From assembly GCA_965221775.1 (NCBI GenBank), contig CBDCSU010000005.1, positions 512,001 to 576,000 of the forward strand: a stretch of 64,000 nucleotides of DNA, in the 5' to 3' direction. A model generated the notes under the pieces. The model did not search any database and was not told the DNA's origin. It was given only the letters and a program-made list of their open reading frames with translations. This document shows, piece after piece, positions 1 through 64,000 of the stretch (positions are counted from its first letter, which is position 1; each line of letters opens with the position of its first letter). This DNA is from Candidatus Latescibacterota bacterium. Lineage in GTDB: Bacteria; Latescibacterota; UBA2968; UBA8231. Position numbers and translations under genes: made by a program.

Positions 1-456
1 ATGGCCGGGCAGTTCGAGTCCCTCGTGCACCCCTTCGTCATCCTCTTCACCGTGCCCCTGGCGGCGACCGGCGCCGTCGTCGCCCTCTACCTCATGGAGA
101 CGCCGCTGAGCGTCGTCGTCTTCATCGGCTTCATCATGCTCGCCGGCATCGTCGTCAACAACGCCATCGTCCTGGTCGACTACATCAACCGCCTGCGGCG
201 CTCCGGGGTGGCCGCCGGCGAGGCGATCGTGCAGGCCGGGTCCGTGCGCCTGCGGCCGATCCTGATGACCACGTCGACCACCGTCCTCGGCCTGCTGCCC
301 ATGGCCCTCGGCCTCGGGGACGGCGCCGAGATCCGCTCGCCCATGGCGGTCACCGTCATCGCCGGGCTCATCAGCTCCACCTTCCTCACCCTCGTGGTGA
401 TCCCCGCCGTCTATTCACTCACCGCCGGCCGCGGCGGGCCGGGAGGGTCCGCGTGA
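1..456 (+). CDS. RND efflux transporter permease (AcrB/MdtB-like), C-terminal part (5' truncated by window)
   Basis: QFESLVHPFVILFTVPLA, GIVVNNAIVLVD, RLRPILMT and PMAVTVIAGL are RND TM8-12 motifs. Confidence 0.93.
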   Translation: MAGQFESLVHPFVILFTVPLAATGAVVALYLMETPLSVVVFIGFIMLAGIVVNNAIVLVDYINRLRRSGVAAGEAIVQAGSVRLRPILMTTSTTVLGLLPMALGLGDGAEIRSPMAVTVIAGLISSTFLTLVVIPAVYSLTAGRGGPGGSA

Positions 457-3400
457 GCGAGCCCCGGGGGTACCTGCTCCCCCGCCTCAGCCTCGACCGG
501 CCGGTGAGCGTCATCATGGCCGTCGCCGCCCTCCTCGTGGTTGGCGTCGTGGCCTACACCCGCATCCCCCTCGACCTGGTGCCGGGCGGCCTGGAGGGCG
601 ACCGGCTCTACGTGCGCGCCGGGTACGCCGACGCCAGCCCCGCCGAGGTGGAGCGCGAGGTGACCCGCCCCCTGGAGGAGGCGATCGCCACCGTGCCCCG
701 CGTCGGCCGCGTGATCAGCGGCGCCGACCGCGGCGGCGCCTGGGCCAACGTGCAGTTCCTGCCGGGCACGGACATGCACGAGGCCTACGCCGACCTGCGC
801 GACCGCATCGACCGGGCCATGGCGGAGCTGCCCGAGGAGATCGAGCGCGTGCAGGTGCTGCGCTGGAACCAGGACGACTGGCCGGTCATGTGGATCGGCG
901 CCTCCCTGGAGGGGGAGTTCGCCGACGCCTTCCAGCTCCTCGACGTGCACGTGCGCCCCGCCCTGCAGCGCATCGAGGGCGTGGGCACCGTCGAGGTCCG
1001 GGGCGAGGCGGCGCGTCAGGTGCGCATCGAGCTGGACCAGGGGCGGCTGCGCGGCCACGGCGTGTCGCCGTACGAGGTCGGGCGGCGGCTGGCGAGCCTC
1101 AACTTCGCGCTGCCCGGGGGCCGCGTGATGGAGGGGGGGCGGCGGATCCACGTGCGCTCCCTGGGACGCTTCGAGTCCCTCGACGAGGTCCGGCAGCTCA
1201 TCGTCGACGACGAGCACGGGCTGCGCCTCGGGGACGTGGCCGAGGTCGCCCTCAAGCCGCCGAAGCAGGAGTGGTTCACCCGCATCGACGGGCGCCCCGC
1301 CCTCGGCATCGAGGTGATGAAGGCGTCGGGCGGCAACCTCGTGGAGATCTCCCGGGGCGTGCGCGCCAAGTTGGCGGAACTGCAGCGGCGGCCCCATCTG
1401 GAGGGCGTCGACTTCGAGATCTTCTGGGACCAGGGCGAGCACATCGTCGAGTCGGTGGACAACCTCAAGTCCACCGGTCTGTGGGGCGGCCTCTTCGCCG
1501 GCCTGGTGCTGCTGTTCTTCCTGCGCGCCGTGCGCATGACCCTGATCATCACCCTCGCCATCCCCCTCTCGGTGACGGCCACGGTGGCCACCATCTACTT
1601 CCTGGGCTGGAGCCTCAACCTGATCACCATGATGGGGCTCATGCTCAGCCTCGGCCTGGTGGTGGACAACGCCATCGTCATCGTCGAGAACATCCACCGG
1701 CGGCGGCAGGAGGGCGCCGGGCCCCGGGAGGCGTCGATCCGCGGCGCCGGCGAGGTCGGGCTGGCGGTGACCATGGCCACCCTGACCACGGTGGTCGTCT
1801 TCCTGCCGCTGATCCTGATGAGCGGCGACGAGGAGTTCGCCTTCATCATGCTGCGCCTCGGCGGTCCCGTCGTCGTCGGGCTGCTGGCGTCGCTGGTCAT
1901 CGCCCTGCTCATCGTCCCCCTGGCGGCGCAGCGCATCGGCACCTCGGGAGGCGGCGATCCGCGCATCATCGCCCGGGGCCGCGCCGCCTACGAGCGCGTC
2001 CTCGCCTGGGTCCTCACCCACCGCCTCGACACAACCCTCATCGTCCTCGCCGCCATGGCGAGCATGCAGATCCCCATGCAGGGGCTGGAGCGCACCGACG
2101 GCGGCAGCCGCAGCCGGAAGGACATCTGGCTAGCCCTCCGCATGCCCGAGGGCCAGACCATCGAGGCGGCGGACCGCTTCATCGCCGGCGTCGAGGACAC
2201 CCTGCTGAGCCACCGCGAGAGCTACGGCATCCGCCTCGTCGAGACCTGGTCGAGCAACAGCTTCGGCCGCATCCACCTGATCCTGGAGGAGGACGAGTCC
2301 AACGACTGGTACGCCGTGGCCTGGAACGACCTGCTGGAGTCGGCGGGCCTGCGGCATTCGCCGCACATGGACTACGTCGAGGTCCTGGAGGACATCGAGG
2401 AGCGGCTCCCGATGCCTCCCGGCTTCGAGATGCGCATCAACTGGCGCGACGGCGGCGGCAGCGACAACGCGGTCTCCGTCAACCTCCACGGCCCCGACAC
2501 CGACCGCCTCGTGGAGCTGTCCCGGGAGGTGGAGCGCCGGCTGGAGCGGATCCCCGGCCTGCTCTCGGTGCAGACCGACGTCGACCGCGGCGCCACCGAG
2601 CTGCGGGTGCGCCTCGACCGCGCCCAGGTGCGCCGCTACGGCCTCGATCCGCGGGTGATCTCGGGCAACATCTCCTACGCCCTGCGCGGCCGGGAGCTGA
2701 CCCGGATGCACACCGACGACGGCCGCGAGGTGAGCGTGTTCTTCCAGCTCCGCGAGGCCGACCGCCGCAGCCTCCACCAGCTCCGCAACCTGAGCTTCCG
2801 CGCCCCCGGGGGCAACGAGATCCCCCTGGAGACCCTGGCCCGGCTGGAGGTGGCGCAGGGCCTGGGCGGGATCCGGCGCGAGGACCGGCAGACGGTGCTC
2901 GCCGTGACCGCCACGACGACCGAGGCCGGAGCCGAAAGCCTCTTCGAGCGGGTGGACGAGGCCATGGCCGGCTTCGAGACGCCCCGCGGCTACCGCTGGG
3001 ACAAGGGCGAGCGCTTCCAGCGCCTGCAGCAGCAGGAGGACAGCCGCCTCTTCGCGCTGATCCTGTCCGTGACTTTCGTCTTCCTTCTCATGGGCGTCCT
3101 CTTCGAGTCCTTCGTGCTGCCCCTCTCGGTGATCGTCGCCATCCCCTTCTCCTTCCTCGGCGTGTTCTGGACCCTGTATCTCACCAAGACCCCCTTCGAC
3201 CTGCTCAGCGGCATCGGCACCGTCATCCTCGTGGGCGTGGTCGTCAACAACGCCATCGTCCTCATCGACCTGGCCAACCGCCTGCGCGCCGAGGGCCACG
3301 ATCGCTTCGAGGCCTTGATGGCGGCCGGCCGCCTCCGCTTCCGCCCGATCCTGATGACCACCTTCACCACCATCTGCGGCCTCCTGCCCATGGCCGTGGG

Positions 3401-3581
3401 CAACGCCCGCATGATCGGCATGCCCTACGCGCCCCTGGGGCGCACCATGATGGGCGGCCTGCTGGCGTCGATGGTGCTCACCCTCGTCATCGTGCCCCTG
3501 TGCTACACGTTCTTCGACGACCTGCGGGAACTGCTGCGGAGGGTGGGACGGTCCGCGGTGGCGGCGGCGCGGGAGAGGTGA
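453..3581 (+). CDS. RND efflux transporter permease, second subunit (MdtB/C-like heteromer)
   Basis: 1042 aa; GLVVDNAIVIVENI, GVVVNNAIVLID, RFRPILMTT; GTGA overlap with upstream gene. Confidence 0.93.
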   Translation: MSEPRGYLLPRLSLDRPVSVIMAVAALLVVGVVAYTRIPLDLVPGGLEGDRLYVRAGYADASPAEVEREVTRPLEEAIATVPRVGRVISGADRGGAWANVQFLPGTDMHEAYADLRDRIDRAMAELPEEIERVQVLRWNQDDWPVMWIGASLEGEFADAFQLLDVHVRPALQRIEGVGTVEVRGEAARQVRIELDQGRLRGHGVSPYEVGRRLASLNFALPGGRVMEGGRRIHVRSLGRFESLDEVRQLIVDDEHGLRLGDVAEVALKPPKQEWFTRIDGRPALGIEVMKASGGNLVEISRGVRAKLAELQRRPHLEGVDFEIFWDQGEHIVESVDNLKSTGLWGGLFAGLVLLFFLRAVRMTLIITLAIPLSVTATVATIYFLGWSLNLITMMGLMLSLGLVVDNAIVIVENIHRRRQEGAGPREASIRGAGEVGLAVTMATLTTVVVFLPLILMSGDEEFAFIMLRLGGPVVVGLLASLVIALLIVPLAAQRIGTSGGGDPRIIARGRAAYERVLAWVLTHRLDTTLIVLAAMASMQIPMQGLERTDGGSRSRKDIWLALRMPEGQTIEAADRFIAGVEDTLLSHRESYGIRLVETWSSNSFGRIHLILEEDESNDWYAVAWNDLLESAGLRHSPHMDYVEVLEDIEERLPMPPGFEMRINWRDGGGSDNAVSVNLHGPDTDRLVELSREVERRLERIPGLLSVQTDVDRGATELRVRLDRAQVRRYGLDPRVISGNISYALRGRELTRMHTDDGREVSVFFQLREADRRSLHQLRNLSFRAPGGNEIPLETLARLEVAQGLGGIRREDRQTVLAVTATTTEAGAESLFERVDEAMAGFETPRGYRWDKGERFQRLQQQEDSRLFALILSVTFVFLLMGVLFESFVLPLSVIVAIPFSFLGVFWTLYLTKTPFDLLSGIGTVILVGVVVNNAIVLIDLANRLRAEGHDRFEALMAAGRLRFRPILMTTFTTICGLLPMAVGNARMIGMPYAPLGRTMMGGLLASMVLTLVIVPLCYTFFDDLRELLRRVGRSAVAAARER

Positions 3582-3814
3582 TGCGGGGCAACGGTGTCGA
3601 GCTGACGACGCGGCAGGCGGCGGACCTGTTGCAGGTCTCGCGGACCCACCTGGTGCAGTTGCTCGACGACGGACGCATACCCTGCCGGAAGGTGGGCGCC
3701 CACCGCCGCGTCCGGGCCGAGGATGTACTCACCTACAGGCACGAAACGGAGTCCCGCCGCCGCAAGGCGCTGGACGAGCTCACCGCCCGCGACCAGGAAC
3801 TCGGCCTGCAGTAG
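3581..3814 (+). CDS. Excisionase-family (HTH_17/MerR-like) DNA-binding protein, antitoxin-type partner of PIN toxins
   Basis: ELTTRQAADLLQVSRTHLVQLLDDGRIPCRKVGAHRRVRAEDVL...RRKALDELTARDQELGL; ATG overlaps RND stop. Confidence 0.85.
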   Translation: MRGNGVELTTRQAADLLQVSRTHLVQLLDDGRIPCRKVGAHRRVRAEDVLTYRHETESRRRKALDELTARDQELGLQ

Positions 3815-3834
3815 TCGATGGTCCGGCTGAGGGG

Positions 3835-3975
3835 CTGGCACCTCACGGCCTGGCTGTGCAGCACCCCGACGCCTTCGTCGCCGGCCTGTTCGAGGCGACT
3901 CCGCCGCCGTGCTCGCCGCCGTCCGCGGACACCGGGCGGTGCTCCGCAATCCGCCGCGCCCGGCGACCGATCATA
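3835..3975 (+). pseudogene. Remnant of PIN-domain (VapC50-like) toxin C-terminus, frameshifted
   Basis: LAPHGLAVQHPDAFVAGLFEA, then after a 1-nt shift DSAAVLAAVRGHRAVLRNPPRP; matches the typical C-terminus of excisionase-paired PIN proteins; PIN core absent. Confidence 0.65.
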
Positions 3976-4011
3976 GGGTTCCAGATGCAGAGGGACCCTC
4001 GATCATCGGCT

Positions 4012-4040
4012 TTGACGCTACCAGACCTCCTCGGTATACT
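4012..4040 (+). promoter_or_regulatory. Sigma-70 promoter of clpP
   Basis: TTGACG-N17-TATACT about 40 nt upstream of clpP ATG. Confidence 0.65.
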
Positions 4041-4082
4041 CGCAGGCCCATCGAGCGAATGAGAACCCGGAGAGAGGCAAGA

Positions 4083-4694
4083 ATGGCAGAGACGGAGAAG
4101 GACGAGGGACTGCTGAAGGAGTTCAGCGAGCGCAACATCGAGCACTCGCTGCTAAGAGCCCGCAAGATCTTCCTGTGGTCGCCCGTGGACGACGACTCGG
4201 CCAAGGCGGTGGTGACGAGGCTGCTGTCCCTCGACGCCGAGGACGGCGAGACCGAGATCGTCCTCTACATCAACAGCCCCGGCGGATCGGTCCACGACGG
4301 CCTGGCGATCTACGACGCCATGCAGGCGGTGCGCGCCCCGGTGTCGACGGTCTGCACGGGCCTGGCGGCGAGCATGGGGGCGGTGCTGCTGGCCGGCGGC
4401 GAGAAGGGCCGGCGCTTCACCTGGCCCCACGCGCGTATCATGATCCACCAGCCCCTGCTCCTGGGGACGATCACCGGGCGGGCCACCGACCTGGACATCC
4501 AGGCCCGCGAGATGATCCGCACCCGGGAGGAGATCCACCGCCTCCTCGCCCTGCACACGGGCCAGGAGGAGGAGAAGATCGCCCAGGACACGGACCGCGA
4601 CTTCTACATGTCCCCCCAGGAGGCCCGGGAGTACGGCCTCATCGACGACGTCGTCTCCAGCAGTTCCCTGCCGTCGCCCAACGGAAAGAGCTGA
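4083..4694 (+). CDS. clpP: ATP-dependent Clp protease proteolytic subunit
   Basis: YINSPGGSV, GLAASMGAVLL (catalytic Ser), RIMIHQP (His), DRDFYMSPQEAREYGLID. Confidence 0.95.
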   Translation: MAETEKDEGLLKEFSERNIEHSLLRARKIFLWSPVDDDSAKAVVTRLLSLDAEDGETEIVLYINSPGGSVHDGLAIYDAMQAVRAPVSTVCTGLAASMGAVLLAGGEKGRRFTWPHARIMIHQPLLLGTITGRATDLDIQAREMIRTREEIHRLLALHTGQEEEKIAQDTDRDFYMSPQEAREYGLIDDVVSSSSLPSPNGKS

Positions 4695-4772
4695 CGGGGC
4701 CAACTCCCATGCACAGGGGGAACTGAGGCACCTACTGGGAGCTCATGAACTCCAGAAAACGCGAGCCCCACC

Positions 4773-5720
4773 ATGAAGACACAACGCTATCGGCTCCGCA
4801 TTAGCGGCTTGGGAGATGAAGGTCTGATCAAAGCAGGCACTCTCCGGCTTGTTCTCGACGCCCTCCTCACCACGGCTGAGCGAACCACCCGCCTGCTGGC
4901 CACTGGGACGGGTGGTGGCAGGGGGCCGAGGCCTCAGTGGCTGGACTCCACCATGGATTTCACGGTGACTGGGGTAACTGGATTGAAATCCGGATCCACC
5001 ATTCTGGGCGTGGAAGCGCCCCTGCTTGGTGAGACTGCTTACGAGCAATTTTCCCAGGAGGCTTCTTGGACCAAGCAGCCCAGCCTTGAGGAAACAGCGG
5101 TCGATCTGGCCGCTCAATCCATCAACGAGACCCAGGACGACGATCCAGTTGGAGACTACTTCGACAGTTCGGTTCTCGAGGCGATTCTGAAGTTCAGGAA
5201 AGCGGCGAGAGTTGCCGGTGTGTGCTACGAAATGGTCCCTCAGGATACGGCCCATGGACGATTCGTGCTGGAGGACAGTACCTGCGAAGCCATCAAGGAG
5301 CGGTTGAAGGACATGCCGGCTCCAAGATCCTTCATCGTGAGTGGCAGGCTCGAGAAGATCAAACACCGAAATGGCTGCTTCCGCCTTCTGTTAAGCTCGA
5401 AGGCACGGCTCTTTGGCCGCTTGGACACGGCATCATTGGACCTGGATGCCTTGAGTCCTCTATGGGGCAAGCAGGCCACCGTCGAGGGGATGGTGCATTT
5501 CAAGGCCAATGGGGAGCCGCGATTGATCGAGGCTCGCCGGATCAGCTATGGGCTTGAAGGAGATAGCGTGTTCGAGAAGATGCCATCGGGGGAGATCGAG
5601 AAGTCGCAAAATCCGTTTCGGGTCCAACCCAAGCAGTTCGGGGCCTTCGACCCTATTGAGCTTGCGGGCACATGGCCTGGCGATGAACCGGTCGAGGATC
5701 TCCTGGCCCAGCTCGACTGA
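4773..5720 (+). CDS. Hypothetical protein, putative antitoxin or partner of downstream PIN toxin
   Basis: 315-aa ORF in a lower-GC stretch, 5 nt upstream of PIN gene; C-terminal GTWPGDEPVEDLLAQLD. Confidence 0.65.
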   Translation: MKTQRYRLRISGLGDEGLIKAGTLRLVLDALLTTAERTTRLLATGTGGGRGPRPQWLDSTMDFTVTGVTGLKSGSTILGVEAPLLGETAYEQFSQEASWTKQPSLEETAVDLAAQSINETQDDDPVGDYFDSSVLEAILKFRKAARVAGVCYEMVPQDTAHGRFVLEDSTCEAIKERLKDMPAPRSFIVSGRLEKIKHRNGCFRLLLSSKARLFGRLDTASLDLDALSPLWGKQATVEGMVHFKANGEPRLIEARRISYGLEGDSVFEKMPSGEIEKSQNPFRVQPKQFGAFDPIELAGTWPGDEPVEDLLAQLD

Positions 5721-5725
5721 AGGAC

Positions 5726-6193
5726 ATGGTCGTGACACGTTTCCTCTTGGACACGAACCTGTTGCTTGGGTTCACCCGGAAAGCGCCGTGGGCAGTCCAG
5801 GCTCGGGCGGAGTTCAATCTCGGGAACCCGGAGACAATGGTCTTTACCTCCGTTGTCTGCCAAGGTGAGATTCTCGCGCTTGCGGAGAAGAACGGTTGGG
5901 GCAGCAACAGAAGAACCCACCTTGAGCGAATTCTTGCCGAAGTCCCGGCGCTTGACATTGGCGAGCGGACGATGTTGGACGCATATGCCCGGATCGACGC
6001 CTGGACCCACGGCAAGCCCGTGGCTTCTCCACAGAGTGCGCCACCGCCAAAGCCAGCTGTGTCGATGAAACAGAATGATCTGTGGATTGCCGCGGCGGCT
6101 CACGTAAGCCGGGCTGCACTCCTGTCAACAGATACAGACTTCAGGCACTTGGACAGCACGTGGTTCAGATTCATCCATGTAAGCCCTCGCTAG
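5726..6193 (+). CDS. PIN-domain (VapC-like) ribonuclease toxin
   Basis: FLLDTN, SVVCQGEI, QNDLWIAA, LSTDTDFRHL acidic PIN motifs. Confidence 0.9.
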   Translation: MVVTRFLLDTNLLLGFTRKAPWAVQARAEFNLGNPETMVFTSVVCQGEILALAEKNGWGSNRRTHLERILAEVPALDIGERTMLDAYARIDAWTHGKPVASPQSAPPPKPAVSMKQNDLWIAAAAHVSRAALLSTDTDFRHLDSTWFRFIHVSPR

Positions 6194-6277
6194 CCCACAT
6201 CGCCGTCCAAAGCTCTACATCTCGCACCGACCGACCATCCGGGCAATCACTCAGCGCAACGCAGGACGCGAACAACT

Positions 6278-7090
6278 CTACGTCTGGCAGCGGGTGCAGT
6301 AGAAGGTGGAGCGGCCGGCGATCGTCCGGTTTCGCAGGGGCCGGTCGCAGACCACGCAACCCTCGCCGGCGCGCCCGTACACGGCCAGCTCCTGCTGGAA
6401 CCGCCCCCCGGCCCCCGAGCCCAGGTAGTCGCTGATCGTCGTGCCGCCCCGCGCCACGGCCCTCTGAAGGACCGTCCGGATCTCCTCCACCAGGCGTTCG
6501 GCGCGCCGGGGGCCGATGCGGCCGGCCGGCGTGGTGGGGCGGATGCGCGCCCCGAAGAGGGCCTCGCAGGCGTAGATGTTGCCGAGGCCGGCCACGACCC
6601 GGCCGTCGAGGAGCAGGCTCTTGATCGGCCGGCTGCGGCCCCTGGCGGCGCGGCGCAGGTAGCCGGCGTCGAAGTCGTCGGAGAGGGGCTCCACGCCGAG
6701 GTGGCGGAGCCAGCGGCTGCGTTCCAGCTGCCGGGGGGTGAGGACCTGGAAGAGGCCGAAGCGCCGAGGATCGGCGAAGACCAGGGGCGGGCCCTCGTCG
6801 AGGTCGAGGACGACATGGTCGTGCAGGCGCCTCCCGCCGCCGCGGAAGACGAGGTTCCCCGACATGCCGAGATGGACGAGGAGCGTGCGCCCGGAGGAGA
6901 GCTCCAGCAACAGGAACTTGGCCCGCCGCCGGGCGCCGGTGAAGCGCTCTCCCGCCAGGGAACGCACCCGCGCCCGGGACAGGGGCTCGCGCAGTGGCAG
7001 GCCGCTGGTCCAGACGCCGGTCACGGTGCGGCCCACGAGGTGGGCGGCCATGGCGCCGCGGACGGTCTCGACTTCGGGCAGCTCGGGCAT
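6278..7090 (-). CDS. mutM: Formamidopyrimidine-DNA glycosylase / AP lyase
   Basis: N-terminal PELPEVET, HLGMSG, GLGNIYACE, C-terminal CxxC...CxxC zinc finger. Confidence 0.97.
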   Translation of the reverse strand: MPELPEVETVRGAMAAHLVGRTVTGVWTSGLPLREPLSRARVRSLAGERFTGARRRAKFLLLELSSGRTLLVHLGMSGNLVFRGGGRRLHDHVVLDLDEGPPLVFADPRRFGLFQVLTPRQLERSRWLRHLGVEPLSDDFDAGYLRRAARGRSRPIKSLLLDGRVVAGLGNIYACEALFGARIRPTTPAGRIGPRRAERLVEEIRTVLQRAVARGGTTISDYLGSGAGGRFQQELAVYGRAGEGCVVCDRPLRNRTIAGRSTFYCTRCQT

Positions 7091-7108
7091 GGAGGGCTCT
7101 CGGGGGGC

Positions 7109-7137
7109 ATGGTACCCGGCCCCCGGGTGGCGGGCAA
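7109..7137 (-). promoter_or_regulatory. Sigma-70-type promoter of mutM
   Basis: Minus strand TTGCCC-N17-TACCAT just upstream of start. Confidence 0.45.
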
Positions 7138-7195
7138 GGCGGGGATTCATAGATTCGCCGGCCCCTCACCAGACACCCACGGAGACCAAGCCCAG

Positions 7196-8497
7196 ATGGA
7201 CCTGACACGCCAACCCCCCCGACGCCCCTCCAACACCGGCCTGGCCGGGATCGCCGGCCTGGCGCGCATGGCCGACAAGGCCCGCGGCCACAAGGCCGAG
7301 ACGATCGGCGAGTTCAAGTACGGCGAGGACTCCGGCCTCGACCGCGAGGTCCTCGCCCTCATCGGCGTGAGCGCCGGCGACTTCGCCGAGGCCGCCGATA
7401 GCATGTGGGACCGGGAGCTGGACGACTGGGTGCGCGGCCGCATGACCTGCTCGCAGGAGGAGATCGAGAGCTTCAACCAGGAGCAGACGACGAAGGTGCC
7501 CCAGGACGACCTGCACCGCCGGCTGCTCAAGGAGCGGCTGGCGTTGTACGCCCCCGGAAACACGGACATCACCACCGTCTTCGCCTCCATCGAGCTGGAC
7601 GACTGGGGCGCCTTCCGCGACGAGGACCTGACGGCGCGCCCACCGCGCTCGGGGTACGTGCGTAGCGTCCTGGGCCTGGTGGCCGCGGCGCGCATGGCCG
7701 ACAAGGCGCGGGCCCACCGCGCCGGCCGCATGGGCGACTACCGGTACGGCGACGACTCCTTCTTCGACCGCACCCTCCTGGAGTTCCTCGGCCTCACGGC
7801 GGCCGACTTCGAGGAGGGGGCCTGGCGCAACCCCAACGACACCGAGCTGGGCGAGTGGATCCTGGAGCGCGTCGAGGCGCCCGAGCCGGGGGAGGTCTCG
7901 GCCCTCAACGCCCGCCTCACCCGCCACGGCGAGGCCCACCCGGAGTGGGCGGAGCGCTTCCGCCAGCGCCGCGACGAGATCTGCCCCGAGCGCAAGGAGG
8001 TAACCACCTACTTCGAGCTGCAGGACATCGACGACCAGGCCTGCTTCGGCCTCGTCGACCTGAACCTGCGGCCCCCCCGCAGCCCCTACGACGCGAGCCT
8101 GGGTGGCCTCCTCTGCCTAGCGCGCATGGTCGACAAGGGCCGGGCTTACAACGACGGCCTCCTGGGCGACTACTGGTTCGGCGAGGATTCCGGCCTGGAC
8201 CGCCGGCTGCTGGAGCACCTCGGTCTGTCCCACGAGGAGTTCGCCGCCGGCCTGAAGGAGCACGCCGACGACGAGGCGGTCCTGGCCTGGCTGGGGGACC
8301 GGGTGGGCGGCGAGGAGGAGGTGGCGGGGCTCAACGCGACCCTGCAGGGACTGGCACCCTCATCGGACCGCATGAAGAGCTATCTCACCCGCGCCGTCCG
8401 CGGCCTCGACCCCGGCCGCTGGGACGTGAACAGCTTCCTGGCCCTCACCGAGCTGGACGACGAGATCACCTTCGCCCGCCTGCGCGCCCGGGTCTGA
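7196..8497 (+). CDS. Protein with three tandem DUF5069-like domains
   Basis: Three copies of DL(T/N)xxPPR...ARM(A/V)DK(A/G)R...G(E/D)(F/Y)x(Y/F)GxDSxxDRxxL. Confidence 0.75.
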   Translation: MDLTRQPPRRPSNTGLAGIAGLARMADKARGHKAETIGEFKYGEDSGLDREVLALIGVSAGDFAEAADSMWDRELDDWVRGRMTCSQEEIESFNQEQTTKVPQDDLHRRLLKERLALYAPGNTDITTVFASIELDDWGAFRDEDLTARPPRSGYVRSVLGLVAAARMADKARAHRAGRMGDYRYGDDSFFDRTLLEFLGLTAADFEEGAWRNPNDTELGEWILERVEAPEPGEVSALNARLTRHGEAHPEWAERFRQRRDEICPERKEVTTYFELQDIDDQACFGLVDLNLRPPRSPYDASLGGLLCLARMVDKGRAYNDGLLGDYWFGEDSGLDRRLLEHLGLSHEEFAAGLKEHADDEAVLAWLGDRVGGEEEVAGLNATLQGLAPSSDRMKSYLTRAVRGLDPGRWDVNSFLALTELDDEITFARLRARV

Positions 8498-8502
8498 ATC
8501 AG

Positions 8503-9225
8503 ATGGCGGAGCGGCCTTTCATCGGCATCACCACCTCGCTCTCGGGCCAGGAGGGGGCCAGCCGCCAGGTGCTCGACAGGGCCTACGTGGAGGCCGTGGA
8601 GCGGGCCGGCGGCTGCCCCGTGGTCGTGCCCGTCACAGACTCGCCCGAGAGCCTGCGGCCCCTGGGCCGCATCCTGGACGGTCTGGTGATCACCGGCGGC
8701 CCCGGCATCACCGACGGGCTTGTGGGGAGCCTGCCCGAGGACCTGCCTCCGACGCCACAGCTGCGCACCCTGGCAGATACCCGGGCCTTCGAGGACGTCC
8801 GCGGCCGAGGCCGCCCCGTCCTCGGCGTCTGCTACGGCATGCAGTTCATCAACGCCCGCCTCGGCGGCACGATCTATGCCGACGCCCAGGCCCAGCTCGG
8901 GGCCGGACCCCACTCGACCGGGCGCAACGGCGGCGAGCCCGTGTTCCACGACGTGGAGGTGACGGCCGGCTCCCGCCTGGCGGAGCTCGCGGGCGGCGAG
9001 CGGCGCGTCAACAGCCACCACGTGCAGGCCGTGGAGCAGGTGGGCCGCGGCCTGCGGGTCAACGCCCGCAGCCCCGACGGCCTGATCGAAGGCTTCGAGA
9101 GCGACGACGGCCTCATGGGGGTGCAGTTCCACCCCGAGCAGATGGCGGGCACGGCCTGGGAGAGGCTCTTCGAGGACTTGGTGCGCCGAGCCCGTCAGCC
9201 CGACCGCCAACTCTCGCCGTCCTGA
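8503..9225 (+). CDS. Gamma-glutamyl-gamma-aminobutyrate hydrolase family (peptidase C26, class I glutamine amidotransferase)
   Basis: RPFIGIT, GLVITGG, LGVCYGMQ (Cys), VNSHHVQAV, GVQFHPE (His-Glu). Confidence 0.9.
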   Translation: MAERPFIGITTSLSGQEGASRQVLDRAYVEAVERAGGCPVVVPVTDSPESLRPLGRILDGLVITGGPGITDGLVGSLPEDLPPTPQLRTLADTRAFEDVRGRGRPVLGVCYGMQFINARLGGTIYADAQAQLGAGPHSTGRNGGEPVFHDVEVTAGSRLAELAGGERRVNSHHVQAVEQVGRGLRVNARSPDGLIEGFESDDGLMGVQFHPEQMAGTAWERLFEDLVRRARQPDRQLSPS

Positions 9226-9914
9226 CGGCTGTCGACCTGGATCAGCTCGTCCCGCTCCAGGACCCAGGCGCTCAGCTTCCCCCCGTACACGCATCCCGAA
9301 TCCAGGCCCACGGCCCACGGGCGCCCGCCCTCCTCGGAGTCCCGCCGCTTGACCACGAGTCCGCCGGGCGCGTCGTGACCGAAGACGATCACGCGGCCGG
9401 GCGGGGGCTCGATGGCGTCGTGCCACCGCTGGCCGTCGAGGCCGCCCGTGGGAGGCCAGGTGCGGATGGCGAGGAACTCCTCACGCGTGGTTCCGTCGAG
9501 GCCCCGCTCCGGATGGATGCCGGCGTGGACCAGCAGAAAGCCCTCCCCCTCGATCGACAGCGGCGTCCGCTCCAGCCACGGCAGCAGCTCGTCGAGGACG
9601 GGCCGCAGGGCCTCGAAGGTGCGGCGGTGGTCCGGCCGCCCGAAGCGGACCTCGCCGCCGGCGCGGTGATCCCGCATCTGCGCCAGGAGGCGGTCGTCGT
9701 GGTTGCCGAGGACCATCTCCGCGCCGGTGCCGCGCAGGATCTCCCAGACCCGCACCGGGTCCGGGCCGCGGCTGAAGGCGTCCCCGGTGAGCAGGAGGCG
9801 GTGCGAGGACGGGGAGTACCCGACGCGCTGGAGCAGTTCCTCGAGCTCTGCGGCGCAGCCGTGGACGTCGCCTACAAAGAGGGTGTCCCGGCGGGGTTCA
9901 TGGGGGTGTCTCAT
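9195..9914 (-). CDS. Metallophosphoesterase (ApaH/PPP Ser-Thr phosphatase-like)
   Basis: GDVHGC, GDAFSRGP, GNHD, VHAG, FGH, LDSGCVYGGKLSA. Confidence 0.9.
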   Translation of the reverse strand: MRHPHEPRRDTLFVGDVHGCAAELEELLQRVGYSPSSHRLLLTGDAFSRGPDPVRVWEILRGTGAEMVLGNHDDRLLAQMRDHRAGGEVRFGRPDHRRTFEALRPVLDELLPWLERTPLSIEGEGFLLVHAGIHPERGLDGTTREEFLAIRTWPPTGGLDGQRWHDAIEPPPGRVIVFGHDAPGGLVVKRRDSEEGGRPWAVGLDSGCVYGGKLSAWVLERDELIQVDSRQDGESWRSG

Positions 9915-9972
9915 TCTCTTTGTTAATGTGGTGAACGGGCCGTACCATGGGAACCACCAAAGGAGGAGCGTC

Positions 9973-10887
9973 ATGCGCACCTGCCTCGCCTCCCTGCTGG
10001 CCCTGGCCGCGTTCCTGACCGCCCCTGGCGCCTACTCCCACGTGGGCGACGAGATCTATCCCTTCTTCGAGTTGCTCGACGAGGACCTGGACCTCATCGA
10101 CCTGACCGACGGCAGCGTCGACGACTGGCTCGAAGTCGTCGGCGAGCCCTCGCTGACGGCCGCCGACTTTTTCTGGGAATACGGCTACGACCCGGCGGAC
10201 GTGGACTTCCGCATCTGGCTCGCCTGGCACCAGGGCACCAGTACCCTCTGGATCGCCATGGATCGCTTCGATGATCTCTACTTCAATCTCTACGACGGGG
10301 ACGAGCCCTGGGACATACGACTCTGGGATTCCAGCATGCGCTTCGGAGTGGACGGCGACCACAGCGGTGGGCCATACAGCGCTTTCGGGGCGTGCAGGGA
10401 CTGCACGGACGAGGAGCTTCTGGAGGACAACCGTCAGGCGCAGGAGTGGATGGTGATCGCCGAGACGCCCAACGGCGAGCCCCTGATTCATCTCGGGGCC
10501 AGCGAGTGGGTGGCCAAGGAACCGTACGCCGCCGCGGGGGGCGGCGTCATCGGCCAGACCCCGGCGACCACGGTCACCGAGGTCAAGGTGACGCCCTTCG
10601 ACGACCTCATCTACAATGACGAGAACGCCTCCCAGACCTCCCAACTCTACCCTGGCAAGACCATCGGGTTCTTCATACTCACCACCGACAATGACGATAC
10701 CCACTACAAGGACGGCCACGGGCGGAAGACCCGGCTCTCCCTGACCGCCGACACGCGTGTGCTGGTCCACGCCGACTTCTTCGTCGACGGCCTGCTGATC
10801 GGCGCCGGAGAGGATCCATCCCTCTACGCCGACCGTTCCGCCGTGGAGCCGTCGTCCTGGGCGCGGATCAAGGCCGCCCTGGAGTAG
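9973..10887 (+). CDS. Secreted acidic CBM9/DOMON-like protein with C-terminal SWARIK tail (paralog 1)
   Basis: AGGAGG RBS, signal peptide (..GAYS|H), DGSVDDW, WDSS..DGDHSGG, GF...DND, ends AVEPSSWARIKAALE. Confidence 0.75.
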   Translation: MRTCLASLLALAAFLTAPGAYSHVGDEIYPFFELLDEDLDLIDLTDGSVDDWLEVVGEPSLTAADFFWEYGYDPADVDFRIWLAWHQGTSTLWIAMDRFDDLYFNLYDGDEPWDIRLWDSSMRFGVDGDHSGGPYSAFGACRDCTDEELLEDNRQAQEWMVIAETPNGEPLIHLGASEWVAKEPYAAAGGGVIGQTPATTVTEVKVTPFDDLIYNDENASQTSQLYPGKTIGFFILTTDNDDTHYKDGHGRKTRLSLTADTRVLVHADFFVDGLLIGAGEDPSLYADRSAVEPSSWARIKAALE

Positions 10888-10914
10888 CCTGTCGACCGGG
10901 CTGCTTGGATCACC

Positions 10915-11835
10915 ATGGTAACCCGCCTCCTCTGCCTGCTGACCCTCGCCGCGATCCTGGCCGCCCCCGCCGCCCACGCCCACGTGGGCGACGAGATCTA
11001 CCCCTTCTTCGAGCTGCTCGACGAGGATCTGGAGCGCATCGACCTGACCGACGGCAGCGTCGAGGACTGGCTCAAGGTCATCGGCGAGCCGTCGCTGACC
11101 GCCAGCGACTTCCTCTGGCTGAACAATCCATACGATCCATCGGAACTGGACTTCCGCATCTGGCTCGCCTGGCACCAGGGCAGCAGTACCCTCTGGATCG
11201 CCATGGAGCGTTTCGATGATCTCTACTACAACCTCTACGACGCCGACAAGCCTTGGGAGATGCAGCTCTGGGACTCCAGCCTCCGCTTCAAGGTCGACGG
11301 CGACCACACCGGCGGGGAGTACAGCTACTTTCTCGGTTGGAACTGCGCGGAGTGCACGCCCGAGCAAGTCCTGGAGGACAACCGTCAGGCGCAGGAGTGG
11401 ATGGCGATCGCCGCGACGCCCGACGGCGAGCATCTGTACCATGTCGGGGCCAGCGAGTGGGTGGCTGCGGAGCCGTACGCCGCAGCGGGCGGCGGCGTCA
11501 TCGGCCAGAGCCCGGCGACCTCGGTCACCGAGCTCAAGGTGACCGCCTTCGACGACCTCATCTACGACGACGAGGACGCCTCCGAAGCCTCGCAGCTCCG
11601 CCCCGGCAAGACCATCGGGTTCTCCATATCCACTTCCGACAATGACGACACCGGATACGACGACGGGTACGGGCGGACAATCGAGCTGTCGCTCTCCGCC
11701 AGCGTGAATGCGATAGTCAACGCCGATCTCCTGGTCGACGGCCTGCTCATCGGCGCCGGGGAGGATCCTTCCCTTTACGACGACGTTTCCGCCGTAGAAC
11801 CCTCCTCCTGGGCGCGCATCAAGGCGAGCTTCTGA
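10915..11835 (+). CDS. Secreted acidic CBM9/DOMON-like protein with C-terminal SWARIK tail (paralog 2, tandem duplicate)
   Basis: Signal peptide (AHA|H); long near-identical blocks with paralog 1; ends AVEPSSWARIKASF. Confidence 0.75.
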   Translation: MVTRLLCLLTLAAILAAPAAHAHVGDEIYPFFELLDEDLERIDLTDGSVEDWLKVIGEPSLTASDFLWLNNPYDPSELDFRIWLAWHQGSSTLWIAMERFDDLYYNLYDADKPWEMQLWDSSLRFKVDGDHTGGEYSYFLGWNCAECTPEQVLEDNRQAQEWMAIAATPDGEHLYHVGASEWVAAEPYAAAGGGVIGQSPATSVTELKVTAFDDLIYDDEDASEASQLRPGKTIGFSISTSDNDDTGYDDGYGRTIELSLSASVNAIVNADLLVDGLLIGAGEDPSLYDDVSAVEPSSWARIKASF

Positions 11836-11836
11836 C

Positions 11837-13321
11837 ATGCTCTTCATCGACGATCACCACATCCACTCCTGCCGCGGGGTCCGCCGGCGCTTCCACCGGC
11901 TGGACAAGCACCCGGACAACCCGGTGAAGGTCTTCGCCGATCCGTGGGGCTCGACGCTGGCCAACCACGGCGGCTTCGAGATCGACCCGGCCACGGGCGA
12001 GTTCGTCCTCTGGTACTCCACGCGGCCCCTCGATCCGGAAGGCGTCACCGACGCCCGCTTCATCTGCCAGGCCCGCTCCGGCGACGGGGTCCACTGGGAG
12101 ACGCCGCCCCTGGGGCTGTTCGAGTTCCGGGGCAGCCGCGACAACAACATCTGCGTCGTCAACTACCCGTACTCCGGCGTCTATCCCGGCCCCCACGAAC
12201 TGAGCGGGCCCTGCATCGCCCGCGACCCCCTCGACCCGGACCCGTCGGCGCGCTACAAGATGGCCCTGTGGCGCTACAACCGGGACCACGACCCGGAGAC
12301 GGGGAAGCGGCTCTACGAGTCGAAGGACACGCCGTACCCGACGGGCCTCTACACCAGCGCCTCCCCCGACGGCATCCACTGGCCGGCGCGCGAGCGTCTC
12401 GTGCACACCCACGCCGACGGCTTCGGCGACACCTACACCTGGATGCTGGATTCCCTGCGCGGCGGCTACCGCCTCTTCGGCAAGCGCCTCTACTGGGACA
12501 ACCGCTGGGCCAGCGGCAAGGTGCGCGGCGGCGAGCCCGGCACCTGGGTGCGCCTGCGCCACACCTGCTGGAGCCCCGACTTCGCCTCGTGGTCGCCCCA
12601 CGTGCCGATCCTGCCCATCGACGGGCACGACCGGCCCCGGGACCAGGTCTACATGAACAACGGCTTCGTGTACGACGACATGTACGTCGGCTTCGCGCAG
12701 ATCCTCCACGCCCTCGACGACTGGTCCATGGACCTCGACCTGGCCTGCTCCCGCGACGGCGAGGAGTGGCTGCGGCCCCCCGAGGCGCGGTGCATCATCC
12801 CGCGGGGCGAGGGCACGGCGTGGGACAGCGGCCGCATGGCGATCTTCCCCTCGGCACCGGTGCTGCGCGAGGGGCGGCTCCACTTCTACTACACCTCCGC
12901 CGCCCAGTACCACTCCCCGGCTCCGAAGCGCGAGATGCCGCCCGGCATCGAGAAACCCCCCGGCCTGTGCCTGGCGACGCTGCGCCAGGACGGGTTCGCC
13001 GGGATGCGCGCCGAGGGCGAGGGCGGGCTCATCCGCACGCGGCCCCTGCGCATCGACCATCCCGACCTGCTGGTGAACGTCGACGCCGGCGAAGGCGGAT
13101 CCTGCCGCGTGGGTCTCCTCGACGAGGGCGGCGCCCCCCTGGCCGGGTACGGACCGGACGACATGGAGCCGATCCGCGGAGACCACCTCGCACACCCTCT
13201 GCGCTGGCGCGACCTCGACTCGGCGGCCGGCCTCCACGGCCGCTGGATCACCCTGGAGATCGAGCTGCAGGGCGCCGAGCTGTTCGCCGTCCACAACCGC
13301 AACGCCGCGCCTCGGGGCTGA
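11837..13321 (+). CDS. Five-bladed beta-propeller glycoside-hydrolase-like protein (GH32/43/130-like)
   Basis: LFIDDH, ARSGDGVHWETPPLG, SPDGIHW, SRDGEEW, WDSG, LATLRQDGF motifs. Confidence 0.7.
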   Translation: MLFIDDHHIHSCRGVRRRFHRLDKHPDNPVKVFADPWGSTLANHGGFEIDPATGEFVLWYSTRPLDPEGVTDARFICQARSGDGVHWETPPLGLFEFRGSRDNNICVVNYPYSGVYPGPHELSGPCIARDPLDPDPSARYKMALWRYNRDHDPETGKRLYESKDTPYPTGLYTSASPDGIHWPARERLVHTHADGFGDTYTWMLDSLRGGYRLFGKRLYWDNRWASGKVRGGEPGTWVRLRHTCWSPDFASWSPHVPILPIDGHDRPRDQVYMNNGFVYDDMYVGFAQILHALDDWSMDLDLACSRDGEEWLRPPEARCIIPRGEGTAWDSGRMAIFPSAPVLREGRLHFYYTSAAQYHSPAPKREMPPGIEKPPGLCLATLRQDGFAGMRAEGEGGLIRTRPLRIDHPDLLVNVDAGEGGSCRVGLLDEGGAPLAGYGPDDMEPIRGDHLAHPLRWRDLDSAAGLHGRWITLEIELQGAELFAVHNRNAAPRG

Positions 13322-13504
13322 GGCCCCGGGGCGAACAGTGCTCCCGGTCCACAACCGCAGCGCAGGGCGCGCAGCCTGAGCCCCGGAAGTCGAGCCGGCC
13401 GCCACAGCCCGCGGCCGGTCGAGTCCGCACCCCTGTCCGCTTCAGACCCACGGCCTTTGCGGGCGGGGGTTCCACCATCCGCCCCATCCCTTAGTTTCCC
13501 ACTC

Positions 13505-15448
13505 ATGCTCTCGGTTTCGAACCTCGCCAAGGTCTACGGCGACCGCACCCTCTTCGCCGATGTCTCCCTCATGCTCAACGCCGGGGAGCGCTACGGCCTC
13601 GTCGGCGCCAACGGTTCCGGCAAGACGACGCTGCTCAACATCCTCGCCGGTGAGTTGGAGCCCAGCGACGGCGAGGTCAGCCTGCCCAAGCGGGCCCGCG
13701 TCGGCGTGCTGCGCCAGGACCAGTTCCTCTACGAGGAGCACTCGATCCTCAACGTGACCCTCATGGGCCACCGCGAGTTGTGGCAGGTCCTGACCGAGAA
13801 GGAGGCCCTGCTGGCGAAGGCCGGGGAGAGCTTCGACGCCGACCGCTTCGCCGAGCTCGAGGCCCGGACCGAGCGCCTCGACGGCTACACCGCCGAGGCC
13901 CGGGCGGCGACCATCCTCGAGGGGCTCGGCCTGCCGGCGCGGGTGCACCACGATCCCCTGTCGACGCTCTCGGGCGGCTTCAGGCTGCGCGTGCTGCTGG
14001 CGCAGGTGCTGGCCGGCGACCCCGACGCCCTGCTCCTGGACGAGCCGACCAACCACCTGGACATCCTCGCCATCCGCTGGCTGGAGACCTGGCTGCGCGA
14101 CTTCCCGGGGATGCTGGTGGTGATCTCCCACGACCACCGGTTCCTCGACAACGTGGCGACCCGCATCCTCGACGTCGACTACGAGACGGTGCAGCTCTAC
14201 ACCGGGGACTACACCGCCTTCCTGAAGGCCAAGGTGGGAGAGCGCGAGCGGCGGGAGAAGGAGATCGCCAAACGCGAGCGCGAGATCGCCCACCACCAGC
14301 AGTTCGTCGAGCGTTTCCGCGCCAAGGCGACGAAGGCGCGCCAGGCGGTGAGCAAGCAGCGGATGATCAACCGGATCGCCGAGGGCATGGAGGAGCTGCC
14401 CGTCAGTTCGCGGCGCTACCCCACCTTCAAGCTCGCCCAGCGGCGCGACAGCGGCCGCCAGGTGCTGACCGTGAAGGGCGTGCAGAAGGCCTTCGACGAC
14501 AACGAGGTCCTCCACGGCGTCGACCTCTCCGTGCAGCGCGGCGACCGGCTGGCGATCATGGGGGCCAACGGCATCGGCAAGTCGACGCTGCTGAAGATCG
14601 TCATGGGCGAGCTGGAGGCCGACGCCGGCACCGTGGAGTGGGGCTACGAGACCCACCCCGGCTACTTCGCCCAGGACCACCGCGAGCGCTTCGAGCCGGA
14701 GATCACCGCCGAGGCCTGGGCCTGGGAGACCTCCCCGGACCAGTCGATCAGCTTCGTGCGCGGCCACCTGGGTCTGGTGCTGTTCTCCGGAGACGACGTG
14801 GAGAAGCGCCTCCACGACCTCTCCGGCGGCGAGGCGACGCGCCTCGTGTTCTGCCGCCTGGCCATGGAGCGGCCCAACGTCCTCGTCCTCGACGAGCCAA
14901 CGAACCACCTCGACCTGGAGTCGATCCACGCCCTCGTCGACGGGCTGCAGTCCTTCGCGGGCACGATCGTCCTCGTCTCCCACGACCGCTGGCTCGTCAG
15001 CCGGCTGGCGACCCGCATCGTCGAGATCCGTGAAGACGAGATCCGCGACTTCCACGGCAGCTACGAGGAGTACGTGAGCTACTGCGGCGACGACCATCTC
15101 GACGCCGACGAGGTGGTCCTGAGGGCGCGCGCCGAGCGCCGGCGCAAGGCGGAAGCCGGCCCCGGCGGCAACGGCCGGCAACGGTCACGCAAGGCGGCCG
15201 GCGAGGGGCGGGGCCAGCGGCAGGCCGAGCGCCGGGAGGAGGAGCTGGCGGGCCTGCTGGAGCGCGTCGAGACGGCCGAGTCCCGCCTCGGCGAGATCGA
15301 CGCCGCCTTCTGCGAGCCCGGCTTCTTCGGCCGCACCCCGGCCGGGGAGGTGCGTCAGCTGCGGGACGAGCGCTCCCGCCTGGAGAGCCGCGTCGCCGAC
15401 CTCACGGCGCGCTGGGAGAAGCTGGCGGGCGAGTCCGAAGCCGGCTGA
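13505..15448 (+). CDS. ABC-F family ATP-binding protein (YbiT/Uup-like)
   Basis: Two ABC cassettes (GANGSGKT, LSGG, LLLDEPTNHLD; GANGIGKS, LDEPTNHLD), no TM segments, C-terminal coiled coil. Confidence 0.93.
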   Translation: MLSVSNLAKVYGDRTLFADVSLMLNAGERYGLVGANGSGKTTLLNILAGELEPSDGEVSLPKRARVGVLRQDQFLYEEHSILNVTLMGHRELWQVLTEKEALLAKAGESFDADRFAELEARTERLDGYTAEARAATILEGLGLPARVHHDPLSTLSGGFRLRVLLAQVLAGDPDALLLDEPTNHLDILAIRWLETWLRDFPGMLVVISHDHRFLDNVATRILDVDYETVQLYTGDYTAFLKAKVGERERREKEIAKREREIAHHQQFVERFRAKATKARQAVSKQRMINRIAEGMEELPVSSRRYPTFKLAQRRDSGRQVLTVKGVQKAFDDNEVLHGVDLSVQRGDRLAIMGANGIGKSTLLKIVMGELEADAGTVEWGYETHPGYFAQDHRERFEPEITAEAWAWETSPDQSISFVRGHLGLVLFSGDDVEKRLHDLSGGEATRLVFCRLAMERPNVLVLDEPTNHLDLESIHALVDGLQSFAGTIVLVSHDRWLVSRLATRIVEIREDEIRDFHGSYEEYVSYCGDDHLDADEVVLRARAERRRKAEAGPGGNGRQRSRKAAGEGRGQRQAERREEELAGLLERVETAESRLGEIDAAFCEPGFFGRTPAGEVRQLRDERSRLESRVADLTARWEKLAGESEAG

Positions 15449-15464
15449 GCGGACCGCTCCGGCG

Positions 15465-17756
15465 CTAAGGCGGCGGCGCGCCGGGTTCCGCAGCGTAGAG
15501 GAAGGGCCGCCGCCAGATCCCGCCCATGTGATGCTCGTTGTGCACCCGCAGGGCCAGGGTGCGGGTGCCGGGTGCGAGCCGGCCGCCGAGGTCCACATCC
15601 CAGTCGAAGCGGTAGTCGTTGTGCCAGTACATGGGGCGCCAGTCCCGGTAGGCGGCCAGGTAGCCGTCGACGTAGAGCCAGGCCTTGCCGAAGAGGCCGG
15701 GAAAGTGGACGCGGAGATCGCGCTCCGCGTCGGCGGCGCTCACCTCGACCTCGGTGCGGTACCAGACGAAGCCGTTGTACTCGCCTCCGCCGGGGCCTTC
15801 CACCCCCTGGGCCTCCATGTAGAGATCGGTGCGCAGCGGCCGCCAGTCCGCCAGGTCCAGCTCCGGCCGGCCCCAGGCCTGGTGCAGGCCGGCGTCGTGG
15901 GGATCGGTGCGGAAGCTCCAGGTCAGGGGAAGCTTCTCCACCATTCGGCCGGCGGGACCGTCGGTCAGGGCGAGAAGCTCCCGGTACTGCTGCACCTCCC
16001 CCGGCCACCAGGCGTCGCCCTTCTCCAGGCGGGTGGTGGTGAAGGTGGGGCTCATGCGGGTCAGGGAGTCGCGCCAGGCCAGGCCGCGCTCGCCGGCGCG
16101 CACGGCGGCGCCGTAGTCGGCCGCGGTCGCGGCTTGATCGACCATCTCCACGTAGGCCCGCAGGACGCCGTACCCGGCCTCGACGAAGCGCACCCGGCGC
16201 AGGTAGAGGTCCTCCGCGGGCCGGCCGGCGACCAGGGCCCCGGCCGACTCGACCAGCGGCGCCAGGCCGCGCACCAGCTCCGGCGTGTAGACCATGGGGG
16301 CGAGCCAGAACTCGTGCTCGTGGGAGAGGGTGCGCTCCCAGGCCTGCTGGATCGCCTCCCAGTAGGCGCGCATGGGGGCGGACGCCGGCCCCCAGAACCC
16401 GGCGTGGAACTCCTCCATCTCGGCCTCCACGTCGGCGTCGGGGTCCCAGTAGAGCAGGCCCCGCAGGTAGAGGTTGAGGAAGGTGGTGGCCAGCGCCCCC
16501 CGGCTCTCGGTGTCGACGCCGAGGATGCCGGCGTCGCGGTAGTGACGGACATCCCGGCGGACGGCCTGCACCGAGGGATTGGGGATGTCGCGCCAGACCA
16601 GCATGCCCTGGTCGTAGTCGTAGATGATGAGGCGGCCCTGCATCGTCTCGGCCCAGCGGTACATGACGTCGCGGTACTCCTGGCGGGGCGGACAGCGGGG
16701 GTCGTCCATGCCGTGGATGGGGCAGACGTCGATCGGCGCCAGGTAGGCCACCAGGGGCTCGGCGGCGGCGATGCGGCGCTGGGGCGGCAGGGTGATGTTG
16801 GAGTAGGCGAGGAAGCCGATGCGCCGGCCCGGGAAGCGGGCGTGGGTCAGCTCGGCGACGCCGTTGTAGAGGGCCATGAAGGGATCGGTGAGGGCCGGGG
16901 ACATGAAGTTCTTGTCCCACAGGCCGGCGGCCAGCGCCGCGTCGGAGGCGCAGGCGAGGTCGTAGAGCCCGTCGTCCATGCCCAGGGAGACGGCCGCGGC
17001 GCCCTCGGAAAAGCGCTCCATCACCTGGTCGGCCACGTGGCGGATGGTGGCCGGGTCGGAGAGGCAGATCGACTGGGCCGAGCCGCCGGCGCCGGGCAGG
17101 TCGTCCACGTAGTGGCCGAGGGCGTGGCCGGCGGGCACCGACAGGTCGTTCATCCGGTTGCGGCGCATGAACTCCTCCCGGCCGCTGTTGTCGCCGATCC
17201 AGGAGAGCCAGTAGCGCCGCACCTCGAAGGGCGGAGCCCAGGCCGCGTCGAGGCGGTCCACGGTGAGCGTCTCCTTTCGGGGGATGCTGGCGCCGAAATC
17301 GGTGGGCAGGTACCAGCGGCAGCCCCAGTGCCGCAGCAGTTCCACCGCGGCGTAGTAGTGGGACTCGTCGTTGCTGCCGGCCAGGTAGACCCGCTCCCCC
17401 CGGCGCAGCGCCACGATGGCGTCCCCGCGCAGGACGGGGTCGGGCTTCTGCAGCGCCGCCAGGCGCGGTCCCAGGGAGAGATCGGCCTCGAGGGCGGCCC
17501 GGCCTACCAGCAGCAGGGGGGTGGGTTCAGCCAGGGCCTGCCGGAGCTGGGCGGGGTCCTCGACGAGGGGCAGCCGCGCCCCGCTCATCTCCTCGATGTA
17601 GCGCACGAGGTCCTCGGCGGCGCGCCGTTCCCACTCCCCCGCCTCGGGGTGCACGCCGACGCGGGCCCGGCCGTTTCCCTCCTCGACCACGACGAGGGGG
17701 TCGGCCGCCAGGGCCGGGGCGAGCCACAGCAGGCACAGGGCCGGTGCGTATCGCAT
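15465..17756 (-). CDS. Secreted DUF4838-like protein with C-terminal GH2-type sugar-binding jelly roll
   Basis: Signal peptide; WGCRWYLP, FLAYSN, LYWDPDAD; C-terminal WSFRTDP, YNGFVWYR, GGIWR. Confidence 0.7.
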   Translation of the reverse strand: MRYAPALCLLWLAPALAADPLVVVEEGNGRARVGVHPEAGEWERRAAEDLVRYIEEMSGARLPLVEDPAQLRQALAEPTPLLLVGRAALEADLSLGPRLAALQKPDPVLRGDAIVALRRGERVYLAGSNDESHYYAAVELLRHWGCRWYLPTDFGASIPRKETLTVDRLDAAWAPPFEVRRYWLSWIGDNSGREEFMRRNRMNDLSVPAGHALGHYVDDLPGAGGSAQSICLSDPATIRHVADQVMERFSEGAAAVSLGMDDGLYDLACASDAALAAGLWDKNFMSPALTDPFMALYNGVAELTHARFPGRRIGFLAYSNITLPPQRRIAAAEPLVAYLAPIDVCPIHGMDDPRCPPRQEYRDVMYRWAETMQGRLIIYDYDQGMLVWRDIPNPSVQAVRRDVRHYRDAGILGVDTESRGALATTFLNLYLRGLLYWDPDADVEAEMEEFHAGFWGPASAPMRAYWEAIQQAWERTLSHEHEFWLAPMVYTPELVRGLAPLVESAGALVAGRPAEDLYLRRVRFVEAGYGVLRAYVEMVDQAATAADYGAAVRAGERGLAWRDSLTRMSPTFTTTRLEKGDAWWPGEVQQYRELLALTDGPAGRMVEKLPLTWSFRTDPHDAGLHQAWGRPELDLADWRPLRTDLYMEAQGVEGPGGGEYNGFVWYRTEVEVSAADAERDLRVHFPGLFGKAWLYVDGYLAAYRDWRPMYWHNDYRFDWDVDLGGRLAPGTRTLALRVHNEHHMGGIWRRPFLYAAEPGAPPP

Positions 17757-17800
17757 TCCATCTCCTCCTCAAAAGGCCCCCGCCGCGGCGCCGCCCGGCG

Positions 17801-17829
17801 TTGATCCTCCGGCGGGCAAGGGCTATCCT
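17801..17829 (+). promoter_or_regulatory. Sigma-70-type promoter of sulfatase maturase gene
   Basis: TTGATC-N17-TATCCT. Confidence 0.45.
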
Positions 17830-17865
17830 AGCGCCGCCCTCTCGCCCCCCTCGACCGCCTTCCCG

Positions 17866-19203
17866 ATGACGCAATCACCGACGCTCACCGCTCCATCGGC
17901 CTGCCACGTCATGGCCAAGCCTTCGGGCTCGGTCTGCAACATCGACTGCTCGTACTGCTTCTACCTCGAGAAAGAGAAGCTCTACCCCGACGCCGGCCGC
18001 AACTGGCGCATGAGCGACGAGGTGATGGAGCTGTACGTGAAGCAGTACATCGAGGCCCAGGACGTGCCGGCCGTGAACTTCGCCTGGCAGGGCGGCGAGC
18101 CGACGCTGCTGGGGGTCGACTTCTTCCGCCGCGCCGTGGAACTGCAGAAGCGCTACGCCGGCGGCAAGGAGGTGACCAACGCCTTCCAGACCAACGGCAT
18201 CCTCCTCGACGACGAGTGGGGCGAGTTCCTGGCGCGCGAGAAATTCCTCGTGGGCCTCTCCATCGACGGGCCGCGGGAGCTCCACGACCGCTACCGCGTC
18301 GACAAGGGGCAGAAGCCGACCTTCGACCGCGTCATCGCCGGCCTGGAGGTGCTCAAGAAACACGGCGCCGAGTTCAACACCCTCACGGTCCTGCAGAACC
18401 ACAACGCCGACCACCCCCTCGAGGTCTACCGCTTCCTCAAGGAGATCGGCTCCGGGTTCATGCAGTTCATCCCCATCGTCGAGCGCCTCACCGGCGACCC
18501 GGACGAGACCGGCCTGGAGCTGGTGGCGCCGGAGTTCGAGGGCCGCGCGGCGGTCACCCGCTGGTCGGTGGGGCCGGCCCAGTACGGCCGCTTCCTGTGC
18601 GCCGTCTTCGACGAGTGGGTGCGCCGCGACGTGGGCCGCTTCTTCGTGCAGATCTTCGACGTCTCCCTCGGCAGCTGGCTGGGGCAGGACGCCTCCCTGT
18701 GCATCTTCGCCGAGACCTGCGGCAACGCCCTCGTCATCGAGCACAACGGCGACCTCTACTCCTGCGACCACTTCGTCTACCCCGAGTACAACCTCGGCAA
18801 CGTGCGCGAGCAGACGATCCGCGACATGGTCGCCAGCCCCGAGCAGCGCCGCTTCGGGCAGGACAAGGCCGACGGCCTGCCGCGCTACTGCCTCGAGTGC
18901 GACTACCGCTTCGCCTGCAACGGCGGCTGCCCCAAGCAGCGCTTCGAGCGCACCCCCCACGGCGAGGGCGGGCTCAACTACCTGTGCCGCGGCTACAAGA
19001 TCTACTTCGGCCACGTCGACCCGTACATGCGGGTCATGGCCGACCTTGTGCGCCGCGGACAGCCGGCGGCGGGAATCATGGAGTGGGTACGTCAGCGGGA
19101 CTCGGCGCGGGCGGCGCCGGCACCGCCGAAGCGCAACGATCCGTGTCCGTGTGGGAGCGGACGCAAGTACAAGCGCTGCTGCGGCAACGCCGCGGCCGCA
19201 TAA
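17866..19203 (+). CDS. Anaerobic sulfatase maturase (radical SAM/SPASM) with C-terminal SEC-C motif
   Basis: KPSGSVCNIDCSYCFYL, WQGGEPTL, GDLYSCDHFV, CxxCxxxxxCxGGC, RNDPCPCGSGRKYKRCC. Confidence 0.95.
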   Translation: MTQSPTLTAPSACHVMAKPSGSVCNIDCSYCFYLEKEKLYPDAGRNWRMSDEVMELYVKQYIEAQDVPAVNFAWQGGEPTLLGVDFFRRAVELQKRYAGGKEVTNAFQTNGILLDDEWGEFLAREKFLVGLSIDGPRELHDRYRVDKGQKPTFDRVIAGLEVLKKHGAEFNTLTVLQNHNADHPLEVYRFLKEIGSGFMQFIPIVERLTGDPDETGLELVAPEFEGRAAVTRWSVGPAQYGRFLCAVFDEWVRRDVGRFFVQIFDVSLGSWLGQDASLCIFAETCGNALVIEHNGDLYSCDHFVYPEYNLGNVREQTIRDMVASPEQRRFGQDKADGLPRYCLECDYRFACNGGCPKQRFERTPHGEGGLNYLCRGYKIYFGHVDPYMRVMADLVRRGQPAAGIMEWVRQRDSARAAPAPPKRNDPCPCGSGRKYKRCCGNAAAA

Positions 19204-19219
19204 CCAGGACGGGAGCAGG

Positions 19220-20125
19220 ATGATCGACGTCGAGCTGAAGGCGGACGAGGGCCGGGTCGCGGTGAACGTCGACGGAGGGCTTTTCGTCGAGTACGTGTAC
19301 GGCCACTTCATCTGCCGGCCGTGCTTCTACCCCGTGCTCACGCCCACGGGACAGGCCCTCACGCGGGCCTACCCCTTCGCCGACGTGGAGGGGGAGAACC
19401 AGGACCACTACCACCACCGCAGCATCTACACCGCCCACGGCCTGGTGAACGGCCACAACCTCTGGGACGAGGGCGTCCGCGGCCCCGGCCACGGCTCCAT
19501 GCTGCAGCGGGGGGAGCCGCGGGTGAGCGCCTCCGGGGGCGAGGCCGCCATCGACGGCCTCGTCGACTGGTTCGGGCCGGGCGGTCAGCGCCTGCTGGAG
19601 GAGGAGCGCGGCTTCCGCATCGCCGCCGAGGGGCCGCTGCGCATCCTCGACCAGCGTAGCGTCCTGCGCGCCCGCCACGGCGACGTCACCTTCGGCGACA
19701 CCAAGGAGGGCGGCCTGTTCTCGATCCGCGTGCCCACCTCGATGGACGCCAAGGACCGGGGGCGCATCGAGAACTCGGAGGGAGACGTCTTCGACAGCGG
19801 CCAGGGCGAGGAGACGACCTGGGGAAAGCGCGCCGCCTGGGTCGACTACTCGGGCCCGCTGGCCGACGGCTCCCAGTGGGGCCACACCGTGGCCGACCAC
19901 CGCTCCAACCCCTGGCACCCCACCTACTGGCACGTGCGCGGGTACGGCCTGTTCACGGCCAACCCCTTCGGCCTGCACGACTTCCTGAAGGACGAGAGCG
20001 CCGACGGCAGCTGGACGATCCCCGGCGGCTCCGAGGCGGTCATGCGCTTCCGGCTGATCGTGCACCCGGGGCGGGGGCCCGACGGCCGGGTGATGGAGTT
20101 GGTGGAGGAGTTCCAGGCGGACTGA
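19220..20125 (+). CDS. DUF6807 / 'PmoA-like' (PF14100-type) beta-sandwich protein
   Basis: RPCFYPV, DHYHHRSI, DTKEGG, WGKRAAWVDYSG, WHVRGYGLFTANPFG. Confidence 0.75.
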   Translation: MIDVELKADEGRVAVNVDGGLFVEYVYGHFICRPCFYPVLTPTGQALTRAYPFADVEGENQDHYHHRSIYTAHGLVNGHNLWDEGVRGPGHGSMLQRGEPRVSASGGEAAIDGLVDWFGPGGQRLLEEERGFRIAAEGPLRILDQRSVLRARHGDVTFGDTKEGGLFSIRVPTSMDAKDRGRIENSEGDVFDSGQGEETTWGKRAAWVDYSGPLADGSQWGHTVADHRSNPWHPTYWHVRGYGLFTANPFGLHDFLKDESADGSWTIPGGSEAVMRFRLIVHPGRGPDGRVMELVEEFQAD

Positions 20126-20140
20126 GCCGCCCGCCTTCCC

Positions 20141-21853
20141 TCAGGTCAGGCCCACCACCTCGCCGTCGGCGTCGAGGTCGAGGTTCATGAAGGCCGGCTT
20201 CGACGGCAGCCCCGGCATGCGGCGGATCTCGCCGCACAGGGGCACCAGGAAGCCGGCTCCCGCCGAGAGCACCACGTCCCGCACCGGCAGCATGAAACCG
20301 GAGGGCACGCCCCGCAGCTCCGGGTCGTGCGACAGCGACAGGTGGGTCTTGGCCATGTTCACCGGCAGCGACCCGAAGCCGAGGTCCTCGTAGCGCTCGA
20401 TGGTGCTCTCCGCCTCCGGAGACAGATCGACTCCGCCGGCGCCGTAGATGAGCGCCGCCACGGTCTCGATCTTGTCGCGCAGGGGCGTCTCCTCGCCGTA
20501 GAGGAAGTCGAAGCTCGACCCCGACCGGCAGACATCGACCACGGCTTGCGCCAGCTCCGCCCCTCCGGCCCCGCCGCGGGCCCAGACGTCGCAGACGGCG
20601 GCCTCCGCGGCCCCCAGGCCGGGGGCGGCCTCCAGGACCCGGTCGACCTCGGCGTCGGTGTCCCCGGAGAAACGGTTGAGGGCGACCACGGCCGGCACCC
20701 CGAACTCGCCCACGATGCGGATGTTGGCCGCCAGGTTGTCCAGCCCTTTCTCCAGCCACGCCAGCTCCTCGTCGGCGCCGGACCGCCGCTTCTCGGGAGC
20801 GCCGCCGTGGGACTTGAGGGCCCGCACCGTGGCCACGACGACGGCGCAGTCCGGCCGCAGACCGGAGTAGCGGCACTTGACGTGGCAGAGCTTCTCGAAG
20901 CCGCAGTCGGCGCCGAAGCCGCTCTCGGTGACGAGGTACCCCTCCCCCATCAGGCCGAGGGCGATCTCGTCGGCGACGATGGAGCTGTTGCCGTGGGCGA
21001 TGTTGGCGAAGGGCCCGGCGTGGACCAGGACCGGCGTGTTCTCCAGGCTCTGCAGCAGGTTGGGCATCAGGGCGTCCTTGAGCAGGACCGCCATCGCCCC
21101 GGCCGCGCCCAGGTCCTCGGCGGTCACCGGCCGCCCGGCGCGGTCGAAGGCGGCGACCACCCGCCCCAGGCGGGCGCGCAGGTCCCCCAGGTCCCTAGCC
21201 AGCGCCAGGATCGCCATCACCTCGGAGGCGGCGGTGATGTCGAAGCCGGTGCGGCGGCGCACCCCCTCGCCGCCCTCGCCGACGACGATCTCGCGCAGGG
21301 CGCGGTCCCCGAGGTCGACGACCCGTTTCCAAGCGACCCGCTCCGGGTCGATGTCGAGCCGCTTCAGGCCGCGGCGGCGCAGGCGCCTGCCGCTCAGCCG
21401 CTCCTCGTGGTAGAGGCGCGAGTCGACCGCCGCGGAGAGCAGGTTGTGGGCCGCGGTGACGGCGTGGATGTCGCCGGTCAGGTGCAGGTTCATCTCGTCC
21501 ATGGGGATGACCTGGGCGCGGCCGCCGCCGGCGGCTCCCCCCTTGATGCCGAAGGTCGGCCCCATGGAAGGCTGGCGGATCGTGGCGATCGAGGTATGGC
21601 CGAGGGCGTTGAGGGCCTGGCTGAGGCCGATGGTCGTCGTCGTCTTGCCCTCGCCGTAGCGGGTGGGGGTCATGGCGGTGACGACGACGTATTTCGCCTG
21701 CCCGCCGCGGTTCCCCCGGTCGGCGGCATCGAGGTGGATCTTGGCCTTGTAGCGGCCGTACAGGTCGATGTCGCCGTCCGACAGCCCCAGCTTCGAGGCG
21801 ATGCCGGCGGCCGGCTCGGGGGTCGCCGCACGGGCGATGTCGAGATCGCTCAC
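20141..21853 (-). CDS. fhs: Formate--tetrahydrofolate ligase
   Basis: SDLDIA, TPTRYGEGKTTT, GIKGGAAGGG, LHLTGDIHA, HAGPFANIAHG, TESGFGAD, MPGLP. Confidence 0.97.
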   Translation of the reverse strand: MSDLDIARAATPEPAAGIASKLGLSDGDIDLYGRYKAKIHLDAADRGNRGGQAKYVVVTAMTPTRYGEGKTTTTIGLSQALNALGHTSIATIRQPSMGPTFGIKGGAAGGGRAQVIPMDEMNLHLTGDIHAVTAAHNLLSAAVDSRLYHEERLSGRRLRRRGLKRLDIDPERVAWKRVVDLGDRALREIVVGEGGEGVRRRTGFDITAASEVMAILALARDLGDLRARLGRVVAAFDRAGRPVTAEDLGAAGAMAVLLKDALMPNLLQSLENTPVLVHAGPFANIAHGNSSIVADEIALGLMGEGYLVTESGFGADCGFEKLCHVKCRYSGLRPDCAVVVATVRALKSHGGAPEKRRSGADEELAWLEKGLDNLAANIRIVGEFGVPAVVALNRFSGDTDAEVDRVLEAAPGLGAAEAAVCDVWARGGAGGAELAQAVVDVCRSGSSFDFLYGEETPLRDKIETVAALIYGAGGVDLSPEAESTIERYEDLGFGSLPVNMAKTHLSLSHDPELRGVPSGFMLPVRDVVLSAGAGFLVPLCGEIRRMPGLPSKPAFMNLDLDADGEVVGLT

Positions 21854-22015
21854 AATGGCCTCCCTGGCAGGCCCGGCGAATATCGCTCGCCCTCCGGAGG
21901 CCCGGCAAATCGCCCCGGCTCCCGGCGGCTCCGGTGCGCCCGGCGGCCCGCTTCCCTTTCTTACACACGGAATCATTCGCCGAGGTCGGCCCCCTTCACC
22001 CATCGGGATCTGCGC

Positions 22016-23020
22016 ATGAAAGCTACCAGGGACCTCATCATCGGCGCCTTCGCCACGGCCCTCCTGGGCTTCGCCTTCGCCAGGATCGAGTTGGTCGAGG
22101 CGCTCCTGGGCATGGGGCGCTACTACCAGAAAACGGAGTTCGGCCCGGCTCTCGCCGCCGTGCCCGCCCTCGCCTTGGTGGTCCTCTGGTTCGCGGGGCA
22201 GCGCTGGCGGGAGGCCTCGCGGCTGACGCGCGAGCTGAATCGCACCCAGGGCCGCCTGCGCCAGGCGCGGGAGAAGGGCCGCTCCCTGGAGGACCAGCTC
22301 GGCGGGACCAGCCGGATGGCCGCCATGGGCGCCCTCACCGGGGGGCTCGCCCACGAGTTCAACAACGTGCTGCAGCCGATCATCACCCTGGCCCAGCTCA
22401 ACCTCGACCAGAACGATTCGCCGGAGGAGCGCCGAATGCGGGTCCGGCATATCCTGAAGGCCGCCGAGCACGGCACCCAGATCGTCCGGGGCACCCTCGC
22501 CTTTCCCGCCGGCGGCACCCTGGAGACCGAGGAGTTGACCGCGGCCCGGGAGCTGGAGGAGATCGCCGACCAGGCCCGGGAGACCTACCGGGGCCGCCTC
22601 CAGGTGGAGGTCCGCATCGCCGAGGAGGCCGGCACCATCCGCGTCAACCCGAGCGAGTTCAGACAGGTCGTGACCAACCTCCTCAAGAACGCGGCCGAGG
22701 CGATGCGGGAGGGCGCCGTCGTCATCGGCCTCGACGCCGTCGACCTCGACGCCCGGGGCGCCGGCTCCCGCGGTCTGACGGCCGGCCCCTATCTGCGCGT
22801 CACCGTGACCGACGATGGGCCCGGAATGGCCCCCGACGCGGTGGCGAAGGTCTTCGAGCCCTTCTACACCACCAAGGAGGCCGGGAAGGGCACGGGCCTG
22901 GGCCTGGCGGTGGTGGACAGCCTGGTCCGGGGATGGAACGGCAGGATCTCGGTGCAGTCCTCCCCCGGCGAGGGAGCGTCCTTCGAGATCCTGATCCCCA
23001 GATCGGAAGGGGAGGACTGA
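22016..23020 (+). CDS. Membrane sensor histidine kinase
   Basis: Two N-terminal TM segments; GGLAHEFNNVL H-box, NLLKNA, DDGPGM, FEPFYTTK, GTGLGL. Confidence 0.93.
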   Translation: MKATRDLIIGAFATALLGFAFARIELVEALLGMGRYYQKTEFGPALAAVPALALVVLWFAGQRWREASRLTRELNRTQGRLRQAREKGRSLEDQLGGTSRMAAMGALTGGLAHEFNNVLQPIITLAQLNLDQNDSPEERRMRVRHILKAAEHGTQIVRGTLAFPAGGTLETEELTAARELEEIADQARETYRGRLQVEVRIAEEAGTIRVNPSEFRQVVTNLLKNAAEAMREGAVVIGLDAVDLDARGAGSRGLTAGPYLRVTVTDDGPGMAPDAVAKVFEPFYTTKEAGKGTGLGLAVVDSLVRGWNGRISVQSSPGEGASFEILIPRSEGED

Positions 23021-23023
23021 GCC

Positions 23024-23422
23024 ATGGCCAAGGTGCTGATCGCCGAGCACGACGAGAGGGTGCTCGACGCCCTGGCCACGCTGCTGCGGAGCGCCGGCCA
23101 CGAGGTCTTCGAGGCCGGTCGCTGCGAAGACGCCCTGGAGACCGTCGCCTCCGAGAGTCCCGATATCCTCCTCACCGACGTGAACATGCCGGGGATGACC
23201 GGCGTCCAGATGATCAAGAGGCTGCGCAAGAGCCACCCCACCATCGGCATCATCGCCATGTCCGGCGGCGGCATGCACCAGAACCCGGAGCTGGCCACGA
23301 CCCTGGCCAGTATCGCCGGCGCCGACCGGGCGCTGGAAAAGCCCTTCAAGAACGAGATCCTGCTCTCGAACGTGCACTCCCTGCTGGCCACGGCCCGGAG
23401 GCCCCGCGCCGGCCGCAGGTAG
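23024..23422 (+). CDS. Single-domain response regulator (receiver)
   Basis: DILLTDVNMPGMTG, IIAMSGG, LEKPF. Confidence 0.92.
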   Translation: MAKVLIAEHDERVLDALATLLRSAGHEVFEAGRCEDALETVASESPDILLTDVNMPGMTGVQMIKRLRKSHPTIGIIAMSGGGMHQNPELATTLASIAGADRALEKPFKNEILLSNVHSLLATARRPRAGRR

Positions 23423-23468
23423 ACGAGACCCGGGCGACCGGGTGGGGCCCATGGGCGGGGAGAGAGTC

Positions 23469-24212
23469 GTGAGTCCATCGGAGAATCAGTACGACGCCAT
23501 CGCCGGGGCCTACCAGGACTCGAAGCGGTTGCCATTTCGCAGATATGTGGAGGCCTACTCCCTGTTCGAGATCCTCGGAGACCTTCGAGGCACGAGAGTC
23601 GTGGACCTGGCCTGCGGCGACGGGTTCTACACTCGCCGGATCAAGAGCGCCGGGGCCCTCGAGGTCATCGGCGTCGATCTCTCGGCGGAGATGGTCAGGC
23701 TCGCCGAAGAGGAGGAGCGCGCCCGCCCCCTCGGGTGCAGGTACCTCCACCGGGATGCGGCGGCGGTGGAGCTGCCCGAACGGGTCGACCTGGTCGTGGC
23801 CGTCTATCTCCTCAACTACGCCAGGACGAGGGAGGAGCTGCTCCGCTTCGTCGAGACGGCTCACGCCTTGCTTCGGCCCGGAGGACGCCTCGTCGGGTTC
23901 AACGACAACGTGCGGAACGTGCCCAGGGGCCGGCTCTCCCTGGCCCGGTACGGGTTGGAGAAGGAGTGCGCCGAATCACCCCGGGAAGGGGACGTGATCC
24001 ACTACAGGATCACCAATGAAGATGGAGAGCGGTTCGAGTTCCGGAACTACTACCTGGAGCCGGAGACCTATGAGCGCTCCTTCCGGGAGGCCGGATTTTC
24101 CGGGTTTCGTTGGGCCGGTCCCTACCTGCACCCCTCTCAGCGCCACGATCCCTTCTGGGAGGACTTCATGTCCAGTCCCCCGGTCATCGGCTTCCGCGCG
24201 GACAGGCCGTGA
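23469..24212 (+). CDS. Class I SAM-dependent methyltransferase (ToxA-like)
   Basis: QYDAI, VVDLACGDG, GVDLSAEM, YLLNYA, LRPGGRL. Confidence 0.88.
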   Translation: MSPSENQYDAIAGAYQDSKRLPFRRYVEAYSLFEILGDLRGTRVVDLACGDGFYTRRIKSAGALEVIGVDLSAEMVRLAEEEERARPLGCRYLHRDAAAVELPERVDLVVAVYLLNYARTREELLRFVETAHALLRPGGRLVGFNDNVRNVPRGRLSLARYGLEKECAESPREGDVIHYRITNEDGERFEFRNYYLEPETYERSFREAGFSGFRWAGPYLHPSQRHDPFWEDFMSSPPVIGFRADRP

Positions 24213-24267
24213 GCGCCGGCCGCCGCGCTGCGGCTCCCACCCGAAAACCTGCAAGAAGGAGGATCCC

Positions 24268-24786
24268 ATGAGACTTCAGATGCCCGGCCTTCACCGCCGT
24301 ACCCGGAGGTTGCCTCTGCTCATTCCCCTGGCCCTGCTCTTCCTGGCCTGCGGCGGCGACGACGCCCCGACCGAGCCGGAGCCCGCCCCGCCGGATGCCG
24401 AGGCGGCCGCCCGGGCGCAGGCGCAGGCGCTCTTCACCAGCCTCGAGCCGGTGGTGGCCAAGGCTCTGGAGCTGATGCTCACCGGGGGCGGCACGATCGA
24501 CGGCGAGCAGGGGACCCTGGCCGTGGCCGGCAGCACGATGACCCTGGAGTCGTTCTCGGCCGACGGCCAGCTCGTCCTCGACGGCGAGCTGGTCCTCGAC
24601 CTTCTCGTCCAGCCCGTCACCTTGAAGGGAGACCTGCAGGCCAGCGGGATCGAGGGCCGGGAAGGTCCGGTGCCCGTCAAGGTGGACGTCACCATCGACA
24701 TTTCCACCGACCCGCGGACCTACGGAGGTACCGTCACCATCGGCGAGGACGTGTACGACCTCGACGAGCTGTTCGCCGAGGAATAG
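24268..24786 (+). CDS. Hypothetical lipoprotein
   Basis: AGGAGG RBS; lipobox FLAC followed by GGDD. Confidence 0.7.
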   Translation: MRLQMPGLHRRTRRLPLLIPLALLFLACGGDDAPTEPEPAPPDAEAAARAQAQALFTSLEPVVAKALELMLTGGGTIDGEQGTLAVAGSTMTLESFSADGQLVLDGELVLDLLVQPVTLKGDLQASGIEGREGPVPVKVDVTIDISTDPRTYGGTVTIGEDVYDLDELFAEE

Positions 24787-24853
24787 GGAAGCTGCCAGGG
24801 GGCGGCCCGGCTCCTCCGAGCCGGCGCCGCCGCCGGAGGGGATGGCGGTGATG

Positions 24854-24882
24854 TTGCCCTCCATTTCGACCGGGGGTACCTT
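24854..24882 (+). promoter_or_regulatory. Sigma-70-type promoter for giant-gene operon
   Basis: TTGCCC-N17-TACCTT about 120 nt upstream of 25005. Confidence 0.4.
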
Positions 24883-25004
24883 CACCCGCTCCATACCCCG
24901 GCGGTCGAGCGCACCTCAGGTGACGCCCGTCGACGACCTCCGGACCTCCGGCGACAAGGCCGCCGACCGGCCTCCAGCAGACCGGGGATGAGACCTCCGC
25001 TACC

Positions 25005-28000
25005 GTGCCCCCACCGCTGAACTCCCAGGGCCTTCCCCTACGGCTCGTCGACCACCCCGGGCCCCGGGGGATCTGCCGCGCCCGGCGGAGCCCCGGGGAG
25101 GTCCTGGCCGACGGGGCCCTGGCCTTCGGCTCCCGCCCCTTCTCCGACACCTCCGTCACCGTCCCCGACGACGCCGGTCCCGAGGCGGCGCTGGCGGCCC
25201 GGCTGTGCGAACGGGCGGCGCGCTTGGTCTCCCGGCGCTTCGAGGGCGACACCCACCTGGCCGGGCTGGCCTCGGGTCTGGCCGGCACCGAGTGGCCGCT
25301 GGCCTTGTGCCGGGGCCACGAGCGCCTCCTCGACTTCGACGGCCGGCGCCTGTGGCTGGCGGCCGACGCCATGGCCGCCCTCGGCATCGGACTCGAGGCC
25401 AAGGACGATCTCAGCGCCGAGGTGCCCGAGCGCCTGCGCGGCTTCGAGCTCCTCCTCGCCCTCGGGCTCTTCGCCCAGCTCGACATCGTCCGCGGCGCCT
25501 CCCTGCGCCGGTCCCTGCGCTGGGTCGTCGACCTCTACCGCCGCCTGGGACGGCCGGACCAGGCCGTGCTCCTGGCCCTGCTCGAAGGCTCCGGAGAGCT
25601 CGACGCCGGCAACCTGTTCTCCTCCTTCCTGCGCCGGGGGAGCCGCGAGGAGACCATCGGCCGCGACCGCTGGATCACCTGGCTCCTCGGCCAGGACCGC
25701 CTCGACCTGCCCTACGACCGCCGGGCGGCGGGGGAGATCCTCGACAGCGACGCCGACGTGGACGACAAGCGCCTGCTCCTCTACGGGGTGCTGCGCGACT
25801 ACGACCGCGACCTGGAGGCGGAGAACATCCGCCGCCTCTCCCGCGAGATCCGGACCGCCGGACAGGAGCTGGTCTTCGGCCGCATGAGCCGCGCCTTCCA
25901 CAACCAAGGGGCGCTCTTCGCCGATGCCGTGCGCCTCACCCCGACGCCGGCCTGGAAGCCTCTGGCCGAAGAGGCCTGGGAGGCCGCCGCCGGAGCCGCG
26001 GCGATGCAGTCTCCGGCCCTGGAGCTGCGCCTGCTGCTGGAGGCGGGCCAGCCGGTCTCCCTGATCCAGATGGAGGGCGCCTGCGAACGCTACGAGGAGG
26101 CCTCCCTCGACGCCCAGCGCGACGACCTGATGCGGGGACTGCACCGGGCCCGGGCCTTGGTGGAGGACCACGGCGACGAGCTGGCCGGCCCCCGGCAGAC
26201 GGCCCTCGACGTCGATTCGGTGAGCCGCCTCGTCCGCCGGCGCCTCGGACTCGTGGAGCGCGTGCGCGAGGAGCTGCTGCGCTCCCCCTCCACCAACGCC
26301 GCCTACGTCGTCATCAGCCAGCGCCCCTCCCCCACCGGTTCCCACCTGCTGGTGAAGATCAACGAGTTCGAGGAGCCCTACCTGGGCAAGGCCGACAACC
26401 TGACGAAGCTGGCGCGCCTGGCCGGCGACCGCCTCTACTCCAGCCCCGACTACCGCTGGCTCGAGGTCGCCGACCACTGGATCGAGGCGATCCCCCTGTT
26501 CATCAAGGAGGAGGTCCTGGTCGACGACGACGGCGTCGAGTCGACGCGCACGGTCATCGACATCGACGGCATGGAGGAGTCCTTCCGCGAGGAGATGGCC
26601 GACCACTGGGCCGCGAACCTGCGCGACGTGGCCGACTCGGAGTACGTCTCCGCGGCCCGTTGGCTCCTGTGCCGGGAGGCCGGTCAGGACCGGGACGAGG
26701 CCGCCGCCCTCGACTGGGCGCGCTCCGCCCCCGGCGACCCCTCCGCCGACATCGCCTGCGCCGCGGCCCTCGTATCCCGCCTCGCCGCAGAGAACGCCGG
26801 CGATCTGCGGCGCCGCATCGAGGCCGAGGAGGAGGAGCCCTTCGAGGCCCTGTGGTCCCTGTTGTCGGCCTGGCGCTCCGAGCCCGCCTCGAGTCTCGCC
26901 GGGACCTTGGCCCGGGCCCGTGAAGAGCCGTGGTCCACCCTCGTCGATCCGGAAGCCGAGGTCGGCGAGTCCCGCGCCCGGTCCTTCCGCCGCAGGGCCC
27001 TCGAGCCCCGCCGGCCCCTGCCGGTGCTGCACGTGCTCACCACCCAGTCGGCGGGCATGACCGACGGCTACATCCGCACCTGGCTCGAGGAGTCGATGGC
27101 CCTGCGCAACGTCGCCGCCGCCCGCGGGCTGGAGGCCGAGGTCGACGAGCGGCGGGCGTTCTACCGCCGGCGGCTGAGCGCCCTCGGCGAGCGGGTGGTC
27201 CGCGAGCTGGGCATCTGGGTCGAGGTGGAGGAAGCCGCCGCCGAGGAGGATCTCGACGAAGGCGCCGCCGTGTCGCGCGTCGTCGGCGGCAACCGCTCGG
27301 TCCAGGAGGAGGTCGCCGTCCTCGGCGCTCTCATCGAGCTGGCCGAGGAACGCGGCGGCGAGCGGGAGCCCGGCGACGTGGCCGACCCGGCGGAGGTGGC
27401 CAGGCTCTGCGAGTCGGGTGACCGGGACCTGGTCCGCCAGGCCCTGGAGCGGGTGGCGGCGCGCAACGGCCGCCAGCTCGAGGAGGAGGTCGAGGCCCTG
27501 AGGTCCGCCGAGCCCGCCCTGTCCCGGCAGGACGCCCTGGTGCGGGTCGTGGAGGGCGACGAGGACTACCGCCAGGACCTGGAGAGCTTCACCCGCTTCC
27601 TGGCCCGCCGCCGCCTGGTGGACGACTGGTCCCGCCAGGCGGGCGTCGACGGCGACGACCGGCGGCGCACCTACCTGCGCCGGTTCTCGCGGCTGGCCGG
27701 GACGACGGCCCGCAAGCAGGTGCTGCTGCGCCACGGTCTCGCCCACCTGACCCTCGACCCGGCCTACCGCTGGGCCGCCGCCGGGGGCGACAAGCGCTAC
27801 CACCTGCTCTACACGCCGAGCCGCGTCGACCTCGGGCACCGGGAGCGGGAGTCGGTGGAGACCTGGTCCCAGTGGGTCGGCGGCGCCGACCGCGCCGCGG
27901 CGCGCGCCGGCAGAGAGATCTACGGGCTGATCAACAAGTCCGTGCGCAGCTACGACAGCCTGGCCGAGCCGGAGATCCTCAAGACCGGCGAGAACGCCAG

Positions 28001-31000
28001 CATGGCCTCGCACTTCGCCTTCTCCAACGCCCTGTCGCTGATGGTCTCGGCCAGCGGCCACGGCGACATCGAGGAGATGGGCGACCAGATGAGCCGCCGC
28101 GGCGACCGCGTCATCCATCCGGCGGGCGAGGGCTACGGCGGCTACTGCGTGCCCAAGGACGGCCTCTTCCTCGAGTTCGTCCTCACCCTCGGCCGCGCCG
28201 AGAAGCTGCGCCAGCTCGGCGTTCCCGCCGAGCACCACGACGGGGTGGCCGGCGCCGCGGCAAGGCTCCTCGGCCGCCGCGGCGAGTTCGCCACGCGCTT
28301 CGAGTGGGAGGCCTGGGCCGCCGGCGCCCTGGGCGGCGTCGACGGCCTCGGCGGGCTGTTCGCCGTCCGCGAGGGAGAGGGGGGGCCGGTTCCGGTCTTC
28401 CAGATCACCCGCCTGGCCGAGGTCCTGGAAGGGCTGGGAGAGCCGGAGCTGCACGACGCCGAACGCGCCACCACGGCGCGGGTGGCGCGCTGGGGCGTGC
28501 ACAAGATGGTCGCCGGCGCCGAGCACGTGAACCGCTTCATGCCCTTCTACAAGGTCTGGCTGACCCGGCGGGCCCTGGCCGACGCCGCCCGCCGCCACCC
28601 CGCCGCGGCGGCCGCCCCGGTGGTGGTGCTCACGGCGGAGTACAAGCCCGACACCCAGGACGGGCGGTTCGCCGCCGGCATGCGCAAGTTCGAGATCCTG
28701 TGCGGCACGGCGGACCACCTGCTCTACGCCCTCGACGCGGAGGGCCAGACCCTGGCGGGCCTGCTGTCCGATGGCTTCGACGGCGTCGACCGCCGCGGGC
28801 GCGCGGATCGGGCCGCTGCCGCCCTCGGCCTCGACCCCGGCGATCCGTCGACGCCGGGAACCCTGCGCGAGCTCTTCCCCGAGCCGCCCCGGCCGGCCGA
28901 GATCCGCGTCGTCTCCCCCACCGGCCTCTCGACCCAGGACCTGCTCGGCTACACCAGCGACACCAGCCTGGAGGCGGTCGCCGAGGGAGCCCATCAGGAG
29001 CTGACCGCCGCCGGCTTCAGCGGCGCCGAGATCGAGGCCAGCCTGGCCACCTACGGGCCGCACCTGGAGCGCTGGGCCTCGGCGGCCGACATCGACGCCG
29101 GCCTCCGCGCCGACCTGTCGCGGCGGCTCTCCGGACGGCTGCACGCCCTGGCCCTGCAGGTCCTCGGTCCCGAGCGCTCCTACGAGCACGCCCTGCAGGG
29201 CGCCGACGTCCTCGACACCGGCATTCCGCACGCGGCCCTGCTGCGGCTTCTCGAGGATCCGGCGGCGGTCTGCCGCCTGATGCTGGAGGGCCGCCCCGAC
29301 AGCGCCCTGGTCATCGTCGACGGCGCCTCCGGGGCCCGCCGGCGCGCTCTGAACCGTCTCGACGTCATGCTCTGGTTCGCCGCCGGAGAGCGCTACGGCC
29401 GCGAGCCGGTCTACGCCGGCATCGGCCTGGGGAACCGCACCGTCGAGGGCTGGCGCCAGGCGATGCGCCGGCAACGGCGCCGCGCCCGGCGACTGGGCGA
29501 GGCCCTGCGCGCCTCCGACGCCGGCGCCGCCGCCGCCGAGTACGCGCAGATCCTGGCCGAGGTGCGCCTCGGCCAGGAGGCGGAGCTGCAGCTGGCCGAG
29601 GTCGACAAGCTGCGCCGCTTCCAACGCCTGCGCCGGCGCGACGAACTGGTGGCCCGGTCCCTCGCCCGCCTCGCCGGGGGGTTGCCCCTGGAGGAGCTCG
29701 GCTTCGCCGACTTCCTCGTCCTCGGCGGCGTCTTCCTCCTCGACGGGGCCCCTGCCGAGGAGATCGACGACTGGCGGCGCGGCCTGGGCCTCGGCCCGGG
29801 GGACCCGGACTCCCGGGAGCTGGAGAGCCTGCTCCTGCACCCGGCCCGGCCCCCGGAGCTGGGAGAGTTCCGCGAGGAGAAAGGTCTGGAGAGCTCGAAC
29901 AAGGCGGCCGAGGACCGTCCCGTCGCCGCCCTCGAGGCGCGCAGCCAGTTGCGGGCCCGCATCCTCCGCGCCCGGGCCCTCCACGAGCGGCACCGCGGCG
30001 CCGAGTCCGTCGACGGCCGGCGCGCTTCCTTCGAAGAGGCCCGGGCCGCGGCCTTCGAGGTCCTGGGCGACGGCCGCGGGACCGTCACCGACGCGGCCTT
30101 CGGCGCCTTCATCGCCCACGCCCGCACCGCCCTCTCCGCCCTCGTGACCGGGCAGTACGACGAGGGACAGGCCGACGAGGCCCAGCGCTTCCACGACAAC
30201 CTTGCACAGCTCTTCCTCGGCCACGAGATCGACCCGGAGGACTGGCGCCGGATCGCCGGCGGCTACGAGGACGTGGGCGACTTCGGACGCCTGGCGCAGG
30301 CCGTGGTCGAGCGCGAGGAGGCCGGCGCCGCCGGTCACGGCCTGCGCCAGGTGGCGGCCGGAGCCGAGCTGTTCTACATCCTCCTGGCGGTGGAGACGAC
30401 CCTGCCCTACACCCGGGAAGGGGCTCCCGCCGACCCCGAGGGACTCTGGCGCGCCCTGGCCGACTTCTTCGCCGAGACCGTAGACGACCACTTCTACGAG
30501 TACCGGCCCTGGGTCTACTCCCGGGGGGTCGGTTTCTCCTCGTACTCGGGCGACTCCCTCTACGAGCTGGCCGTCGAGCACCACCAGTGGCTGGGGCGCT
30601 ACCTGCGCCAAGTCGTGACCCGTCACACCGAGCTGGCCGGCCGGACCTCGGAGGACCAGGACCTGCTTCTGGGCCGCCATGAGGGCGATGCCGCCGTCGA
30701 CCCCATCGGCGTCACCGCCGCCTCCGGGCCGGAGCGGCGCTGGCGGGCCTACGGACAGCTGCGCGAGCTCGCCTTCATGCGCAACGACGGCTTCCCCATC
30801 CCCCCCGTGTTCTCCGAGTTCGATCCCGGCCTGATCGACGCCGACCGGCGAGTCAACCACCTGATCGCCCTGCCCGTGGGCCGCACCCACTACTCGCGGG
30901 CCCTGGTCGAGGGGCCGACCCTGTCCCGGGAGCTGACCGCCGCCGGACGGCCCGGGACCAACCTGATCATCAGCCGCGGCGTCGACTTGGTGGACGATCC

Positions 31001-32426
31001 GCAGGCCGGCCGGCCCGTCGTGCAGATCCGTTCCGGCCACCTCTACGTCTCGCGGGAGGAGTACGCGGCGGCCCTTGTCCGCCATCGCGGCCTCGACGCC
31101 GAGGAGGCCCGCGAGCAGGCCGGGCGCGAGGGCACCCCGAAGGGGATCCGGCTGGCCGTGCGCTTCACGCGCCCCCTGACGGCGGCCGTCGTCTACCCCT
31201 TCCACGGGGACCCCCGGTACCACGAGGGACGCCTGGAGGACTGCGGACTGCCCTACTCGGTGCAGTCCCTGTTCCACACCTGGACCACCTACGACAAGGC
31301 GAAGTACCCCGACATCTTCGACGCCGCCTCCGGCGTCGACGTGCCCCACGAGATCGACTGGCTCGCCGCCGACACCCGGCGCGCGCCCTCCGAGAGCGCC
31401 GCCAGGAACTGGATCGAGAACGGCCTGGACGGGTCGGACTACCCGGGGCTGCGGGAGTTCGCCCGCCGCCATCGCCTGGTGATGATCAAGGACGCCGCCG
31501 AGTCCGGGGGCCGGAACGCCCGGGCCTTCGTCCTTCGCCGGCTCGCGGCCGCCGCCGTCGACGAGGCGGAGCTGGAACGCGCCGTCGACTTCGTCCACCA
31601 GATCAGCCTGCGCCACAACGTCGCCATCCAGGAGGTGATCCTGTCCTCGCCGGAGGCCTGGGCCACCGACGACTTCATCGACTCCTTCGTGCGCCGCCAG
31701 GTCGTCGAGTGGGGCTCCGCCGTCGAGCGCCGGCGCCGGCCGCGCTCGCCGATCTACGGATCGCACCGGGTGATCGTCTCATCCGACGATCCGGCCGCCG
31801 ACCTCCCCCTCGAGGAGCGCTGGCACCTGTCCCACTGGATCACCCTCAACAGCAAGCAGCTGATCACCAATGTCGGCCGCGGCGGCAGCCTCGAGCGCTT
31901 CCTCCCCGAGATCGTCCAGCCCGCCTGCCGGCAGGCCCTCTTCGACGGCCTGGCCGCCGCCGCCCGCGGGGTCATGGAGGCCCTGAGCGCCTATGCCGGG
32001 CGCGGCGCCGAGGCCTACCGCCGCGACAGCGGCCGGCCGGTGGGCCGCGACCTGACCGGACTGTCGTACGGAACGCCGCGCTACATGATGCTCGACTTCC
32101 TGGTGACGCCGCGCTTCGCCGAGGAGGGAGACCTTGTCGAGGTAACCCGCGAGCCGGGCCTCGAGCCGGTCTTCATCCTCCAGCACGGGGACCACCGCTT
32201 CCCGGGCACCCTGTCGGGCTGGCGCGTCGTCCTGATCGAGCCCAACATCGGAGTCGGCCTGTGGGACCGCGTGGCCCTGCGCGAGGAGGCCCACGAGCGC
32301 GCCGCCAGCGAGGCGGACCAGCGGCCCTTCGACTGGGACCGGGTCGGCGAGAACGCCCGCGTCGTGCTGCGCGACCTCAGCCGCGCCGGCGAGGACTACC
32401 TGAAAGCCCTCGAAGGGCAGCGGTGA
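25005..32426 (+). CDS. Giant fusion: insertion-interrupted nucleotide-sugar (UDP-Glc/GDP-Man-type) 6-dehydrogenase plus C-terminal ATP-grasp domain
   Basis: YTPSRV, ILKTGEN..FSN, GYGGYCVPKD, EYKPDTQDGR, ALQGADV; C-terminal YDKAK, MIKDAAESGGRN, IQE, TNVGRGG, LIEPN; strong GC3 codon bias. Confidence 0.8.
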   Translation: MPPPLNSQGLPLRLVDHPGPRGICRARRSPGEVLADGALAFGSRPFSDTSVTVPDDAGPEAALAARLCERAARLVSRRFEGDTHLAGLASGLAGTEWPLALCRGHERLLDFDGRRLWLAADAMAALGIGLEAKDDLSAEVPERLRGFELLLALGLFAQLDIVRGASLRRSLRWVVDLYRRLGRPDQAVLLALLEGSGELDAGNLFSSFLRRGSREETIGRDRWITWLLGQDRLDLPYDRRAAGEILDSDADVDDKRLLLYGVLRDYDRDLEAENIRRLSREIRTAGQELVFGRMSRAFHNQGALFADAVRLTPTPAWKPLAEEAWEAAAGAAAMQSPALELRLLLEAGQPVSLIQMEGACERYEEASLDAQRDDLMRGLHRARALVEDHGDELAGPRQTALDVDSVSRLVRRRLGLVERVREELLRSPSTNAAYVVISQRPSPTGSHLLVKINEFEEPYLGKADNLTKLARLAGDRLYSSPDYRWLEVADHWIEAIPLFIKEEVLVDDDGVESTRTVIDIDGMEESFREEMADHWAANLRDVADSEYVSAARWLLCREAGQDRDEAAALDWARSAPGDPSADIACAAALVSRLAAENAGDLRRRIEAEEEEPFEALWSLLSAWRSEPASSLAGTLARAREEPWSTLVDPEAEVGESRARSFRRRALEPRRPLPVLHVLTTQSAGMTDGYIRTWLEESMALRNVAAARGLEAEVDERRAFYRRRLSALGERVVRELGIWVEVEEAAAEEDLDEGAAVSRVVGGNRSVQEEVAVLGALIELAEERGGEREPGDVADPAEVARLCESGDRDLVRQALERVAARNGRQLEEEVEALRSAEPALSRQDALVRVVEGDEDYRQDLESFTRFLARRRLVDDWSRQAGVDGDDRRRTYLRRFSRLAGTTARKQVLLRHGLAHLTLDPAYRWAAAGGDKRYHLLYTPSRVDLGHRERESVETWSQWVGGADRAAARAGREIYGLINKSVRSYDSLAEPEILKTGENASMASHFAFSNALSLMVSASGHGDIEEMGDQMSRRGDRVIHPAGEGYGGYCVPKDGLFLEFVLTLGRAEKLRQLGVPAEHHDGVAGAAARLLGRRGEFATRFEWEAWAAGALGGVDGLGGLFAVREGEGGPVPVFQITRLAEVLEGLGEPELHDAERATTARVARWGVHKMVAGAEHVNRFMPFYKVWLTRRALADAARRHPAAAAAPVVVLTAEYKPDTQDGRFAAGMRKFEILCGTADHLLYALDAEGQTLAGLLSDGFDGVDRRGRADRAAAALGLDPGDPSTPGTLRELFPEPPRPAEIRVVSPTGLSTQDLLGYTSDTSLEAVAEGAHQELTAAGFSGAEIEASLATYGPHLERWASAADIDAGLRADLSRRLSGRLHALALQVLGPERSYEHALQGADVLDTGIPHAALLRLLEDPAAVCRLMLEGRPDSALVIVDGASGARRRALNRLDVMLWFAAGERYGREPVYAGIGLGNRTVEGWRQAMRRQRRRARRLGEALRASDAGAAAAEYAQILAEVRLGQEAELQLAEVDKLRRFQRLRRRDELVARSLARLAGGLPLEELGFADFLVLGGVFLLDGAPAEEIDDWRRGLGLGPGDPDSRELESLLLHPARPPELGEFREEKGLESSNKAAEDRPVAALEARSQLRARILRARALHERHRGAESVDGRRASFEEARAAAFEVLGDGRGTVTDAAFGAFIAHARTALSALVTGQYDEGQADEAQRFHDNLAQLFLGHEIDPEDWRRIAGGYEDVGDFGRLAQAVVEREEAGAAGHGLRQVAAGAELFYILLAVETTLPYTREGAPADPEGLWRALADFFAETVDDHFYEYRPWVYSRGVGFSSYSGDSLYELAVEHHQWLGRYLRQVVTRHTELAGRTSEDQDLLLGRHEGDAAVDPIGVTAASGPERRWRAYGQLRELAFMRNDGFPIPPVFSEFDPGLIDADRRVNHLIALPVGRTHYSRALVEGPTLSRELTAAGRPGTNLIISRGVDLVDDPQAGRPVVQIRSGHLYVSREEYAAALVRHRGLDAEEAREQAGREGTPKGIRLAVRFTRPLTAAVVYPFHGDPRYHEGRLEDCGLPYSVQSLFHTWTTYDKAKYPDIFDAASGVDVPHEIDWLAADTRRAPSESAARNWIENGLDGSDYPGLREFARRHRLVMIKDAAESGGRNARAFVLRRLAAAAVDEAELERAVDFVHQISLRHNVAIQEVILSSPEAWATDDFIDSFVRRQVVEWGSAVERRRRPRSPIYGSHRVIVSSDDPAADLPLEERWHLSHWITLNSKQLITNVGRGGSLERFLPEIVQPACRQALFDGLAAAARGVMEALSAYAGRGAEAYRRDSGRPVGRDLTGLSYGTPRYMMLDFLVTPRFAEEGDLVEVTREPGLEPVFILQHGDHRFPGTLSGWRVVLIEPNIGVGLWDRVALREEAHERAASEADQRPFDWDRVGENARVVLRDLSRAGEDYLKALEGQR

Positions 32427-33907
32427 GCGGCGACGACCGGCACCTCGAGGTCGCCTGGACGCGGGCCTGCGACGGCCTCGGCATCGGCCGCGGGACCCCC
32501 CTGGCGGCGAGCGAGGCCAGCGTCCTGCTCAAGTATCTCATCTCCGAACGCGCCTCGGTCCCGGATGGCCCGGACTGCTGTGCCCGCGACCGCTGCCGCC
32601 GCGCCTGGGTGGAATGGATGGCCGCCGGCGCCGAGGACCTCGACCGGGCCCTGAGACCGGGGGCCGCGCCGGCCGTGCGCGGCGTGCTCGAAAAGGACGC
32701 GGAGTACACCGGCCGCATCATCGACCTGGCCGTGGCCGACCTCGTGAGCGAGCCCATGGCTCCCGAGGTCTGCATCGAGACGGTGCCCTTGGGCGGTCTT
32801 CCCCCCGGGGGGCGCTGGAACCACGCCGTGATCTTCGCCGCCGCCCCCCTGATCACCCACGAGATCTACCCCCTGGCCGCCGACGCCTGCGTCCATGACG
32901 CCCGCGCCGGGGGGCCTTTCTACCGCGTCCTCGGCGTCCACGGGGACTGGCTGTCCAACGGCCGGGCCCGCCGCGTCCTGTGGTTGGATGCCGAGCGCGA
33001 CCGGTTCTGCGAGGCGCCCCTTTCCGAGCCGGTCCACCTGCACTCGGCGCAGCTCCTCGCCCTGGGTCCGCAACAGACACGGTGTCACCTGATCTGGGCC
33101 CGGCGCCTGACCTGCCCCCTGGTCAACCCGGGACCGCCTTCGGCCACGGCCGACGACAAGCACGGCCTCTCCCGGCGGTGGGCCGACGCCGGTCTCGAGG
33201 TGCCCGCGGGAGTCCTGGTGGCCCCGGGCCACCGCCTCGCCGCCCGCGACTTCCTGCACCGCACCGGGGAGATCGTGGTCAAGCCCAACGACGGCACCGA
33301 GGGGCAGAGGGTGCGCTACCTCTCCGCCTCCGCCCCGGAGGCCGAGGACCTCCTGGACGCGCAGCTCAGCGCCTGCTGGGAGTGGGGTCCGGCGCGCCTG
33401 GAAGAGCGCCGGGACGGAATCGTCTGGCGCGATCCGGAGACCGGCAGCTGCCACAGCCTCGCCATCCGCCTGCACGTGGCCGCCGGCGCCGCGGGGCTGC
33501 GGGCCGAGTCCGGATACGCCCTGGTGGGAGCCGGCGTCGACACCCCCGCCACCCGCGGGGCCGGGGGCCGCATGCGCCCCCTGCAGAGCGTCACTTCCTC
33601 GCTGGCCCTGCGCGCCAGCGGCGCTGGCGCCGCCTTCACCGGCGCCGACCTGGAGCGGACGAGACAGCTGGCGGAGGCGGCCGCCGGCATCGTCGGCGGC
33701 ATCGGCCTCAGCGGCGTCGACCTGGTCCTCGACGCCACCCCGGCGGGAGAGGTGGTGCCGGTGCTGCTCGAGCTCAACCCCCGCCCCGCCGGCCTGGCCC
33801 ACGCCCGCTTCCTCCCCGGCTCGGGCGAGGGACGGGTCGAAGCGGGTGTCTCCCTGGACGTGTGGGCCGGCCTGGCCGCGCTCTGCCGGAAGACCGCCGC
33901 CGAGTGA
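32423..33907 (+). CDS. ATP-grasp domain protein (RimK-like)
   Basis: DDKHG, VVKPNDGTEGQRV, LEER, SGVDLVLD, LLELNPRPAG; GTGA overlap with giant gene. Confidence 0.8.
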   Translation: MSGDDRHLEVAWTRACDGLGIGRGTPLAASEASVLLKYLISERASVPDGPDCCARDRCRRAWVEWMAAGAEDLDRALRPGAAPAVRGVLEKDAEYTGRIIDLAVADLVSEPMAPEVCIETVPLGGLPPGGRWNHAVIFAAAPLITHEIYPLAADACVHDARAGGPFYRVLGVHGDWLSNGRARRVLWLDAERDRFCEAPLSEPVHLHSAQLLALGPQQTRCHLIWARRLTCPLVNPGPPSATADDKHGLSRRWADAGLEVPAGVLVAPGHRLAARDFLHRTGEIVVKPNDGTEGQRVRYLSASAPEAEDLLDAQLSACWEWGPARLEERRDGIVWRDPETGSCHSLAIRLHVAAGAAGLRAESGYALVGAGVDTPATRGAGGRMRPLQSVTSSLALRASGAGAAFTGADLERTRQLAEAAAGIVGGIGLSGVDLVLDATPAGEVVPVLLELNPRPAGLAHARFLPGSGEGRVEAGVSLDVWAGLAALCRKTAAE

Positions 33908-35763
33908 GCATGGAGGCCCTGACCAGCCGGCTGGCGGAGGCCTCCCCCGACGAGGTCCGGGACCTCGTGGCGGCGGCGGTGGCCCGGGCCCGCGAAGGCC
34001 ATTCCTCCCGGTCCGAACGCCGCGCCTTCCTGCGCGGCCTGGTCCTCTCCCCCGGGCTGGCCCGTTCGCTGCAGACGGGTTCGGCCATCGATACCCTGCG
34101 CGGATCCCTGTCCTCCGGGGAGTGGGGGCAGCTGTTCGGCCCGGCCGTGGAGGAGGAGCTTCCCGGGCTTCTCGTGGCCGTGGTGGACGGCCGGATCGAC
34201 GTGGACCACGAGGACATCCTCTCCCTGGCCGCGGAGAACGGCGCGGCGCTGGCCGCCTCGGTCGGGGAGTTGTCGGCCTACGTCGGCGGTCTCGAGGGCA
34301 GCCGGCGCCGGTTGCGGGGCATGCGCGCGGCCGTCATCCTCGCCTCCCTCTTCCAGCGGCTGCGGGACGGCGCGGCCTGGGGGCGGCGGCCGATTCCCGC
34401 ATGCGCCATCGACGGCCCGCGGATCTCGGCGCTGAAGGAGAAGAAGGCGGTCGCCGACCTTCCGGCCGCCTACGAGGTCCGGGTGAACGAGCTGCAGCGG
34501 GAGGACATGCGCCGGGCCCTCGAGGCGGTGGCCGGCCATTCCCCCGGGGCCGTATCGATGGCCGCCGCCGATAGCGAGACGTCTTTCGAGGTGCGCGCCC
34601 CTCTCCGCCTCGGCCTGTCGAGTGCCAACGCCTCGGACAACCACATCCGCAGCAAGGAGCAGGGCGGCAAAACCCTCAACGCCGGCATCGCCCTGCAGGC
34701 CGGCGACTCCGGGGAGATCGCCCCGCCGCTCTGCGTGAGGGCCCGGCCGCTGCCCGAGCCGCGCCTCGTGCTGCGCTCCCGCTCCGCCGATTTCCAGGCC
34801 GACTTCGAGATCGACCGCCGCGGAGACGCCGGCACCCAGAGCGAGCTGTTCTTCGCCTACCGCCGCGGCGGCGACGAGGCCCTGCGCATGGTCAAGCAGG
34901 GCCTGGTGCACACCGGGATCGTCGGTCCCGACTCCGACGACGTGGTCGGCGACCTGGCGCGCTTCTGCGGCGGCGGCGGCCTCGAGATCACCACCTCCTG
35001 CACCGTGCAGCAGGGGTCGGGCCTCGGCACCAGCAGCATCCTGGCGGCAGCGGTCCTCAAGGTCCTCTACCGCCTCGTGGGCCACCCCGCCGGCGGTGAG
35101 GCCGAGTATCCCGGTCTCTACGATCAGAGCGTGCTCCTCGAGCAGTCCATCGGCCTGAACTCGGGATGGCAGGACGCGCGCGGGGCCCGGGGAGGACCGA
35201 GCGCGGTGAAGGACTTCTTCGCGCCTCCCACCGACGGCCTGCCGGCGCCCGAGCTGACCTACGTCGACGTCGACGCCGAGTCGTTCCACCGCCGCGTGGT
35301 GCTCTTCGACACCGGCATCGCCCGCGCCGCCACCCGCGGCCTGAACGTGGTCATGGACGCCTACCTGTCCCGCCGGCGCGGGCGCTACGGGGCGATCCGC
35401 GAGTCGCTGTCGATCCACGACGAGATGGTCGAGGCCCTGGGCGCCGGCGACTACCGCGCCCTCGGGAGGCTGGCCAGCCGCTACTGGCAGCTGCGCTGCA
35501 TCCTCGATCCGGAGGCCACCAGCCCCGCCCTTCAGCAGCTCTTCGAGCCGCCGGTCTCCGACCTCACCGAAGGGGGCACCCTCTCCGGCGCCGGGGGCGG
35601 CGGTTTCGGACTCCTCGTTGCCCGCGAGGGCGAAGAGGAGCGCCTCCACGCGTGTCTGAGAAAGCTGAAGGACCAGCGGGCCTATGCCCGGTCCGCCGTC
35701 GTCGCCTACCGCCTCGACGCCACCGGTCTGCAACTCACCGAAAGCCAACCACCGCCGCCGTAG
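33904..35763 (+). CDS. GHMP-family sugar kinase, L-fucokinase/heptose-7-P kinase-like, with N-terminal extension
   Basis: RAPLRL, LNAGI, QGSGLGTSSIL, LEQ...GWQD, SGAGGGGF; GTGA overlap (alternative ATG at 33910). Confidence 0.85.
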   Translation: MSMEALTSRLAEASPDEVRDLVAAAVARAREGHSSRSERRAFLRGLVLSPGLARSLQTGSAIDTLRGSLSSGEWGQLFGPAVEEELPGLLVAVVDGRIDVDHEDILSLAAENGAALAASVGELSAYVGGLEGSRRRLRGMRAAVILASLFQRLRDGAAWGRRPIPACAIDGPRISALKEKKAVADLPAAYEVRVNELQREDMRRALEAVAGHSPGAVSMAAADSETSFEVRAPLRLGLSSANASDNHIRSKEQGGKTLNAGIALQAGDSGEIAPPLCVRARPLPEPRLVLRSRSADFQADFEIDRRGDAGTQSELFFAYRRGGDEALRMVKQGLVHTGIVGPDSDDVVGDLARFCGGGGLEITTSCTVQQGSGLGTSSILAAAVLKVLYRLVGHPAGGEAEYPGLYDQSVLLEQSIGLNSGWQDARGARGGPSAVKDFFAPPTDGLPAPELTYVDVDAESFHRRVVLFDTGIARAATRGLNVVMDAYLSRRRGRYGAIRESLSIHDEMVEALGAGDYRALGRLASRYWQLRCILDPEATSPALQQLFEPPVSDLTEGGTLSGAGGGGFGLLVAREGEEERLHACLRKLKDQRAYARSAVVAYRLDATGLQLTESQPPPP

Positions 35764-35782
35764 CCAACACGGAGGAGACGGC

Positions 35783-36550
35783 ATGCTGATGCAGGACTGC
35801 GCCGGTTTCGTCACCGGTGTCGCCAATCACCGGAGCATCGCCTGGGCCACCGCCCGGGCTCTCGACCGCGAGGGCGCCCGGCTGGCCCTCGGATACCTGG
35901 GAGAGCGCGAGCTGGAGAGCATCGAGCGCATCACCGGCCAGTTGCGGCAGCCGCCCCTGCTGGTGCAGTGCGACGTCACCGACGACGAGTCGGTGGCCTC
36001 CGCCTTCGAGGTCGTGGGCCGGGAGATGGGGTCCATCGACTGCCTGGTCCACGCCATCGCCTTCGCCCGCCGGGAGGATCTGGACGGCCGCTTCGCCGAC
36101 ACCAGCCGCAGCGGCTACGACCTGGCCCTCGGCGTCAGCGCCTACTCGCTGAACGTCCTGGTGCGCGGCGCCGAGCCGCTCATGAAGCCGGGGGCCGGCG
36201 TCGTCGCCCTCACCTACCTGGGCAGCGAGCGCGCGATCCCCCGGTACAATGTCATGGGCGTGGCCAAGGCCGCCCTGGAGTCGGGCATCCGCTACCTGGC
36301 CAGCGAGTTGGGGGAGAAGGGCATCCGCGTCAACGGGCTCTCGGCCGGACCGATCCGCACCCTGGCGGCGCGCGGCATCCGCGACTTCAACGCCATGCTC
36401 CGCGTCCACGCCGAGCGCGCCGCCCTCAAGCGCAACAACGAGGTCGACGAGATCGGCGACGCCGCCCTGTTCCTGTGCAGCCGGCTGAGCCGCGGGATGA
36501 CCGGCGAGGTGATGTACGTCGACGCCGGCTACCGGATCATGGGCCTCTAG
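35783..36550 (+). CDS. fabI: Enoyl-ACP reductase (NADH)
   Basis: GVANHRSIAW, HAIAFA, SAYSL, YNVMGVAKAALE, SAGPIRTLAA. Confidence 0.95.
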   Translation: MLMQDCAGFVTGVANHRSIAWATARALDREGARLALGYLGERELESIERITGQLRQPPLLVQCDVTDDESVASAFEVVGREMGSIDCLVHAIAFARREDLDGRFADTSRSGYDLALGVSAYSLNVLVRGAEPLMKPGAGVVALTYLGSERAIPRYNVMGVAKAALESGIRYLASELGEKGIRVNGLSAGPIRTLAARGIRDFNAMLRVHAERAALKRNNEVDEIGDAALFLCSRLSRGMTGEVMYVDAGYRIMGL

Positions 36551-37236
36551 CCCGGCGGCGGCAGGTCGAGGCCGCGCAGCGCCTCCCGGGAGTGGCGGGC
36601 CGTGGTATCGTCCCCGCTCCGCGCCAGCGCCTCCAGATGGACGCGCAGGAAGGCCGCCTCCCTCGGCACGTCGACATCGTACCCGGGGGGCATGAGCGAC
36701 AGCCGCAGCCCCCCGGGCAGGGCCGCCAGGGTCTGCTCCAGGACCCGGCCCGTCCCCCACTCGATCCCGTGGAAGACCGCCGGCGCCGCCGACGGCAGGG
36801 CATCGGCCCGCAGACCGATCAGGTAGTAGCCGCCGTCGACGCTGGGGCCGATCACCACGTCGGCCGTCCGCAGCCGGCGCAGGGCCTCGTCGATGGACGA
36901 GGGCGTCAGCGAGGGACTGTCCGAACCGAGGAGGACGACGCGCCCGCAGCCGGCGCCGACAGCCCGCCGGCAGAGGGTTTCCAGACGCTCTCCGAGGGAG
37001 CCTCCGGGCTGCCCCTCGAAGGTCAGTCCCTCGTACGCCCCAAGAAGTGCGCGCAGGGAAGACTCGCCCTCGGGCGGCTCCACGGCGACGATCTTGAGGC
37101 TCGCCGCGGAGGCCGCCAGGGCGGCGGCGCAGTCACGCAGGAATGCGGTGTAGAGCTCCGCCGCCTGGCCGGACGTCAGCGGCGGCTGCAGCCGGGTCTT
37201 CACCCTCCCGCCGCCGGGATCCCTGGCGAAGAGCAC
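36547..37236 (-). CDS. DUF2064 / TIGR04282-like glycosyltransferase-A fold protein (CofC-like)
   Basis: LFARDP..GRVKTRL, QPGGSLGERL, GSDSP, GPSVDGGYYLIG, IEWGT, DVD. Confidence 0.85.
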   Translation of the reverse strand: MLFARDPGGGRVKTRLQPPLTSGQAAELYTAFLRDCAAALAASAASLKIVAVEPPEGESSLRALLGAYEGLTFEGQPGGSLGERLETLCRRAVGAGCGRVVLLGSDSPSLTPSSIDEALRRLRTADVVIGPSVDGGYYLIGLRADALPSAAPAVFHGIEWGTGRVLEQTLAALPGGLRLSLMPPGYDVDVPREAAFLRVHLEALARSGDDTTARHSREALRGLDLPPPG

Positions 37237-37263
37237 GGCACCGGTCAGGACGGCCCCTCCGGT

Positions 37264-37292
37264 TTGAAGAGCCGCGAGAGGGGCCGTATCTT
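37264..37292 (+). promoter_or_regulatory. Sigma-70-type promoter of the RidA-like/decarboxylase operon
   Basis: TTGAAG-N17-TATCTT. Confidence 0.4.
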
Positions 37293-37350
37293 CGATGGTT
37301 TGCGCACGCTACCCACCCCTTCAAAACTCAGAGGAAGCGGAAGAGATCCG

Positions 37351-38544
37351 ATGGCAGAGGTACACATCATCCGGCACCGCCCCGGCGCCGTGTTCTGCGG
37401 CACCTGCGAGGTCGTGCAGATCGACGACGACAGCAAGATCACCCGCCTCGTGGAGCCCAGCGGCAACGTGGGCACCCAGTACCCGAACGAGGTCGGCTCC
37501 GAGTGGTTCGGCACGATCGAGAATCTGAGCGCCGGTCTGGCCCTGGGCAAGGCGCACTGGTCCGACGTGTACAAGACCGACGTTCTGTGGACGACGCCTT
37601 CCGCCTCCCGCGATGAGTGCGACGCCCGCAAGAACGACTTCAACGCCGTGTACGGCGCCATGCTGCAGGCCGTCACCGGGGGGCCGCTGCGCTCCAACCG
37701 GATGGCCCGCTTCACGCACCCGGAGGGCTTCCCCGACCCGGCAGCCCTCTTCGAGGTGCAGATCAAGGCCGCCGCGGGCGACGTCGAGATCGGCGGCGGC
37801 CGCCTCGACTTCGGGTCGTGGATCGACCATCAGCCGAGCGGCGCCTCGGTGATGCACCGCAAGGACGGCGAGACGATCACCACCCTCGGACCGGACGTGG
37901 CCGAGGAGATGACCTTCGTCCTCGAAGAGCAGTACGCCCGCCCCTTCGCCGAGGCCGGCGTCGACTTCCGCACGCAGACGGTGTGGATGGAGATCCTCGT
38001 GGCCGTCGACGACGAACCGGACCAGGCCTGGAGCCGCATCGAGGTCGTGCGCCGGGTCTTCGAGGACTACTTCGGCGATCACCGGCCCGCCGGGCTGATC
38101 TACCCGGTGTCGCGGATCCCCAACCTCGACGGTGTCGTCGAGCCGCAGCCCCGCGTCGTCAGCGGCGACGGCGTCGAGATCATCCGCTCCGGCCGCCTGG
38201 AGCATGGCTTCAGCACCTGGACCGCCATCCGCCACGGCGGCATCACCGAGGTCATGGTGAGCGCCGTGGGTGGTGACGACGCCGGCGAGATCCTCGACGG
38301 TGTTGACGCCCGCGTGAAGGAGGCCGGTGGCGCTGGCCTCAAGGCCGACGGGGTGTTCAACAACGCCTACATCGGCGCCGGCGCCGACACCCAGGCCAAC
38401 CGGGACTCCCTGGCGGCCTTCAATCCTTCCTTCACCCGGTGGTACGAAGGCACGGTGCCCGCCGGGCGCACCGCCCAGTACGTCGGCGGCGTGCAGCAGT
38501 CCGGTTTCGCCTACGGCGTCTCCAACCGCTCGATCTTCGCCTGA
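37351..38544 (+). CDS. Protein with three tandem divergent RidA/YjgF-like domains
   Basis: ENLSAGL..WSDVYKTDV..FNAVY..PLRS..ALFEVQ; FEDYFGDHRPAG..VSRIP..VVE; AAFNPSF..PAGRTA. Confidence 0.6.
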   Translation: MAEVHIIRHRPGAVFCGTCEVVQIDDDSKITRLVEPSGNVGTQYPNEVGSEWFGTIENLSAGLALGKAHWSDVYKTDVLWTTPSASRDECDARKNDFNAVYGAMLQAVTGGPLRSNRMARFTHPEGFPDPAALFEVQIKAAAGDVEIGGGRLDFGSWIDHQPSGASVMHRKDGETITTLGPDVAEEMTFVLEEQYARPFAEAGVDFRTQTVWMEILVAVDDEPDQAWSRIEVVRRVFEDYFGDHRPAGLIYPVSRIPNLDGVVEPQPRVVSGDGVEIIRSGRLEHGFSTWTAIRHGGITEVMVSAVGGDDAGEILDGVDARVKEAGGAGLKADGVFNNAYIGAGADTQANRDSLAAFNPSFTRWYEGTVPAGRTAQYVGGVQQSGFAYGVSNRSIFA

Positions 38545-38557
38545 GGGCAGGCGCCCG

Positions 38558-39052
38558 TTGCAGTCCGCGCCGATCGTCGCCGAACTCAAGAGGCAGGGGG
38601 TCACCCACGTCGTCGGCCTTCCCGACAACGGCTCGAGGGCCCTCTTCGAGATGCTCTGGGCGGACGATGAGCTGGAGGTGATCGGCGTCACGCGGGAGGG
38701 AGAGGCCTTCGCCGTGGCCAGCGGCCTCTGCCTGGGCGGCGTCACCCCCGTGGTCATCATCCAGAACACGGGCTTCCTGGAGACGGGCGACGCCTTCCGC
38801 GGCACGGCCTACAACATGGGCCTGCCCCTGGTGATGCTCATGGGCTACCGGGGCTTCGAGTCGATGGCCCCGGGCGCCGAGCGCGTCGACACGGCGGCGA
38901 CCTTCTTCGAGCCGACCCTGAAGGCCTGGGATATCCCCTACTCGGTGCTCGACGACGACGGCGACGAGCGGGCCAAGGTGGCCTGGGCCTTCGATCTCGC
39001 CCGCGAGCGCTCGCTGCCGTCGGCGGTCCTTCTCGTGGGCACCACGGAATAG
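38558..39052 (+). CDS. TPP-dependent decarboxylase alpha subunit (sulfopyruvate/phosphonopyruvate decarboxylase-like)
   Basis: GVTHVVGLPD, TREGEAFAVASG, IQNTG, GYRG; TTG start. Confidence 0.85.
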   Translation: MQSAPIVAELKRQGVTHVVGLPDNGSRALFEMLWADDELEVIGVTREGEAFAVASGLCLGGVTPVVIIQNTGFLETGDAFRGTAYNMGLPLVMLMGYRGFESMAPGAERVDTAATFFEPTLKAWDIPYSVLDDDGDERAKVAWAFDLARERSLPSAVLLVGTTE

Positions 39053-39054
39053 CC

Positions 39055-39621
39055 GTGCTCGACAAGTACCGCTGCCTGAGCAGGCTCGCCGCGGCCCGGC
39101 GCGGCGGCGACGTGGTGGTCACCACCATGAGCGTCGCCATGCCGTGGGCCGAGCTGTCCGACACGGCCCTCGACTTCGCCTCCGTGGACAGCGCCATGGG
39201 ACACGCCGCCGACCTGGCCTACGGCCTCGCCCTGGCCCGGCCGGAGCGGCGCGTGCTCTGCCTCAACGGCGACGGCTCGACCCTGATGTGCCTGGGCACG
39301 CTGGTGACCATCGCCCAGGGAGGGGCCGCCAACTACAGTCTGATCATCACCGAGAACGGCACCTACGAGGTCACGGGAAACCAGCCCGTTCCGGGTGCCG
39401 GCGTCGTCGACTTCGAGGCCATGGCCCGCGCCGCCGGACTGCGCGAGGTGCATACCATCGAAGACCCCGATGACTTCGAGCGCATGCTGCCCCTCCACTT
39501 CGAGGTCGAAGGTCCGGCGGTCTTCATCTGGCGCATCGAGCAGGGCGGCGAGCCGGTGCCGCGGCCGGCCCGGCCGATCCGCGACCGCGCCCACGAGCTG
39601 CGCGCCGTCCTCGCCGGCTAG
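39055..39621 (+). CDS. TPP-dependent decarboxylase beta subunit
   Basis: SAMGHA..GLALA, NGDGSTLM..LG TPP motif, ENGTYEVTGNQP. Confidence 0.85.
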   Translation: MLDKYRCLSRLAAARRGGDVVVTTMSVAMPWAELSDTALDFASVDSAMGHAADLAYGLALARPERRVLCLNGDGSTLMCLGTLVTIAQGGAANYSLIITENGTYEVTGNQPVPGAGVVDFEAMARAAGLREVHTIEDPDDFERMLPLHFEVEGPAVFIWRIEQGGEPVPRPARPIRDRAHELRAVLAG

Positions 39622-39625
39622 CCTC

Positions 39626-40867
39626 ATGTCCTTCCCCCGGATGGCCCCCTTCCGGCAGCACTTCGCAGCCGAGAGCCTCGACGATGTGCCCGCCGCGGTC
39701 TCCGCCGAGCTGGAGGGCTGCGGTCTCTCCGGCCGCATCCGCCCCGGGCAGCGCATCGCCGTCACCGGCGGCAGCCGCGGCATCGCCAACATCGCCGAGA
39801 TCACCCGCACCGTCGTCGCGGCGGTAACCGCCGCCGGAGGCCGGCCTTTCGTCATGCCCGCCATGGGCAGCCACGGCGGCGCCACCGCCCGGGGCCAGAA
39901 GGAGGTCCTCGCCGGCTACGGCCTCCACCCGGCCGCGATGGGCTGCCCGGTTGAGGCCACCATGGAGGTGGCCGAGGTGGGCAGGCTCGACGACGGCACC
40001 CCCGTCCTCGTCAACCGGCTGGCGCTGGAGGCCGACGGAGTGATCGTCATCAACCGGGTCAAGCCCCACACCTCCTTCCGCGGCACCCACGAGAGCGGAC
40101 TCGCCAAGATGCTGGCCATCGGTCTCGGCTGCCACCGGGGCGCCACCATGGCTCATGCCCAGGGCGCCGAGGGCCTGGCCCGGCTGGTGCCGGCCCTCGG
40201 CGGCGCCCTCCTCGAGCGGCTGAACGTGGTCGCCGGCGTCGCCATCGTGGAGAACGCCCGCGACGAGACGGCCATGGTCACCGCCCTGGCGCCCCTCGAG
40301 GTCCTCTCCGGCGAGGCTCGTCTCCTCCCAGTGGCCCGCAACAACATGCCCCGCCTCCTGGTGCGGGAGATCGACCTGCTGATCGTCGACGAGATGGGCA
40401 AGAACATCTCCGGCACCGGTATGGACACCAACGTCATCGGCCGCATGTTGCTCCCCGGGGTGGCCGAGCCCGACGAGCCGGGTGTATCGCGCATCTTCGT
40501 GCGCCGGCTCTCCGAGAAGACCCACGGCAACGCCAACGGCGTGGGCCTGGCCGACGTGATCACCCGGCAGCTCTTCGACGCCATCGACTTCGAGGCGACG
40601 TACGCCAACGCCTTCACCTCGACCTTCCTCAACCGGGCCTACGTGCCCATCATCAAGAACGACGACCGCGAGGCGGTCGCCTCCATGCTCGAGGTCCTGC
40701 GCATCGACGACGGCGCCGCCCTGCGCGCAGCCCGCATCCGCAACACCCTGGAGGTGGAGCACATCCAGCTGAGCGAGGCCCTCGCCCGCGACAGCGGCCA
40801 CCCCGATCTGGAGCGCCTCGGCGACTTCGAGCCCATGCGATTCACCGACGGCGGAGCGCTGGTCTGA
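39626..40867 (+). CDS. Lactate-racemase-like domain protein (DUF2088/DUF362)
   Basis: GSRGIANI, PAMGSHGGAT, NRVKPHT.F, ESGLAKM.AIGLG, GKNISGTGMDTNV, HGNANG.G. Confidence 0.85.
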   Translation: MSFPRMAPFRQHFAAESLDDVPAAVSAELEGCGLSGRIRPGQRIAVTGGSRGIANIAEITRTVVAAVTAAGGRPFVMPAMGSHGGATARGQKEVLAGYGLHPAAMGCPVEATMEVAEVGRLDDGTPVLVNRLALEADGVIVINRVKPHTSFRGTHESGLAKMLAIGLGCHRGATMAHAQGAEGLARLVPALGGALLERLNVVAGVAIVENARDETAMVTALAPLEVLSGEARLLPVARNNMPRLLVREIDLLIVDEMGKNISGTGMDTNVIGRMLLPGVAEPDEPGVSRIFVRRLSEKTHGNANGVGLADVITRQLFDAIDFEATYANAFTSTFLNRAYVPIIKNDDREAVASMLEVLRIDDGAALRAARIRNTLEVEHIQLSEALARDSGHPDLERLGDFEPMRFTDGGALV

Positions 40868-41637
40868 CCTCCCCGGAGAATCTCTTCGACCTCTCCGGCC
40901 GGGTGGCGCTGGTCACCGGCTGCCGGCGCGGGATCGGCAGGGCGATGGCCGCGGCCCTGGCGCGAGCCGGCGCCGACGTGATCGGCGTCTCGGCATCGCT
41001 GGAGAAAAGCGGCAGCGCCGTGGAGGGGGAAGTCGCGGCCCTTGGAAGGTCCTTCGCCTCCTACCGGTGCGACTTCGCCGACCGCGGTGCCCTGCGGGCC
41101 TTCATCGGCCGGGTGCTGTCGGACCACCCGCGCATCGACATCCTCGTCAACAACGCCGGCACGATCCTGCGGAAAGCGGCTGCCCAGCACCCCGACGAGT
41201 ACTGGGACCACACCCTGGAGATCAACCTGAGCGCCCAGTTCGTCCTCACCCGCGAGATCGGCGGCCGGATGGCCGACCGGGGTTGCGGAAAGGTGATCTT
41301 CATCGCCTCGGTCCTCAGCTTTCAGGGGGGCATCACCGTTCCCGGTTACAGCGCCAGCAAGGGCGGAATCCACACCCTGACCATGGCCTTCGCCAACGAA
41401 TGGGCCTCCCGGGGCGTGAACGTAAACGCCATCGCACCGGGCTACGTGACCACCGACAACACCGAGGCGCTGCGTCAGGACCCCGGCCGAAACGCCTCCA
41501 TCCTCGCCCGCATCCCCGCGGGGCGCTGGGGCGAGGGGGAGGACTTCGCCGGCCCCGTGGTCTTCCTCGCCTCGGAGGCCTCGCGCTACGTCCACGGCGC
41601 GACCCTGCTCGTGGACGGAGGCTGGATGGGCCGCTGA
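40864..41637 (+). CDS. kduD: 2-dehydro-3-deoxy-D-gluconate 5-dehydrogenase-like SDR
   Basis: LFDLSGRVALVTG..RGIG, LSFQGGITVPGYSASKGG, NAIAPGY.TDNT, VDGGWMGR; start uncertain (CTG overlapping the upstream stop, or GTG 40903). Confidence 0.8.
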   Translation: MTSPENLFDLSGRVALVTGCRRGIGRAMAAALARAGADVIGVSASLEKSGSAVEGEVAALGRSFASYRCDFADRGALRAFIGRVLSDHPRIDILVNNAGTILRKAAAQHPDEYWDHTLEINLSAQFVLTREIGGRMADRGCGKVIFIASVLSFQGGITVPGYSASKGGIHTLTMAFANEWASRGVNVNAIAPGYVTTDNTEALRQDPGRNASILARIPAGRWGEGEDFAGPVVFLASEASRYVHGATLLVDGGWMGR

Positions 41638-41894
41638 GACCGCCCGCCCGGGGTAGAATTAGCCCTTGACAAGCGCGAGATCTTTCTTCATTTATTCCGA
41701 TCTCACCAGCGGTTCTCCGTCCGTCAACTGTCCATTTGACCTGCCCATGCGGACAGTATGATTCGGGACCGCGAAAACCGAGGAAACAACAATGCCTATC
41801 GGACCGAGAAAGGAGGAAGGAGCCGATCTTCAACGGATTGCACAGTCATCGTTTCCATCCAACCAAATTCCTCTTTGACAAGGAGCCCTTCGCA

Positions 41895-42788
41895 ATGAGG
41901 AACTGCATTTCAGTGTTTGTCGCTCTCGGCCTGGTCTTCGGCTTGGTCGGGAGCGCCGACGCCCACATCGGCGAGAGGATCTTTCCCCTCTTTGAGCTCG
42001 GCGACGACGACATAGCCGACCTCGACTTCACGGACGACACGGTCGAGGACTGGGAGGATGTGGCCGGCGATGCCACGTACCTGCCCGTCGACTTCTTCGC
42101 CGACCCGACCGTGGGCGACGGCGCCCAGTACGATCCGGCCGACCTCGACTACCGCATCTGGTCGGCCTGGAACAGCTCCACTGGTACGATCTGGTTCGCC
42201 ATGGAGCGCATCGACAACGTCTACTTCGGCAGGGAGTACGACGGCAGCAGCCCGTGGAACTACGAGGCCATCGAGGTCATGCTCGACGGCGACCACACGG
42301 GCGGCGACTACACCGGTTCGGCGAACCCGGACTGGAACGACGAGGAGAAGAAGCTCAACAACAACCGTCACGCGCAGCAGTACATCGGCGTGGCCGACGA
42401 CCCCTCCGGCCGTCACGTCTTCTACCTCGGCGCCGGCGCCGAGTGGGTCAACGACCTGCCCTACGCCGACGGCGGCGGCTCCTCCGTGGGCGACGGCCCG
42501 ACGGTCAGCACCATCGAGCTCTTCGTCACCCCCTTCGACGACCTGATCTGGAACAGCCCTGATGACAGCCAGGCTTCCGACCTGTTCGACGGCAAGCTCA
42601 TCGGCTATCAGATCTCGCTGCCCGACACCGACAAGGACGTTGGCCAGGACCGGGCGTTCCACACCCTGTCCGGTCAGGCCGCGACCTGGCGTTTTGCCGA
42701 GCGCTTTGTCGACGCCCGCCTTATCGGTCTGGATGACACGGCGGTCGAGGGGAACTCCTGGGGCCGCATCAAGGCCGGGATGAAGTAG
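41895..42788 (+). CDS. Secreted CBM9/DOMON-like protein with C-terminal SWGRIK tail (paralog 3)
   Basis: Signal peptide (ADA|H), YDPADLDYRIWSAW, DGDHTGG, VTPFDDLIW, ends AVEGNSWGRIKAGMK. Confidence 0.75.
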   Translation: MRNCISVFVALGLVFGLVGSADAHIGERIFPLFELGDDDIADLDFTDDTVEDWEDVAGDATYLPVDFFADPTVGDGAQYDPADLDYRIWSAWNSSTGTIWFAMERIDNVYFGREYDGSSPWNYEAIEVMLDGDHTGGDYTGSANPDWNDEEKKLNNNRHAQQYIGVADDPSGRHVFYLGAGAEWVNDLPYADGGGSSVGDGPTVSTIELFVTPFDDLIWNSPDDSQASDLFDGKLIGYQISLPDTDKDVGQDRAFHTLSGQAATWRFAERFVDARLIGLDDTAVEGNSWGRIKAGMK

Positions 42789-42821
42789 GGTAACCGGCTT
42801 ATACTTGTTGATTCCCATGTG

Positions 42822-42854
42822 AAGAGAGGGAGGAGCCCATTCCTCCCTCTCTTT
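42822..42854 (+). terminator. Strong hairpin / probable terminator
   Basis: Perfect 13-bp stem AAGAGAGGGAGGA-gcccat-TCCTCCCTCTCTT after the stop at 42788. Confidence 0.65.
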
Positions 42855-42871
42855 GCACTTGAGACGCGCTT

Positions 42872-42887
42872 CGGCACAACGAGTGCT
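42872..42887 (+). promoter_or_regulatory. Candidate sigma-54 (-24/-12) promoter
   Basis: CGGCACAACGAGTGCT = GG-N10-GC, about 110 nt upstream of 42998. Confidence 0.35.
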
Positions 42888-42997
42888 GAACGCGACCTCT
42901 GCAACTGCCGCGCAGTCCCGGATCCGGCTTCCCAGTCTTCGGGGCGTTCTCCGGGCTGCAGTCTTGCTTGTCTACCACAACGGGAGGGAGCAGGGGA

Positions 42998-45490
42998 ATG
43001 AGAATCGGGATCTTCGCCGCGTTGGTCTTTTTGGTGTGGGCGGTCGAGTCCGGCGCCGATTTGCGCCTGTTCTCCATTCCCGGCGACGGCGACACCTGGG
43101 CCGACATCCGGCAGGGGTCGGTCTCCGAGAACACCTACATCGAGCTGGTCGACCTTGAAGGCTACGAGAACGGCATCGGCCCCATCTTCCCGGCCAGATG
43201 GATCCCCGTCCCCGACATCCCCCTCGACCTGACCGCCGAAGAGGCGGGCGCGTCCCTCGACTCCCTGCTCCTCGCCTTCTCCTACCACGTGACCCGCACC
43301 GACGTGGTGGCACCGGAGGACGTGGAGCTGGAGGACGGCACCGTCCTGGCCGCCGGGTCCATCCTGATCCCCCGCTGGAGCCCCTTCCCCCGCAGCCTGG
43401 AAGGGTTGCAGTTGCTGCGCCGGGCCGGCGTCACCGAGATCCACGCCATGATCAACGTGGCCGAGTCCTTCCCCCGCCCCCCGGGCGCCGACAAGTACAA
43501 CAAGAGTCTGAACCTCACCTACCTCGCCATCTGGGAGCGAGCCCTCACCGGCATCCGCCGCCAGGAGGGCCTGGCCCGCGTCTTCGACGGCGACCCCACA
43601 AGCCACTTCGCGCGCATCGACCGGGTGGGACAGGACGTAACCCAGAAGTGGGGGCTCTACGTCGACCTGGGGCACTACTTCCCAGTCCGGCTCTTCCGCC
43701 TCTATCCCAGCCTCGAGGAGCCGGTGCGCGTCTCCGCCTACACCTTCTATCGCGGTCTGCCCGACACCGAGACGGAGATCGCCGGCCTCAGCCTGGAAGA
43801 TCCGAATACGGGGCCCCTGGGTTACCCCTTGTTCAGCAAGATCGGGGACACCTTTCCCACCTGGCTCCCCGAGGCGAGCGTGCCGGTCAACCGGCAGGAC
43901 ACGATCGCCGTGGTCTTCGACCCGCCCGTGCAGATGCGCTACTCGAGGATGGACTTCGAGACTCCGCTGGACTACGACCTCGCCGAGATGGAGTACTACG
44001 CCGACGGTTTCGTGCGCAGCGCGGTGTACACCTCCAACGCCCTGCCCCTGCCCCCGGCGACCCTGGGCCGAATCTCCTGGGACGAGGAGAAGATCGGCGA
44101 TCCCACCCGGTCGAGGATGATCGTCCGAGCGCGCACCGGCTTCACCACCGAGCCCGACGTGCTGTTCCAGATCAACTATCTCGACCGCGAGGTGGAGTGG
44201 CGCCGGGGCGAGGGGAACGCGCTCATCGTCGACAGGCGGCCCGGGTCCGCCACCTGGGGCCAGGAGGTGGACCTGGAATCCAAGGACTTCAACATCGAGG
44301 CGCGGGACATCTGGAGCGCCGCCCTGCCCGAGGACCGTGCCTCCGTCCGCCTGAGCCGCCAGGACTACATCGGGCTTCCGGTGAGCGTGCGCGGCCGCAT
44401 CGAGCCCGATCTCGAGTTCTGGAGCAGCAGGCAGGTGGCCACCAACGGCGACCTGATCCCGGCCCCGAGCGGGCGGCCCTATGTGCAGGTGGAGGTGGCC
44501 TTCACCAGCCAGTCACCGGAGTCGGCCACCATCCTGCGCAACCTCCGCATCGAGTACTCGTCCCCGCAGAGCACCGACGAGCTCTTCGGCGAGATCGCCC
44601 CGGCGGCCGAGGTCATCGCCGGCCGCGACACCTCTTTCGTGCTGGCCCTCCAGGCCTCCCTCGGCGCCGGCAACAGCGGCTTCAACCGGCTGCAGGTCTC
44701 TACCCCGGTGCGCACCGGCGGCATCGAGGAACTGGAGATGGACCTGGGCGACGGCCAGATGCTGCGGTTGGAGAACGAGGGCCGGGCGGAAGGAGAGATC
44801 GCCGCAGGGCGGTTCCGGGAACTGCACGTGGCCGACGATCAGTTCGTCCTCGGCTTCCCCCTCCTCGAGCCGGCGGGCGACGGAGAGGCGCTCGAGGTGC
44901 TCCTCAAGGCCCGATTCCGCTGCCGGGTCATCGACTTCCGCACCCCCTTCACCGCCAGCGTCTTCCTCGATACACTGGGTCTCGATCTGGAGCGCGACTA
45001 CAGCTCCAGGGGGATCCTTGCCCTCGCCGGCGGCGAGAGCGCCCTCGACACCCTGGCCTTCTTCCTGCCTCAGCAGGCGACCAGCCGCGACATCGTCGAC
45101 TTCGCGGCGACGGACAACCTCTCGGACCGCAACTCGCTGATAGTCACCGCCGATATCTCCGCCCAGAGCAGCCAACTGGTGAGCAACATCCGCATCGGGC
45201 CCAATCCCTTCACCCCCAACGGCGACGGCATCAACGACGAGATGACCGTCTCACTCGATGTGCAGCGACTGGTGACGCCGAAGCCCGTCCGTCTGGAGAT
45301 CTTCGATCTCGGCGGCCGGCGCCTGCATCTCATCGAGCGCGAGTTGGCTTCGGGCGGCTATTCCCAGCAGTGGGACGGCCGCGACGCCAACGGGCAGTTG
45401 GTCCCGCCCGGCATCTACATACTCAGCATCTCCACCGATGCCGATGACGCCGGCGATGCCAGGACGCGCACCGTCTCCGTAGCCTACTGA
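42998..45490 (+). CDS. Secreted protein with C-terminal FlgD-Ig/CHU_C-like domain (paralog A)
   Basis: Signal peptide; FDGDPTS, VDLG; C-terminal PNPFTPNGDGINDE..IFDLGGR..WDGRDANGQLVPPGIY..VSVAY. Confidence 0.8.
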   Translation: MRIGIFAALVFLVWAVESGADLRLFSIPGDGDTWADIRQGSVSENTYIELVDLEGYENGIGPIFPARWIPVPDIPLDLTAEEAGASLDSLLLAFSYHVTRTDVVAPEDVELEDGTVLAAGSILIPRWSPFPRSLEGLQLLRRAGVTEIHAMINVAESFPRPPGADKYNKSLNLTYLAIWERALTGIRRQEGLARVFDGDPTSHFARIDRVGQDVTQKWGLYVDLGHYFPVRLFRLYPSLEEPVRVSAYTFYRGLPDTETEIAGLSLEDPNTGPLGYPLFSKIGDTFPTWLPEASVPVNRQDTIAVVFDPPVQMRYSRMDFETPLDYDLAEMEYYADGFVRSAVYTSNALPLPPATLGRISWDEEKIGDPTRSRMIVRARTGFTTEPDVLFQINYLDREVEWRRGEGNALIVDRRPGSATWGQEVDLESKDFNIEARDIWSAALPEDRASVRLSRQDYIGLPVSVRGRIEPDLEFWSSRQVATNGDLIPAPSGRPYVQVEVAFTSQSPESATILRNLRIEYSSPQSTDELFGEIAPAAEVIAGRDTSFVLALQASLGAGNSGFNRLQVSTPVRTGGIEELEMDLGDGQMLRLENEGRAEGEIAAGRFRELHVADDQFVLGFPLLEPAGDGEALEVLLKARFRCRVIDFRTPFTASVFLDTLGLDLERDYSSRGILALAGGESALDTLAFFLPQQATSRDIVDFAATDNLSDRNSLIVTADISAQSSQLVSNIRIGPNPFTPNGDGINDEMTVSLDVQRLVTPKPVRLEIFDLGGRRLHLIERELASGGYSQQWDGRDANGQLVPPGIYILSISTDADDAGDARTRTVSVAY

Positions 45491-45524
45491 GGCGCCCGGA
45501 GAGTACGGAAAGAGAGGATTCGCC

Positions 45525-48500
45525 ATGAAACGGCTTCTGACGTTGGGGGCGTACATCGCCCTGATTTCCCTGCCGGAGGGCCTCATGGCCCAGGCCGGTC
45601 CCGCCTACCGACTGCAGGGCAACTCGATCCGGGTGGACCGGGTCTCCCACTGGAACAACTGGATCTACCAGAACGACCTGGTCACCAGTCTCAACGCGCC
45701 CGTCGGGGGTGTGAACATTCTCGAGGTCGGCGCCGGCGGCCTGCGGCCCGTGTACTTCCGCCGCAACGTCAACGTCGCTCCCACGGCCGCGGACTTCATC
45801 TACAAGGACCAGGTCCGCGCCCAGGGGGATTCGACCCGGGGCGGGACCTCCGCCAAGTCCAACGCGGGCCTGGCCGACAACGTCATCGACGGCGACCTGA
45901 CCACCTTCTGGGAGCCAGCCACGCCCGCCGACTACCCCAGCCGCCTGGACGCTCCCGGCCACTTCCATCTCGACGGCCTGCGCGAGTGGGAGGTGGAGAT
46001 CGACCTCGGCCGGCTGGTCTTCGCCGACAGCCTGACCTTCATCTTCCCCTCGGACCAGTTCGAGGGCGAGTTCCTCGGCCAGCCGGTCAAGGCCTTCGCG
46101 GTCTTCGCCTCCATGGGCGAACGCTTCCCCTTCCCCCTGGGCAACAATCTGCGCTTCACCCTCGTGGCCCAGGCGTCGACGGGCGTTGTCGGGGCGGACG
46201 GCGTGGAGCTGGTGCCCGTGCCCGGCACGGAGGGGAGGTACGCGCAGATGACCTTCGGCCTGGTGCCCCTGGACCGGGCCGACTGGGACCTTGACGGTAT
46301 CCCCGACATCAGCGGGACCTTTCTCCAGTACATCCGCTTCAAGTCCACGGCCTCCGACCTCTGGCGCGACGCCTTCCTCGGGCAGGGCGAGGAGGCCCGC
46401 CTCGCCTATGAAGCGCTGCCCGCCGAGCGGCGCGGCGCCGTCATCTATCAGCGCCTGACGGCCGGCGGCCTGCTCGTGGATCTCCGCGACGACGGCAACC
46501 AGACAGCCGGGGAGAAGCACCAGTCCCTGCCCGAGGCCAAGCGCGGGCCGATCCTGTACTACGTCAAGGAGGTCCCCCGCCTCGCCGAGGTCCAGGTCTG
46601 GACCCGGGGCGACAACTACGCCTACCAGCCCGAGAGCCGCGCCGGGGACTCCTTCGAGCACGGCGGCCTGGGCGCCCCCGAGCTGGCCACCGACGGCAAC
46701 TACGACACCGAGTGGGCGGCCAATACCTGGTCCCCCGTCTACGTCAAGGGCACCGCCTGGTACGACCTGGGCGCCGTGTTCTGGGTGGACAACCTCTCCG
46801 TGGTCAACAAGCGCATCAACCAGAGCAACCACGGCGCCTTTATCGGGCCGGGCATCCTGGTCTCCGACGGCACCCTGCTCAAGCCGGTGTCCATGGAGGA
46901 TCGCGGCGACTTCACCCAGCTCGAAGACGGGCTCCAGTGGCACAACATCATCGGCGAGGAGAAGCTCACCAACCGCACGTCCAAGGTCCGCATCTTCCAG
47001 GAAGATTTCCCCATGCGCAAGATCCGCTTCCTGCAGATCCGCGACCTCGACATCACCGGCGTCAGTTCCGGCCGGTACGGCGCGCTGGCGACCCTGGCCG
47101 AGTTCCAGCTCTTCGGCGAGGGCTACCCGGTCAGCGTCTGGGCCTACTCGCCCCCCATCGCCCTGACCGACTCGCGGGGCGAGTTCGTCCGCAAGACCCT
47201 GCCCCGCATCAGTTGGGAAGGCGACATCCTCGTCCGTGAGACCGACCCCCTCACCGGCGAATCCGTCGAGCGCTTCGAGCCGCTGCACAGCGATCCGGAC
47301 GTCCGCCTCCAGGTGCAGACCCGCACCTCCGACCAGACCGACAGCCTCTTCACCTACTTCGAGGTCGTCTCCGTCGCCGGCAGCGAGGAGCGCACGGAGG
47401 TCACCAAGGACCGCCACGACCAGATCGCCATGGAGTGGGCGGCCTGGGAGTACTGGCAGACCCTGCCCAGCGACCAGCGGCACGCCTCGCGTCACGACGA
47501 CGACGGCGACGGCCTGGAGGACGAGGACCACATCGACTTCCAGGACAACGACGGCGACGGCCTCGTCGACGAGGACGGCAAGAAGCTGCGCCGGGCGCCG
47601 CGCTCGACCTTCGCCAGGGACGGGGAGTTGGCCTTCGTCGGCTGGAGCCCCTGGAGCGAGAGCTACCTGCCGACCAACGGCCTCAGCGAGGCGACGATCA
47701 CCTCCCCCAATCCGCGAAAGTTCATCCAGGTCCGCGTCAACATCCTGTCGGAGAATCCCTTCAAGACGGCCCGCATCCGCAGCCTGCGCATCGACCTGGC
47801 ACCCCCCGTCGCCCTGGAGCTGGTGGGGGAGCTGGCCCTGCTCAGCGACGACGGTGCCGGGCGGGCGCTGACCGATCTCGACGTTCTGCCCACCGACTAC
47901 ACCCCCCCCACCGGCATCGATCCCCTCGAGACCCAGCGGTTCTCCTACTTCATCCGTGCCGCCGGGCCCGACCCGACCGTGCGCGGCGGCTTCGACGAGG
48001 TGCTGATCACCACGCCCCGCGCCGCCCGCCTCACCGGGGTCCGTCTCGGCCGTGTGGAGGTCGCCCGCAGGTCCTCCGCCCTCGACCCGGAGCAGGAGGA
48101 GACCGCGGCGGTGGCCACCCGTTTCGACAACGTCTTCGCCCCCGGCGGCGACGGGGTCTTCCGCAACGAGGCCGGTCAGGTCCTGGAGCAGGTGGCGGCC
48201 GGCGCCGACTCCGTCTGGGTCCGTTTTCCCTCCTCCGTCAACACCGGCCTGCCAGGGGGGGAGCACGCCCTCATCGAGGTGCAGTTCGAGTCGCAGAGCT
48301 TCCGGGAAGGCATCGAGTACACCTCCTTCGTGCGCTCCTCCGACTCGGAGGAGGTGGTCTTCCAGCGGGTGGACATCGACTCCCGGGACGCCACCGAACT
48401 GGTGGCCTCCTCCACGACGAGGGTGGGCCTGGCGGAGCTCGAGGGACCGCTGATCCAGGACGTGGCGCTGGCGCGGGTGTTCACACCCAACGGCGACGGC

Positions 48501-48770
48501 GTCAACGACGAGCTGCCGGTGAGCTTCGCCCTCCTGAAGGTGCTGCAGGAGCGGCCCCTGGAAGTGGAGTTCTTCGACCTGGGCGGCCGCCTCGTCGGCC
48601 GGGGACTGAATACGGCGGGAGCCCCCAAGGCCGGGTACAACACCTTCACCTGGGACGGCCGTGACCCGGGCGGCCGGCTGGTGCCGCCGGGGATCTACCT
48701 GTGCCGGATCAAGGTCGAGGCCGACGCCGAGGACAGCCAGTTCGTGCGGCTCGTCCACGTGGCATATTGA
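45525..48770 (+). CDS. Secreted protein with discoidin-like motifs, DxDGDG repeats and C-terminal FlgD-Ig domain (paralog B)
   Basis: IDGDLTTFW, IDLG, TDGNYDTEW, DDDGDGLEDED/DNDGDGLVDED; FTPNGDGVNDE..WDGRD..LVPPGIY..VHVAY. Confidence 0.8.
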   Translation: MKRLLTLGAYIALISLPEGLMAQAGPAYRLQGNSIRVDRVSHWNNWIYQNDLVTSLNAPVGGVNILEVGAGGLRPVYFRRNVNVAPTAADFIYKDQVRAQGDSTRGGTSAKSNAGLADNVIDGDLTTFWEPATPADYPSRLDAPGHFHLDGLREWEVEIDLGRLVFADSLTFIFPSDQFEGEFLGQPVKAFAVFASMGERFPFPLGNNLRFTLVAQASTGVVGADGVELVPVPGTEGRYAQMTFGLVPLDRADWDLDGIPDISGTFLQYIRFKSTASDLWRDAFLGQGEEARLAYEALPAERRGAVIYQRLTAGGLLVDLRDDGNQTAGEKHQSLPEAKRGPILYYVKEVPRLAEVQVWTRGDNYAYQPESRAGDSFEHGGLGAPELATDGNYDTEWAANTWSPVYVKGTAWYDLGAVFWVDNLSVVNKRINQSNHGAFIGPGILVSDGTLLKPVSMEDRGDFTQLEDGLQWHNIIGEEKLTNRTSKVRIFQEDFPMRKIRFLQIRDLDITGVSSGRYGALATLAEFQLFGEGYPVSVWAYSPPIALTDSRGEFVRKTLPRISWEGDILVRETDPLTGESVERFEPLHSDPDVRLQVQTRTSDQTDSLFTYFEVVSVAGSEERTEVTKDRHDQIAMEWAAWEYWQTLPSDQRHASRHDDDGDGLEDEDHIDFQDNDGDGLVDEDGKKLRRAPRSTFARDGELAFVGWSPWSESYLPTNGLSEATITSPNPRKFIQVRVNILSENPFKTARIRSLRIDLAPPVALELVGELALLSDDGAGRALTDLDVLPTDYTPPTGIDPLETQRFSYFIRAAGPDPTVRGGFDEVLITTPRAARLTGVRLGRVEVARRSSALDPEQEETAAVATRFDNVFAPGGDGVFRNEAGQVLEQVAAGADSVWVRFPSSVNTGLPGGEHALIEVQFESQSFREGIEYTSFVRSSDSEEVVFQRVDIDSRDATELVASSTTRVGLAELEGPLIQDVALARVFTPNGDGVNDELPVSFALLKVLQERPLEVEFFDLGGRLVGRGLNTAGAPKAGYNTFTWDGRDPGGRLVPPGIYLCRIKVEADAEDSQFVRLVHVAY

Positions 48771-48796
48771 GAGAGAGCAAACAAAGGGAGGTATCT

Positions 48797-51547
48797 GTGG
48801 ACATAGCGAGGAGTTGGCGCCCCGGTGCGCTGGCGGTGCTGATGCTTGGAGTGACGGCTCAGGATCTGCCGGCGCAGGAGGACTTCGGAGCCCGGCTGGG
48901 TGTGCGCCGGGGCGGTGAAGTCCATTACGCGCCAACGGGCCCCGGCGTGCTCTTCGACGCCCTGGACCCGGCGGTCAAGAAGTGGTACGTGCCGCAGGAG
49001 TTGTTCAACGAGTACCAGTGGCGGCAACAGGAGTACACCAACTACGCCCGCCGGCACTATCAGCGATTCGTGAACACCAGCCTGGAGGGTGAGTACTTCT
49101 ACGACCTCTACGGCAACTACGTCACCCGGGGCCGTCTGGTCTACGACTGGAACGTGGCGGCGCCGCAGACGTCGGGCAGCAGCCTCTTCAAGACCAACTT
49201 CTACGGCTGGTTCTCCAACCTGATCGTCGCCTCGGACCAGAAGGGCCAGTACTCCTATGCCATGACCATCGGCGACCGCATCCGCACCACCCTGACGCCG
49301 ATGACCTTCTCCAAGCCGTCCTTCGCCGGCATCCAGCTGGACATGGCCACCGACAAGTACGAGGCCACCCTCCTCGTCTCCCGTCCCAGCGCCCCCGGGA
49401 ACATCGAGGGGCCGGAGGCGACCAGCACCGGCCGGTTCCGCTCCAACGACACCAACCTGCTCGGGGGCCGGGGCACCGTGCAGGTGGGCGACTTCGTCAA
49501 GCTGGGCGGGACCTACGTGAACGCCTTCAACTCCTCCACCAAGGGACAGGCCTTCCAGGGCAACCCCTTCAAGGGGACCCTGACGGAGGGCCAGAACGCC
49601 GCCGACATCACGCGCATCGAGGTGCGCCTGAGCGACGATTCGCCCGAGGACGACATCGCCGGAGCCGCCTACTACCAGGAGGAGATGATCATCACCACCA
49701 TCGACGGCGAGCGCATCAGCAACCGCCGCCGGATCGGCGACAGCAACATCCTCGACTTCCATCCCTCCGAGCAGGGAGGCTTCCTCAACCCCCAGGGCTT
49801 CCTCTCCGCCGACGGCCGGGAGATCATCGTCCTCATCTACGACCTCACGGGACCCCAGTACCAGGCTTCCTTCGGCCCCCAGCCCGAGCAGATCCGGAAC
49901 ATCGAGTTCCGCTTCCTCCTGGCCAACGACTACCGCATCGACCTCACCTCCGACCGCCAGCTCAACGACAACGACCAGCCGGTCCTGCTCTCCGAGGGCA
50001 TTCCGGAACGGACCCTGCGGGCGCCGGGCAACGTTCAGGACGGCTCGAACCAGGGCTTCGTGAGCGTCAAGTACGGCCTGCCCGTGGCCAACGAGATCTT
50101 CGGCGGCACCATCGACATCACCGACGTGGGCGGGTTCTTTCTCTCCGCCGAGTACGACCGCAACCGCCAGCACTTCCGCTATCCCCGGCGGACCGAGGTG
50201 GACGTGACCAATCACCACTCCCACAACACCTCGGCCGACGCCTGGTTCGTCAACCTCTACAAGCGGTCCTATCCCTACTTCGGTTTCGGCGAGGTCTACA
50301 GTGTCGACGCCGGCTACAGCACCAGCACCTACCTGGCGGGCACCCTGAACGACGCCGCCGACATCCACTACGACAACGAGCTCCGCTTCGTCTACGAGTT
50401 CGTCGACGACAACGACGACCAGGACCGCAATCCCGACTGGCGGCGGGCCAACTTCGGCCACGACCGGAGGGTTTTTCCGGGATACGACGAGAACAACGAC
50501 TTCATCAACGACTACAACCAGAACGACACGGAGTACCGCCGCAACCGGCAGCCCGACTACGAGGAGCCCTTCCTGCGCTACACCTCGGACCGGCCCGAGT
50601 TCCTCTTCGGCATCGACATGAACAACAACGGCGTCGTCGACCGCTTCGAGAACGACAACTTCCCCGACTACCTCTACAAGAGGGACCGGCGCGGCTACAA
50701 CATCTACGGCGGTGCCCACCTGGGGCCCGAGGCGCGCCTCACCGTGGGCCGCCTCGACGAGCGCCAGCTGGCCGACGACCGCCGCAACGCCACCAACTAC
50801 GTCCTGCTCACCTTCGACAAGGACTACGCCGGCCTGGGCCGCGTGCAGGTCTTCAACAACTACCGGCGGGCCCAGGACGACATCCGCGACCACGTGATCG
50901 AGTGGGTCGTCCTCGAGGGCTCGCGTGGAGAGCTCATCGATTACGACGATCCCCTGCCCCTGCGCGACGGTTGGGCCAACACCCTGTACCTGGGCTACCA
51001 GTACCGGGGGGACCGCCTGCAGGTGCGCAACCGGGTCAAGTGGGAGGTCATTGGCCAGTCCAACTACTCCGAGCGCCCCGTGGAGCAGCAGAACCTTCGA
51101 GAGACGGCCTCCTTCGTGGGCGTCCTCAACAAGATCGACTACACCCTCGATCTCGGCGTTTTCAAGATCCAGCCCCGGTGGAAGAGCGAGTTCCTGCGCC
51201 AGCGCCCCTCGCCCCGGGAGAACACCCTGGTGCGCGTGGCCACCACCGAGCTGCGCGAGCTCGGATCCCTGGTCCTGCGCCTGCCGATCCTGTCCCACAC
51301 GGAGTTGCAGACGGGTCTCGAGTACCTCCTCGTAAGGCAGTTCCGCGAGGAGTTGAAGACCCACCAGTTGCGCTCCGACCGCGACGAGATGGTGTATGCC
51401 CTTCAGTTCACCAACAACGCGGAGTACGGCGGTTACGACCTGTGGACTCAGACCGGCTTCCGGGTCTCCCGCATCGACCGTGCCTCGGCGGACAAGGCGC
51501 GGACGGAGACGACCATGTTCGTAACCATCTTCGCCGGCGTAGAGTAG
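48797..51547 (+). CDS. Large secreted protein, probable outer-membrane beta-barrel with Asp/Asn-rich loops
   Basis: GGGAGG RBS, signal peptide, aromatic-rich alternating strands, C-terminus TMFVTIFAGVE. Confidence 0.6.
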   Translation: MDIARSWRPGALAVLMLGVTAQDLPAQEDFGARLGVRRGGEVHYAPTGPGVLFDALDPAVKKWYVPQELFNEYQWRQQEYTNYARRHYQRFVNTSLEGEYFYDLYGNYVTRGRLVYDWNVAAPQTSGSSLFKTNFYGWFSNLIVASDQKGQYSYAMTIGDRIRTTLTPMTFSKPSFAGIQLDMATDKYEATLLVSRPSAPGNIEGPEATSTGRFRSNDTNLLGGRGTVQVGDFVKLGGTYVNAFNSSTKGQAFQGNPFKGTLTEGQNAADITRIEVRLSDDSPEDDIAGAAYYQEEMIITTIDGERISNRRRIGDSNILDFHPSEQGGFLNPQGFLSADGREIIVLIYDLTGPQYQASFGPQPEQIRNIEFRFLLANDYRIDLTSDRQLNDNDQPVLLSEGIPERTLRAPGNVQDGSNQGFVSVKYGLPVANEIFGGTIDITDVGGFFLSAEYDRNRQHFRYPRRTEVDVTNHHSHNTSADAWFVNLYKRSYPYFGFGEVYSVDAGYSTSTYLAGTLNDAADIHYDNELRFVYEFVDDNDDQDRNPDWRRANFGHDRRVFPGYDENNDFINDYNQNDTEYRRNRQPDYEEPFLRYTSDRPEFLFGIDMNNNGVVDRFENDNFPDYLYKRDRRGYNIYGGAHLGPEARLTVGRLDERQLADDRRNATNYVLLTFDKDYAGLGRVQVFNNYRRAQDDIRDHVIEWVVLEGSRGELIDYDDPLPLRDGWANTLYLGYQYRGDRLQVRNRVKWEVIGQSNYSERPVEQQNLRETASFVGVLNKIDYTLDLGVFKIQPRWKSEFLRQRPSPRENTLVRVATTELRELGSLVLRLPILSHTELQTGLEYLLVRQFREELKTHQLRSDRDEMVYALQFTNNAEYGGYDLWTQTGFRVSRIDRASADKARTETTMFVTIFAGVE

Positions 51548-51550
51548 GAG

Positions 51551-52315
51551 GTGATCATGACCAGGTGGCTCATTCCGCTCCTTCCGGCCCTGCTGCTGCT
51601 TGCGGGCTGTTCCTACCGCTACTACGCGGACCCCCTCACGCCCCTCAGCGAGGCCGAGCAGGGGGAGAACAAGAGCGTTGCCGACGACGGCACGGTCACC
51701 CACACGCAGGGCCGCCTGGAAGTCGGCCTGCGGCCCATGACCGACGAGGAGTTGAACCGGCAGTTCAGCTCCTTCTCCATGGACGGGGCCGACTCGCGCA
51801 ACCCCTACACCTTCGGCAACTCCACCTACTTCCGCACCGGCGAGACGCCCCAGCGTTTCACCGTCTTCCGCGCTACCATCTCCAACTACCAGTACCCGAA
51901 GGTCTACCTGGATCCCGAGAGGGTCTATATCACCACCGCCAACGGCCGCAAGTATTACGCCCTGACCCGCGAGCAGCTGTGGATCTACTACCACCGCTAC
52001 GTCGGCGGAGGCCACGGCGGCGGCGACCCCGGGATGAGCGGCAACGCACACCATGTGTGGAAGGAGAGGGACGGCATCCTGCGCAACACCATGTTCCCCG
52101 ACCTGCCGGTCTTCAGCGCCCAGGAGGCCGAGGGGTACCTGGTCTTCAGGCCCCTGGCTCCCGACGTGGAGGAGTTGACCGTCCACATCCCCGGCCTGGT
52201 GGTGCGCTACGACTTCAAGGGCGATCCGGCGGAGATGGTGGACATTGCCATGCGCTTCGAGCGGGAGATCGGCCGCGTCTACCCGGACGGCAGCAGGGTA
52301 GCCACAAGCGAATAG
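51551..52315 (+). CDS. Lipoprotein (paralog 1)
   Basis: Lipobox LAGC; VADDGTVT..GRLEV.LRP.TD.ELNRQF; FERE.GR.YPDG. Confidence 0.8.
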   Translation: MIMTRWLIPLLPALLLLAGCSYRYYADPLTPLSEAEQGENKSVADDGTVTHTQGRLEVGLRPMTDEELNRQFSSFSMDGADSRNPYTFGNSTYFRTGETPQRFTVFRATISNYQYPKVYLDPERVYITTANGRKYYALTREQLWIYYHRYVGGGHGGGDPGMSGNAHHVWKERDGILRNTMFPDLPVFSAQEAEGYLVFRPLAPDVEELTVHIPGLVVRYDFKGDPAEMVDIAMRFEREIGRVYPDGSRVATSE

Positions 52316-52340
52316 CAGGTTTCCTTCGGACCATCACCTG

Positions 52341-52382
52341 ACTGCGCGGTGCCGCCGCAAGGAGGCGCCGCGCAGTTTCTTT
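52341..52382 (+). terminator. Rho-independent terminator
   Basis: ACTGCGCGGTGCC..GCAA..GGCGCCGCGCAGT stem followed by TTCTTT. Confidence 0.7.
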
Positions 52383-52390
52383 GACAGGAC

Positions 52391-54085
52391 ATGCCATCGA
52401 TGAGGTGGAGATCTCTCAGCCTGGGTCTGTGCGCGGCCCTCCCGGCGTGCGGCCCCCAGGCCGGGCCCGGCGATCCCGCGGCGGTACTGGCCACCGTCTC
52501 CGGGCGGCCGATCACCGCCCTGGATCTGGAAGAGTACGAGCGGACCCTGCCCGCCTATCTGCGATCGAAGGAGGAGGGAGCGGCCGCCCATGGAGAGCAC
52601 CTCCGGAGCCTCGTCGACAGGGAGCTGGTCCTGGGCGAGGCCGGCCTTCGAGGGCTGGACCGGCACCCGGAGGTGGAGAGCGCCCTCTCGGCGATGGTCG
52701 ATGAACGCGCCGCAGAAGAGCTGGCCAGGAGGCTGGTCGACGCCCGCCTCTCGGTCACCGAAGAGGAACTGCGCACCTTCTACGAGGAGGAGTCGCTGGG
52801 CTGGCAGGTCTGGCCCGCCCACATCCTCTCCGCCACCGAGGAGGAGGCCCGCGAGGTCATCCGCCTGCTGTCGGAGGGAGCCGACTTCGGCGGGCTGGCA
52901 CGGGAGCGCTCCCTGGCCGGCGACGCGGACAAGGGGGGCGATCTGCAGGCCTTCTTCGGGGCCTCCGATGCCGTGCCCACCCTGAGGGAGGGCGCCTTCC
53001 ACCTCGATGAAGGGCAGGTGAGCGAGCCGATCCGCACCTTCGAGGGCTACGAGGTGGTCAAGGTGCTGCGGAAACGGCGGCTGCCTTACGGGCAGCTGCG
53101 GCAGGAGATCCATCAGCGCCTGATGACGCGCAAGGGCTGGGAGCGGCGGACCGCCATCATCGACTCGCTCAAGGAGGCTCGCGGCCTGCGCCTCCATCGC
53201 CAAGTGGTGCCGGCCGTTTTCGACGGGCTGCACGGACGGGAGGTCGACCCGGGCCAGGAGCAGGCCCCCCTGATCGAGTACGAGGGGGGCGCCGTCACCG
53301 TCCTCGACGCCACGGAGGGGCTGCGCGACCTGGACGAGGAGGCCCTGCCCCCCGACACCGCGGCCGTCGTCCGCGCTCTCGAGGAGAGGTTGATCCCCGA
53401 TTCCCTGCTGGTTCTAGAGGCCCGGGCCCGCGGGCTGACCGAAGGGCCGGGCATGGTGGAGTGGCGGGAGCAGGAGCGCCTGGGCCTGATGGCCGCACGC
53501 CTGCGCAGCGACGTGGTGAAGGGCCGGGCGGAGGTGACCGAAGAAGAGGTGAGGGATCACTACGAGCGGAACCTGGGGTCCTACACTTCCCTGCCCGGCT
53601 TCATCCGGATGACGGAGGTCCTCCTCGACACCCGCGCGCAGGCCGATTCGATCCTCGAACGGGCGCGGGCCGGCGAAGGGCTGGAGGTGCTCGCCGCCCG
53701 CCACTCCGTGCGTCCCGGCATGAAGCCGGTGGGGGGGCACACCTTCGGCGACAGCGGCAGAGTCACCATCCGCCCCCTCTACAAGTCGCCGTACCGCACC
53801 GCCTTCGGAGACCGCAACACCGAGGACGTGGGCGTGCTCCACGGTCCGCTGGAGGTGCAGGGGAGGTACAGCGTCTTCCGCCTGGATCAGCCTTTCGAGA
53901 AGGAGGCCGTGCCCTTCTGGCGGCTGCGCCGGCGCATCGCCGGGCAGATCCTCAGGCGGCGGGAGGCCGTCCTCTTCGAGAGCTTCCTCGATTCGCTGCG
54001 CCGCGTCCATGCCGCCGAGGTGGTGATCGACGAAGAAACCCTCTCCGGTTACGCGGCCGCCCGTCAGAGCCTCGATCCCCCGTAA
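52391..54085 (+). CDS. Parvulin-type peptidyl-prolyl isomerase lipoprotein (SurA/PrsA-like, two PPIase modules)
   Basis: LPAC lipobox; AHIL, GADFGGLARERS, GGDL, GQVSEPIRT..GYEVVKV. Confidence 0.85.
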   Translation: MPSMRWRSLSLGLCAALPACGPQAGPGDPAAVLATVSGRPITALDLEEYERTLPAYLRSKEEGAAAHGEHLRSLVDRELVLGEAGLRGLDRHPEVESALSAMVDERAAEELARRLVDARLSVTEEELRTFYEEESLGWQVWPAHILSATEEEAREVIRLLSEGADFGGLARERSLAGDADKGGDLQAFFGASDAVPTLREGAFHLDEGQVSEPIRTFEGYEVVKVLRKRRLPYGQLRQEIHQRLMTRKGWERRTAIIDSLKEARGLRLHRQVVPAVFDGLHGREVDPGQEQAPLIEYEGGAVTVLDATEGLRDLDEEALPPDTAAVVRALEERLIPDSLLVLEARARGLTEGPGMVEWREQERLGLMAARLRSDVVKGRAEVTEEEVRDHYERNLGSYTSLPGFIRMTEVLLDTRAQADSILERARAGEGLEVLAARHSVRPGMKPVGGHTFGDSGRVTIRPLYKSPYRTAFGDRNTEDVGVLHGPLEVQGRYSVFRLDQPFEKEAVPFWRLRRRIAGQILRRREAVLFESFLDSLRRVHAAEVVIDEETLSGYAAARQSLDPP

Positions 54086-54098
54086 GCGAGGCTCATCC

Positions 54099-56120
54099 GT
54101 GCGCCTGAGGCTCGCGGCGCTGCTCGTCGGCCTGGGACTCGTGGTGCTCCTGGAGGGCGCACTCCGGCTGGTCCCGGCTCTCCGCCCTCCGGCCTTCACC
54201 CTCCGCCTCGCCACGGTGGAGGACCGAACCCTCAACGCCGTCAATCCGGACTACCCGCAACGCTTCTTCGCCGGCGTTGCGGGGGACCTTCCCGCGGGCG
54301 GCGTCCGCATGACCCCCCGGCCCTACGTCGAACCCGCACCGCCGGAGGCCCTGCGGGTGCTCTTCGCCGGCGGGTCGACGGTGCAGGGCTTCCCCCACCC
54401 CAAGCGCCTGTCGGCGCCCTCCTGCCTCCAGAAGATGCTCCGGGACCTGCACCCCGGACGCCACATCGAGGTCTACAACGCCGGCATCACGGCCGCCTCG
54501 AGCTTCGTCGTCGCCCGCGCCGTGGAGGACGGTGTCCGGGCCCTGGAGGCCGACCTCGTGGTGGTCTACACGGGCCACAACGAGCTCTACGGGGTGTACG
54601 GGGCCGCCTCCCTCGCCCAGGGCGGCCGCGCCTCGTGGAGCAAGAGGCTCCACTACGGGGTGATGCAATGGCGGATGACCCGCCTGGTGGTCGGGCTCGT
54701 GGGGGCCTTCGGCACCGACGAGCCTCAACCCGCGGACCTGCTGGAGACCATGTCGCGCACGGGCTCCGTCCCCGTGGACGATCCGAGACGGGAACGGGCC
54801 GCCGCCAACCTGGAGGGCAACCTGCGGGACGTGGCCGCCTTCTGCCGGGAGCGGGGCATCCCCCTGGTGCTCTGCACCCTCACCAGCAACGAGCGCGGCT
54901 TCGCGCCGGGAGGGGCCGCGCCCCCTCCCGGCGAGGACGGCGCGGCGTACCTGGACCTGCTGCAGGCCGGCAGCCGCGGCCAGGCCTCCGCCGCCGCCCT
55001 GGAGGCGCTGGAAGAGGCCCGCGAGCTGCGCGAGGACGACGCCTGCCTGCACTTCCTGCGCGGCCATCACCTGGAGCGCCTTGGGGACGGGTTCGCGGCG
55101 CGGCGGGCCTACCTGCAGGCCCGCGAGCTGGATACCCGGCCCTGGCGGGCGACGGCCCGGCTCAACGAGGTCGTGCGCCGGGTTGCGGCCGAGGAGGGGG
55201 CGCTCCTGGCCGAGGTGGAAGCGCGGTTCCTGGATCACAGCCCGGCCGCCGGTGTTGGCTGGGAGCTGATGGCCGACCACCTGCACCCCACCGCCGCCGG
55301 GCAGGCGCTGCTCGCCCGTGCCGTGGCAGCGGCCCTGCGGGAGGCGCCTCAGCCCTGGGGATTCCCGCGGGAGAGGCTCCAGCGGCTCCAGGCCGACGAC
55401 CGCTATCGCCAGCGCCTCGGAGACCTGCCCGTCGAGCAACTCGCCGTCATCCGGGCCATGGCCCGCCTCTTCGGATCGCCCCCCATGGACGAGGGCAACG
55501 AGAGCCGCGCCGAGGACCTCCGCCGGCAGGGCGACAGCCTCATGGCCGGGCTGAGCCCCGGCGAGCGGCGCGGGGTCGAGCGCTGGGTGCGGGGAGAAGG
55601 GCCGGACCTGCTGGCCCTGAACGTGGCCGAGGCCCTGTTCTCGGCGCGGGAATACCAGCGGGCCCGGGCCTACTACCAGGCCGCCCGCCTGGAGCAGCCT
55701 TTCACGATCTGGAGCGACTTGTGGGCCGCCCTGCGCTGGGTCCGCTGCGGTCGGCTGCTCGGCCGCCCTCCGGACGAAGCGGACAGGGCGGCCCTCGAGA
55801 CCGTGCTGGACCGCCAGCGTTTCCTGGCCCGGGCCCCCGGCTTCTCCCAGGGGCTGCGGGACTTCATCGAGGGCTACGCCCGCCACCTTCTGGGGCAAAG
55901 AGCCGGCGCCCTGGCCGCCCTCGAAGCGGCCATCCGGGATGAAGAGACACGGCGCAGGTTCTTCCCCGAGCTGCTGCAACTGCTCGTGATCGAGCTGATC
56001 GCCGCCGGCCGCCCCGGGGACGCCGAACGCTACGCGCTCCAGGTCTCCGCGGAGCTGGGCCAGGAGGCTTTCGGACGCGCCCTGGTGGAGCGCATCCGGG
56101 CAGGTGCGGCCCCGCGCTGA
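54099..56120 (+). CDS. SGNH/GDSL-hydrolase-like protein with TPR helices
   Basis: GGSTVQG (Ser), NAG, YTGHNELYG, DHLHPT; TPR-like AYLQARELD. Confidence 0.78.
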   Translation: MRLRLAALLVGLGLVVLLEGALRLVPALRPPAFTLRLATVEDRTLNAVNPDYPQRFFAGVAGDLPAGGVRMTPRPYVEPAPPEALRVLFAGGSTVQGFPHPKRLSAPSCLQKMLRDLHPGRHIEVYNAGITAASSFVVARAVEDGVRALEADLVVVYTGHNELYGVYGAASLAQGGRASWSKRLHYGVMQWRMTRLVVGLVGAFGTDEPQPADLLETMSRTGSVPVDDPRRERAAANLEGNLRDVAAFCRERGIPLVLCTLTSNERGFAPGGAAPPPGEDGAAYLDLLQAGSRGQASAAALEALEEARELREDDACLHFLRGHHLERLGDGFAARRAYLQARELDTRPWRATARLNEVVRRVAAEEGALLAEVEARFLDHSPAAGVGWELMADHLHPTAAGQALLARAVAAALREAPQPWGFPRERLQRLQADDRYRQRLGDLPVEQLAVIRAMARLFGSPPMDEGNESRAEDLRRQGDSLMAGLSPGERRGVERWVRGEGPDLLALNVAEALFSAREYQRARAYYQAARLEQPFTIWSDLWAALRWVRCGRLLGRPPDEADRAALETVLDRQRFLARAPGFSQGLRDFIEGYARHLLGQRAGALAALEAAIRDEETRRRFFPELLQLLVIELIAAGRPGDAERYALQVSAELGQEAFGRALVERIRAGAAPR

Positions 56121-56150
56121 CCGTACCGCCGGCAGCCACTCCAGGCCGCC

Positions 56151-58244
56151 TCAGTCCCGGCCGGTACCCATCCGTCGATAGACTTCCTCGAGCAGGGCCT
56201 GAGCCCGGGGTGAAGGGCCCCTGGCCAGCACCTGCCGCAACCGCTCCACGGCCGCGCCGTGGCGTCCCTCTTCCGTGTCCATGAGGGCCAGGTTGACGTG
56301 GGCCTCCGGGTTTTCCGGGTCCAACTCCAGGGCCTCCAGGAAACGGGTCCGAGCCCTCTGGGTGCGCCCGTCGAGCAGGTGCAGGGCGCCGATGGCGACC
56401 AGGGCCTCGGGACGCCTCTCCAGGGACAGGGCGCGGCCATAGGAGTCGAGGGCGGCCTCCCCTCGCCCGGACTGGTGCAGGGCGCGCCCCAACTGGTAGT
56501 GGATCCGGAAGTCCCGCGGTCGGGAAGCCAGGGCCCGCCGGAAGTGCTCGGCCGAGGCCGTGTAGCGCCCCTGGCCGTAGAGGAGGCGGGCGTACTCGTA
56601 GTTGGCCATGCCGGACCCCGGATCCAGCTCCAGGGCGCGCACCAGGGCGGCCCGGGCCTGCTGCGGCCGGCCCGCGTCCAGGTGGATCCGGGCGAGAAGC
56701 ACGTGGGTGTCCACCCGCCGGGGATTCTCCGCCAGGGTGGCCCGGGCCGTCCGGCCGCTCTCCCCCAGGCGTCCCTGGTGGTAGCAGGCCACGGCCAGAT
56801 TGTGGCGCGCGTAGTTGTATCCCGGGGCCAGCTCCAGGGCCCGCCGGGAGTGGGTCTCGGACAGTGCGTACTCCCCCTTGCGCAGGTAGACCTCGCCCAG
56901 GTCGAAGTGGAGCTGGGCGTCCGCGTCGGTGGGGGCCGCCCTCGCCAGGTTGCACAGGACCAGGAGAGCAGCCAGGGGCACCCCCAACCTCGCCGCCTCC
57001 GGCCAGGATCTCCGGCGCAGGCTGCGGAGCAGACGCCAGGCCGCCAGGGCGGCGAAGACGATCAGCACGGGCAGGACCGGCATGCGGTAACGGGCGGCGG
57101 GGAAGAACAGCACGACGGAAGCCGTATAGCCGAGAACGTAGAGCCGCAGCAGGGCCGTTGGATCTCCGCGGATGCGGAGGCTCAGCCCCAGGCCGAGCAG
57201 GCCCAGGGGTGCGACCACTCCGAAGGGCATGGAGAGGTGCCGGTCCCACAGCAGCAGACCGAGGATCCAGGAGTGCTGCCGGGCGTAGTAGATGTCCTGG
57301 TTGCGCTTGACCTCCGGGCCGCTCCAGAAGTCCCGGGTCTTCCTTGCGAGGAGACCGAGGTAGTCGAGGGGATGGGAGGCGATCCAGGCCAGGCCCTTGC
57401 GCAGGAACCAGGAGGACTTCGCCGCCGCGGTCACGTGGCCCGCCCGCGCCGGCTCGGAGACCATCTCCTCCCATTCCACCCCGGGCCGCAGGGCGACGGT
57501 GCGCTCGTAGTCGGCGTTGTTGCCGATGTAGAAGTTGACGCCGCCATTGGCCGAGACCAGGACCAGGCCCGGCTCGGCGGCCCAGTTGCGCACGGTGACG
57601 GGGAGGATCACCAGGAGGGCGCAGCCCGCGAAGGGCACCAGGGCCCCCGCGGAGCGCCGCCGCCACAGGTGCCAGGCGCAGAAGAGCGCCACGAAGAGGA
57701 GGATGTTGGGGCGGGCGAGGGCGGCCAGCCCGGCCGTCACGCCGGCCAGGCCCCAGTCCCGGCTGCGCTCCCGGTCCTGGGCCGCCAGGAGGAGCTGGAG
57801 AAGCAGGAGGTCCAGGAATACCTCCAGGGGCACGGCCAGCAGCTCTCCCTCGAAGTAGAGGAAGGTGCCGCACAGGGCGGCCGCCCAGCCGGCGATCCGC
57901 GCCGCCGGCTCGCCGAAGGCGCGGCGGGCGAGGCCGTACACCAGCAGACAGGAGAGGGCCCCCAGCAGGGCGTGGACGAGACGGATGCCGACGAAGTACG
58001 AGCCCGGCATGAGCCAGCAGACGAAGGCCAGCAGGTAGATGTAGAGGGGCGCCTGCCAGTAGGGCTCGGCACCGCCCCGGAGATTGCCGGCGGCGATGGC
58101 CAGGGCCTGGTCGAGGAAGGTCCGGGCGTCGACGACGGGCGCGTCGAAGAACGGGCTGGCGCCGTGCTGGTGGATGTAGCCCAGCCTCAGCGCCAGCGCC
58201 GCCAGCAGGAGGCAGCCGGCAAAGAGACGGGAGCCGCGGCTCAT
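56151..58244 (-). CDS. Glycosyltransferase family 39 (PMT/ArnT-like, GT-C) with C-terminal TPR repeats
   Basis: VDARTF, QAPLY.YLLA, many TMs, LARPN, VTVRN, NFYIGNN, RYRMP; ALELxP TPR repeats. Confidence 0.85.
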   Translation of the reverse strand: MSRGSRLFAGCLLLAALALRLGYIHQHGASPFFDAPVVDARTFLDQALAIAAGNLRGGAEPYWQAPLYIYLLAFVCWLMPGSYFVGIRLVHALLGALSCLLVYGLARRAFGEPAARIAGWAAALCGTFLYFEGELLAVPLEVFLDLLLLQLLLAAQDRERSRDWGLAGVTAGLAALARPNILLFVALFCAWHLWRRRSAGALVPFAGCALLVILPVTVRNWAAEPGLVLVSANGGVNFYIGNNADYERTVALRPGVEWEEMVSEPARAGHVTAAAKSSWFLRKGLAWIASHPLDYLGLLARKTRDFWSGPEVKRNQDIYYARQHSWILGLLLWDRHLSMPFGVVAPLGLLGLGLSLRIRGDPTALLRLYVLGYTASVVLFFPAARYRMPVLPVLIVFAALAAWRLLRSLRRRSWPEAARLGVPLAALLVLCNLARAAPTDADAQLHFDLGEVYLRKGEYALSETHSRRALELAPGYNYARHNLAVACYHQGRLGESGRTARATLAENPRRVDTHVLLARIHLDAGRPQQARAALVRALELDPGSGMANYEYARLLYGQGRYTASAEHFRRALASRPRDFRIHYQLGRALHQSGRGEAALDSYGRALSLERRPEALVAIGALHLLDGRTQRARTRFLEALELDPENPEAHVNLALMDTEEGRHGAAVERLRQVLARGPSPRAQALLEEVYRRMGTGRD

Positions 58245-58290
58245 GGCCTCGGGCCCCTCTGCCGGCGCCTACGGACCCGGGATCAGCGGC

Positions 58291-60939
58291 TCAATAAGCG
58301 ACGGAGAGGACGCCGGAGTGCCGGGCGGAGGTGTCGTCGGAGTCGACGGCGAACCGGTAGAGATAGATGCCGGGGGGCACGAGCAGGCCGTTCTCGTCGC
58401 GGCCGTCCCAAGTGAACCGCAGGGCGCCCGCCGCCGAGTCCCCGGCCTCGATCCGGGCCAGACGGCGGCCGGACAGGTCGTGGATGTCGAGCTCCACCTC
58501 GACCTCCTCGGTGACGAGGAAGAGGTCGAAGGAGAACACGATCTCGTCGTTGATGCCGTCGCCGTTGGGGGTGAAGGGATTGGGGCTGACGAGGGGCGCC
58601 GGGACGACGCTGCCGATGTCCTGGACCACGACGAGGCGGGAGTTGGTGCCCACGTCGGGAGTGGCGTCCCCGTCCTCGGTGGGCTGGGGGATCGCGGTGT
58701 CTCCGAGCTCGTCGTTCCACAGGGAGCTGAGGAACTGCTGGGAGCCCCGGAAGAGCCGGGAGCGGAAGACGACCTCGATGTTCTCGCCGAACTGGAAGTG
58801 CCCGGCACCCATGGAAGGCAGCTTGATCGACAGCTTGTGAGCCCCGGTGACCGGGTCGGTGACGACGGACTGGGCGAACTGCCCCAGGCTGTCGGGGCGG
58901 CCCTCCGCCGGGGCGAGACGGGCGGGATGGACGCCGAGGAGAGGATCGTCGCCGCTGCCGGCGGCGATCTCGACCCAGGCCTGCCCGTCGATACGCAGGG
59001 TGTCGATGCGGCTGTCGATGCTGGGAACGTCGATCTCGATCCGGTTGAAGGCCATCGGGTCCGCCGGCCCGAAGAGCGGCCGGAGGTAGTAGCGGAAGAG
59101 GGCCTCCTCGCCCAGGGGGACGCCGGACGGGAAGATCTCGGCCACCACGCCCCCGGAGACGAGGGGCGTGTCGTAGTCGAACTCGATGAAGTCGAGGAGG
59201 GCGGCGCCGTGCTGGGGGCCGTCGAAGTAGACGCGGAACTGGATGTAGCGGGTGCCTCCGGGCAGGGGCAGCTGGACGCCGGCGTCGCCCCACTCGGACT
59301 CGGGCAGGCTCTCGTCGATGAGGCCGTCCGCCAGCTTGAAGGGCGCCGACCAGTAGCTCCAGCCCCGTCTCCCGTCGGCGCCCACGTCGACGCCCAGCTC
59401 GTTGTAGCGCAGCTCGCGCTGGGGGATGCGGCCGTCGGTGAGCTTGATCCAGGCGAACAGGTCGAGGGGATTGCCGTTATCGTCGCGGTCGTCCTCGAAG
59501 CCGGGGCCCAGCCGGCGGGCGTAGACATGGGTGTCGAGCGAGTTGCCGACCCGGAACTGGATGCGCACGTCGCCGCCGAGGCCGTCGCGGCGGCCCTTCC
59601 AGCGGACCTTGCCCCAGTTGACCTGCTCGCCGGGAAGATCCAGGTCGAACTGGCTCTCGTAGGCCTCGCGCTCGCCGCCGGAGAACTGCTCGATCTCGCG
59701 GTCGTAGCGTCGGGCGCGCGGCGTGGGGACCCCCACGTCGATGACCTCGGAGGTGTACTGGCCGTCGATGGCGAAACCGTCGCCGAAGTGGCCGAGCTCG
59801 GCGATCTGGCTGAGCTTGCCCTCGGGATCGATGGAGTAGATGTCGACGCGCCCGGCCACATAGTCGGGGAAGCGGAGGTTCTTGACCACCGGGGTGAGTT
59901 GGTCGCGGGTGGTGGAGACCAGGGTCCTGTTGGCCTGGATGGTCTCGGCATGGAGGTTGATCGAGGTCTGGTCGCCGTAGCGGATGTAGTAGTTGGCGAT
60001 GGTGCCCCCCGGAAGGGTGGGATGGGGCCGGAAGGTGATGCGGTTGAGGTAGTAGTAACCCATCAGGTTCATCGCGATTCCGCCGCGGCCGTACTTGGTG
60101 CTGTTGAACTCGGTGCGGAGGTTGCCGTCCACCGCCCTCTCGGCGTCCTCCCGGCGGATGACCCCCGCCGCCGCCCAGTAGTCGCCCGAGACGGGGTCGG
60201 AGACCTCGCGGCGGAAGCCGTACTCGCTCGGCACCACCATGTAGGGCCGCTGGGTGTCCTTGCCGGGAATGACCCCGCCGAACTCGCCGGCCTTGTAGCG
60301 CTGGTTGAGCATGTAGGCGAGGTTGCGCAGGCTGTCGAGGCGGATCGGCCGGATCCAGGTGGTCACGCCGCCGCCGTGCCCGGGCATATCGGGATCCTCG
60401 TCCACAAGCCCGTCACCGTCGTCGTCCACCCCGTTGACGGGATCCTCGTTGAGGCGGCCGTCCCAGTCGTCGTCATACTGGCTGTACAGGCCATCCTCGT
60501 TGAGCCGGCCGTCGCCGTCGTTGTCGATCTGCGGATCGGGACCGTCTTCGTTGATGAGCCCGTCGATGTCGTTGTCGATCAACTCGGGCGGATCCTCGTC
60601 GATGAGACCATCGCCGTCGTCGTCGAGGTTGTTGTCCACGTCCTCGTTGAGCAGGCCGTCACCGTCGTTGTCGACCTGCGGGTCCTCGGGGTCCTCGTTG
60701 ATCGTGCCGTCGTCGTCGTTGTCGATGAGGTCGACGGGGTCCTCGTCGATGAGGCCGTCGCCGTCGTCGTCGGCGAGGAGCTCCACGGCCCAGCTGCGTC
60801 CCAGGTCGAGGCGGCCGCTCACCGGCCTCAGGATCCATGGGTGGGTGCCGTCGCCGACGCGCCAAGTCTTGATCTCCGCCCAGCCGTCGCCGGCCAGGAG
60901 CAGGGCGCCCAGCAGCGCCAGGGTCGGTAGCCTGATCAT
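58291..60939 (-). CDS. Secreted protein with 8 acidic DxDxDG repeats and C-terminal FlgD-Ig domain (paralog C)
   Basis: Signal peptide; repeats; AVDGNLRT; SPNPFTPNGDGINDE..WDGRDENGLLVPPGIY..LSVAY. Confidence 0.8.
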   Translation of the reverse strand: MIRLPTLALLGALLLAGDGWAEIKTWRVGDGTHPWILRPVSGRLDLGRSWAVELLADDDGDGLIDEDPVDLIDNDDDGTINEDPEDPQVDNDGDGLLNEDVDNNLDDDGDGLIDEDPPELIDNDIDGLINEDGPDPQIDNDGDGRLNEDGLYSQYDDDWDGRLNEDPVNGVDDDGDGLVDEDPDMPGHGGGVTTWIRPIRLDSLRNLAYMLNQRYKAGEFGGVIPGKDTQRPYMVVPSEYGFRREVSDPVSGDYWAAAGVIRREDAERAVDGNLRTEFNSTKYGRGGIAMNLMGYYYLNRITFRPHPTLPGGTIANYYIRYGDQTSINLHAETIQANRTLVSTTRDQLTPVVKNLRFPDYVAGRVDIYSIDPEGKLSQIAELGHFGDGFAIDGQYTSEVIDVGVPTPRARRYDREIEQFSGGEREAYESQFDLDLPGEQVNWGKVRWKGRRDGLGGDVRIQFRVGNSLDTHVYARRLGPGFEDDRDDNGNPLDLFAWIKLTDGRIPQRELRYNELGVDVGADGRRGWSYWSAPFKLADGLIDESLPESEWGDAGVQLPLPGGTRYIQFRVYFDGPQHGAALLDFIEFDYDTPLVSGGVVAEIFPSGVPLGEEALFRYYLRPLFGPADPMAFNRIEIDVPSIDSRIDTLRIDGQAWVEIAAGSGDDPLLGVHPARLAPAEGRPDSLGQFAQSVVTDPVTGAHKLSIKLPSMGAGHFQFGENIEVVFRSRLFRGSQQFLSSLWNDELGDTAIPQPTEDGDATPDVGTNSRLVVVQDIGSVVPAPLVSPNPFTPNGDGINDEIVFSFDLFLVTEEVEVELDIHDLSGRRLARIEAGDSAAGALRFTWDGRDENGLLVPPGIYLYRFAVDSDDTSARHSGVLSVAY
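60391..60771 (-). repeat. Coding tandem repeat: 8 x D(D/N)DxDGxx(D/N)ED
   Basis: DDDGDGLIDEDP, DNDDDGTINEDP, DNDGDGLLNEDV, DDDGDGLIDEDP, DNDIDGLINEDG, DNDGDGRLNEDG, DDDWDGRLNEDP, DDDGDGLVDEDP. Confidence 0.85.
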
Positions 60940-60958
60940 CGCGCTCCTCCGTCGATTA

Positions 60959-61708
60959 TCAATTCGCCGAAAGCGTCCGCGTGCCGTCCGGGTAGAGGCG
61001 GCCCACTTCGCGCTCGAACCGGTAACGGATGTCCACCGTCTCCAACGGCTCGTTGCGGTGGTCGAAGCGGAGCACCGTGTCGTGGATGGTCACCTCGACC
61101 CGCGAGACATCGGGATGGAGCACCGGAAAGACGAGGTAGCCCTCGAGCTCCTGGCCGCTGAAGACGATCTCCTTCCGGAACATGTTGCGCCGGGCCAGGT
61201 CGATGCGCTCCTGGTAGCGGTTGTACTCGTTGCCCCGGTAACCGAGGACGTAGGCCCGGTAGTAGCTCTTCAACTGACTCACTTCGAGGGTCCAGTAGCG
61301 GCGGCCGTTGTCGGCCGTCAACTCCACCTGCGTCGGGTCGATCTGGACCCTCGGGAAGGCGTAGTTCTTGACGTTCAGGTGAAAGACCGTGAAACGGGGC
61401 TGGCCCTCCGCACCCTCCCCGAGCTCGGTGTCGCCGAAGGTGAAGGGGTTCGTCGACTCCGGTCCGGAGCGGGAGTGGGAGGCGAACTGGCGGTTGAGCT
61501 CGGCGTCGGTGAGCGGGCGGAGCCTCACCTCGAGGCGGCCCTGCGTGTACGTCACCGCCCCGTCGTCGGCCACGGCCACCGCTCTCTGCTGCCCGTCGGA
61601 AGGCCGCAGTGGGCTGGCGTAGTAGGTGTATCCACAGCCGCTGCCGAGGAGGATGATGAGGATGGCGGCGGCCGGCGGCAGGCTCTTATTCATTAGCATA
61701 GCTCCCAT
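60959..61708 (-). CDS. Lipoprotein (paralog 2)
   Basis: Lipobox GSGC; VADDGAVTYTQGRLEVRLRPLTDAELNRQF; FEREVGRLYPDG. Confidence 0.8.
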   Translation of the reverse strand: MGAMLMNKSLPPAAAILIILLGSGCGYTYYASPLRPSDGQQRAVAVADDGAVTYTQGRLEVRLRPLTDAELNRQFASHSRSGPESTNPFTFGDTELGEGAEGQPRFTVFHLNVKNYAFPRVQIDPTQVELTADNGRRYWTLEVSQLKSYYRAYVLGYRGNEYNRYQERIDLARRNMFRKEIVFSGQELEGYLVFPVLHPDVSRVEVTIHDTVLRFDHRNEPLETVDIRYRFEREVGRLYPDGTRTLSAN

Positions 61709-61721
61709 TCGCGCATCGCCT

Positions 61722-61751
61722 AGCCTACGGCGGCCCGGAGGGTGCTGTCAA
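61722..61751 (-). promoter_or_regulatory. Sigma-70 promoter for the lipoprotein/FlgD-protein/GT39 operon
   Basis: Minus strand TTGACA-N18-TAGGCT just upstream of 61708. Confidence 0.5.
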
Positions 61752-61768
61752 GGCCGGCGGCGGAAGGT

Positions 61769-63283
61769 TCAGAACACCTGCTTGCGGTAGCGCTGGGAGT
61801 TGATTCCGAGCTGCACGCGGTACTTGGCCACCGTGCGCCGCGCGATCCGGATACCCTCCTTGCCGAGCTCGTCGGCGATGGCCTGATCGCTGAGGGGCTC
61901 CTGCCTGTCCTCAGCGTCGATCAGGGCGGAGATGCTCTCCTTGACGCTGCGCGCCGACACCTCCTCGCCGTCGTCGCGCTGCACCTTGCTGTCGAAGAAG
62001 TGCTTGAGCTCGAAGACGCCGTGCGGGGTCTCCATGTACTTGCCGTTGCTTACCCTGCTGATGGTCGACACGTGCATGCCCACGGCGTCGGCCAGGTCCT
62101 GAAGTACCATGGGCCTGAGGTGGGCGGGGCCGTGCTCGAACCAGTCCATCTGCGCCCGTACGAGGTAGTTGGCCACTTTCAGCATCGTCGCCCGGCGCTG
62201 GTTGATGGCGTTGATCAGCCAACGGGCGTCGTTGAGCTTCTCCGACACGTAGGACCGGACCTCGTCCTTGCGCCGGCGGCCGTCCACCAGCTGCGCATAG
62301 GAGCGGTTGATGGTCAGGGACGGGAGGTTGCCGTCGGTGAGGCTGACGACCCAGTCCTCTCCGACCTTGTCGACCACCAGGTCGGGGGTGATGTAGTTGA
62401 CGCTGGTATCGAGGGTGAGCATGCCGGGGCTGCTGAACCCGGCCTCCACGGCGGCGCCGGCATTCGGGTGCAGCTGCTCGATCAGCTCCATGGCCCCCTT
62501 CAACTCGTCGTTCTCCACGCCGAGGGCGCGCGTGATCTGCGAGAACCGGCGCCGGGTGAGGTCCTCCATGTGATGGCGCACGATCTTCCGGGCCAGCTCC
62601 AGGTCGTGGTAGTTCTCCTGGCCCTCCTTCAACTCCAGCTGGATCAGCAGGCATTCGCCGAGGTCACGGGCGCCGATGCCGGGAGGCTCGAAGGTCTGTA
62701 TGACCGCCAGGACGCGCTCCACGTCCTCCACCGGGACGGAGATCGCCTCGGCGATCTCCGCGGCCGTGCACGTCAGGTAGCCGCGATCGTCGATGTTGCC
62801 GATGATGAACTCCGCCGTCTCCACGTCCGCCCCTTCCAAGTCGCTCACCAGCAGCTGCTCCTGGAGCAGCTCGATCAGGGGAGTGACGGTGGTGATGCGG
62901 TTCTCCCGGGGCTCCCGGTCCTGCTCCCAGTCCGGGTCGTACTCGGTGGTCTCCTCGTTGTAGGAGTTCTTGTCGAGCTGGTCGTCGAGCAGGGCGTCCC
63001 AGTCGATCTCGTCGAGATCCTCCGGAACCTCTTCCTCCTTCAGCTCCTGCTCCTCGAGGGCGGCTTCCTGCTCGGGCGTCTCCACCTCCTCCGGCTCGAC
63101 CTCGGGCTCCAGCTCCTCCTCCTGCTCCACCACCTCCTCGAGGAGCGGGTTGATCTCCATCTGCTGCTTGATCTCGAGCTCGAGCTCCAGAGTCGACATC
63201 TGCAGAAGCTGCAACGACTGGATCAGCTGCGGCGCCATGCGCTGCTGCAGGCTGAGGTTCTGGGACAGGCGGAGCATCGTCAA
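61769..63283 (-). CDS. rpoN: RNA polymerase sigma-54 factor
   Basis: Q/L-rich region I, NPLLE, PPGIGARDLGECL, HVSTISRV, RpoN box ARRTVAKYR. Confidence 0.97.
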   Translation of the reverse strand: MTMLRLSQNLSLQQRMAPQLIQSLQLLQMSTLELELEIKQQMEINPLLEEVVEQEEELEPEVEPEEVETPEQEAALEEQELKEEEVPEDLDEIDWDALLDDQLDKNSYNEETTEYDPDWEQDREPRENRITTVTPLIELLQEQLLVSDLEGADVETAEFIIGNIDDRGYLTCTAAEIAEAISVPVEDVERVLAVIQTFEPPGIGARDLGECLLIQLELKEGQENYHDLELARKIVRHHMEDLTRRRFSQITRALGVENDELKGAMELIEQLHPNAGAAVEAGFSSPGMLTLDTSVNYITPDLVVDKVGEDWVVSLTDGNLPSLTINRSYAQLVDGRRRKDEVRSYVSEKLNDARWLINAINQRRATMLKVANYLVRAQMDWFEHGPAHLRPMVLQDLADAVGMHVSTISRVSNGKYMETPHGVFELKHFFDSKVQRDDGEEVSARSVKESISALIDAEDRQEPLSDQAIADELGKEGIRIARRTVAKYRVQLGINSQRYRKQVF

Positions 63284-63346
63284 GGCAGTTGTAACTCACA
63301 CTCTGGTAATGATTTGAGACGTACAGGCGAAGGCCTGGCAGGGGCT

Positions 63347-63376
63347 AATCTACCCCGGTGGCCTCGAGCCTGTCAA
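63347..63376 (-). promoter_or_regulatory. Sigma-70 promoter of rpoN
   Basis: Minus strand TTGACA-N18-TAGATT. Confidence 0.5.
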
Positions 63377-63382
63377 GGATCG

Positions 63383-63398
63383 AGGCACAGCATTTGCT
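63383..63398 (+). promoter_or_regulatory. Reverse-oriented sigma-54 binding site upstream of rpoN
   Basis: AGGCACAGCATTTGCT, near-consensus TGGCAC-N5-TTGC(A/T). Confidence 0.55.
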
Positions 63399-63428
63399 GC
63401 AAGCGTTCGACAGCTGGCCGACAGCCTG

Positions 63429-63998
63429 TCACGTCAAACGGAAACGGTCGCCCAGGTAGAGCCTGCGCACGTCCCGGTCCCGGGCCAGGTCCGGAGCGGT
63501 GCCCGAGGTCAGGATCACGCCGTCCACCATGATGTACGCGCGGTCGGCGATCTCGAGGGTCTCGTGAGCGTTGTGGTCGGTGATGAGGATGCTGAGCCCC
63601 CGGGCGCGGAGCTCGCCGACGATCGACTGGATGTCCTCCACCGTGCGCGGGTCGATGCCGGTGAACGGTTCGTCCAGGAGCATGTAGCGGGGTTCCGTGG
63701 CCAGGGCCCGGGCGATCTCGACGCGGCGGGTCTCGCCCCCGGAGAGGCTGTCGGCGCGCTGTCCGGCCCGGGCCTCGAGGTCGAGCTCGGCGAGGAGGCC
63801 GGCGGCGCGCGCCTCCCGCTCCCGGCGGCCGACGCCGCGCGCCTCGAGGACGGCGGAGACGTTCTGCGCCACCGTGAGACCCCGGAAGATCGACGTCTCC
63901 TGCGGCAGATAGCCGATGCCCCGGCGGGCCCGCTGGTACATGGGCAGCCGGGTCAGGTCCTCGTCATCGAGCAGCACGCGGCCATCATCGGGGCGCAC
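63429..63998 (-). CDS. lptB: LPS export ABC transporter ATP-binding protein (5' end outside window)
   Basis: LPMYQRARRGIGYLPQE.SIFR.LTV, LSGGETRRVEIARAL, LDEPF, ILITDHN, YLGDRF; conserved lptB-rpoN synteny. Confidence 0.95.
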   Translation of the reverse strand: MRPDDGRVLLDDEDLTRLPMYQRARRGIGYLPQETSIFRGLTVAQNVSAVLEARGVGRREREARAAGLLAELDLEARAGQRADSLSGGETRRVEIARALATEPRYMLLDEPFTGIDPRTVEDIQSIVGELRARGLSILITDHNAHETLEIADRAYIMVDGVILTSGTAPDLARDRDVRRLYLGDRFRLT

Positions 63999-64000
63999 GA

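Follow-up and report, generated by a model that had tools for sequence, protein, structure and literature searches.

The closest described relatives of the proteins analysed here are the NDP-sugar dehydrogenases of the UDP-glucose dehydrogenase (UGDH) family (hUGDH, CalS8 and WecC-type enzymes; PF03721, PF00984 and PF03720), the ATP-grasp ligases of the branch formed by RimK, D-Ala-D-Ala ligase (Ddl), LysX and glutathione synthetase, and, among sugar kinases, Fkp, a bifunctional L-fucokinase/fucose-1-phosphate guanylyltransferase, together with the heptose kinases HddA and WcbL. In hUGDH, hydrolysis of the thioester is carried out by Glu161 of the N-P-E-F motif. Ligation onto a sugar acid has been described for an ATP-grasp enzyme as well, the TupA-like domain Cj1438C being reported to amidate the C6 carboxylate of glucuronate (PMC11800379).

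The window analysed here, a 64,000-nucleotide stretch of DNA from a Candidatus Latescibacterota bacterium, encodes on its plus strand a protein of 2473 aa which we call the giant (25005-32426), a second ATP-grasp ligase of 494 aa, grasp2 (32423-33907), and a GHMP sugar kinase of 619 aa (33904-35763). The three genes are translationally coupled, and the GTGA stop/start overlaps that the first-pass annotation had noticed were located at 32423-32426 and 33904-33907; the kinase has an alternative start, ATG, at 33910. As had also been stated, a gene for a FabI-like enoyl-ACP reductase (35783-36550, plus strand) begins 19 nt past the kinase (stop codon TAG at 35761-35763; ATG at 35783, preceded by GGAGGAG), and a DUF2064/TIGR04282 gene with a CofC-like fold (36547-37236, minus strand) converges on it, the stop codons of the two overlapping. 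The arrangement of the trio goes beyond chance, since the same genes stand together in 78 loci from several bacterial phyla and also occur as fused proteins. The proposal that the three genes function together is borne out by adjacency, a common phyletic pattern and Rosetta-stone fusions that keep the gene order, and we conclude that the giant, grasp2 and the GHMP kinase make up a single conserved enzyme unit of the cytoplasm, as yet uncharacterised. All source names of the three proteins are hypothetical or generic domain names, the giant stands outside any curated family, and a literature search (CC-licensed papers, main text) found no published description of the giant family.

A promoter/terminator scan of 23000-39000 called no promoter and two terminator-like sites, each of them near 24090 (shuffle mean 2.6). 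A candidate sigma-54 promoter of the giant (TGGCGG-N5-TTGCC, 24843-24858) was taken as a chance match because a search of at most 400 nt upstream of the giant, allowing up to 2 mismatches, found a comparable site in only 1 of 68 loci, and repeated sigma-54-like matches at about +10.45 kb lie inside the kinase coding sequence. The ORF at 24016-24786, considered as the HDOD protein of relatives, proved unrelated on comparison. Contigs 90-99% alike across all 30 bins of 23000-39000 occur in one RNA library whose label is sponge metagenome; this library was set aside as expression evidence because 87% of the contigs continue into unlike sequence and DNA carry-over is possible.

The giant is encoded once in the genome and is soluble by hydropathy, with no hydrophobic window above 1.6. 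It has 129 homologues at E <= 0.001, and among the best 120 of these most are full length (about 2,400-2,650 aa), identity to the giant is 39-88% (99% in the window's own cluster), and the source name is 'hypothetical protein' in every case bar one 'Rossmann-fold NAD(P)-binding domain-containing protein'. That some 2,500 residues are held at 45-60% identity across phyla argues that the protein is under strong selection. Its N-terminal region (aa 1-433; 25005-26303, plus strand) is conserved in the family alignment and is probably helical; it gave no Pfam, NCBIfam or PDB-profile match, and a likeness of aa 1-430 to HrpJ/SctW in the ESM Atlas (0.88, low recognition) was rejected as sub-threshold. 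The middle region (aa ~1477-1945; 29433-30839, plus strand), which the fold searches covered barely, is all-helical in the predicted model (residues 1-446 of that model).

Between these two regions lies a module derived from UDP-glucose/GDP-mannose dehydrogenases and stretched by long helical insertions (aa ~434-1476; 26304-29432, plus strand). Its central domain carries the catalytic Cys in GG.C.PKD with the upstream Lys..Asn (C1048 in GGYCVPKD, K993 and N997, followed by D1052), and further motifs are LTT at 678, TPSRV at 937 and YKPDTQDGR at 1213. The C-terminal nucleotide-sugar-binding motif FKP.T.D.R is present as well, VVVLTAEYKPDTQDGRF being paired with LLGLSFKPDTDDIRE by hhalign. PF00984 scores 25.5 bits on the giant (cut-off 25.4) and TIGR03026 56.5 bits (cut-off 189.8), so that the whole-protein family score is not reached. 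The PDB profile matches of the module are NDP-sugar dehydrogenases without exception, with the central-domain segment aligned to 3g79 and 4a7p, and hhalign pairs the module with canonical UGDHs at probability 96.8 (E 2e-10, columns 105-355 of 412). When the predicted model (pLDDT 80, pTM 0.78) was submitted to VIA-align, the top 32 rows were all NDP-sugar dehydrogenases (Z 10.3-14.0), residues 226-465 of hUGDH superposing with an rmsd of 3.4 over 197 residues. A separate, canonical NDP-sugar dehydrogenase is encoded in the same genome (TIGR03026, 448.9 bits).

Cys1048, Lys993, Asn997, Lys1051, Lys1214 and Ser939 are kept in 24/24 diverse members of the giant family and Arg1221 in 23/24; we take Cys1048, Lys993, Asn997 and Lys1051 to be catalytic positions with roles as in UGDH. 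Where N-P-E-F has its hydrolytic Glu, the giant has P-S-R aligned with P-E-R/F, the Ser being Ser939. From bacteria to amoebae, the UGDH active-site set and KP..D.R are kept and the Glu is always Ser, a replacement in an active site otherwise intact which suggests chemistry beyond that of the textbook sugar-nucleotide dehydrogenases. We were unable to detect a Gly-rich GxGxxG NAD loop in aa 425-560 of an alignment of 28 giant members, and hhalign found no similarity of this stretch to canonical UGDHs (probability 0.06). Because the stretch is modelled at pLDDT <50 and the structural alignments of the module begin near UGDH residue 30, a derived NAD site may nevertheless be present. The first-pass annotation had called the protein a dehydrogenase/ATP-grasp giant; both parts are seen by profile and by fold, and it is the word dehydrogenase that has become uncertain, given the undetected GxGxxG and the change from Glu to Ser. 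Oxidation by the giant is unproven, since no NAD-binding motif is detectable and TIGR03026 falls short of its cut-off. Catalysis of some kind is favoured, because the active-site Cys, Lys, Asn and Asp of UGDH persist with KP..D.R in all 24 members, drawn from three domains of life.

The giant ends in an ATP-grasp ligase of the RimK/Ddl type (aa ~1946-2473, a fold match with insertions; 30840-32423, plus strand). K2162 (IKDAAESGG), D2364 (MMLDF), E2412 and N2414 (E2412-P-N2414), which are invariant in 30 aligned giant sequences, are presumably the ATP and Mg ligands. With the predicted model (pLDDT 88, pTM 0.80), Foldseek returned 53 matches at E <= 0.001 with Ddl and VanA on top (best match probability 1.00, E 1.6e-6), while VIA-align placed RimK first (Z 18.6, rmsd 4.0, 280/294 residues), followed by Ddl, DcsG, LysX/ArgX and GshB. 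A profile of the last 974 residues, comprising the helical region and the ligase, had no more than 153 matches in 1.84 billion proteins, which places ordinary ATP-grasp enzymes outside the giant family profile. Grasp2 consists of an N-terminal domain of ~230 aa with no assigned fold and an ATP-grasp core with the motifs VKPN (286), GVDLV (431) and ELNPRP (450), within which D433 and N452 do not vary among 29 sequences. PF02655 scores 25.2 bits on it (cut-off 23.2), and its profile matches Ddl (3.5e-8), RimK/LysX (5e-8) and cyanophycin synthase in the PDB at positions 231-335. A comparison of grasp2 with the C-terminal half of the giant by hhalign found no similarity, so that a recent duplication is not the source of the pair of ligases.

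Such matches could also be read as those of a peptide- or protein-modifying machine, in which the ligases, in the manner of RimK, LysX or cyanophycin synthetase, extend a protein, a carrier or a poly-amino-acid chain by amino acids and the UGDH-derived module no longer oxidises and serves only for binding or regulation. The RimK and LysX/ArgX folds and the peptide cyclases PsnB and MdnC are indeed the best structural matches of the giant ligase, cyanophycin synthase is among the profile matches of grasp2, and the NAD-binding motif is undetected. We nevertheless judge this explanation to be distinctly unlikely, in view of the UGDH residues retained throughout the family, the identity of the recurring partners, a sugar-1-kinase and galU, and the finding that no recurring small carrier-protein or precursor-peptide gene adjoins the giant.

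The third protein has the fucokinase-like motifs reported at first pass, GSGLGTSS (aa 371), GWQD (421) and GAGGGGF (562). GHMP_N (29.9 bits) and GHMP_C (22.5 bits) both pass their cut-offs, and the fucokinase profile NF009948 matches at 1e-35 over aa 231-612. The N-terminal extension put at some 200 residues is real and measures ~230 aa, since the NF009948 match starts at aa 231. The closest solved structures are the fucokinase domain of Fkp (5e-18) and then HddA/WcbL-type kinases, with PDB entries 9iip and 5yys at 5e-18 to 5e-17 and 3k85 at 1e-11. By sequence, the protein is assigned to the GHMP superfamily as an Fkp/HddA-like sugar kinase, and no substrate is assigned to it because its scores fall short of the equivalog cut-offs.

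Within the phylum, the giant is found in 46/168 genomes and grasp2 likewise in 46/168, with 45 genomes common to both. In 44/67 loci with at least 1.8 kb downstream, the gene directly after the giant and in the same orientation is grasp2; where grasp2 does not adjoin the giant it was located elsewhere in 4/5 genomes tested, and in all four genomes with an unlinked grasp2 it is followed, after 47-258 nt, by a GHMP kinase. The GHMP kinase behind grasp2 in distant lineages is of either of two types, short and long, which could not be aligned by BLASTP. All 35 giant-bearing genomes of one family (f1) have the long kinase, and among 201 sampled Methylococcaceae-family genomes giant and short kinase are each present in 4, and 3 genomes have both; neither kinase type was found in the giant-bearing assemblies G171 and G375, which may be incomplete. 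The unit occurs in the cultured methanotrophs Methylovulum miyakonense HT12 and Methyloglobulus morosus KoM1. Behind grasp2 in one Methylococcaceae locus (L051) is galU (TIGR01099, 357 bits, past the cut-off), whose ORF cluster has members in four Methylococcaceae loci (L013, L030, L042 and L051); the operon in the window has no nucleotidyltransferase gene. In three related MAGs, TrpRS/TyrRS-like, HisH-like and HisF-like genes, accompanied by a divergent NAD-dependent epimerase/dehydratase gene, lie upstream of a grasp2-kinase pair; we count none of these in the unit.

Proteins of 3,000-6,000 residues in which giant, grasp2 and kinase are fused in the same order occur in protein records of Omnitrophota MAGs and dictyostelid amoebae. 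A scan of 146 representative proteins, drawn from the 150 family matches listed, found the giant ATP-grasp half, grasp2 and the GHMP kinase in this order in 17, and all 6 dictyostelid-type proteins examined have the same domain order, a dictyostelid fused protein measuring ~4,000 residues. In P0130 and P0136, Pfam places GHMP_N after the ligase segment, and the fused kinase is related to the long type in P0130 (31% identity, E 1e-31) and P0156 (35%, E 5e-42). An Asgard MAG encodes a giant-ligase fusion of 3,105 residues, and NCBI gives a fused homologue of 6,120 aa the name 'NTP transferase domain-containing protein'. The long protein P0148, which contains a CsrA-like segment, is possibly a merged gene call; the DNA of P0130 had no match in a metagenome-contig scan.

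The kinase has a role of its own, since both types also occur in giant-less genomes. The long kinase is present without the giant in 36 genomes of family f1, among them 30/31 genomes of genus g13, in which the same genes flank it directly; the short kinase occurs without giant or grasp2 in four genomes (G107, G108, G014 and G249), and no conserved neighbour of the short kinase was found in four genomes, giant-bearing or giant-less. It could thus be that the module consists of the giant and grasp2 only, accompanied in many relatives by an HDOD protein, and that in the window it lies beside a resident kinase-fabI-DUF2064 backbone whose kinase does not feed the giant. In family f1 the long kinase is indeed found in 70 and the giant in 34 of 75 further genomes, genus g13 has no giant in any of its 31 genomes, and the giant-less locus L083, with PAS kinase, sigma-54 regulator, kinase, fabI and DUF2064, has the order of the giant-bearing relative L010 minus HDOD-giant-grasp2. 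We consider this unlikely, however, because grasp2 and the kinase remain together in genus g16, where a different contig carries the giant, because in Methylococcaceae and four Omnitrophota-type genomes grasp2 is followed by the second, non-alignable kinase type, and because the kinase of the triple fusions P0130 and P0156 is related to the long type; the overlap of the grasp2 stop and kinase start in the window also speaks against it.

The two genes downstream of the kinase are a different matter. The FabI-like protein scores 272 bits with adh_short_C2 and 320 bits with the best FabI equivalog, under its cut-off of 370, while the DUF2064 protein scores 100 bits with PF09837 and 158 bits with TIGR04282 (cut-off 134), with a weak CofC match. 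Among the 59 loci that extend 4.5 kb or more downstream, fabI is present in 19 and DUF2064 in 18, all of them long-kinase loci (DUF2064 in 18 of 21); both genes keep their place next to the kinase in genomes that have no giant, as DUF2064 does in loci L080 and L083, and neither gene was found in Methylococcaceae, Armatimonadota or Omnitrophota-type loci. The expectation that the two genes travel with the three-gene core thus failed, and we conclude that they are lineage-backbone neighbours and not part of the unit. The first-pass annotation had suggested an amino-acylated or peptidyl uronic-acid block for a surface glycan, cofactor or metabolite, with the CofC-like protein tentatively supplying the nucleotidyl transfer; in its full form, this scheme has the operon, with DUF2064 as nucleotidyltransferase and fabI alongside, making an amidated uronic-acid block for a surface glycan. 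The CofC-like scores of DUF2064 and its frequency near the long kinase are what can be said for this scheme, which we regard as highly improbable: the association is confined to one family, persists without the giant and was not found in the other lineages just named. The surface glycan itself is unsupported, because no glycosyltransferase, flippase or export gene recurs near the trio in the loci examined; the giant, grasp2 and kinase have no hydrophobic segments, and the unit is also found in amoebae.

Our results suggest instead, with a slight balance of probability in its favour, that the trio works as a unit along a route from kinase to NDP-sugar to Cys-linked intermediate to amide, with a soluble product. 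The GHMP kinase would phosphorylate a free sugar at C1, and a nucleotidyltransferase, for which GalU is a candidate where it is encoded next door, would make the NDP-sugar. The UGDH-derived module could then bind this NDP-sugar and transform it via a Cys-linked intermediate into a uronate or an acyl-enzyme, to which the two ATP-grasp ligases would add one or more amino acids or amines through amide bonds. The order kinase, nucleotidyl transfer, NDP-sugar dehydrogenase had been anticipated at first pass; galU in L051 and the 'NTP transferase' fusion lend it circumstantial support. Our best guess for the product is a soluble amide-linked sugar acid, amino-acyl or peptidyl, either a metabolite or a cytoplasmic polymer, rather than a surface glycan, which fits the want of hydrophobic segments and of recurring glycosyltransferase or export genes. 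More speculatively, and we would not expect it to hold, a megaenzyme pathway common to bacteria, an Asgard archaeon and amoebae might keep its Cys thioester in the absence of the Glu and pass it straight to an amine, the two ligases building the peptide part, to give glyco-amino-acid metabolites or cytoplasmic polymers of a new class. The unit matters because an enzyme of ~2,500 residues that recurs as one fused protein in amoebae bears a hypothetical or generic name wherever it is named; its function is directly testable, since it is present in two cultured methanotrophs and in amoebae grown in laboratories.

Compared with the known systems, the kinase domain is nearest to Fkp, HddA and WcbL, but it scores 123 bits against an equivalog cut-off of 721, and its 230-aa N-terminal extension, unlike Fkp, has no pyrophosphorylase match. 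The C-terminal domain of Campylobacter jejuni Cj1438, an amidoligase of capsular glucuronate which is reported to form an amide at the C6 carboxylate of a uronic acid (PMC11800379), carries out the chemistry proposed here; it is fused to a GT2 glycosyltransferase and acts on capsular polymer, whereas the trio has no TupA-family Pfam match, glycosyltransferase or capsule locus. With the branch of RimK, D-Ala-D-Ala ligase, LysX and glutathione synthetase, the giant's ligase has the fold in common and grasp2 its profile matches, and the Lys and D...E-x-N motifs are present; the giant ATP-grasp takes up ~520 residues, with large insertions, against ~300. Whereas a UGDH has ~450 residues, the giant's module extends through helical insertions to ~1,040 and sits inside a protein of 2,473 aa, with GxGxxG undetected and Glu replaced by Ser, yet by fold it has the same three-domain order as the UGDH family.

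The giant gene, the second ATP-grasp gene (grasp2) and the GHMP kinase gene constitute one functional unit, made up of a Cys enzyme derived from UDP-glucose 6-dehydrogenase (UGDH), two ATP-grasp ligases and a kinase of the sugar-1-kinase type. In the window, which has a G+C content of 72%, ORF calls on the + strand place the 2473-aa giant at 25005-32426, the 494-aa grasp2 at 32423-33907 and the 619-aa kinase at 33904-35763. Stop and start codons overlap as GTGA at 32423-32426 (giant/grasp2) and 33904-33907 (grasp2/kinase), with an ATG at 33910 as an alternative kinase start. The kinase contains the motifs GSGLGTSS, GWQD and GAGGGGF and both GHMP Pfam domains above cut-off, and since its match to the fucokinase half of Fkp spans residue 231 onward, it carries about 230 extra N-terminal residues. 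The fabI gene (35783-36550, +) starts 19 nt past the kinase stop, with GGAGGAG just upstream, and a convergent gene for a CofC-like DUF2064/TIGR04282 protein (36547-37236, -) overlaps it at the stop codons. The first-pass annotation had described these ORFs, overlaps, motifs, gap and convergent gene accurately. No hydrophobic segment was found in the giant, grasp2 or the kinase.

Upstream, the ORF at 24016-24786 (+) has no family match, and its conservation stops at the closest relatives (loci L002, L003 and L008); it has a lipoprotein-like signal, LALLFLACGG, which makes a later start likely. The match to formate-tetrahydrofolate ligase in a 1103-aa ORF at 20141-23452 (-) is confined to residues 535-1102; its N-terminal half shares its DNA with a stand-alone response-regulator receiver gene of the opposite strand (23024-23422, +), so translation probably begins far downstream of the called start. 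A radical SAM/SPASM protein with a C-terminal SEC-C motif is encoded at 17602-19203 (+). An RNA library labelled sponge metagenome holds contigs from a related strain that are 90-99% alike to the whole of 23000-39000, and most of the DNA runs holding this interval date from 2024-2025.

The giant has 129 homologues at E <= 0.001, and the best 120 of these are mostly full length; wherever a source names one, the name is hypothetical or that of a generic domain. When one genome per species was scanned, 120 relatives were confirmed and 78 loci retained, from Latescibacterota, Gemmatimonadota-labelled genomes, Methylococcaceae, Armatimonadota, Omnitrophota, Planctomycetota and deltaproteobacterial MAGs; the Methylococcaceae carriers include the cultured Methylovulum miyakonense HT12 and Methyloglobulus morosus KoM1. 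Within the phylum of the window, the giant and grasp2 each occur in 46 of 168 genomes, 45 of them common to both, and none of the 31 genomes of genus g13 has either. Directly 3′ of the giant lies grasp2 in 44 of the 67 loci with sufficient downstream sequence, and four of five genomes with a lone giant carry grasp2 elsewhere. Some MAGs have two paralogous giants (locus pairs L025/L064 and L028/L034; genomes G032, G033 and G395-G398); of each locus pair, a single copy was seen with grasp2 behind it (L064, L034), and in L028 the sequence downstream of the match is only 747 nt long.

Out of 1.84 billion representatives, a profile of the last 974 residues of the giant matched just 153 proteins, of which 90 reached E <= 1e-30. 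We scanned 146 of the 150 listed proteins (of 153) with HMMs of the separate parts; 25 of the 146 are longer than 2,800 aa. In 17 of the 146, a single protein repeats the order of the genes in the window, with the giant's ATP-grasp half first, grasp2 next and the GHMP kinase last; other scanned proteins carry the giant and grasp2 alone, and Pfam confirmed GHMP_N behind the ligase segment in fused proteins. The fusions come from Omnitrophota MAGs, a Lokiarchaeota MAG (giant and grasp2) and Amoebozoa, with the full four-part order in Polysphondylium violaceum, Dictyostelium purpureum, D. citrinum, Heterostelium album, Acytostelium subglobosum and Synstelium polycarpum; in the fused protein of Pelomyxa schiedti the part HMMs did not detect the kinase. 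The fused forms, NQT89722.1, MBI3615282.1 and KAF2076817.1 among them, are known here from protein sequences, and P0148, a long fused protein with an internal CsrA-like piece, may be a merged gene call; a general artefact is unlikely because eukaryotic and NCBI-annotated entries exist. Conservation of the three-gene core in other genomes, the check that the first-pass annotation named, is borne out by shared distribution, adjacency and same-order fusions. Super-giant Omnitrophota proteins, P0132 (5597 aa), P0129 (5085 aa), P0152 (7944 aa) and P0301 (6120 aa), extend beyond the trio, on its N- or C-terminal side, by 1,500-3,500 residues; those of P0132 are WD40/beta-propeller families in precomputed Pfam, and P0301 is, by NCBI name only, an NTP-transferase-domain protein. 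These additions may be clues to more steps of the pathway.

A rival explanation is that the kinase is a mere resident neighbour in the lineage of the window. The long kinase, the type found in the window, is present in all 35 giant-bearing genomes of family f1 and in 36 giant-less ones, and it was not found outside f1 among the genomes searched. The giant-less loci have the order PAS kinase, sigma-54 regulator, kinase, fabI, DUF2064, which is the giant-bearing arrangement minus HDOD-giant-grasp2. Outside f1, the place of the long kinase is filled by a short GHMP kinase of 335-355 aa that gives no BLASTP alignment with it. Seven loci have this short kinase after grasp2, of which one is from an unlabelled MAG and six bear the label Methylococcaceae, Methylovulum or Methyloglobulus; in four Omnitrophota-type genomes it comes directly behind a grasp2 that lies apart from the giant. 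Among 201 Methylococcaceae-family genomes the giant occurs in four and the short kinase in four, three being common to both; in the phylum of the window, the six genomes of families f13 and f14 that have the giant all have the short kinase, as do three giant-less genomes. The nearest relatives of both kinases are the anomeric sugar kinases Fkp, HddA and WcbL, and we count the kinase as part of the unit. In three related MAGs (locus L104, 11080-15167), TrpRS/TyrRS-like, HisH-like and HisF-like genes precede a separate pair of grasp2 and short kinase, which faces an NAD-dependent epimerase/dehydratase; HisH/HisF paralogues can serve as amidotransferases in sugar pathways.

That fabI and DUF2064 travel with the core was not supported. 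Of the 59 loci that reach 4.5 kb or more past the giant, fabI follows the trio in 19 and DUF2064 in 18, only where the long kinase is present; both still adjoin the kinase when the giant is absent, and neither was found in the Methylococcaceae, Armatimonadota or Omnitrophota-type loci. Their position is lineage synteny, outside the unit, and the kinase beside the CofC-like protein might be a small activation pathway of its own. The f1 backbone, with or without the giant (window 33904-40867; loci L080 and L083), runs from the long kinase through the FabI-like reductase and convergent DUF2064/TIGR04282 gene and continues with two more genes, at 38327-39052 for a TPP-enzyme N-domain protein and at 39395-40867 for one that is DUF362/LarA_N-like. 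Elsewhere, galU follows grasp2 in the Methylococcaceae locus L051 (TIGR01099 357 bits, above cut-off), its ORF cluster having members in L013, L030, L042 and L051, and grasp2 is followed by an MFS transporter in two loci and a sodium:solute symporter in two. Relatives have one of two sets of regulators upstream: PAS kinase, NtrC-type regulator and HDOD protein in the first, MASE1 protein with HD-GYP response regulator in the second. In many relatives (for example L010, 2905-9963, and upstream in L033 and L073), the giant is the last of a same-strand run that begins with DUF1684 and two small unassigned genes and goes on with PAS histidine kinase, sigma-54-dependent response regulator and HDOD protein; perfect or one-mismatch sigma-54 promoter consensus sites lie 5′ of the first small gene (for example L033 -4352, L073 -3628 from the giant start); the window's own genus is without this run.

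Sequence libraries see only about 130 residues of the giant (PF00984 25.5 bits; TIGR03026 56.5 bits, below its cut-off of 189.8), and PDB matches of a 30-homologue profile are NDP-sugar dehydrogenases only, at positions 940-1066. Two AlphaFold models, each from a 33-sequence alignment, cover residues 400-1500 (pLDDT 80, pTM 0.78) and 1500-2473 (pLDDT 88, pTM 0.80). In VIA-align, residues ~434-1476 align to whole NDP-sugar dehydrogenases, which fill the top 32 rows (Z 10.3-14.0; next unrelated rows Z <= 7.8); the overall rmsd of ~19 Å is large because long helical insertions splay the domains, and the central and C-terminal domains of human UGDH (226-465) fit with an rmsd of 3.4 Å over 197 residues. 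Foldseek alone gave no rows at E <= 0.001 for this module, its top rows all being UGDH relatives, and aligning its profile to one of canonical dehydrogenases, taken from this genome and its relatives, gave a probability of 96.8 (E 2e-10, UGDH columns 105-355 of 412). Residues ~1946-2473 are an ATP-grasp domain with invariant Lys and D...E-x-N motifs (Foldseek top Ddl and VanA, E 1.6e-6; VIA-align RimK, Z 18.6, 280/294 residues aligned, then Ddl, DcsG, LysX/ArgX and GshB). Two more conserved regions have no assigned fold: residues 1-433, probably helical, and ~1477-1945, helical in the model.

We aligned 24 members to the module HMM (the window, Methylococcaceae, Gemmatimonadota-labelled, Omnitrophota, one Lokiarchaeota MAG and eight Amoebozoa). 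All 24 keep Cys1048 (G-Y/F-C-x-P-K-D/E), Lys993, Asn997, Lys1051 and Lys1214, and 23 keep Arg1221 of the YK....D.R motif. The module fails two defining features of the UGDH family: the Glu of N-P-E-F is Ser in 24/24 (P-S-R-V), and the GxGxxG loop was not found in the giant, its expected stretch (aa 425-560) having no detectable similarity to canonical enzymes and being modelled at low confidence. The module is a conserved UGDH derivative and probably catalytic; NAD-dependent oxidation is a hypothetical activity, and the genome holds a separate canonical NDP-sugar dehydrogenase (449 bits). A second rival has the unit acting on a peptide or protein, with a UGDH module that has lost oxidation; the missing NAD-binding motif and the likeness to RimK speak for it, the kept active-site residues, the anomeric sugar kinase and linked galU against it.

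For the trio as a sugar pathway, the kinase would phosphorylate a sugar at C1, the sugar-1-phosphate would become an NDP-sugar (via GalU where linked), the giant module would process this through Cys1048 to a uronate or acyl-enzyme, and the ATP-grasp ligases would add amino acids or amines by acyl-phosphate chemistry. The family-wide Glu-to-Ser change leaves open an alternative route in which a thioester would be resolved by an amine, not water. A surface glycan had been among the products first proposed; no glycosyltransferase, flippase or polysaccharide-export gene recurs around the trio, and we favour a soluble product. Pfam and NCBIfam have models for no more of the giant than the short UGDH piece, and literature searches over the main texts of CC papers, by amoebal locus tags too, found nothing on the family. 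The enzyme superfamilies are known; the architecture, altered active site and cross-domain distribution are undescribed. The closest precedent for the proposed ligase step is Cj1438C, an ATP-grasp domain that amidates C6 of glucuronate (PMC11800379).

Follow-up and report, generated by a model that had tools for sequence, protein, structure and literature searches.

In T9SS, the Type IX secretion system of Bacteroidota, PorP-like barrels are described as being bound by type B cargo for anchorage (PMC9143113), and in the arrangement of type B cargo with porP/sprF the barrel gene is placed directly downstream of the cargo gene (PMC12618676), the described pairs including SprB-SprF, PG1035-PorP and Fjoh_3952-Fjoh_3951 (PMC9143113, PMC12618676). 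For SprF and its close homologs a Cys-x-Cys motif in the periplasmic C-terminal tail has been described as well (PMC12635249). Other known systems share particular features with the locus analyzed here: the SusC/SusD polysaccharide utilization loci (PULs) of Bacteroidota, with their repeated, diverged cassettes of a large barrel, a lipoprotein and surface proteins of carbohydrate-binding type; the ushers FimD and PapC, with a large barrel carrying an insert after an early strand, an adjacent folding-factor gene and Ig-like subunits whose C-terminal residue is a conserved aromatic one; and the SlpA/S-layer deinoxanthin-binding complex of Deinococcus (8ae1, 7zgx, 8agd), with its very large barrel.

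We analyzed a 20-kb block within a 64,000-nt stretch of DNA (hereafter: the window) of a Candidatus Latescibacterota bacterium. The Latescibacterota are widespread and uncultured, and sponge-associated in this case. For Latescibacteria, porins, TonB import and T6SS are mentioned in PMC4454575, and our literature search returned no paper on the cassette, nor any on Latescibacter together with type IX secretion or T9SS. The block represents a single copy of a recurring, previously undescribed putative cell-surface kit of the Latescibacterota, which joins a very large predicted outer-membrane barrel to secretion-tagged putative binding proteins (Table 1). The gene calls were based on third-position GC (0.86-0.94), and the positions given in the first-pass annotation of this DNA hold for all ten genes, for the terminator and for the shared tail. 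The ORF of the SWGRIK-tail protein opens at 41736, with the signal peptide beginning at M54 (41895), while that of paralog A opens at 42968, the ATG at 42998 corresponding to the start in orthologs.

Table 1. Features of the 20-kb block (positions in the window)
Feature	Position	Strand	Evidence or remarks
Secreted CBM9-like protein with SWGRIK tail, 297 aa	41895-42788	+	signal peptide; weak CBM9 signals
Terminator-like hairpin followed by TTTG, 3' of the CBM9-like gene	42822..42851	+	pattern scan
Paralog A, 830 aa: signal peptide, beta-rich body, class-2 CTD (nt 45200-45487)	42998-45490	+	
Paralog B, 1081 aa: sub-threshold discoidin-type motif, DxDxDG loops, class-2 CTD (nt 48471-48767)	45525-48770	+	
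Predicted outer-membrane beta-barrel of an unnamed family, 916 aa	48797-51547	+	AF2 model, fold searches
Lipoprotein 1 of an unnamed family, 254 aa	51551-52315	+	lipobox LLAG|C
Intrinsic terminator (hairpin 52340-52375), end of the A-B-barrel-lipoprotein unit	52340..52383	+	folding energy
Parvulin PPIase, SurA/PrsA-like, 564 aa, possible lipobox LPAC	52391-54085	+	PF00639, PF13145
SGNH/GDSL hydrolase-fold protein, membrane-anchored, 673 aa	54099-56120	+	PF13472
GT-C glycosyltransferase (PMT_2) fused to TPR repeats, 697 aa	56151-58244	-	PF13231, TPR_2
Paralog C, 882 aa: eight DxDxDG loops, class-2 CTD (nt 58294-58584)	58291-60939	-	
Lipoprotein 2, paralog of lipoprotein 1, 249 aa	60959-61708	-	

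Among the closest counterparts is the type B pair. As in the described pairs, the tails of A, B and C are putative beta-sandwich sorting domains resembling CHU_C (A and C above its cut-off) with an FxPNGDGxND motif, the barrel gene directly follows a cargo gene (last position of B, 48770; first of the barrel, 48797), and the genome also encodes type A cargo, SprA, PorU and a PorV-like protein. However, the barrel has 916 aa and about 26-28 strands in the model, belongs to an unnamed family, does not match PF11751 and has no cysteine; the tails score under the TIGR04131 cut-off; the conserved partners additionally include a PPIase, an SWGxIK-tagged CBM9-like protein, lipoproteins and a GT-C/TPR protein; and there are about ten loci per genome, in Latescibacterota and not in Bacteroidota. 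PorP and SprF are about one third the size of this barrel.

A, B and C are paralogous Sec-exported beta-rich proteins with a distinct class-2 C-terminal domain (CTD; FTPNGDGxND...VAY). The similarity of their bodies is far beyond chance (A vs C: 26.7% identity over 558 aa, E = 1.3e-27; A vs B: 28.1% over 398 aa, E = 3.6e-22; B vs C: 31.8% over 296 aa, E = 3.9e-21), and the motifs AExxx(F/Y)x(D/E)G(F/Y) and DG(D/N)xxT are visible in all three translations, in agreement with the internal scaffold proposed in the first-pass annotation, which had also read the common terminus correctly. Its suggestion that the tails are T9SS-type sorting domains agrees with their similarity to the C-terminal domain of PorU and to the FlgD Ig fold. 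The profile HMMs gave a divided answer: CHU_C (PF13585, gathering cut-off 27) accepts A (31.8) and C (29.6), with B below (24.0); FlgD_ig (gathering cut-off 27) accepts C (43.5) and B (27.9), with A at 25.1; TIGR04131 (type B CTD, cut-off 35) reaches only 21.4 for A and 21.0 for C, with no match in B; and TIGR04183 (type A CTD, cut-off 23 bits) reports no match in A, B or C at E <= 0.01. As a positive control, 20 of the genome's 58 class-1 ORFs were scanned with the last model, which matched all of them, 18 at or above the cut-off. Among class-2 ORFs from other genomes CHU_C or FlgD_ig matches 59 of 60, and the final residue of class-2 tails is aromatic in at least 90% of 57 sequences.

The AF2 model of paralog A is poor (pLDDT 54, pTM 0.32), and a good structural match to an experimental structure is limited to its CTD (rmsd 1.7 over 71 columns to FlgD, 3osv_A). 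Fold names considered for its body were rejected, given the quality of the model and Foldseek TM-scores of about 0.1 outside the CTD. Paralog B reveals a sub-threshold match to the F5/8 type C (discoidin) family in residues 111-136 (PF00754/PF22633, 19.7 bits, cut-off 28.2). The same domain is found in 17 of 60 class-2 ORFs of other genomes at E <= 1e-3, 9 of which exceed the gathering cut-off; these 9 are all 858-1009 aa long, comparable to B, and 15 of the 17 span 858-1153 aa, the other two (697 and 660 aa) both being below the cut-off. Loops of the DxDxDG type are present in C (eight, residues 57-183) and in B (two, residues 658-685), and with the invariant EF-hand-like loop D607-E618 of the barrel they make the Ca-binding character foreseen for this module plausible at the level of sequence.

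The AF2 model of the barrel (pLDDT 70.6, pTM 0.72) contains a beta-rich insert (residues 273-420) after strand seven, and fold searches with it returned exclusively large outer-membrane barrels, generic ones being tied at Z 10-14 with no family ahead. The protein has no match in Pfam at E <= 5, in NCBIfam or among PDB sequences, the family profile retrieves nothing from the PDB at E <= 1 and the profile of a distant subfamily nothing meaningful at E <= 10, and the family comprises about 1000 clusters at 50% identity, none of them named. The barrel falls outside the PorP/SprF family. The barrel lacks a Cys-x-Cys tail of the SprF type because it has no cysteine at all, and no Cys was found near the C-terminus of 46 orthologs (last 15 residues) or of 60 diverged barrels (last 20 residues); PF11751 (PorP/SprF) had no match genome-wide, but the controls of that search were also silent. 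Prediction of a complex of barrel residues 27-916 with the tail of B yielded scores of 0.22 and 0.08 (mark: 0.32), which speak neither for nor against contact.

Analysis of the genomic neighborhood links this barrel to class-2 tails. The genome encodes 85 CTD-bearing ORFs (58 of class 1, i.e. ordinary T9SS type A, and 27 of class 2), and a barrel gene is found no more than 7 kb away from 26 of the 27 class-2 ORFs, vs 3 of the 58 class-1 ORFs. Of 80 barrel loci of other genomes, examined to 10 kb in both directions from the barrel, 79 contain a class-2 tail, whereas class-1 tails occur in 2; a class-2 gene is directly upstream of the barrel in 77, ending 18-407 nt before the first aligned barrel residue, a PPIase gene is found in 60 and a lipoprotein gene in 32. 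The cargo-barrel part of the lineage-specific module envisaged earlier holds in 79/80 loci, with the lipoprotein as an optional part, and no characterized system matches the set. Copies of the cassette recur within the genome, as a genome-wide count confirmed: the 5.4 Mb contain about 20 barrel genes, spread over about 10 loci.

The phyletic distribution agrees with the gene order: the barrel is present in 69 of 121 Latescibacterota genomes, and class-2 tails with a best E <= 1.2e-17 occur in the identical 69, the 20 barrel-negative genomes with any class-2 match all showing E >= 6.9e-15, although the E-value gap that defines this split was picked after viewing the data and related genomes are not independent samples. 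The CBM9-like family is found in 67 of the 121 genomes, every one of them barrel-positive; the barrel, the class-2 tail and the tagged CBM9-like protein are found together both as neighboring genes and in the same genomes. SprA was identified in 120 of the 121 genomes, including 68 of the 69 barrel-positive ones (the remaining one has PorU at 603 bits), and at such ubiquity its co-occurrence with the cassette cannot test dependence. In the genome under study, the search for T9SS genes advocated in the first-pass annotation recovered SprA, PorU (two genes) and a PorV-like gene; models of GldL, GldM and GldN had no match and GldK only weak matches of the FGE-sulfatase type, the controls of the Gld searches being silent too.

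The SWGRIK-tail protein ends in the tag TAVEGNSWGRIKAGMK; other genomes keep this tag in 58 of the 61 ORFs of the family, and the TAVE..SWGxIK peptide is also the C-terminus of about 20 other small exported proteins in the genome. Its assignment to CBM9 is weak but consistent across sequence comparisons: 19 of 30 matches in the Atlas search belong to CBM9_1 clusters; the Pfam model CBM9_1 (PF06452) does not match the window's protein but matches 3 of 39 relatives (best E = 3.7e-5); and the family profile retrieves CBM9-2 of Thermotoga maritima Xyn10A from the PDB (1i82_A, E = 2.7e-5, profile positions 59-159). Unlike that module, the predicted CBM9-like protein is free-standing, with no enzyme attached, and carries the conserved C-terminal tag.

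Lipoproteins 1 and 2 are paralogs (47% identity over 255 aa, E = 1.8e-66). Among 337 homologs of lipoprotein 1 none has a Pfam domain, and the Atlas, the PDB profile search and Pfam name no family. Weak leads for this family, namely DUF4352 (3 of 24 relatives, E >= 0.013) and an Atlas score of 0.80, were rejected. The parvulin PPIase is confidently recognized (PF00639: 52 bits, cut-off 21.7; PF13145: 49.7 bits), its best NCBIfam matches being of PrsA/SurA type, under their cut-offs. The protein labelled SGNH-TPR earlier has the SGNH part (Lipase_GDSL_2, PF13472: 46.2 bits, cut-off 32.9) and no TPR at E <= 0.01, its C-terminal half matching no family; conversely, in the presumed GT39-TPR protein the TPR repeats are evident (TPR_2: 102.7 bits, cut-off 27), with GT39 supported solely as the PMT_2 family (PF13231: 49.3 bits, cut-off 26.1).

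By analogy with type B cargo and PorP/SprF, we propose that A, B and C are T9SS cargo passed to cognate giant barrels to form a Ca-binding, carbohydrate-binding surface platform, a tentative reading to which we give a probability of roughly 0.45. The three proteins would be exported by Sec, perhaps with help in folding from the parvulin PPIase of the cassette, and the class-2 tail would route them through the SprA translocon and deliver them to the cognate 916-aa barrel rather than to PorV/PorU. The barrel would then hold them at the surface, in a role parallel to that of PorP/SprF with type B cargo in Bacteroidota. The platform would be stabilized by Ca2+ and could bind carbohydrates through the discoidin-type B, the CBM9-like protein and the beta-sandwich arrays of A and C; the GT-C/TPR and SGNH enzymes would probably alter the platform or nearby glycans, and the lipoproteins may be accessory. 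The possible new secretion system, the surface layer or filament and the glycosylated cargo of the first-pass annotation are hypothetical readings of the gene content.

An alternative is a self-contained export or assembly device, derived from T9SS and independent of SprA, in which the barrel would be a translocon or usher and the PPIase a dedicated chaperone. The own barrel(s) of every cassette, the high strand number and the insert after strand seven, the frequent PPIase gene and the aromatic final residue of the class-2 tails are in line with it, as is the failure to detect GldL, GldM and GldN (with silent controls); ushers (FimD/PapC, Z 10.3-13.4), FhaC/TamA and LptD are among the fold matches at Z 10-14. 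However, these matches are level with many other barrel families and favor none of them, and the barrel matches no Usher (PF00577), POTRA or ShlB-type model in Pfam. It lacks the C-terminal periplasmic domains of ushers, and the foldase is a parvulin in a locus with no chaperone family of the PapD type. Moreover, the class-2 tail is homologous to T9SS CTDs, including that of PorU, and T9SS parts are present in every barrel-positive genome, which makes such a device unlikely.

We are similarly doubtful that the cassette is a counterpart of the PULs, with the CBM9-like and discoidin-type proteins catching glycans and the barrel importing them. The signals of carbohydrate-binding modules and the many diverged copies would suit this role, and SusC chains, along with other TonB-dependent ones, are among the tied generic matches of the barrel model (Z 8.7-10.9). 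Many unrelated barrels outscore them, however, neither Plug nor TonB_dep_Rec matches the barrel in Pfam at E <= 5, and the 20-kb locus is devoid of a TonB-dependent receptor, SusD, glycoside hydrolases and other CAZymes, TonB/ExbBD and an inner-membrane transporter; T9SS-type tails take the place of lipid anchors.

A structural barrel of the SlpA type, serving as the base of an S-layer or an outer-membrane tether with A, B and C as a glycosylated layer modified by the GT-C and SGNH enzymes of the locus, is very unlikely: the Deinococcus SlpA/SDBC chains are the top Foldseek matches (8ae1_A, E = 5.5e-9; 8agd_A; 7zgx_A) and give the longest structural alignments (424-432 residues, Z 12.3-12.7), and 7 of 25 distant relatives match the SlpA beta-barrel domain SlpA_C (PF21620) at 16.7-30.2 bits, under the cut-off of 35, but the TM-scores do not exceed 0.24, two family profiles retrieve no SlpA chain from the PDB, the window's barrel has no SlpA_C match at E <= 5, no SLH domain and no coiled coil, and at least 10 diverged copies per genome would be odd for a structural tether.

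Under the preferred reading of cargo anchored by cognate barrels, the cassette would carry the rule that type B cargo comes with a cognate barrel outside Bacteroidota and to a barrel three times larger. It brings a second candidate address tag, and its genes (about 20 for barrels and 27 for class-2 proteins per 5.4 Mb) take up a large share of these genomes. If the mechanism is true, it opens an approach to the binding of host or algal glycans by these bacteria and adds an outer-membrane anchor of a new class for structural study. We speculate, with little confidence, that Latescibacterota possess a modular pathway of surface display, with dozens of cassette-specific giant barrels acting as both exit port and anchor, their own foldases and two undescribed tags (the class-2 CTD and TAVE..SWGxIK), which would amount to a new outer-membrane system with a PUL-like role.

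The hairpin at 52340-52375, followed by TTTCTTTG, has a folding energy of -40.3 kcal/mol (z = -4.6), matched by none of 200 shuffles, and RNA-library contigs from 4 runs (3 studies) end at 52305-52350; the contig of run X16 stops at 42815, near the hairpin 3' of the CBM9-like gene. The terminator pattern scan found 7 sites vs 7.2 expected, i.e. no excess over chance, and overlooked the strong hairpin at 52340. RNA-library contigs (contigs, not reads) of runs X15-X17 give nearly no cover of 52392-58385, the region of the PPIase, SGNH and GT-C genes. The sigma-54 promoter pattern is absent from the locus, its sole match in the window being at chance level; the rpoN gene adjoins the locus.

Third-position GC was used to separate the real genes from shadow ORFs in this GC-rich DNA (~70% GC in the window), and ten genes and a terminator were found in the region studied, in agreement with the inventory of the first-pass annotation. 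They encode three paralogous exported proteins with similar C-terminal domains (A, B and C), a 916-aa barrel, a secreted protein with an SWGRIK tail, and two lipoproteins, themselves a paralogous pair (47% identity, E = 1.8e-66). What the GT-C/TPR, SGNH, PPIase and lipoprotein genes may do is read from their families. The enzyme previously called "GT39" is supported as a member of the PMT_2 family but not confirmed as GT39 as such, and no TPR was detected in the SGNH protein, to which such repeats had been ascribed. The locus is directly adjoined by rpoN (61769-63283) and a gene for an LptB-like ABC ATPase (63429-64000, the end of the window); no sigma-54 promoter pattern was found within it. 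A 2473-aa ORF elsewhere in the window (25005-32426) has coding-type GC3 (0.95) and matches no Pfam family at E <= 1e-5.

Genes and terminator of the envelope locus (window coordinates)
Feature	Coordinates	Strand	Basis
Secreted protein, 297 aa, C-terminus ...TAVEGNSWGRIKAGMK	41895-42788	+	
A	42998-45490	+	
B	45525-48770	+	
916-aa protein (barrel)	48797-51547	+	
Lipoprotein 1	51551-52315	+	
Strong hairpin terminator	52340-52383	+	
Parvulin PPIase	52391-54085	+	family match
SGNH protein	54099-56120	+	family match
GT-C PMT_2/TPR enzyme	56151-58244	- (converging)	family match
C	58291-60939	- (converging)	
Lipoprotein 2	60959-61708	- (converging)	

The 916-aa protein is predicted to form a giant barrel in the outer membrane, and its family has no name. 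Its homologs number at least 920, all unnamed or "hypothetical" and none with a Pfam domain; they are labeled Latescibacteria/-ota or Gemmatimonadetes, the latter label probably being mistaken. When 1.84 billion cluster representatives were searched exhaustively with a profile, 1006 matched at E <= 1e-3, 334 of them at E <= 1e-30. The AF2 model (46 sequences; pLDDT 70.6, pTM 0.72) comprises ~27 membrane-length strands (residues 113-247, 420-503 and 631-914, counted from the DSSP list) and a beta-rich insert (273-420), with low confidence at 17-113 and 539-625. These two regions overlap to a large extent with the most conserved stretches, which among 60 diverged barrels (column identity in 20-residue windows) are 561-640 (0.67-0.81), 161-180 (0.76) and 61-120 (0.65-0.69); the first of these includes an invariant EF-hand-like loop, D607-x-N-x-N-G-x-x-D-x-x-E618. 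The barrel contains no cysteine.

As judged from sequence comparison, the paralogy of A, B and C extends well past the tail (A-C: 26.7% identity across 558 aa, E = 1.3e-27; A-B: 28% across 398 aa; B-C: 31.8% across 296 aa). Their tails match CHU_C and FlgD_ig, the C-terminal domain of PorU itself, and solved FlgD Ig domains (3osv_A, rmsd 1.7 over 71 columns). The first-pass annotation had proposed three models for checking these tails, of which FlgD_ig matched; the type B model TIGR04131 gave a weak match in A and C, its cut-off not being reached, and the type A model TIGR04183 gave none. The body of A yielded a poor model (pLDDT 54), so its folds are left unnamed. A discoidin match in B is sub-threshold (19.7 bits), and F5/8 type C was found at E <= 1e-3, mostly near residues 100-250, in 17 of 60 proteins from other genomes with the same kind of tail (class 2); the nine that pass the gathering cut-off are all of B-like length (858-1009 aa), and two shorter ones (697 and 660 aa) are both sub-threshold. 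DxDxDG loops occur eight times in C (residues 57-183) and twice in B. In a class-2-tailed cassette protein from another genome (L085:7625-9868) the usual body is replaced by NHL/teneurin-type beta-propeller repeats, hence the class-2 tail can join other modules.

A census of 3242 ORFs remaining after the GC3 filter revealed 85 C-terminal CTDs in the genome: 58 of class 1 (PNPFN..., ending LLR or LLK) and 27 of class 2 (N[GA]D[GL]xND, ending Y or W). All 20 class-1 ORFs scanned, out of the 58, match TIGR04183 (18 at or above the cut-off), and none of these 20 matches TIGR04131. The genome carries ~20 barrel genes (16 merged intervals), and ~10 loci group barrels with class-2 paralogs, PPIases, GT-C/TPR, lipoproteins, SGNH and SWGRIK-tail genes, most of them with members of the A-like, B-like and C-like types. 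A barrel gene is found at a distance of 7 kb or less from 26/27 class-2 ORFs versus 3/58 class-1 ORFs. The three class-1 genes near barrels (G000:C3:5332-7374, G000:C5:369091-371079 and G000:C6:6945-8837) all end in TLLK and all belong to the cassettes whose barrels diverge most (~27% identity). Only one class-2 ORF (G000:C4:821826-823949) is on a contig that has no barrel; it differs from G000:C5:168796-170751 by one of its last 95 residues, and may have arisen by recent duplication or as an artefact of assembly or binning (estimated genome contamination 7.75%).

Relatives of the barrel are encoded by 548 of 580 candidate stretches taken from species representatives. In the best 80 loci, HMMs were applied to 10 kb on either side of the barrel; 79 loci have class-2 tails, 60 the SWGRIK family, 60 PPIase, 42 GT-C/TPR (possibly an overcount, as the HMM contains TPR), 32 the lipoprotein, 22 SGNH and two class-1 tails. 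In the sole locus of the 80 without a class-2 tail the sequence begins 157 nt before the barrel, and in 77/80 the barrel is preceded by a class-2 gene whose end lies 18-407 nt away. The order SWGRIK-A-B-barrel-lipoprotein-PPIase-SGNH is kept in ~20 loci; the minus-strand C and lipoprotein 2 are found only in the two closest.

In a phylum sample of 121 genomes, each at least 85% complete and related ones being non-independent samples, the barrel occurs in 69 (nine families positive, four negative), SprA in 120, and the class-2 tail profile (E <= 1e-12) in 89. The 69 barrel-positive genomes all reach E <= 1.2e-17 with this profile and the 20 barrel-negative ones that match it only E >= 6.9e-15, a gap picked post hoc, after the data had been seen. 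The SWGRIK family is present in 67 genomes, every one barrel-positive, and the sole barrel-positive genome without SprA carries PorU (603 bits).

The T9SS genes that the first-pass annotation had suggested looking for are partly in place in the source genome: SprA (612 bits, 2192-aa frame), two PorU genes above the cut-off (48 other ORFs match only the last ~80 positions of the PorU model), and a PorV-like gene adjoining one PorU (148 bits, below the model cut-off). The PorP_SprF, GldL, GldM and GldN models had no match in the genome, the controls of these searches being likewise silent, and the GldK model gave only weak matches of the FGE-sulfatase type. Such matches at G000:C5:351883-352362, G000:C6:2566474-2566833 and G000:C6:2593172-2593570 (36-64 bits against a cut-off of 350) adjoin lipoprotein or class-2 genes in three other cassettes.

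In Bacteroidota, according to PMC12618676 and PMC9143113, the gene next after one for type B cargo encodes the PorP/SprF-like shuttle or anchor of that cargo, which works without PorV. Since the cassette has the same layout, a class-2 gene and then the barrel, we rank first, with a probability of about 0.45, the tentative reading that T9SS cargo would be passed to cognate giant barrels, as type B cargo is with PorP/SprF, forming a Ca-binding, carbohydrate-binding surface platform. Membership in the PorP/SprF family itself was rejected: PF11751 fails with the barrel, the barrel has no Cys-x-Cys tail of the kind that PMC12635249 reports for SprF, and the cassette tails do not reach the TIGR04131 cut-off. 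T9SS is found across the FCB superphylum according to the part of a review available to us (PMC11205867); our literature search found no publication linking Latescibacteria with T9SS, and the cassette is not described in the accessible portion of the one Latescibacteria genome paper that it listed (PMC4454575).

Fold searches with the barrel model returned outer-membrane barrels only, and the VIA structure search tied FhaC, TamA, FimD, LptD, MtrB, SlpA and porins at Z 10-14. We consider it unlikely that the cassette is a self-contained translocon or usher, and equally unlikely that it acts as a PUL-like importer. Foldseek ranked Deinococcus SlpA at the top (E = 5.5e-9, TM 0.24), and Pfam SlpA_C, the barrel domain of the Deinococcus S-layer, matches 7 of 25 distant barrel-family representatives (P0389, P0390, P0400, P0407, P0418, P0444 and P0461; common profile region 231-322) at 16.7-30.2 bits, under the cut-off of 35. 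Two barrel-family profiles found no SlpA chain in the PDB, and a SlpA-like structural layer is the least probable of the explanations considered.

A CBM9-like fold is suggested for the SWGRIK-tail protein by three tests that agree, each of them weak: CBM9_1 clusters contain 19 of 30 Atlas neighbours, Pfam CBM9_1 matches 3/39 relatives, and a search with the family profile finds T. maritima CBM9-2 (1i82_A) with E = 2.7e-5. The motif [ST]WGx[IVL]K lies within the last 25 residues of 58/61 SWGRIK-family ORFs of other genomes. In this genome 35/3242 ORFs have W[GAS]x[IVL]K among their 22 final residues, versus 0/2813 internal control windows. Twelve of the 35 belong to the SWGRIK-family set; among the 23 outside it, four had matched the SWGRIK protein of the window by tblastn, and many of these 23 small proteins also carry TAV(E)...SWGxIK. 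The tag, of the form (T)AV(E)..SWGx(I/V/L)K (42740-42788 in the window), looks like a candidate address or docking signal.

A near-identical stretch occurs in sponge and marine metagenomes of 10 studies, six of the runs being RNA libraries. Four metatranscriptome runs (three studies) yielded contigs over the SWGRIK gene, A, B, C, the barrel and both lipoproteins; the longest pieces differ at few positions (e.g. 5 in 1904 nt). In three of the four runs mean word depth is 160-392 in the bins of the SWGRIK gene (41736-42815), which has a hairpin on its 3' side (42822-42851), and 2-52 in neighbour genes; contigs from all four runs end at 52305-52350, at the terminator. Because these data are contigs and not reads, they only weakly suggest that the CBM9-like gene has an abundant transcript of its own and that A, B, the barrel and lipoprotein 1 form one transcription unit. 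A tandem pair of CBM9-like genes with SWARIK tails (9703-10887 and 10915-11835) lies ~30 kb upstream, far from any barrel, directly followed by a 494-aa ORF without a Pfam match (11837-13321).
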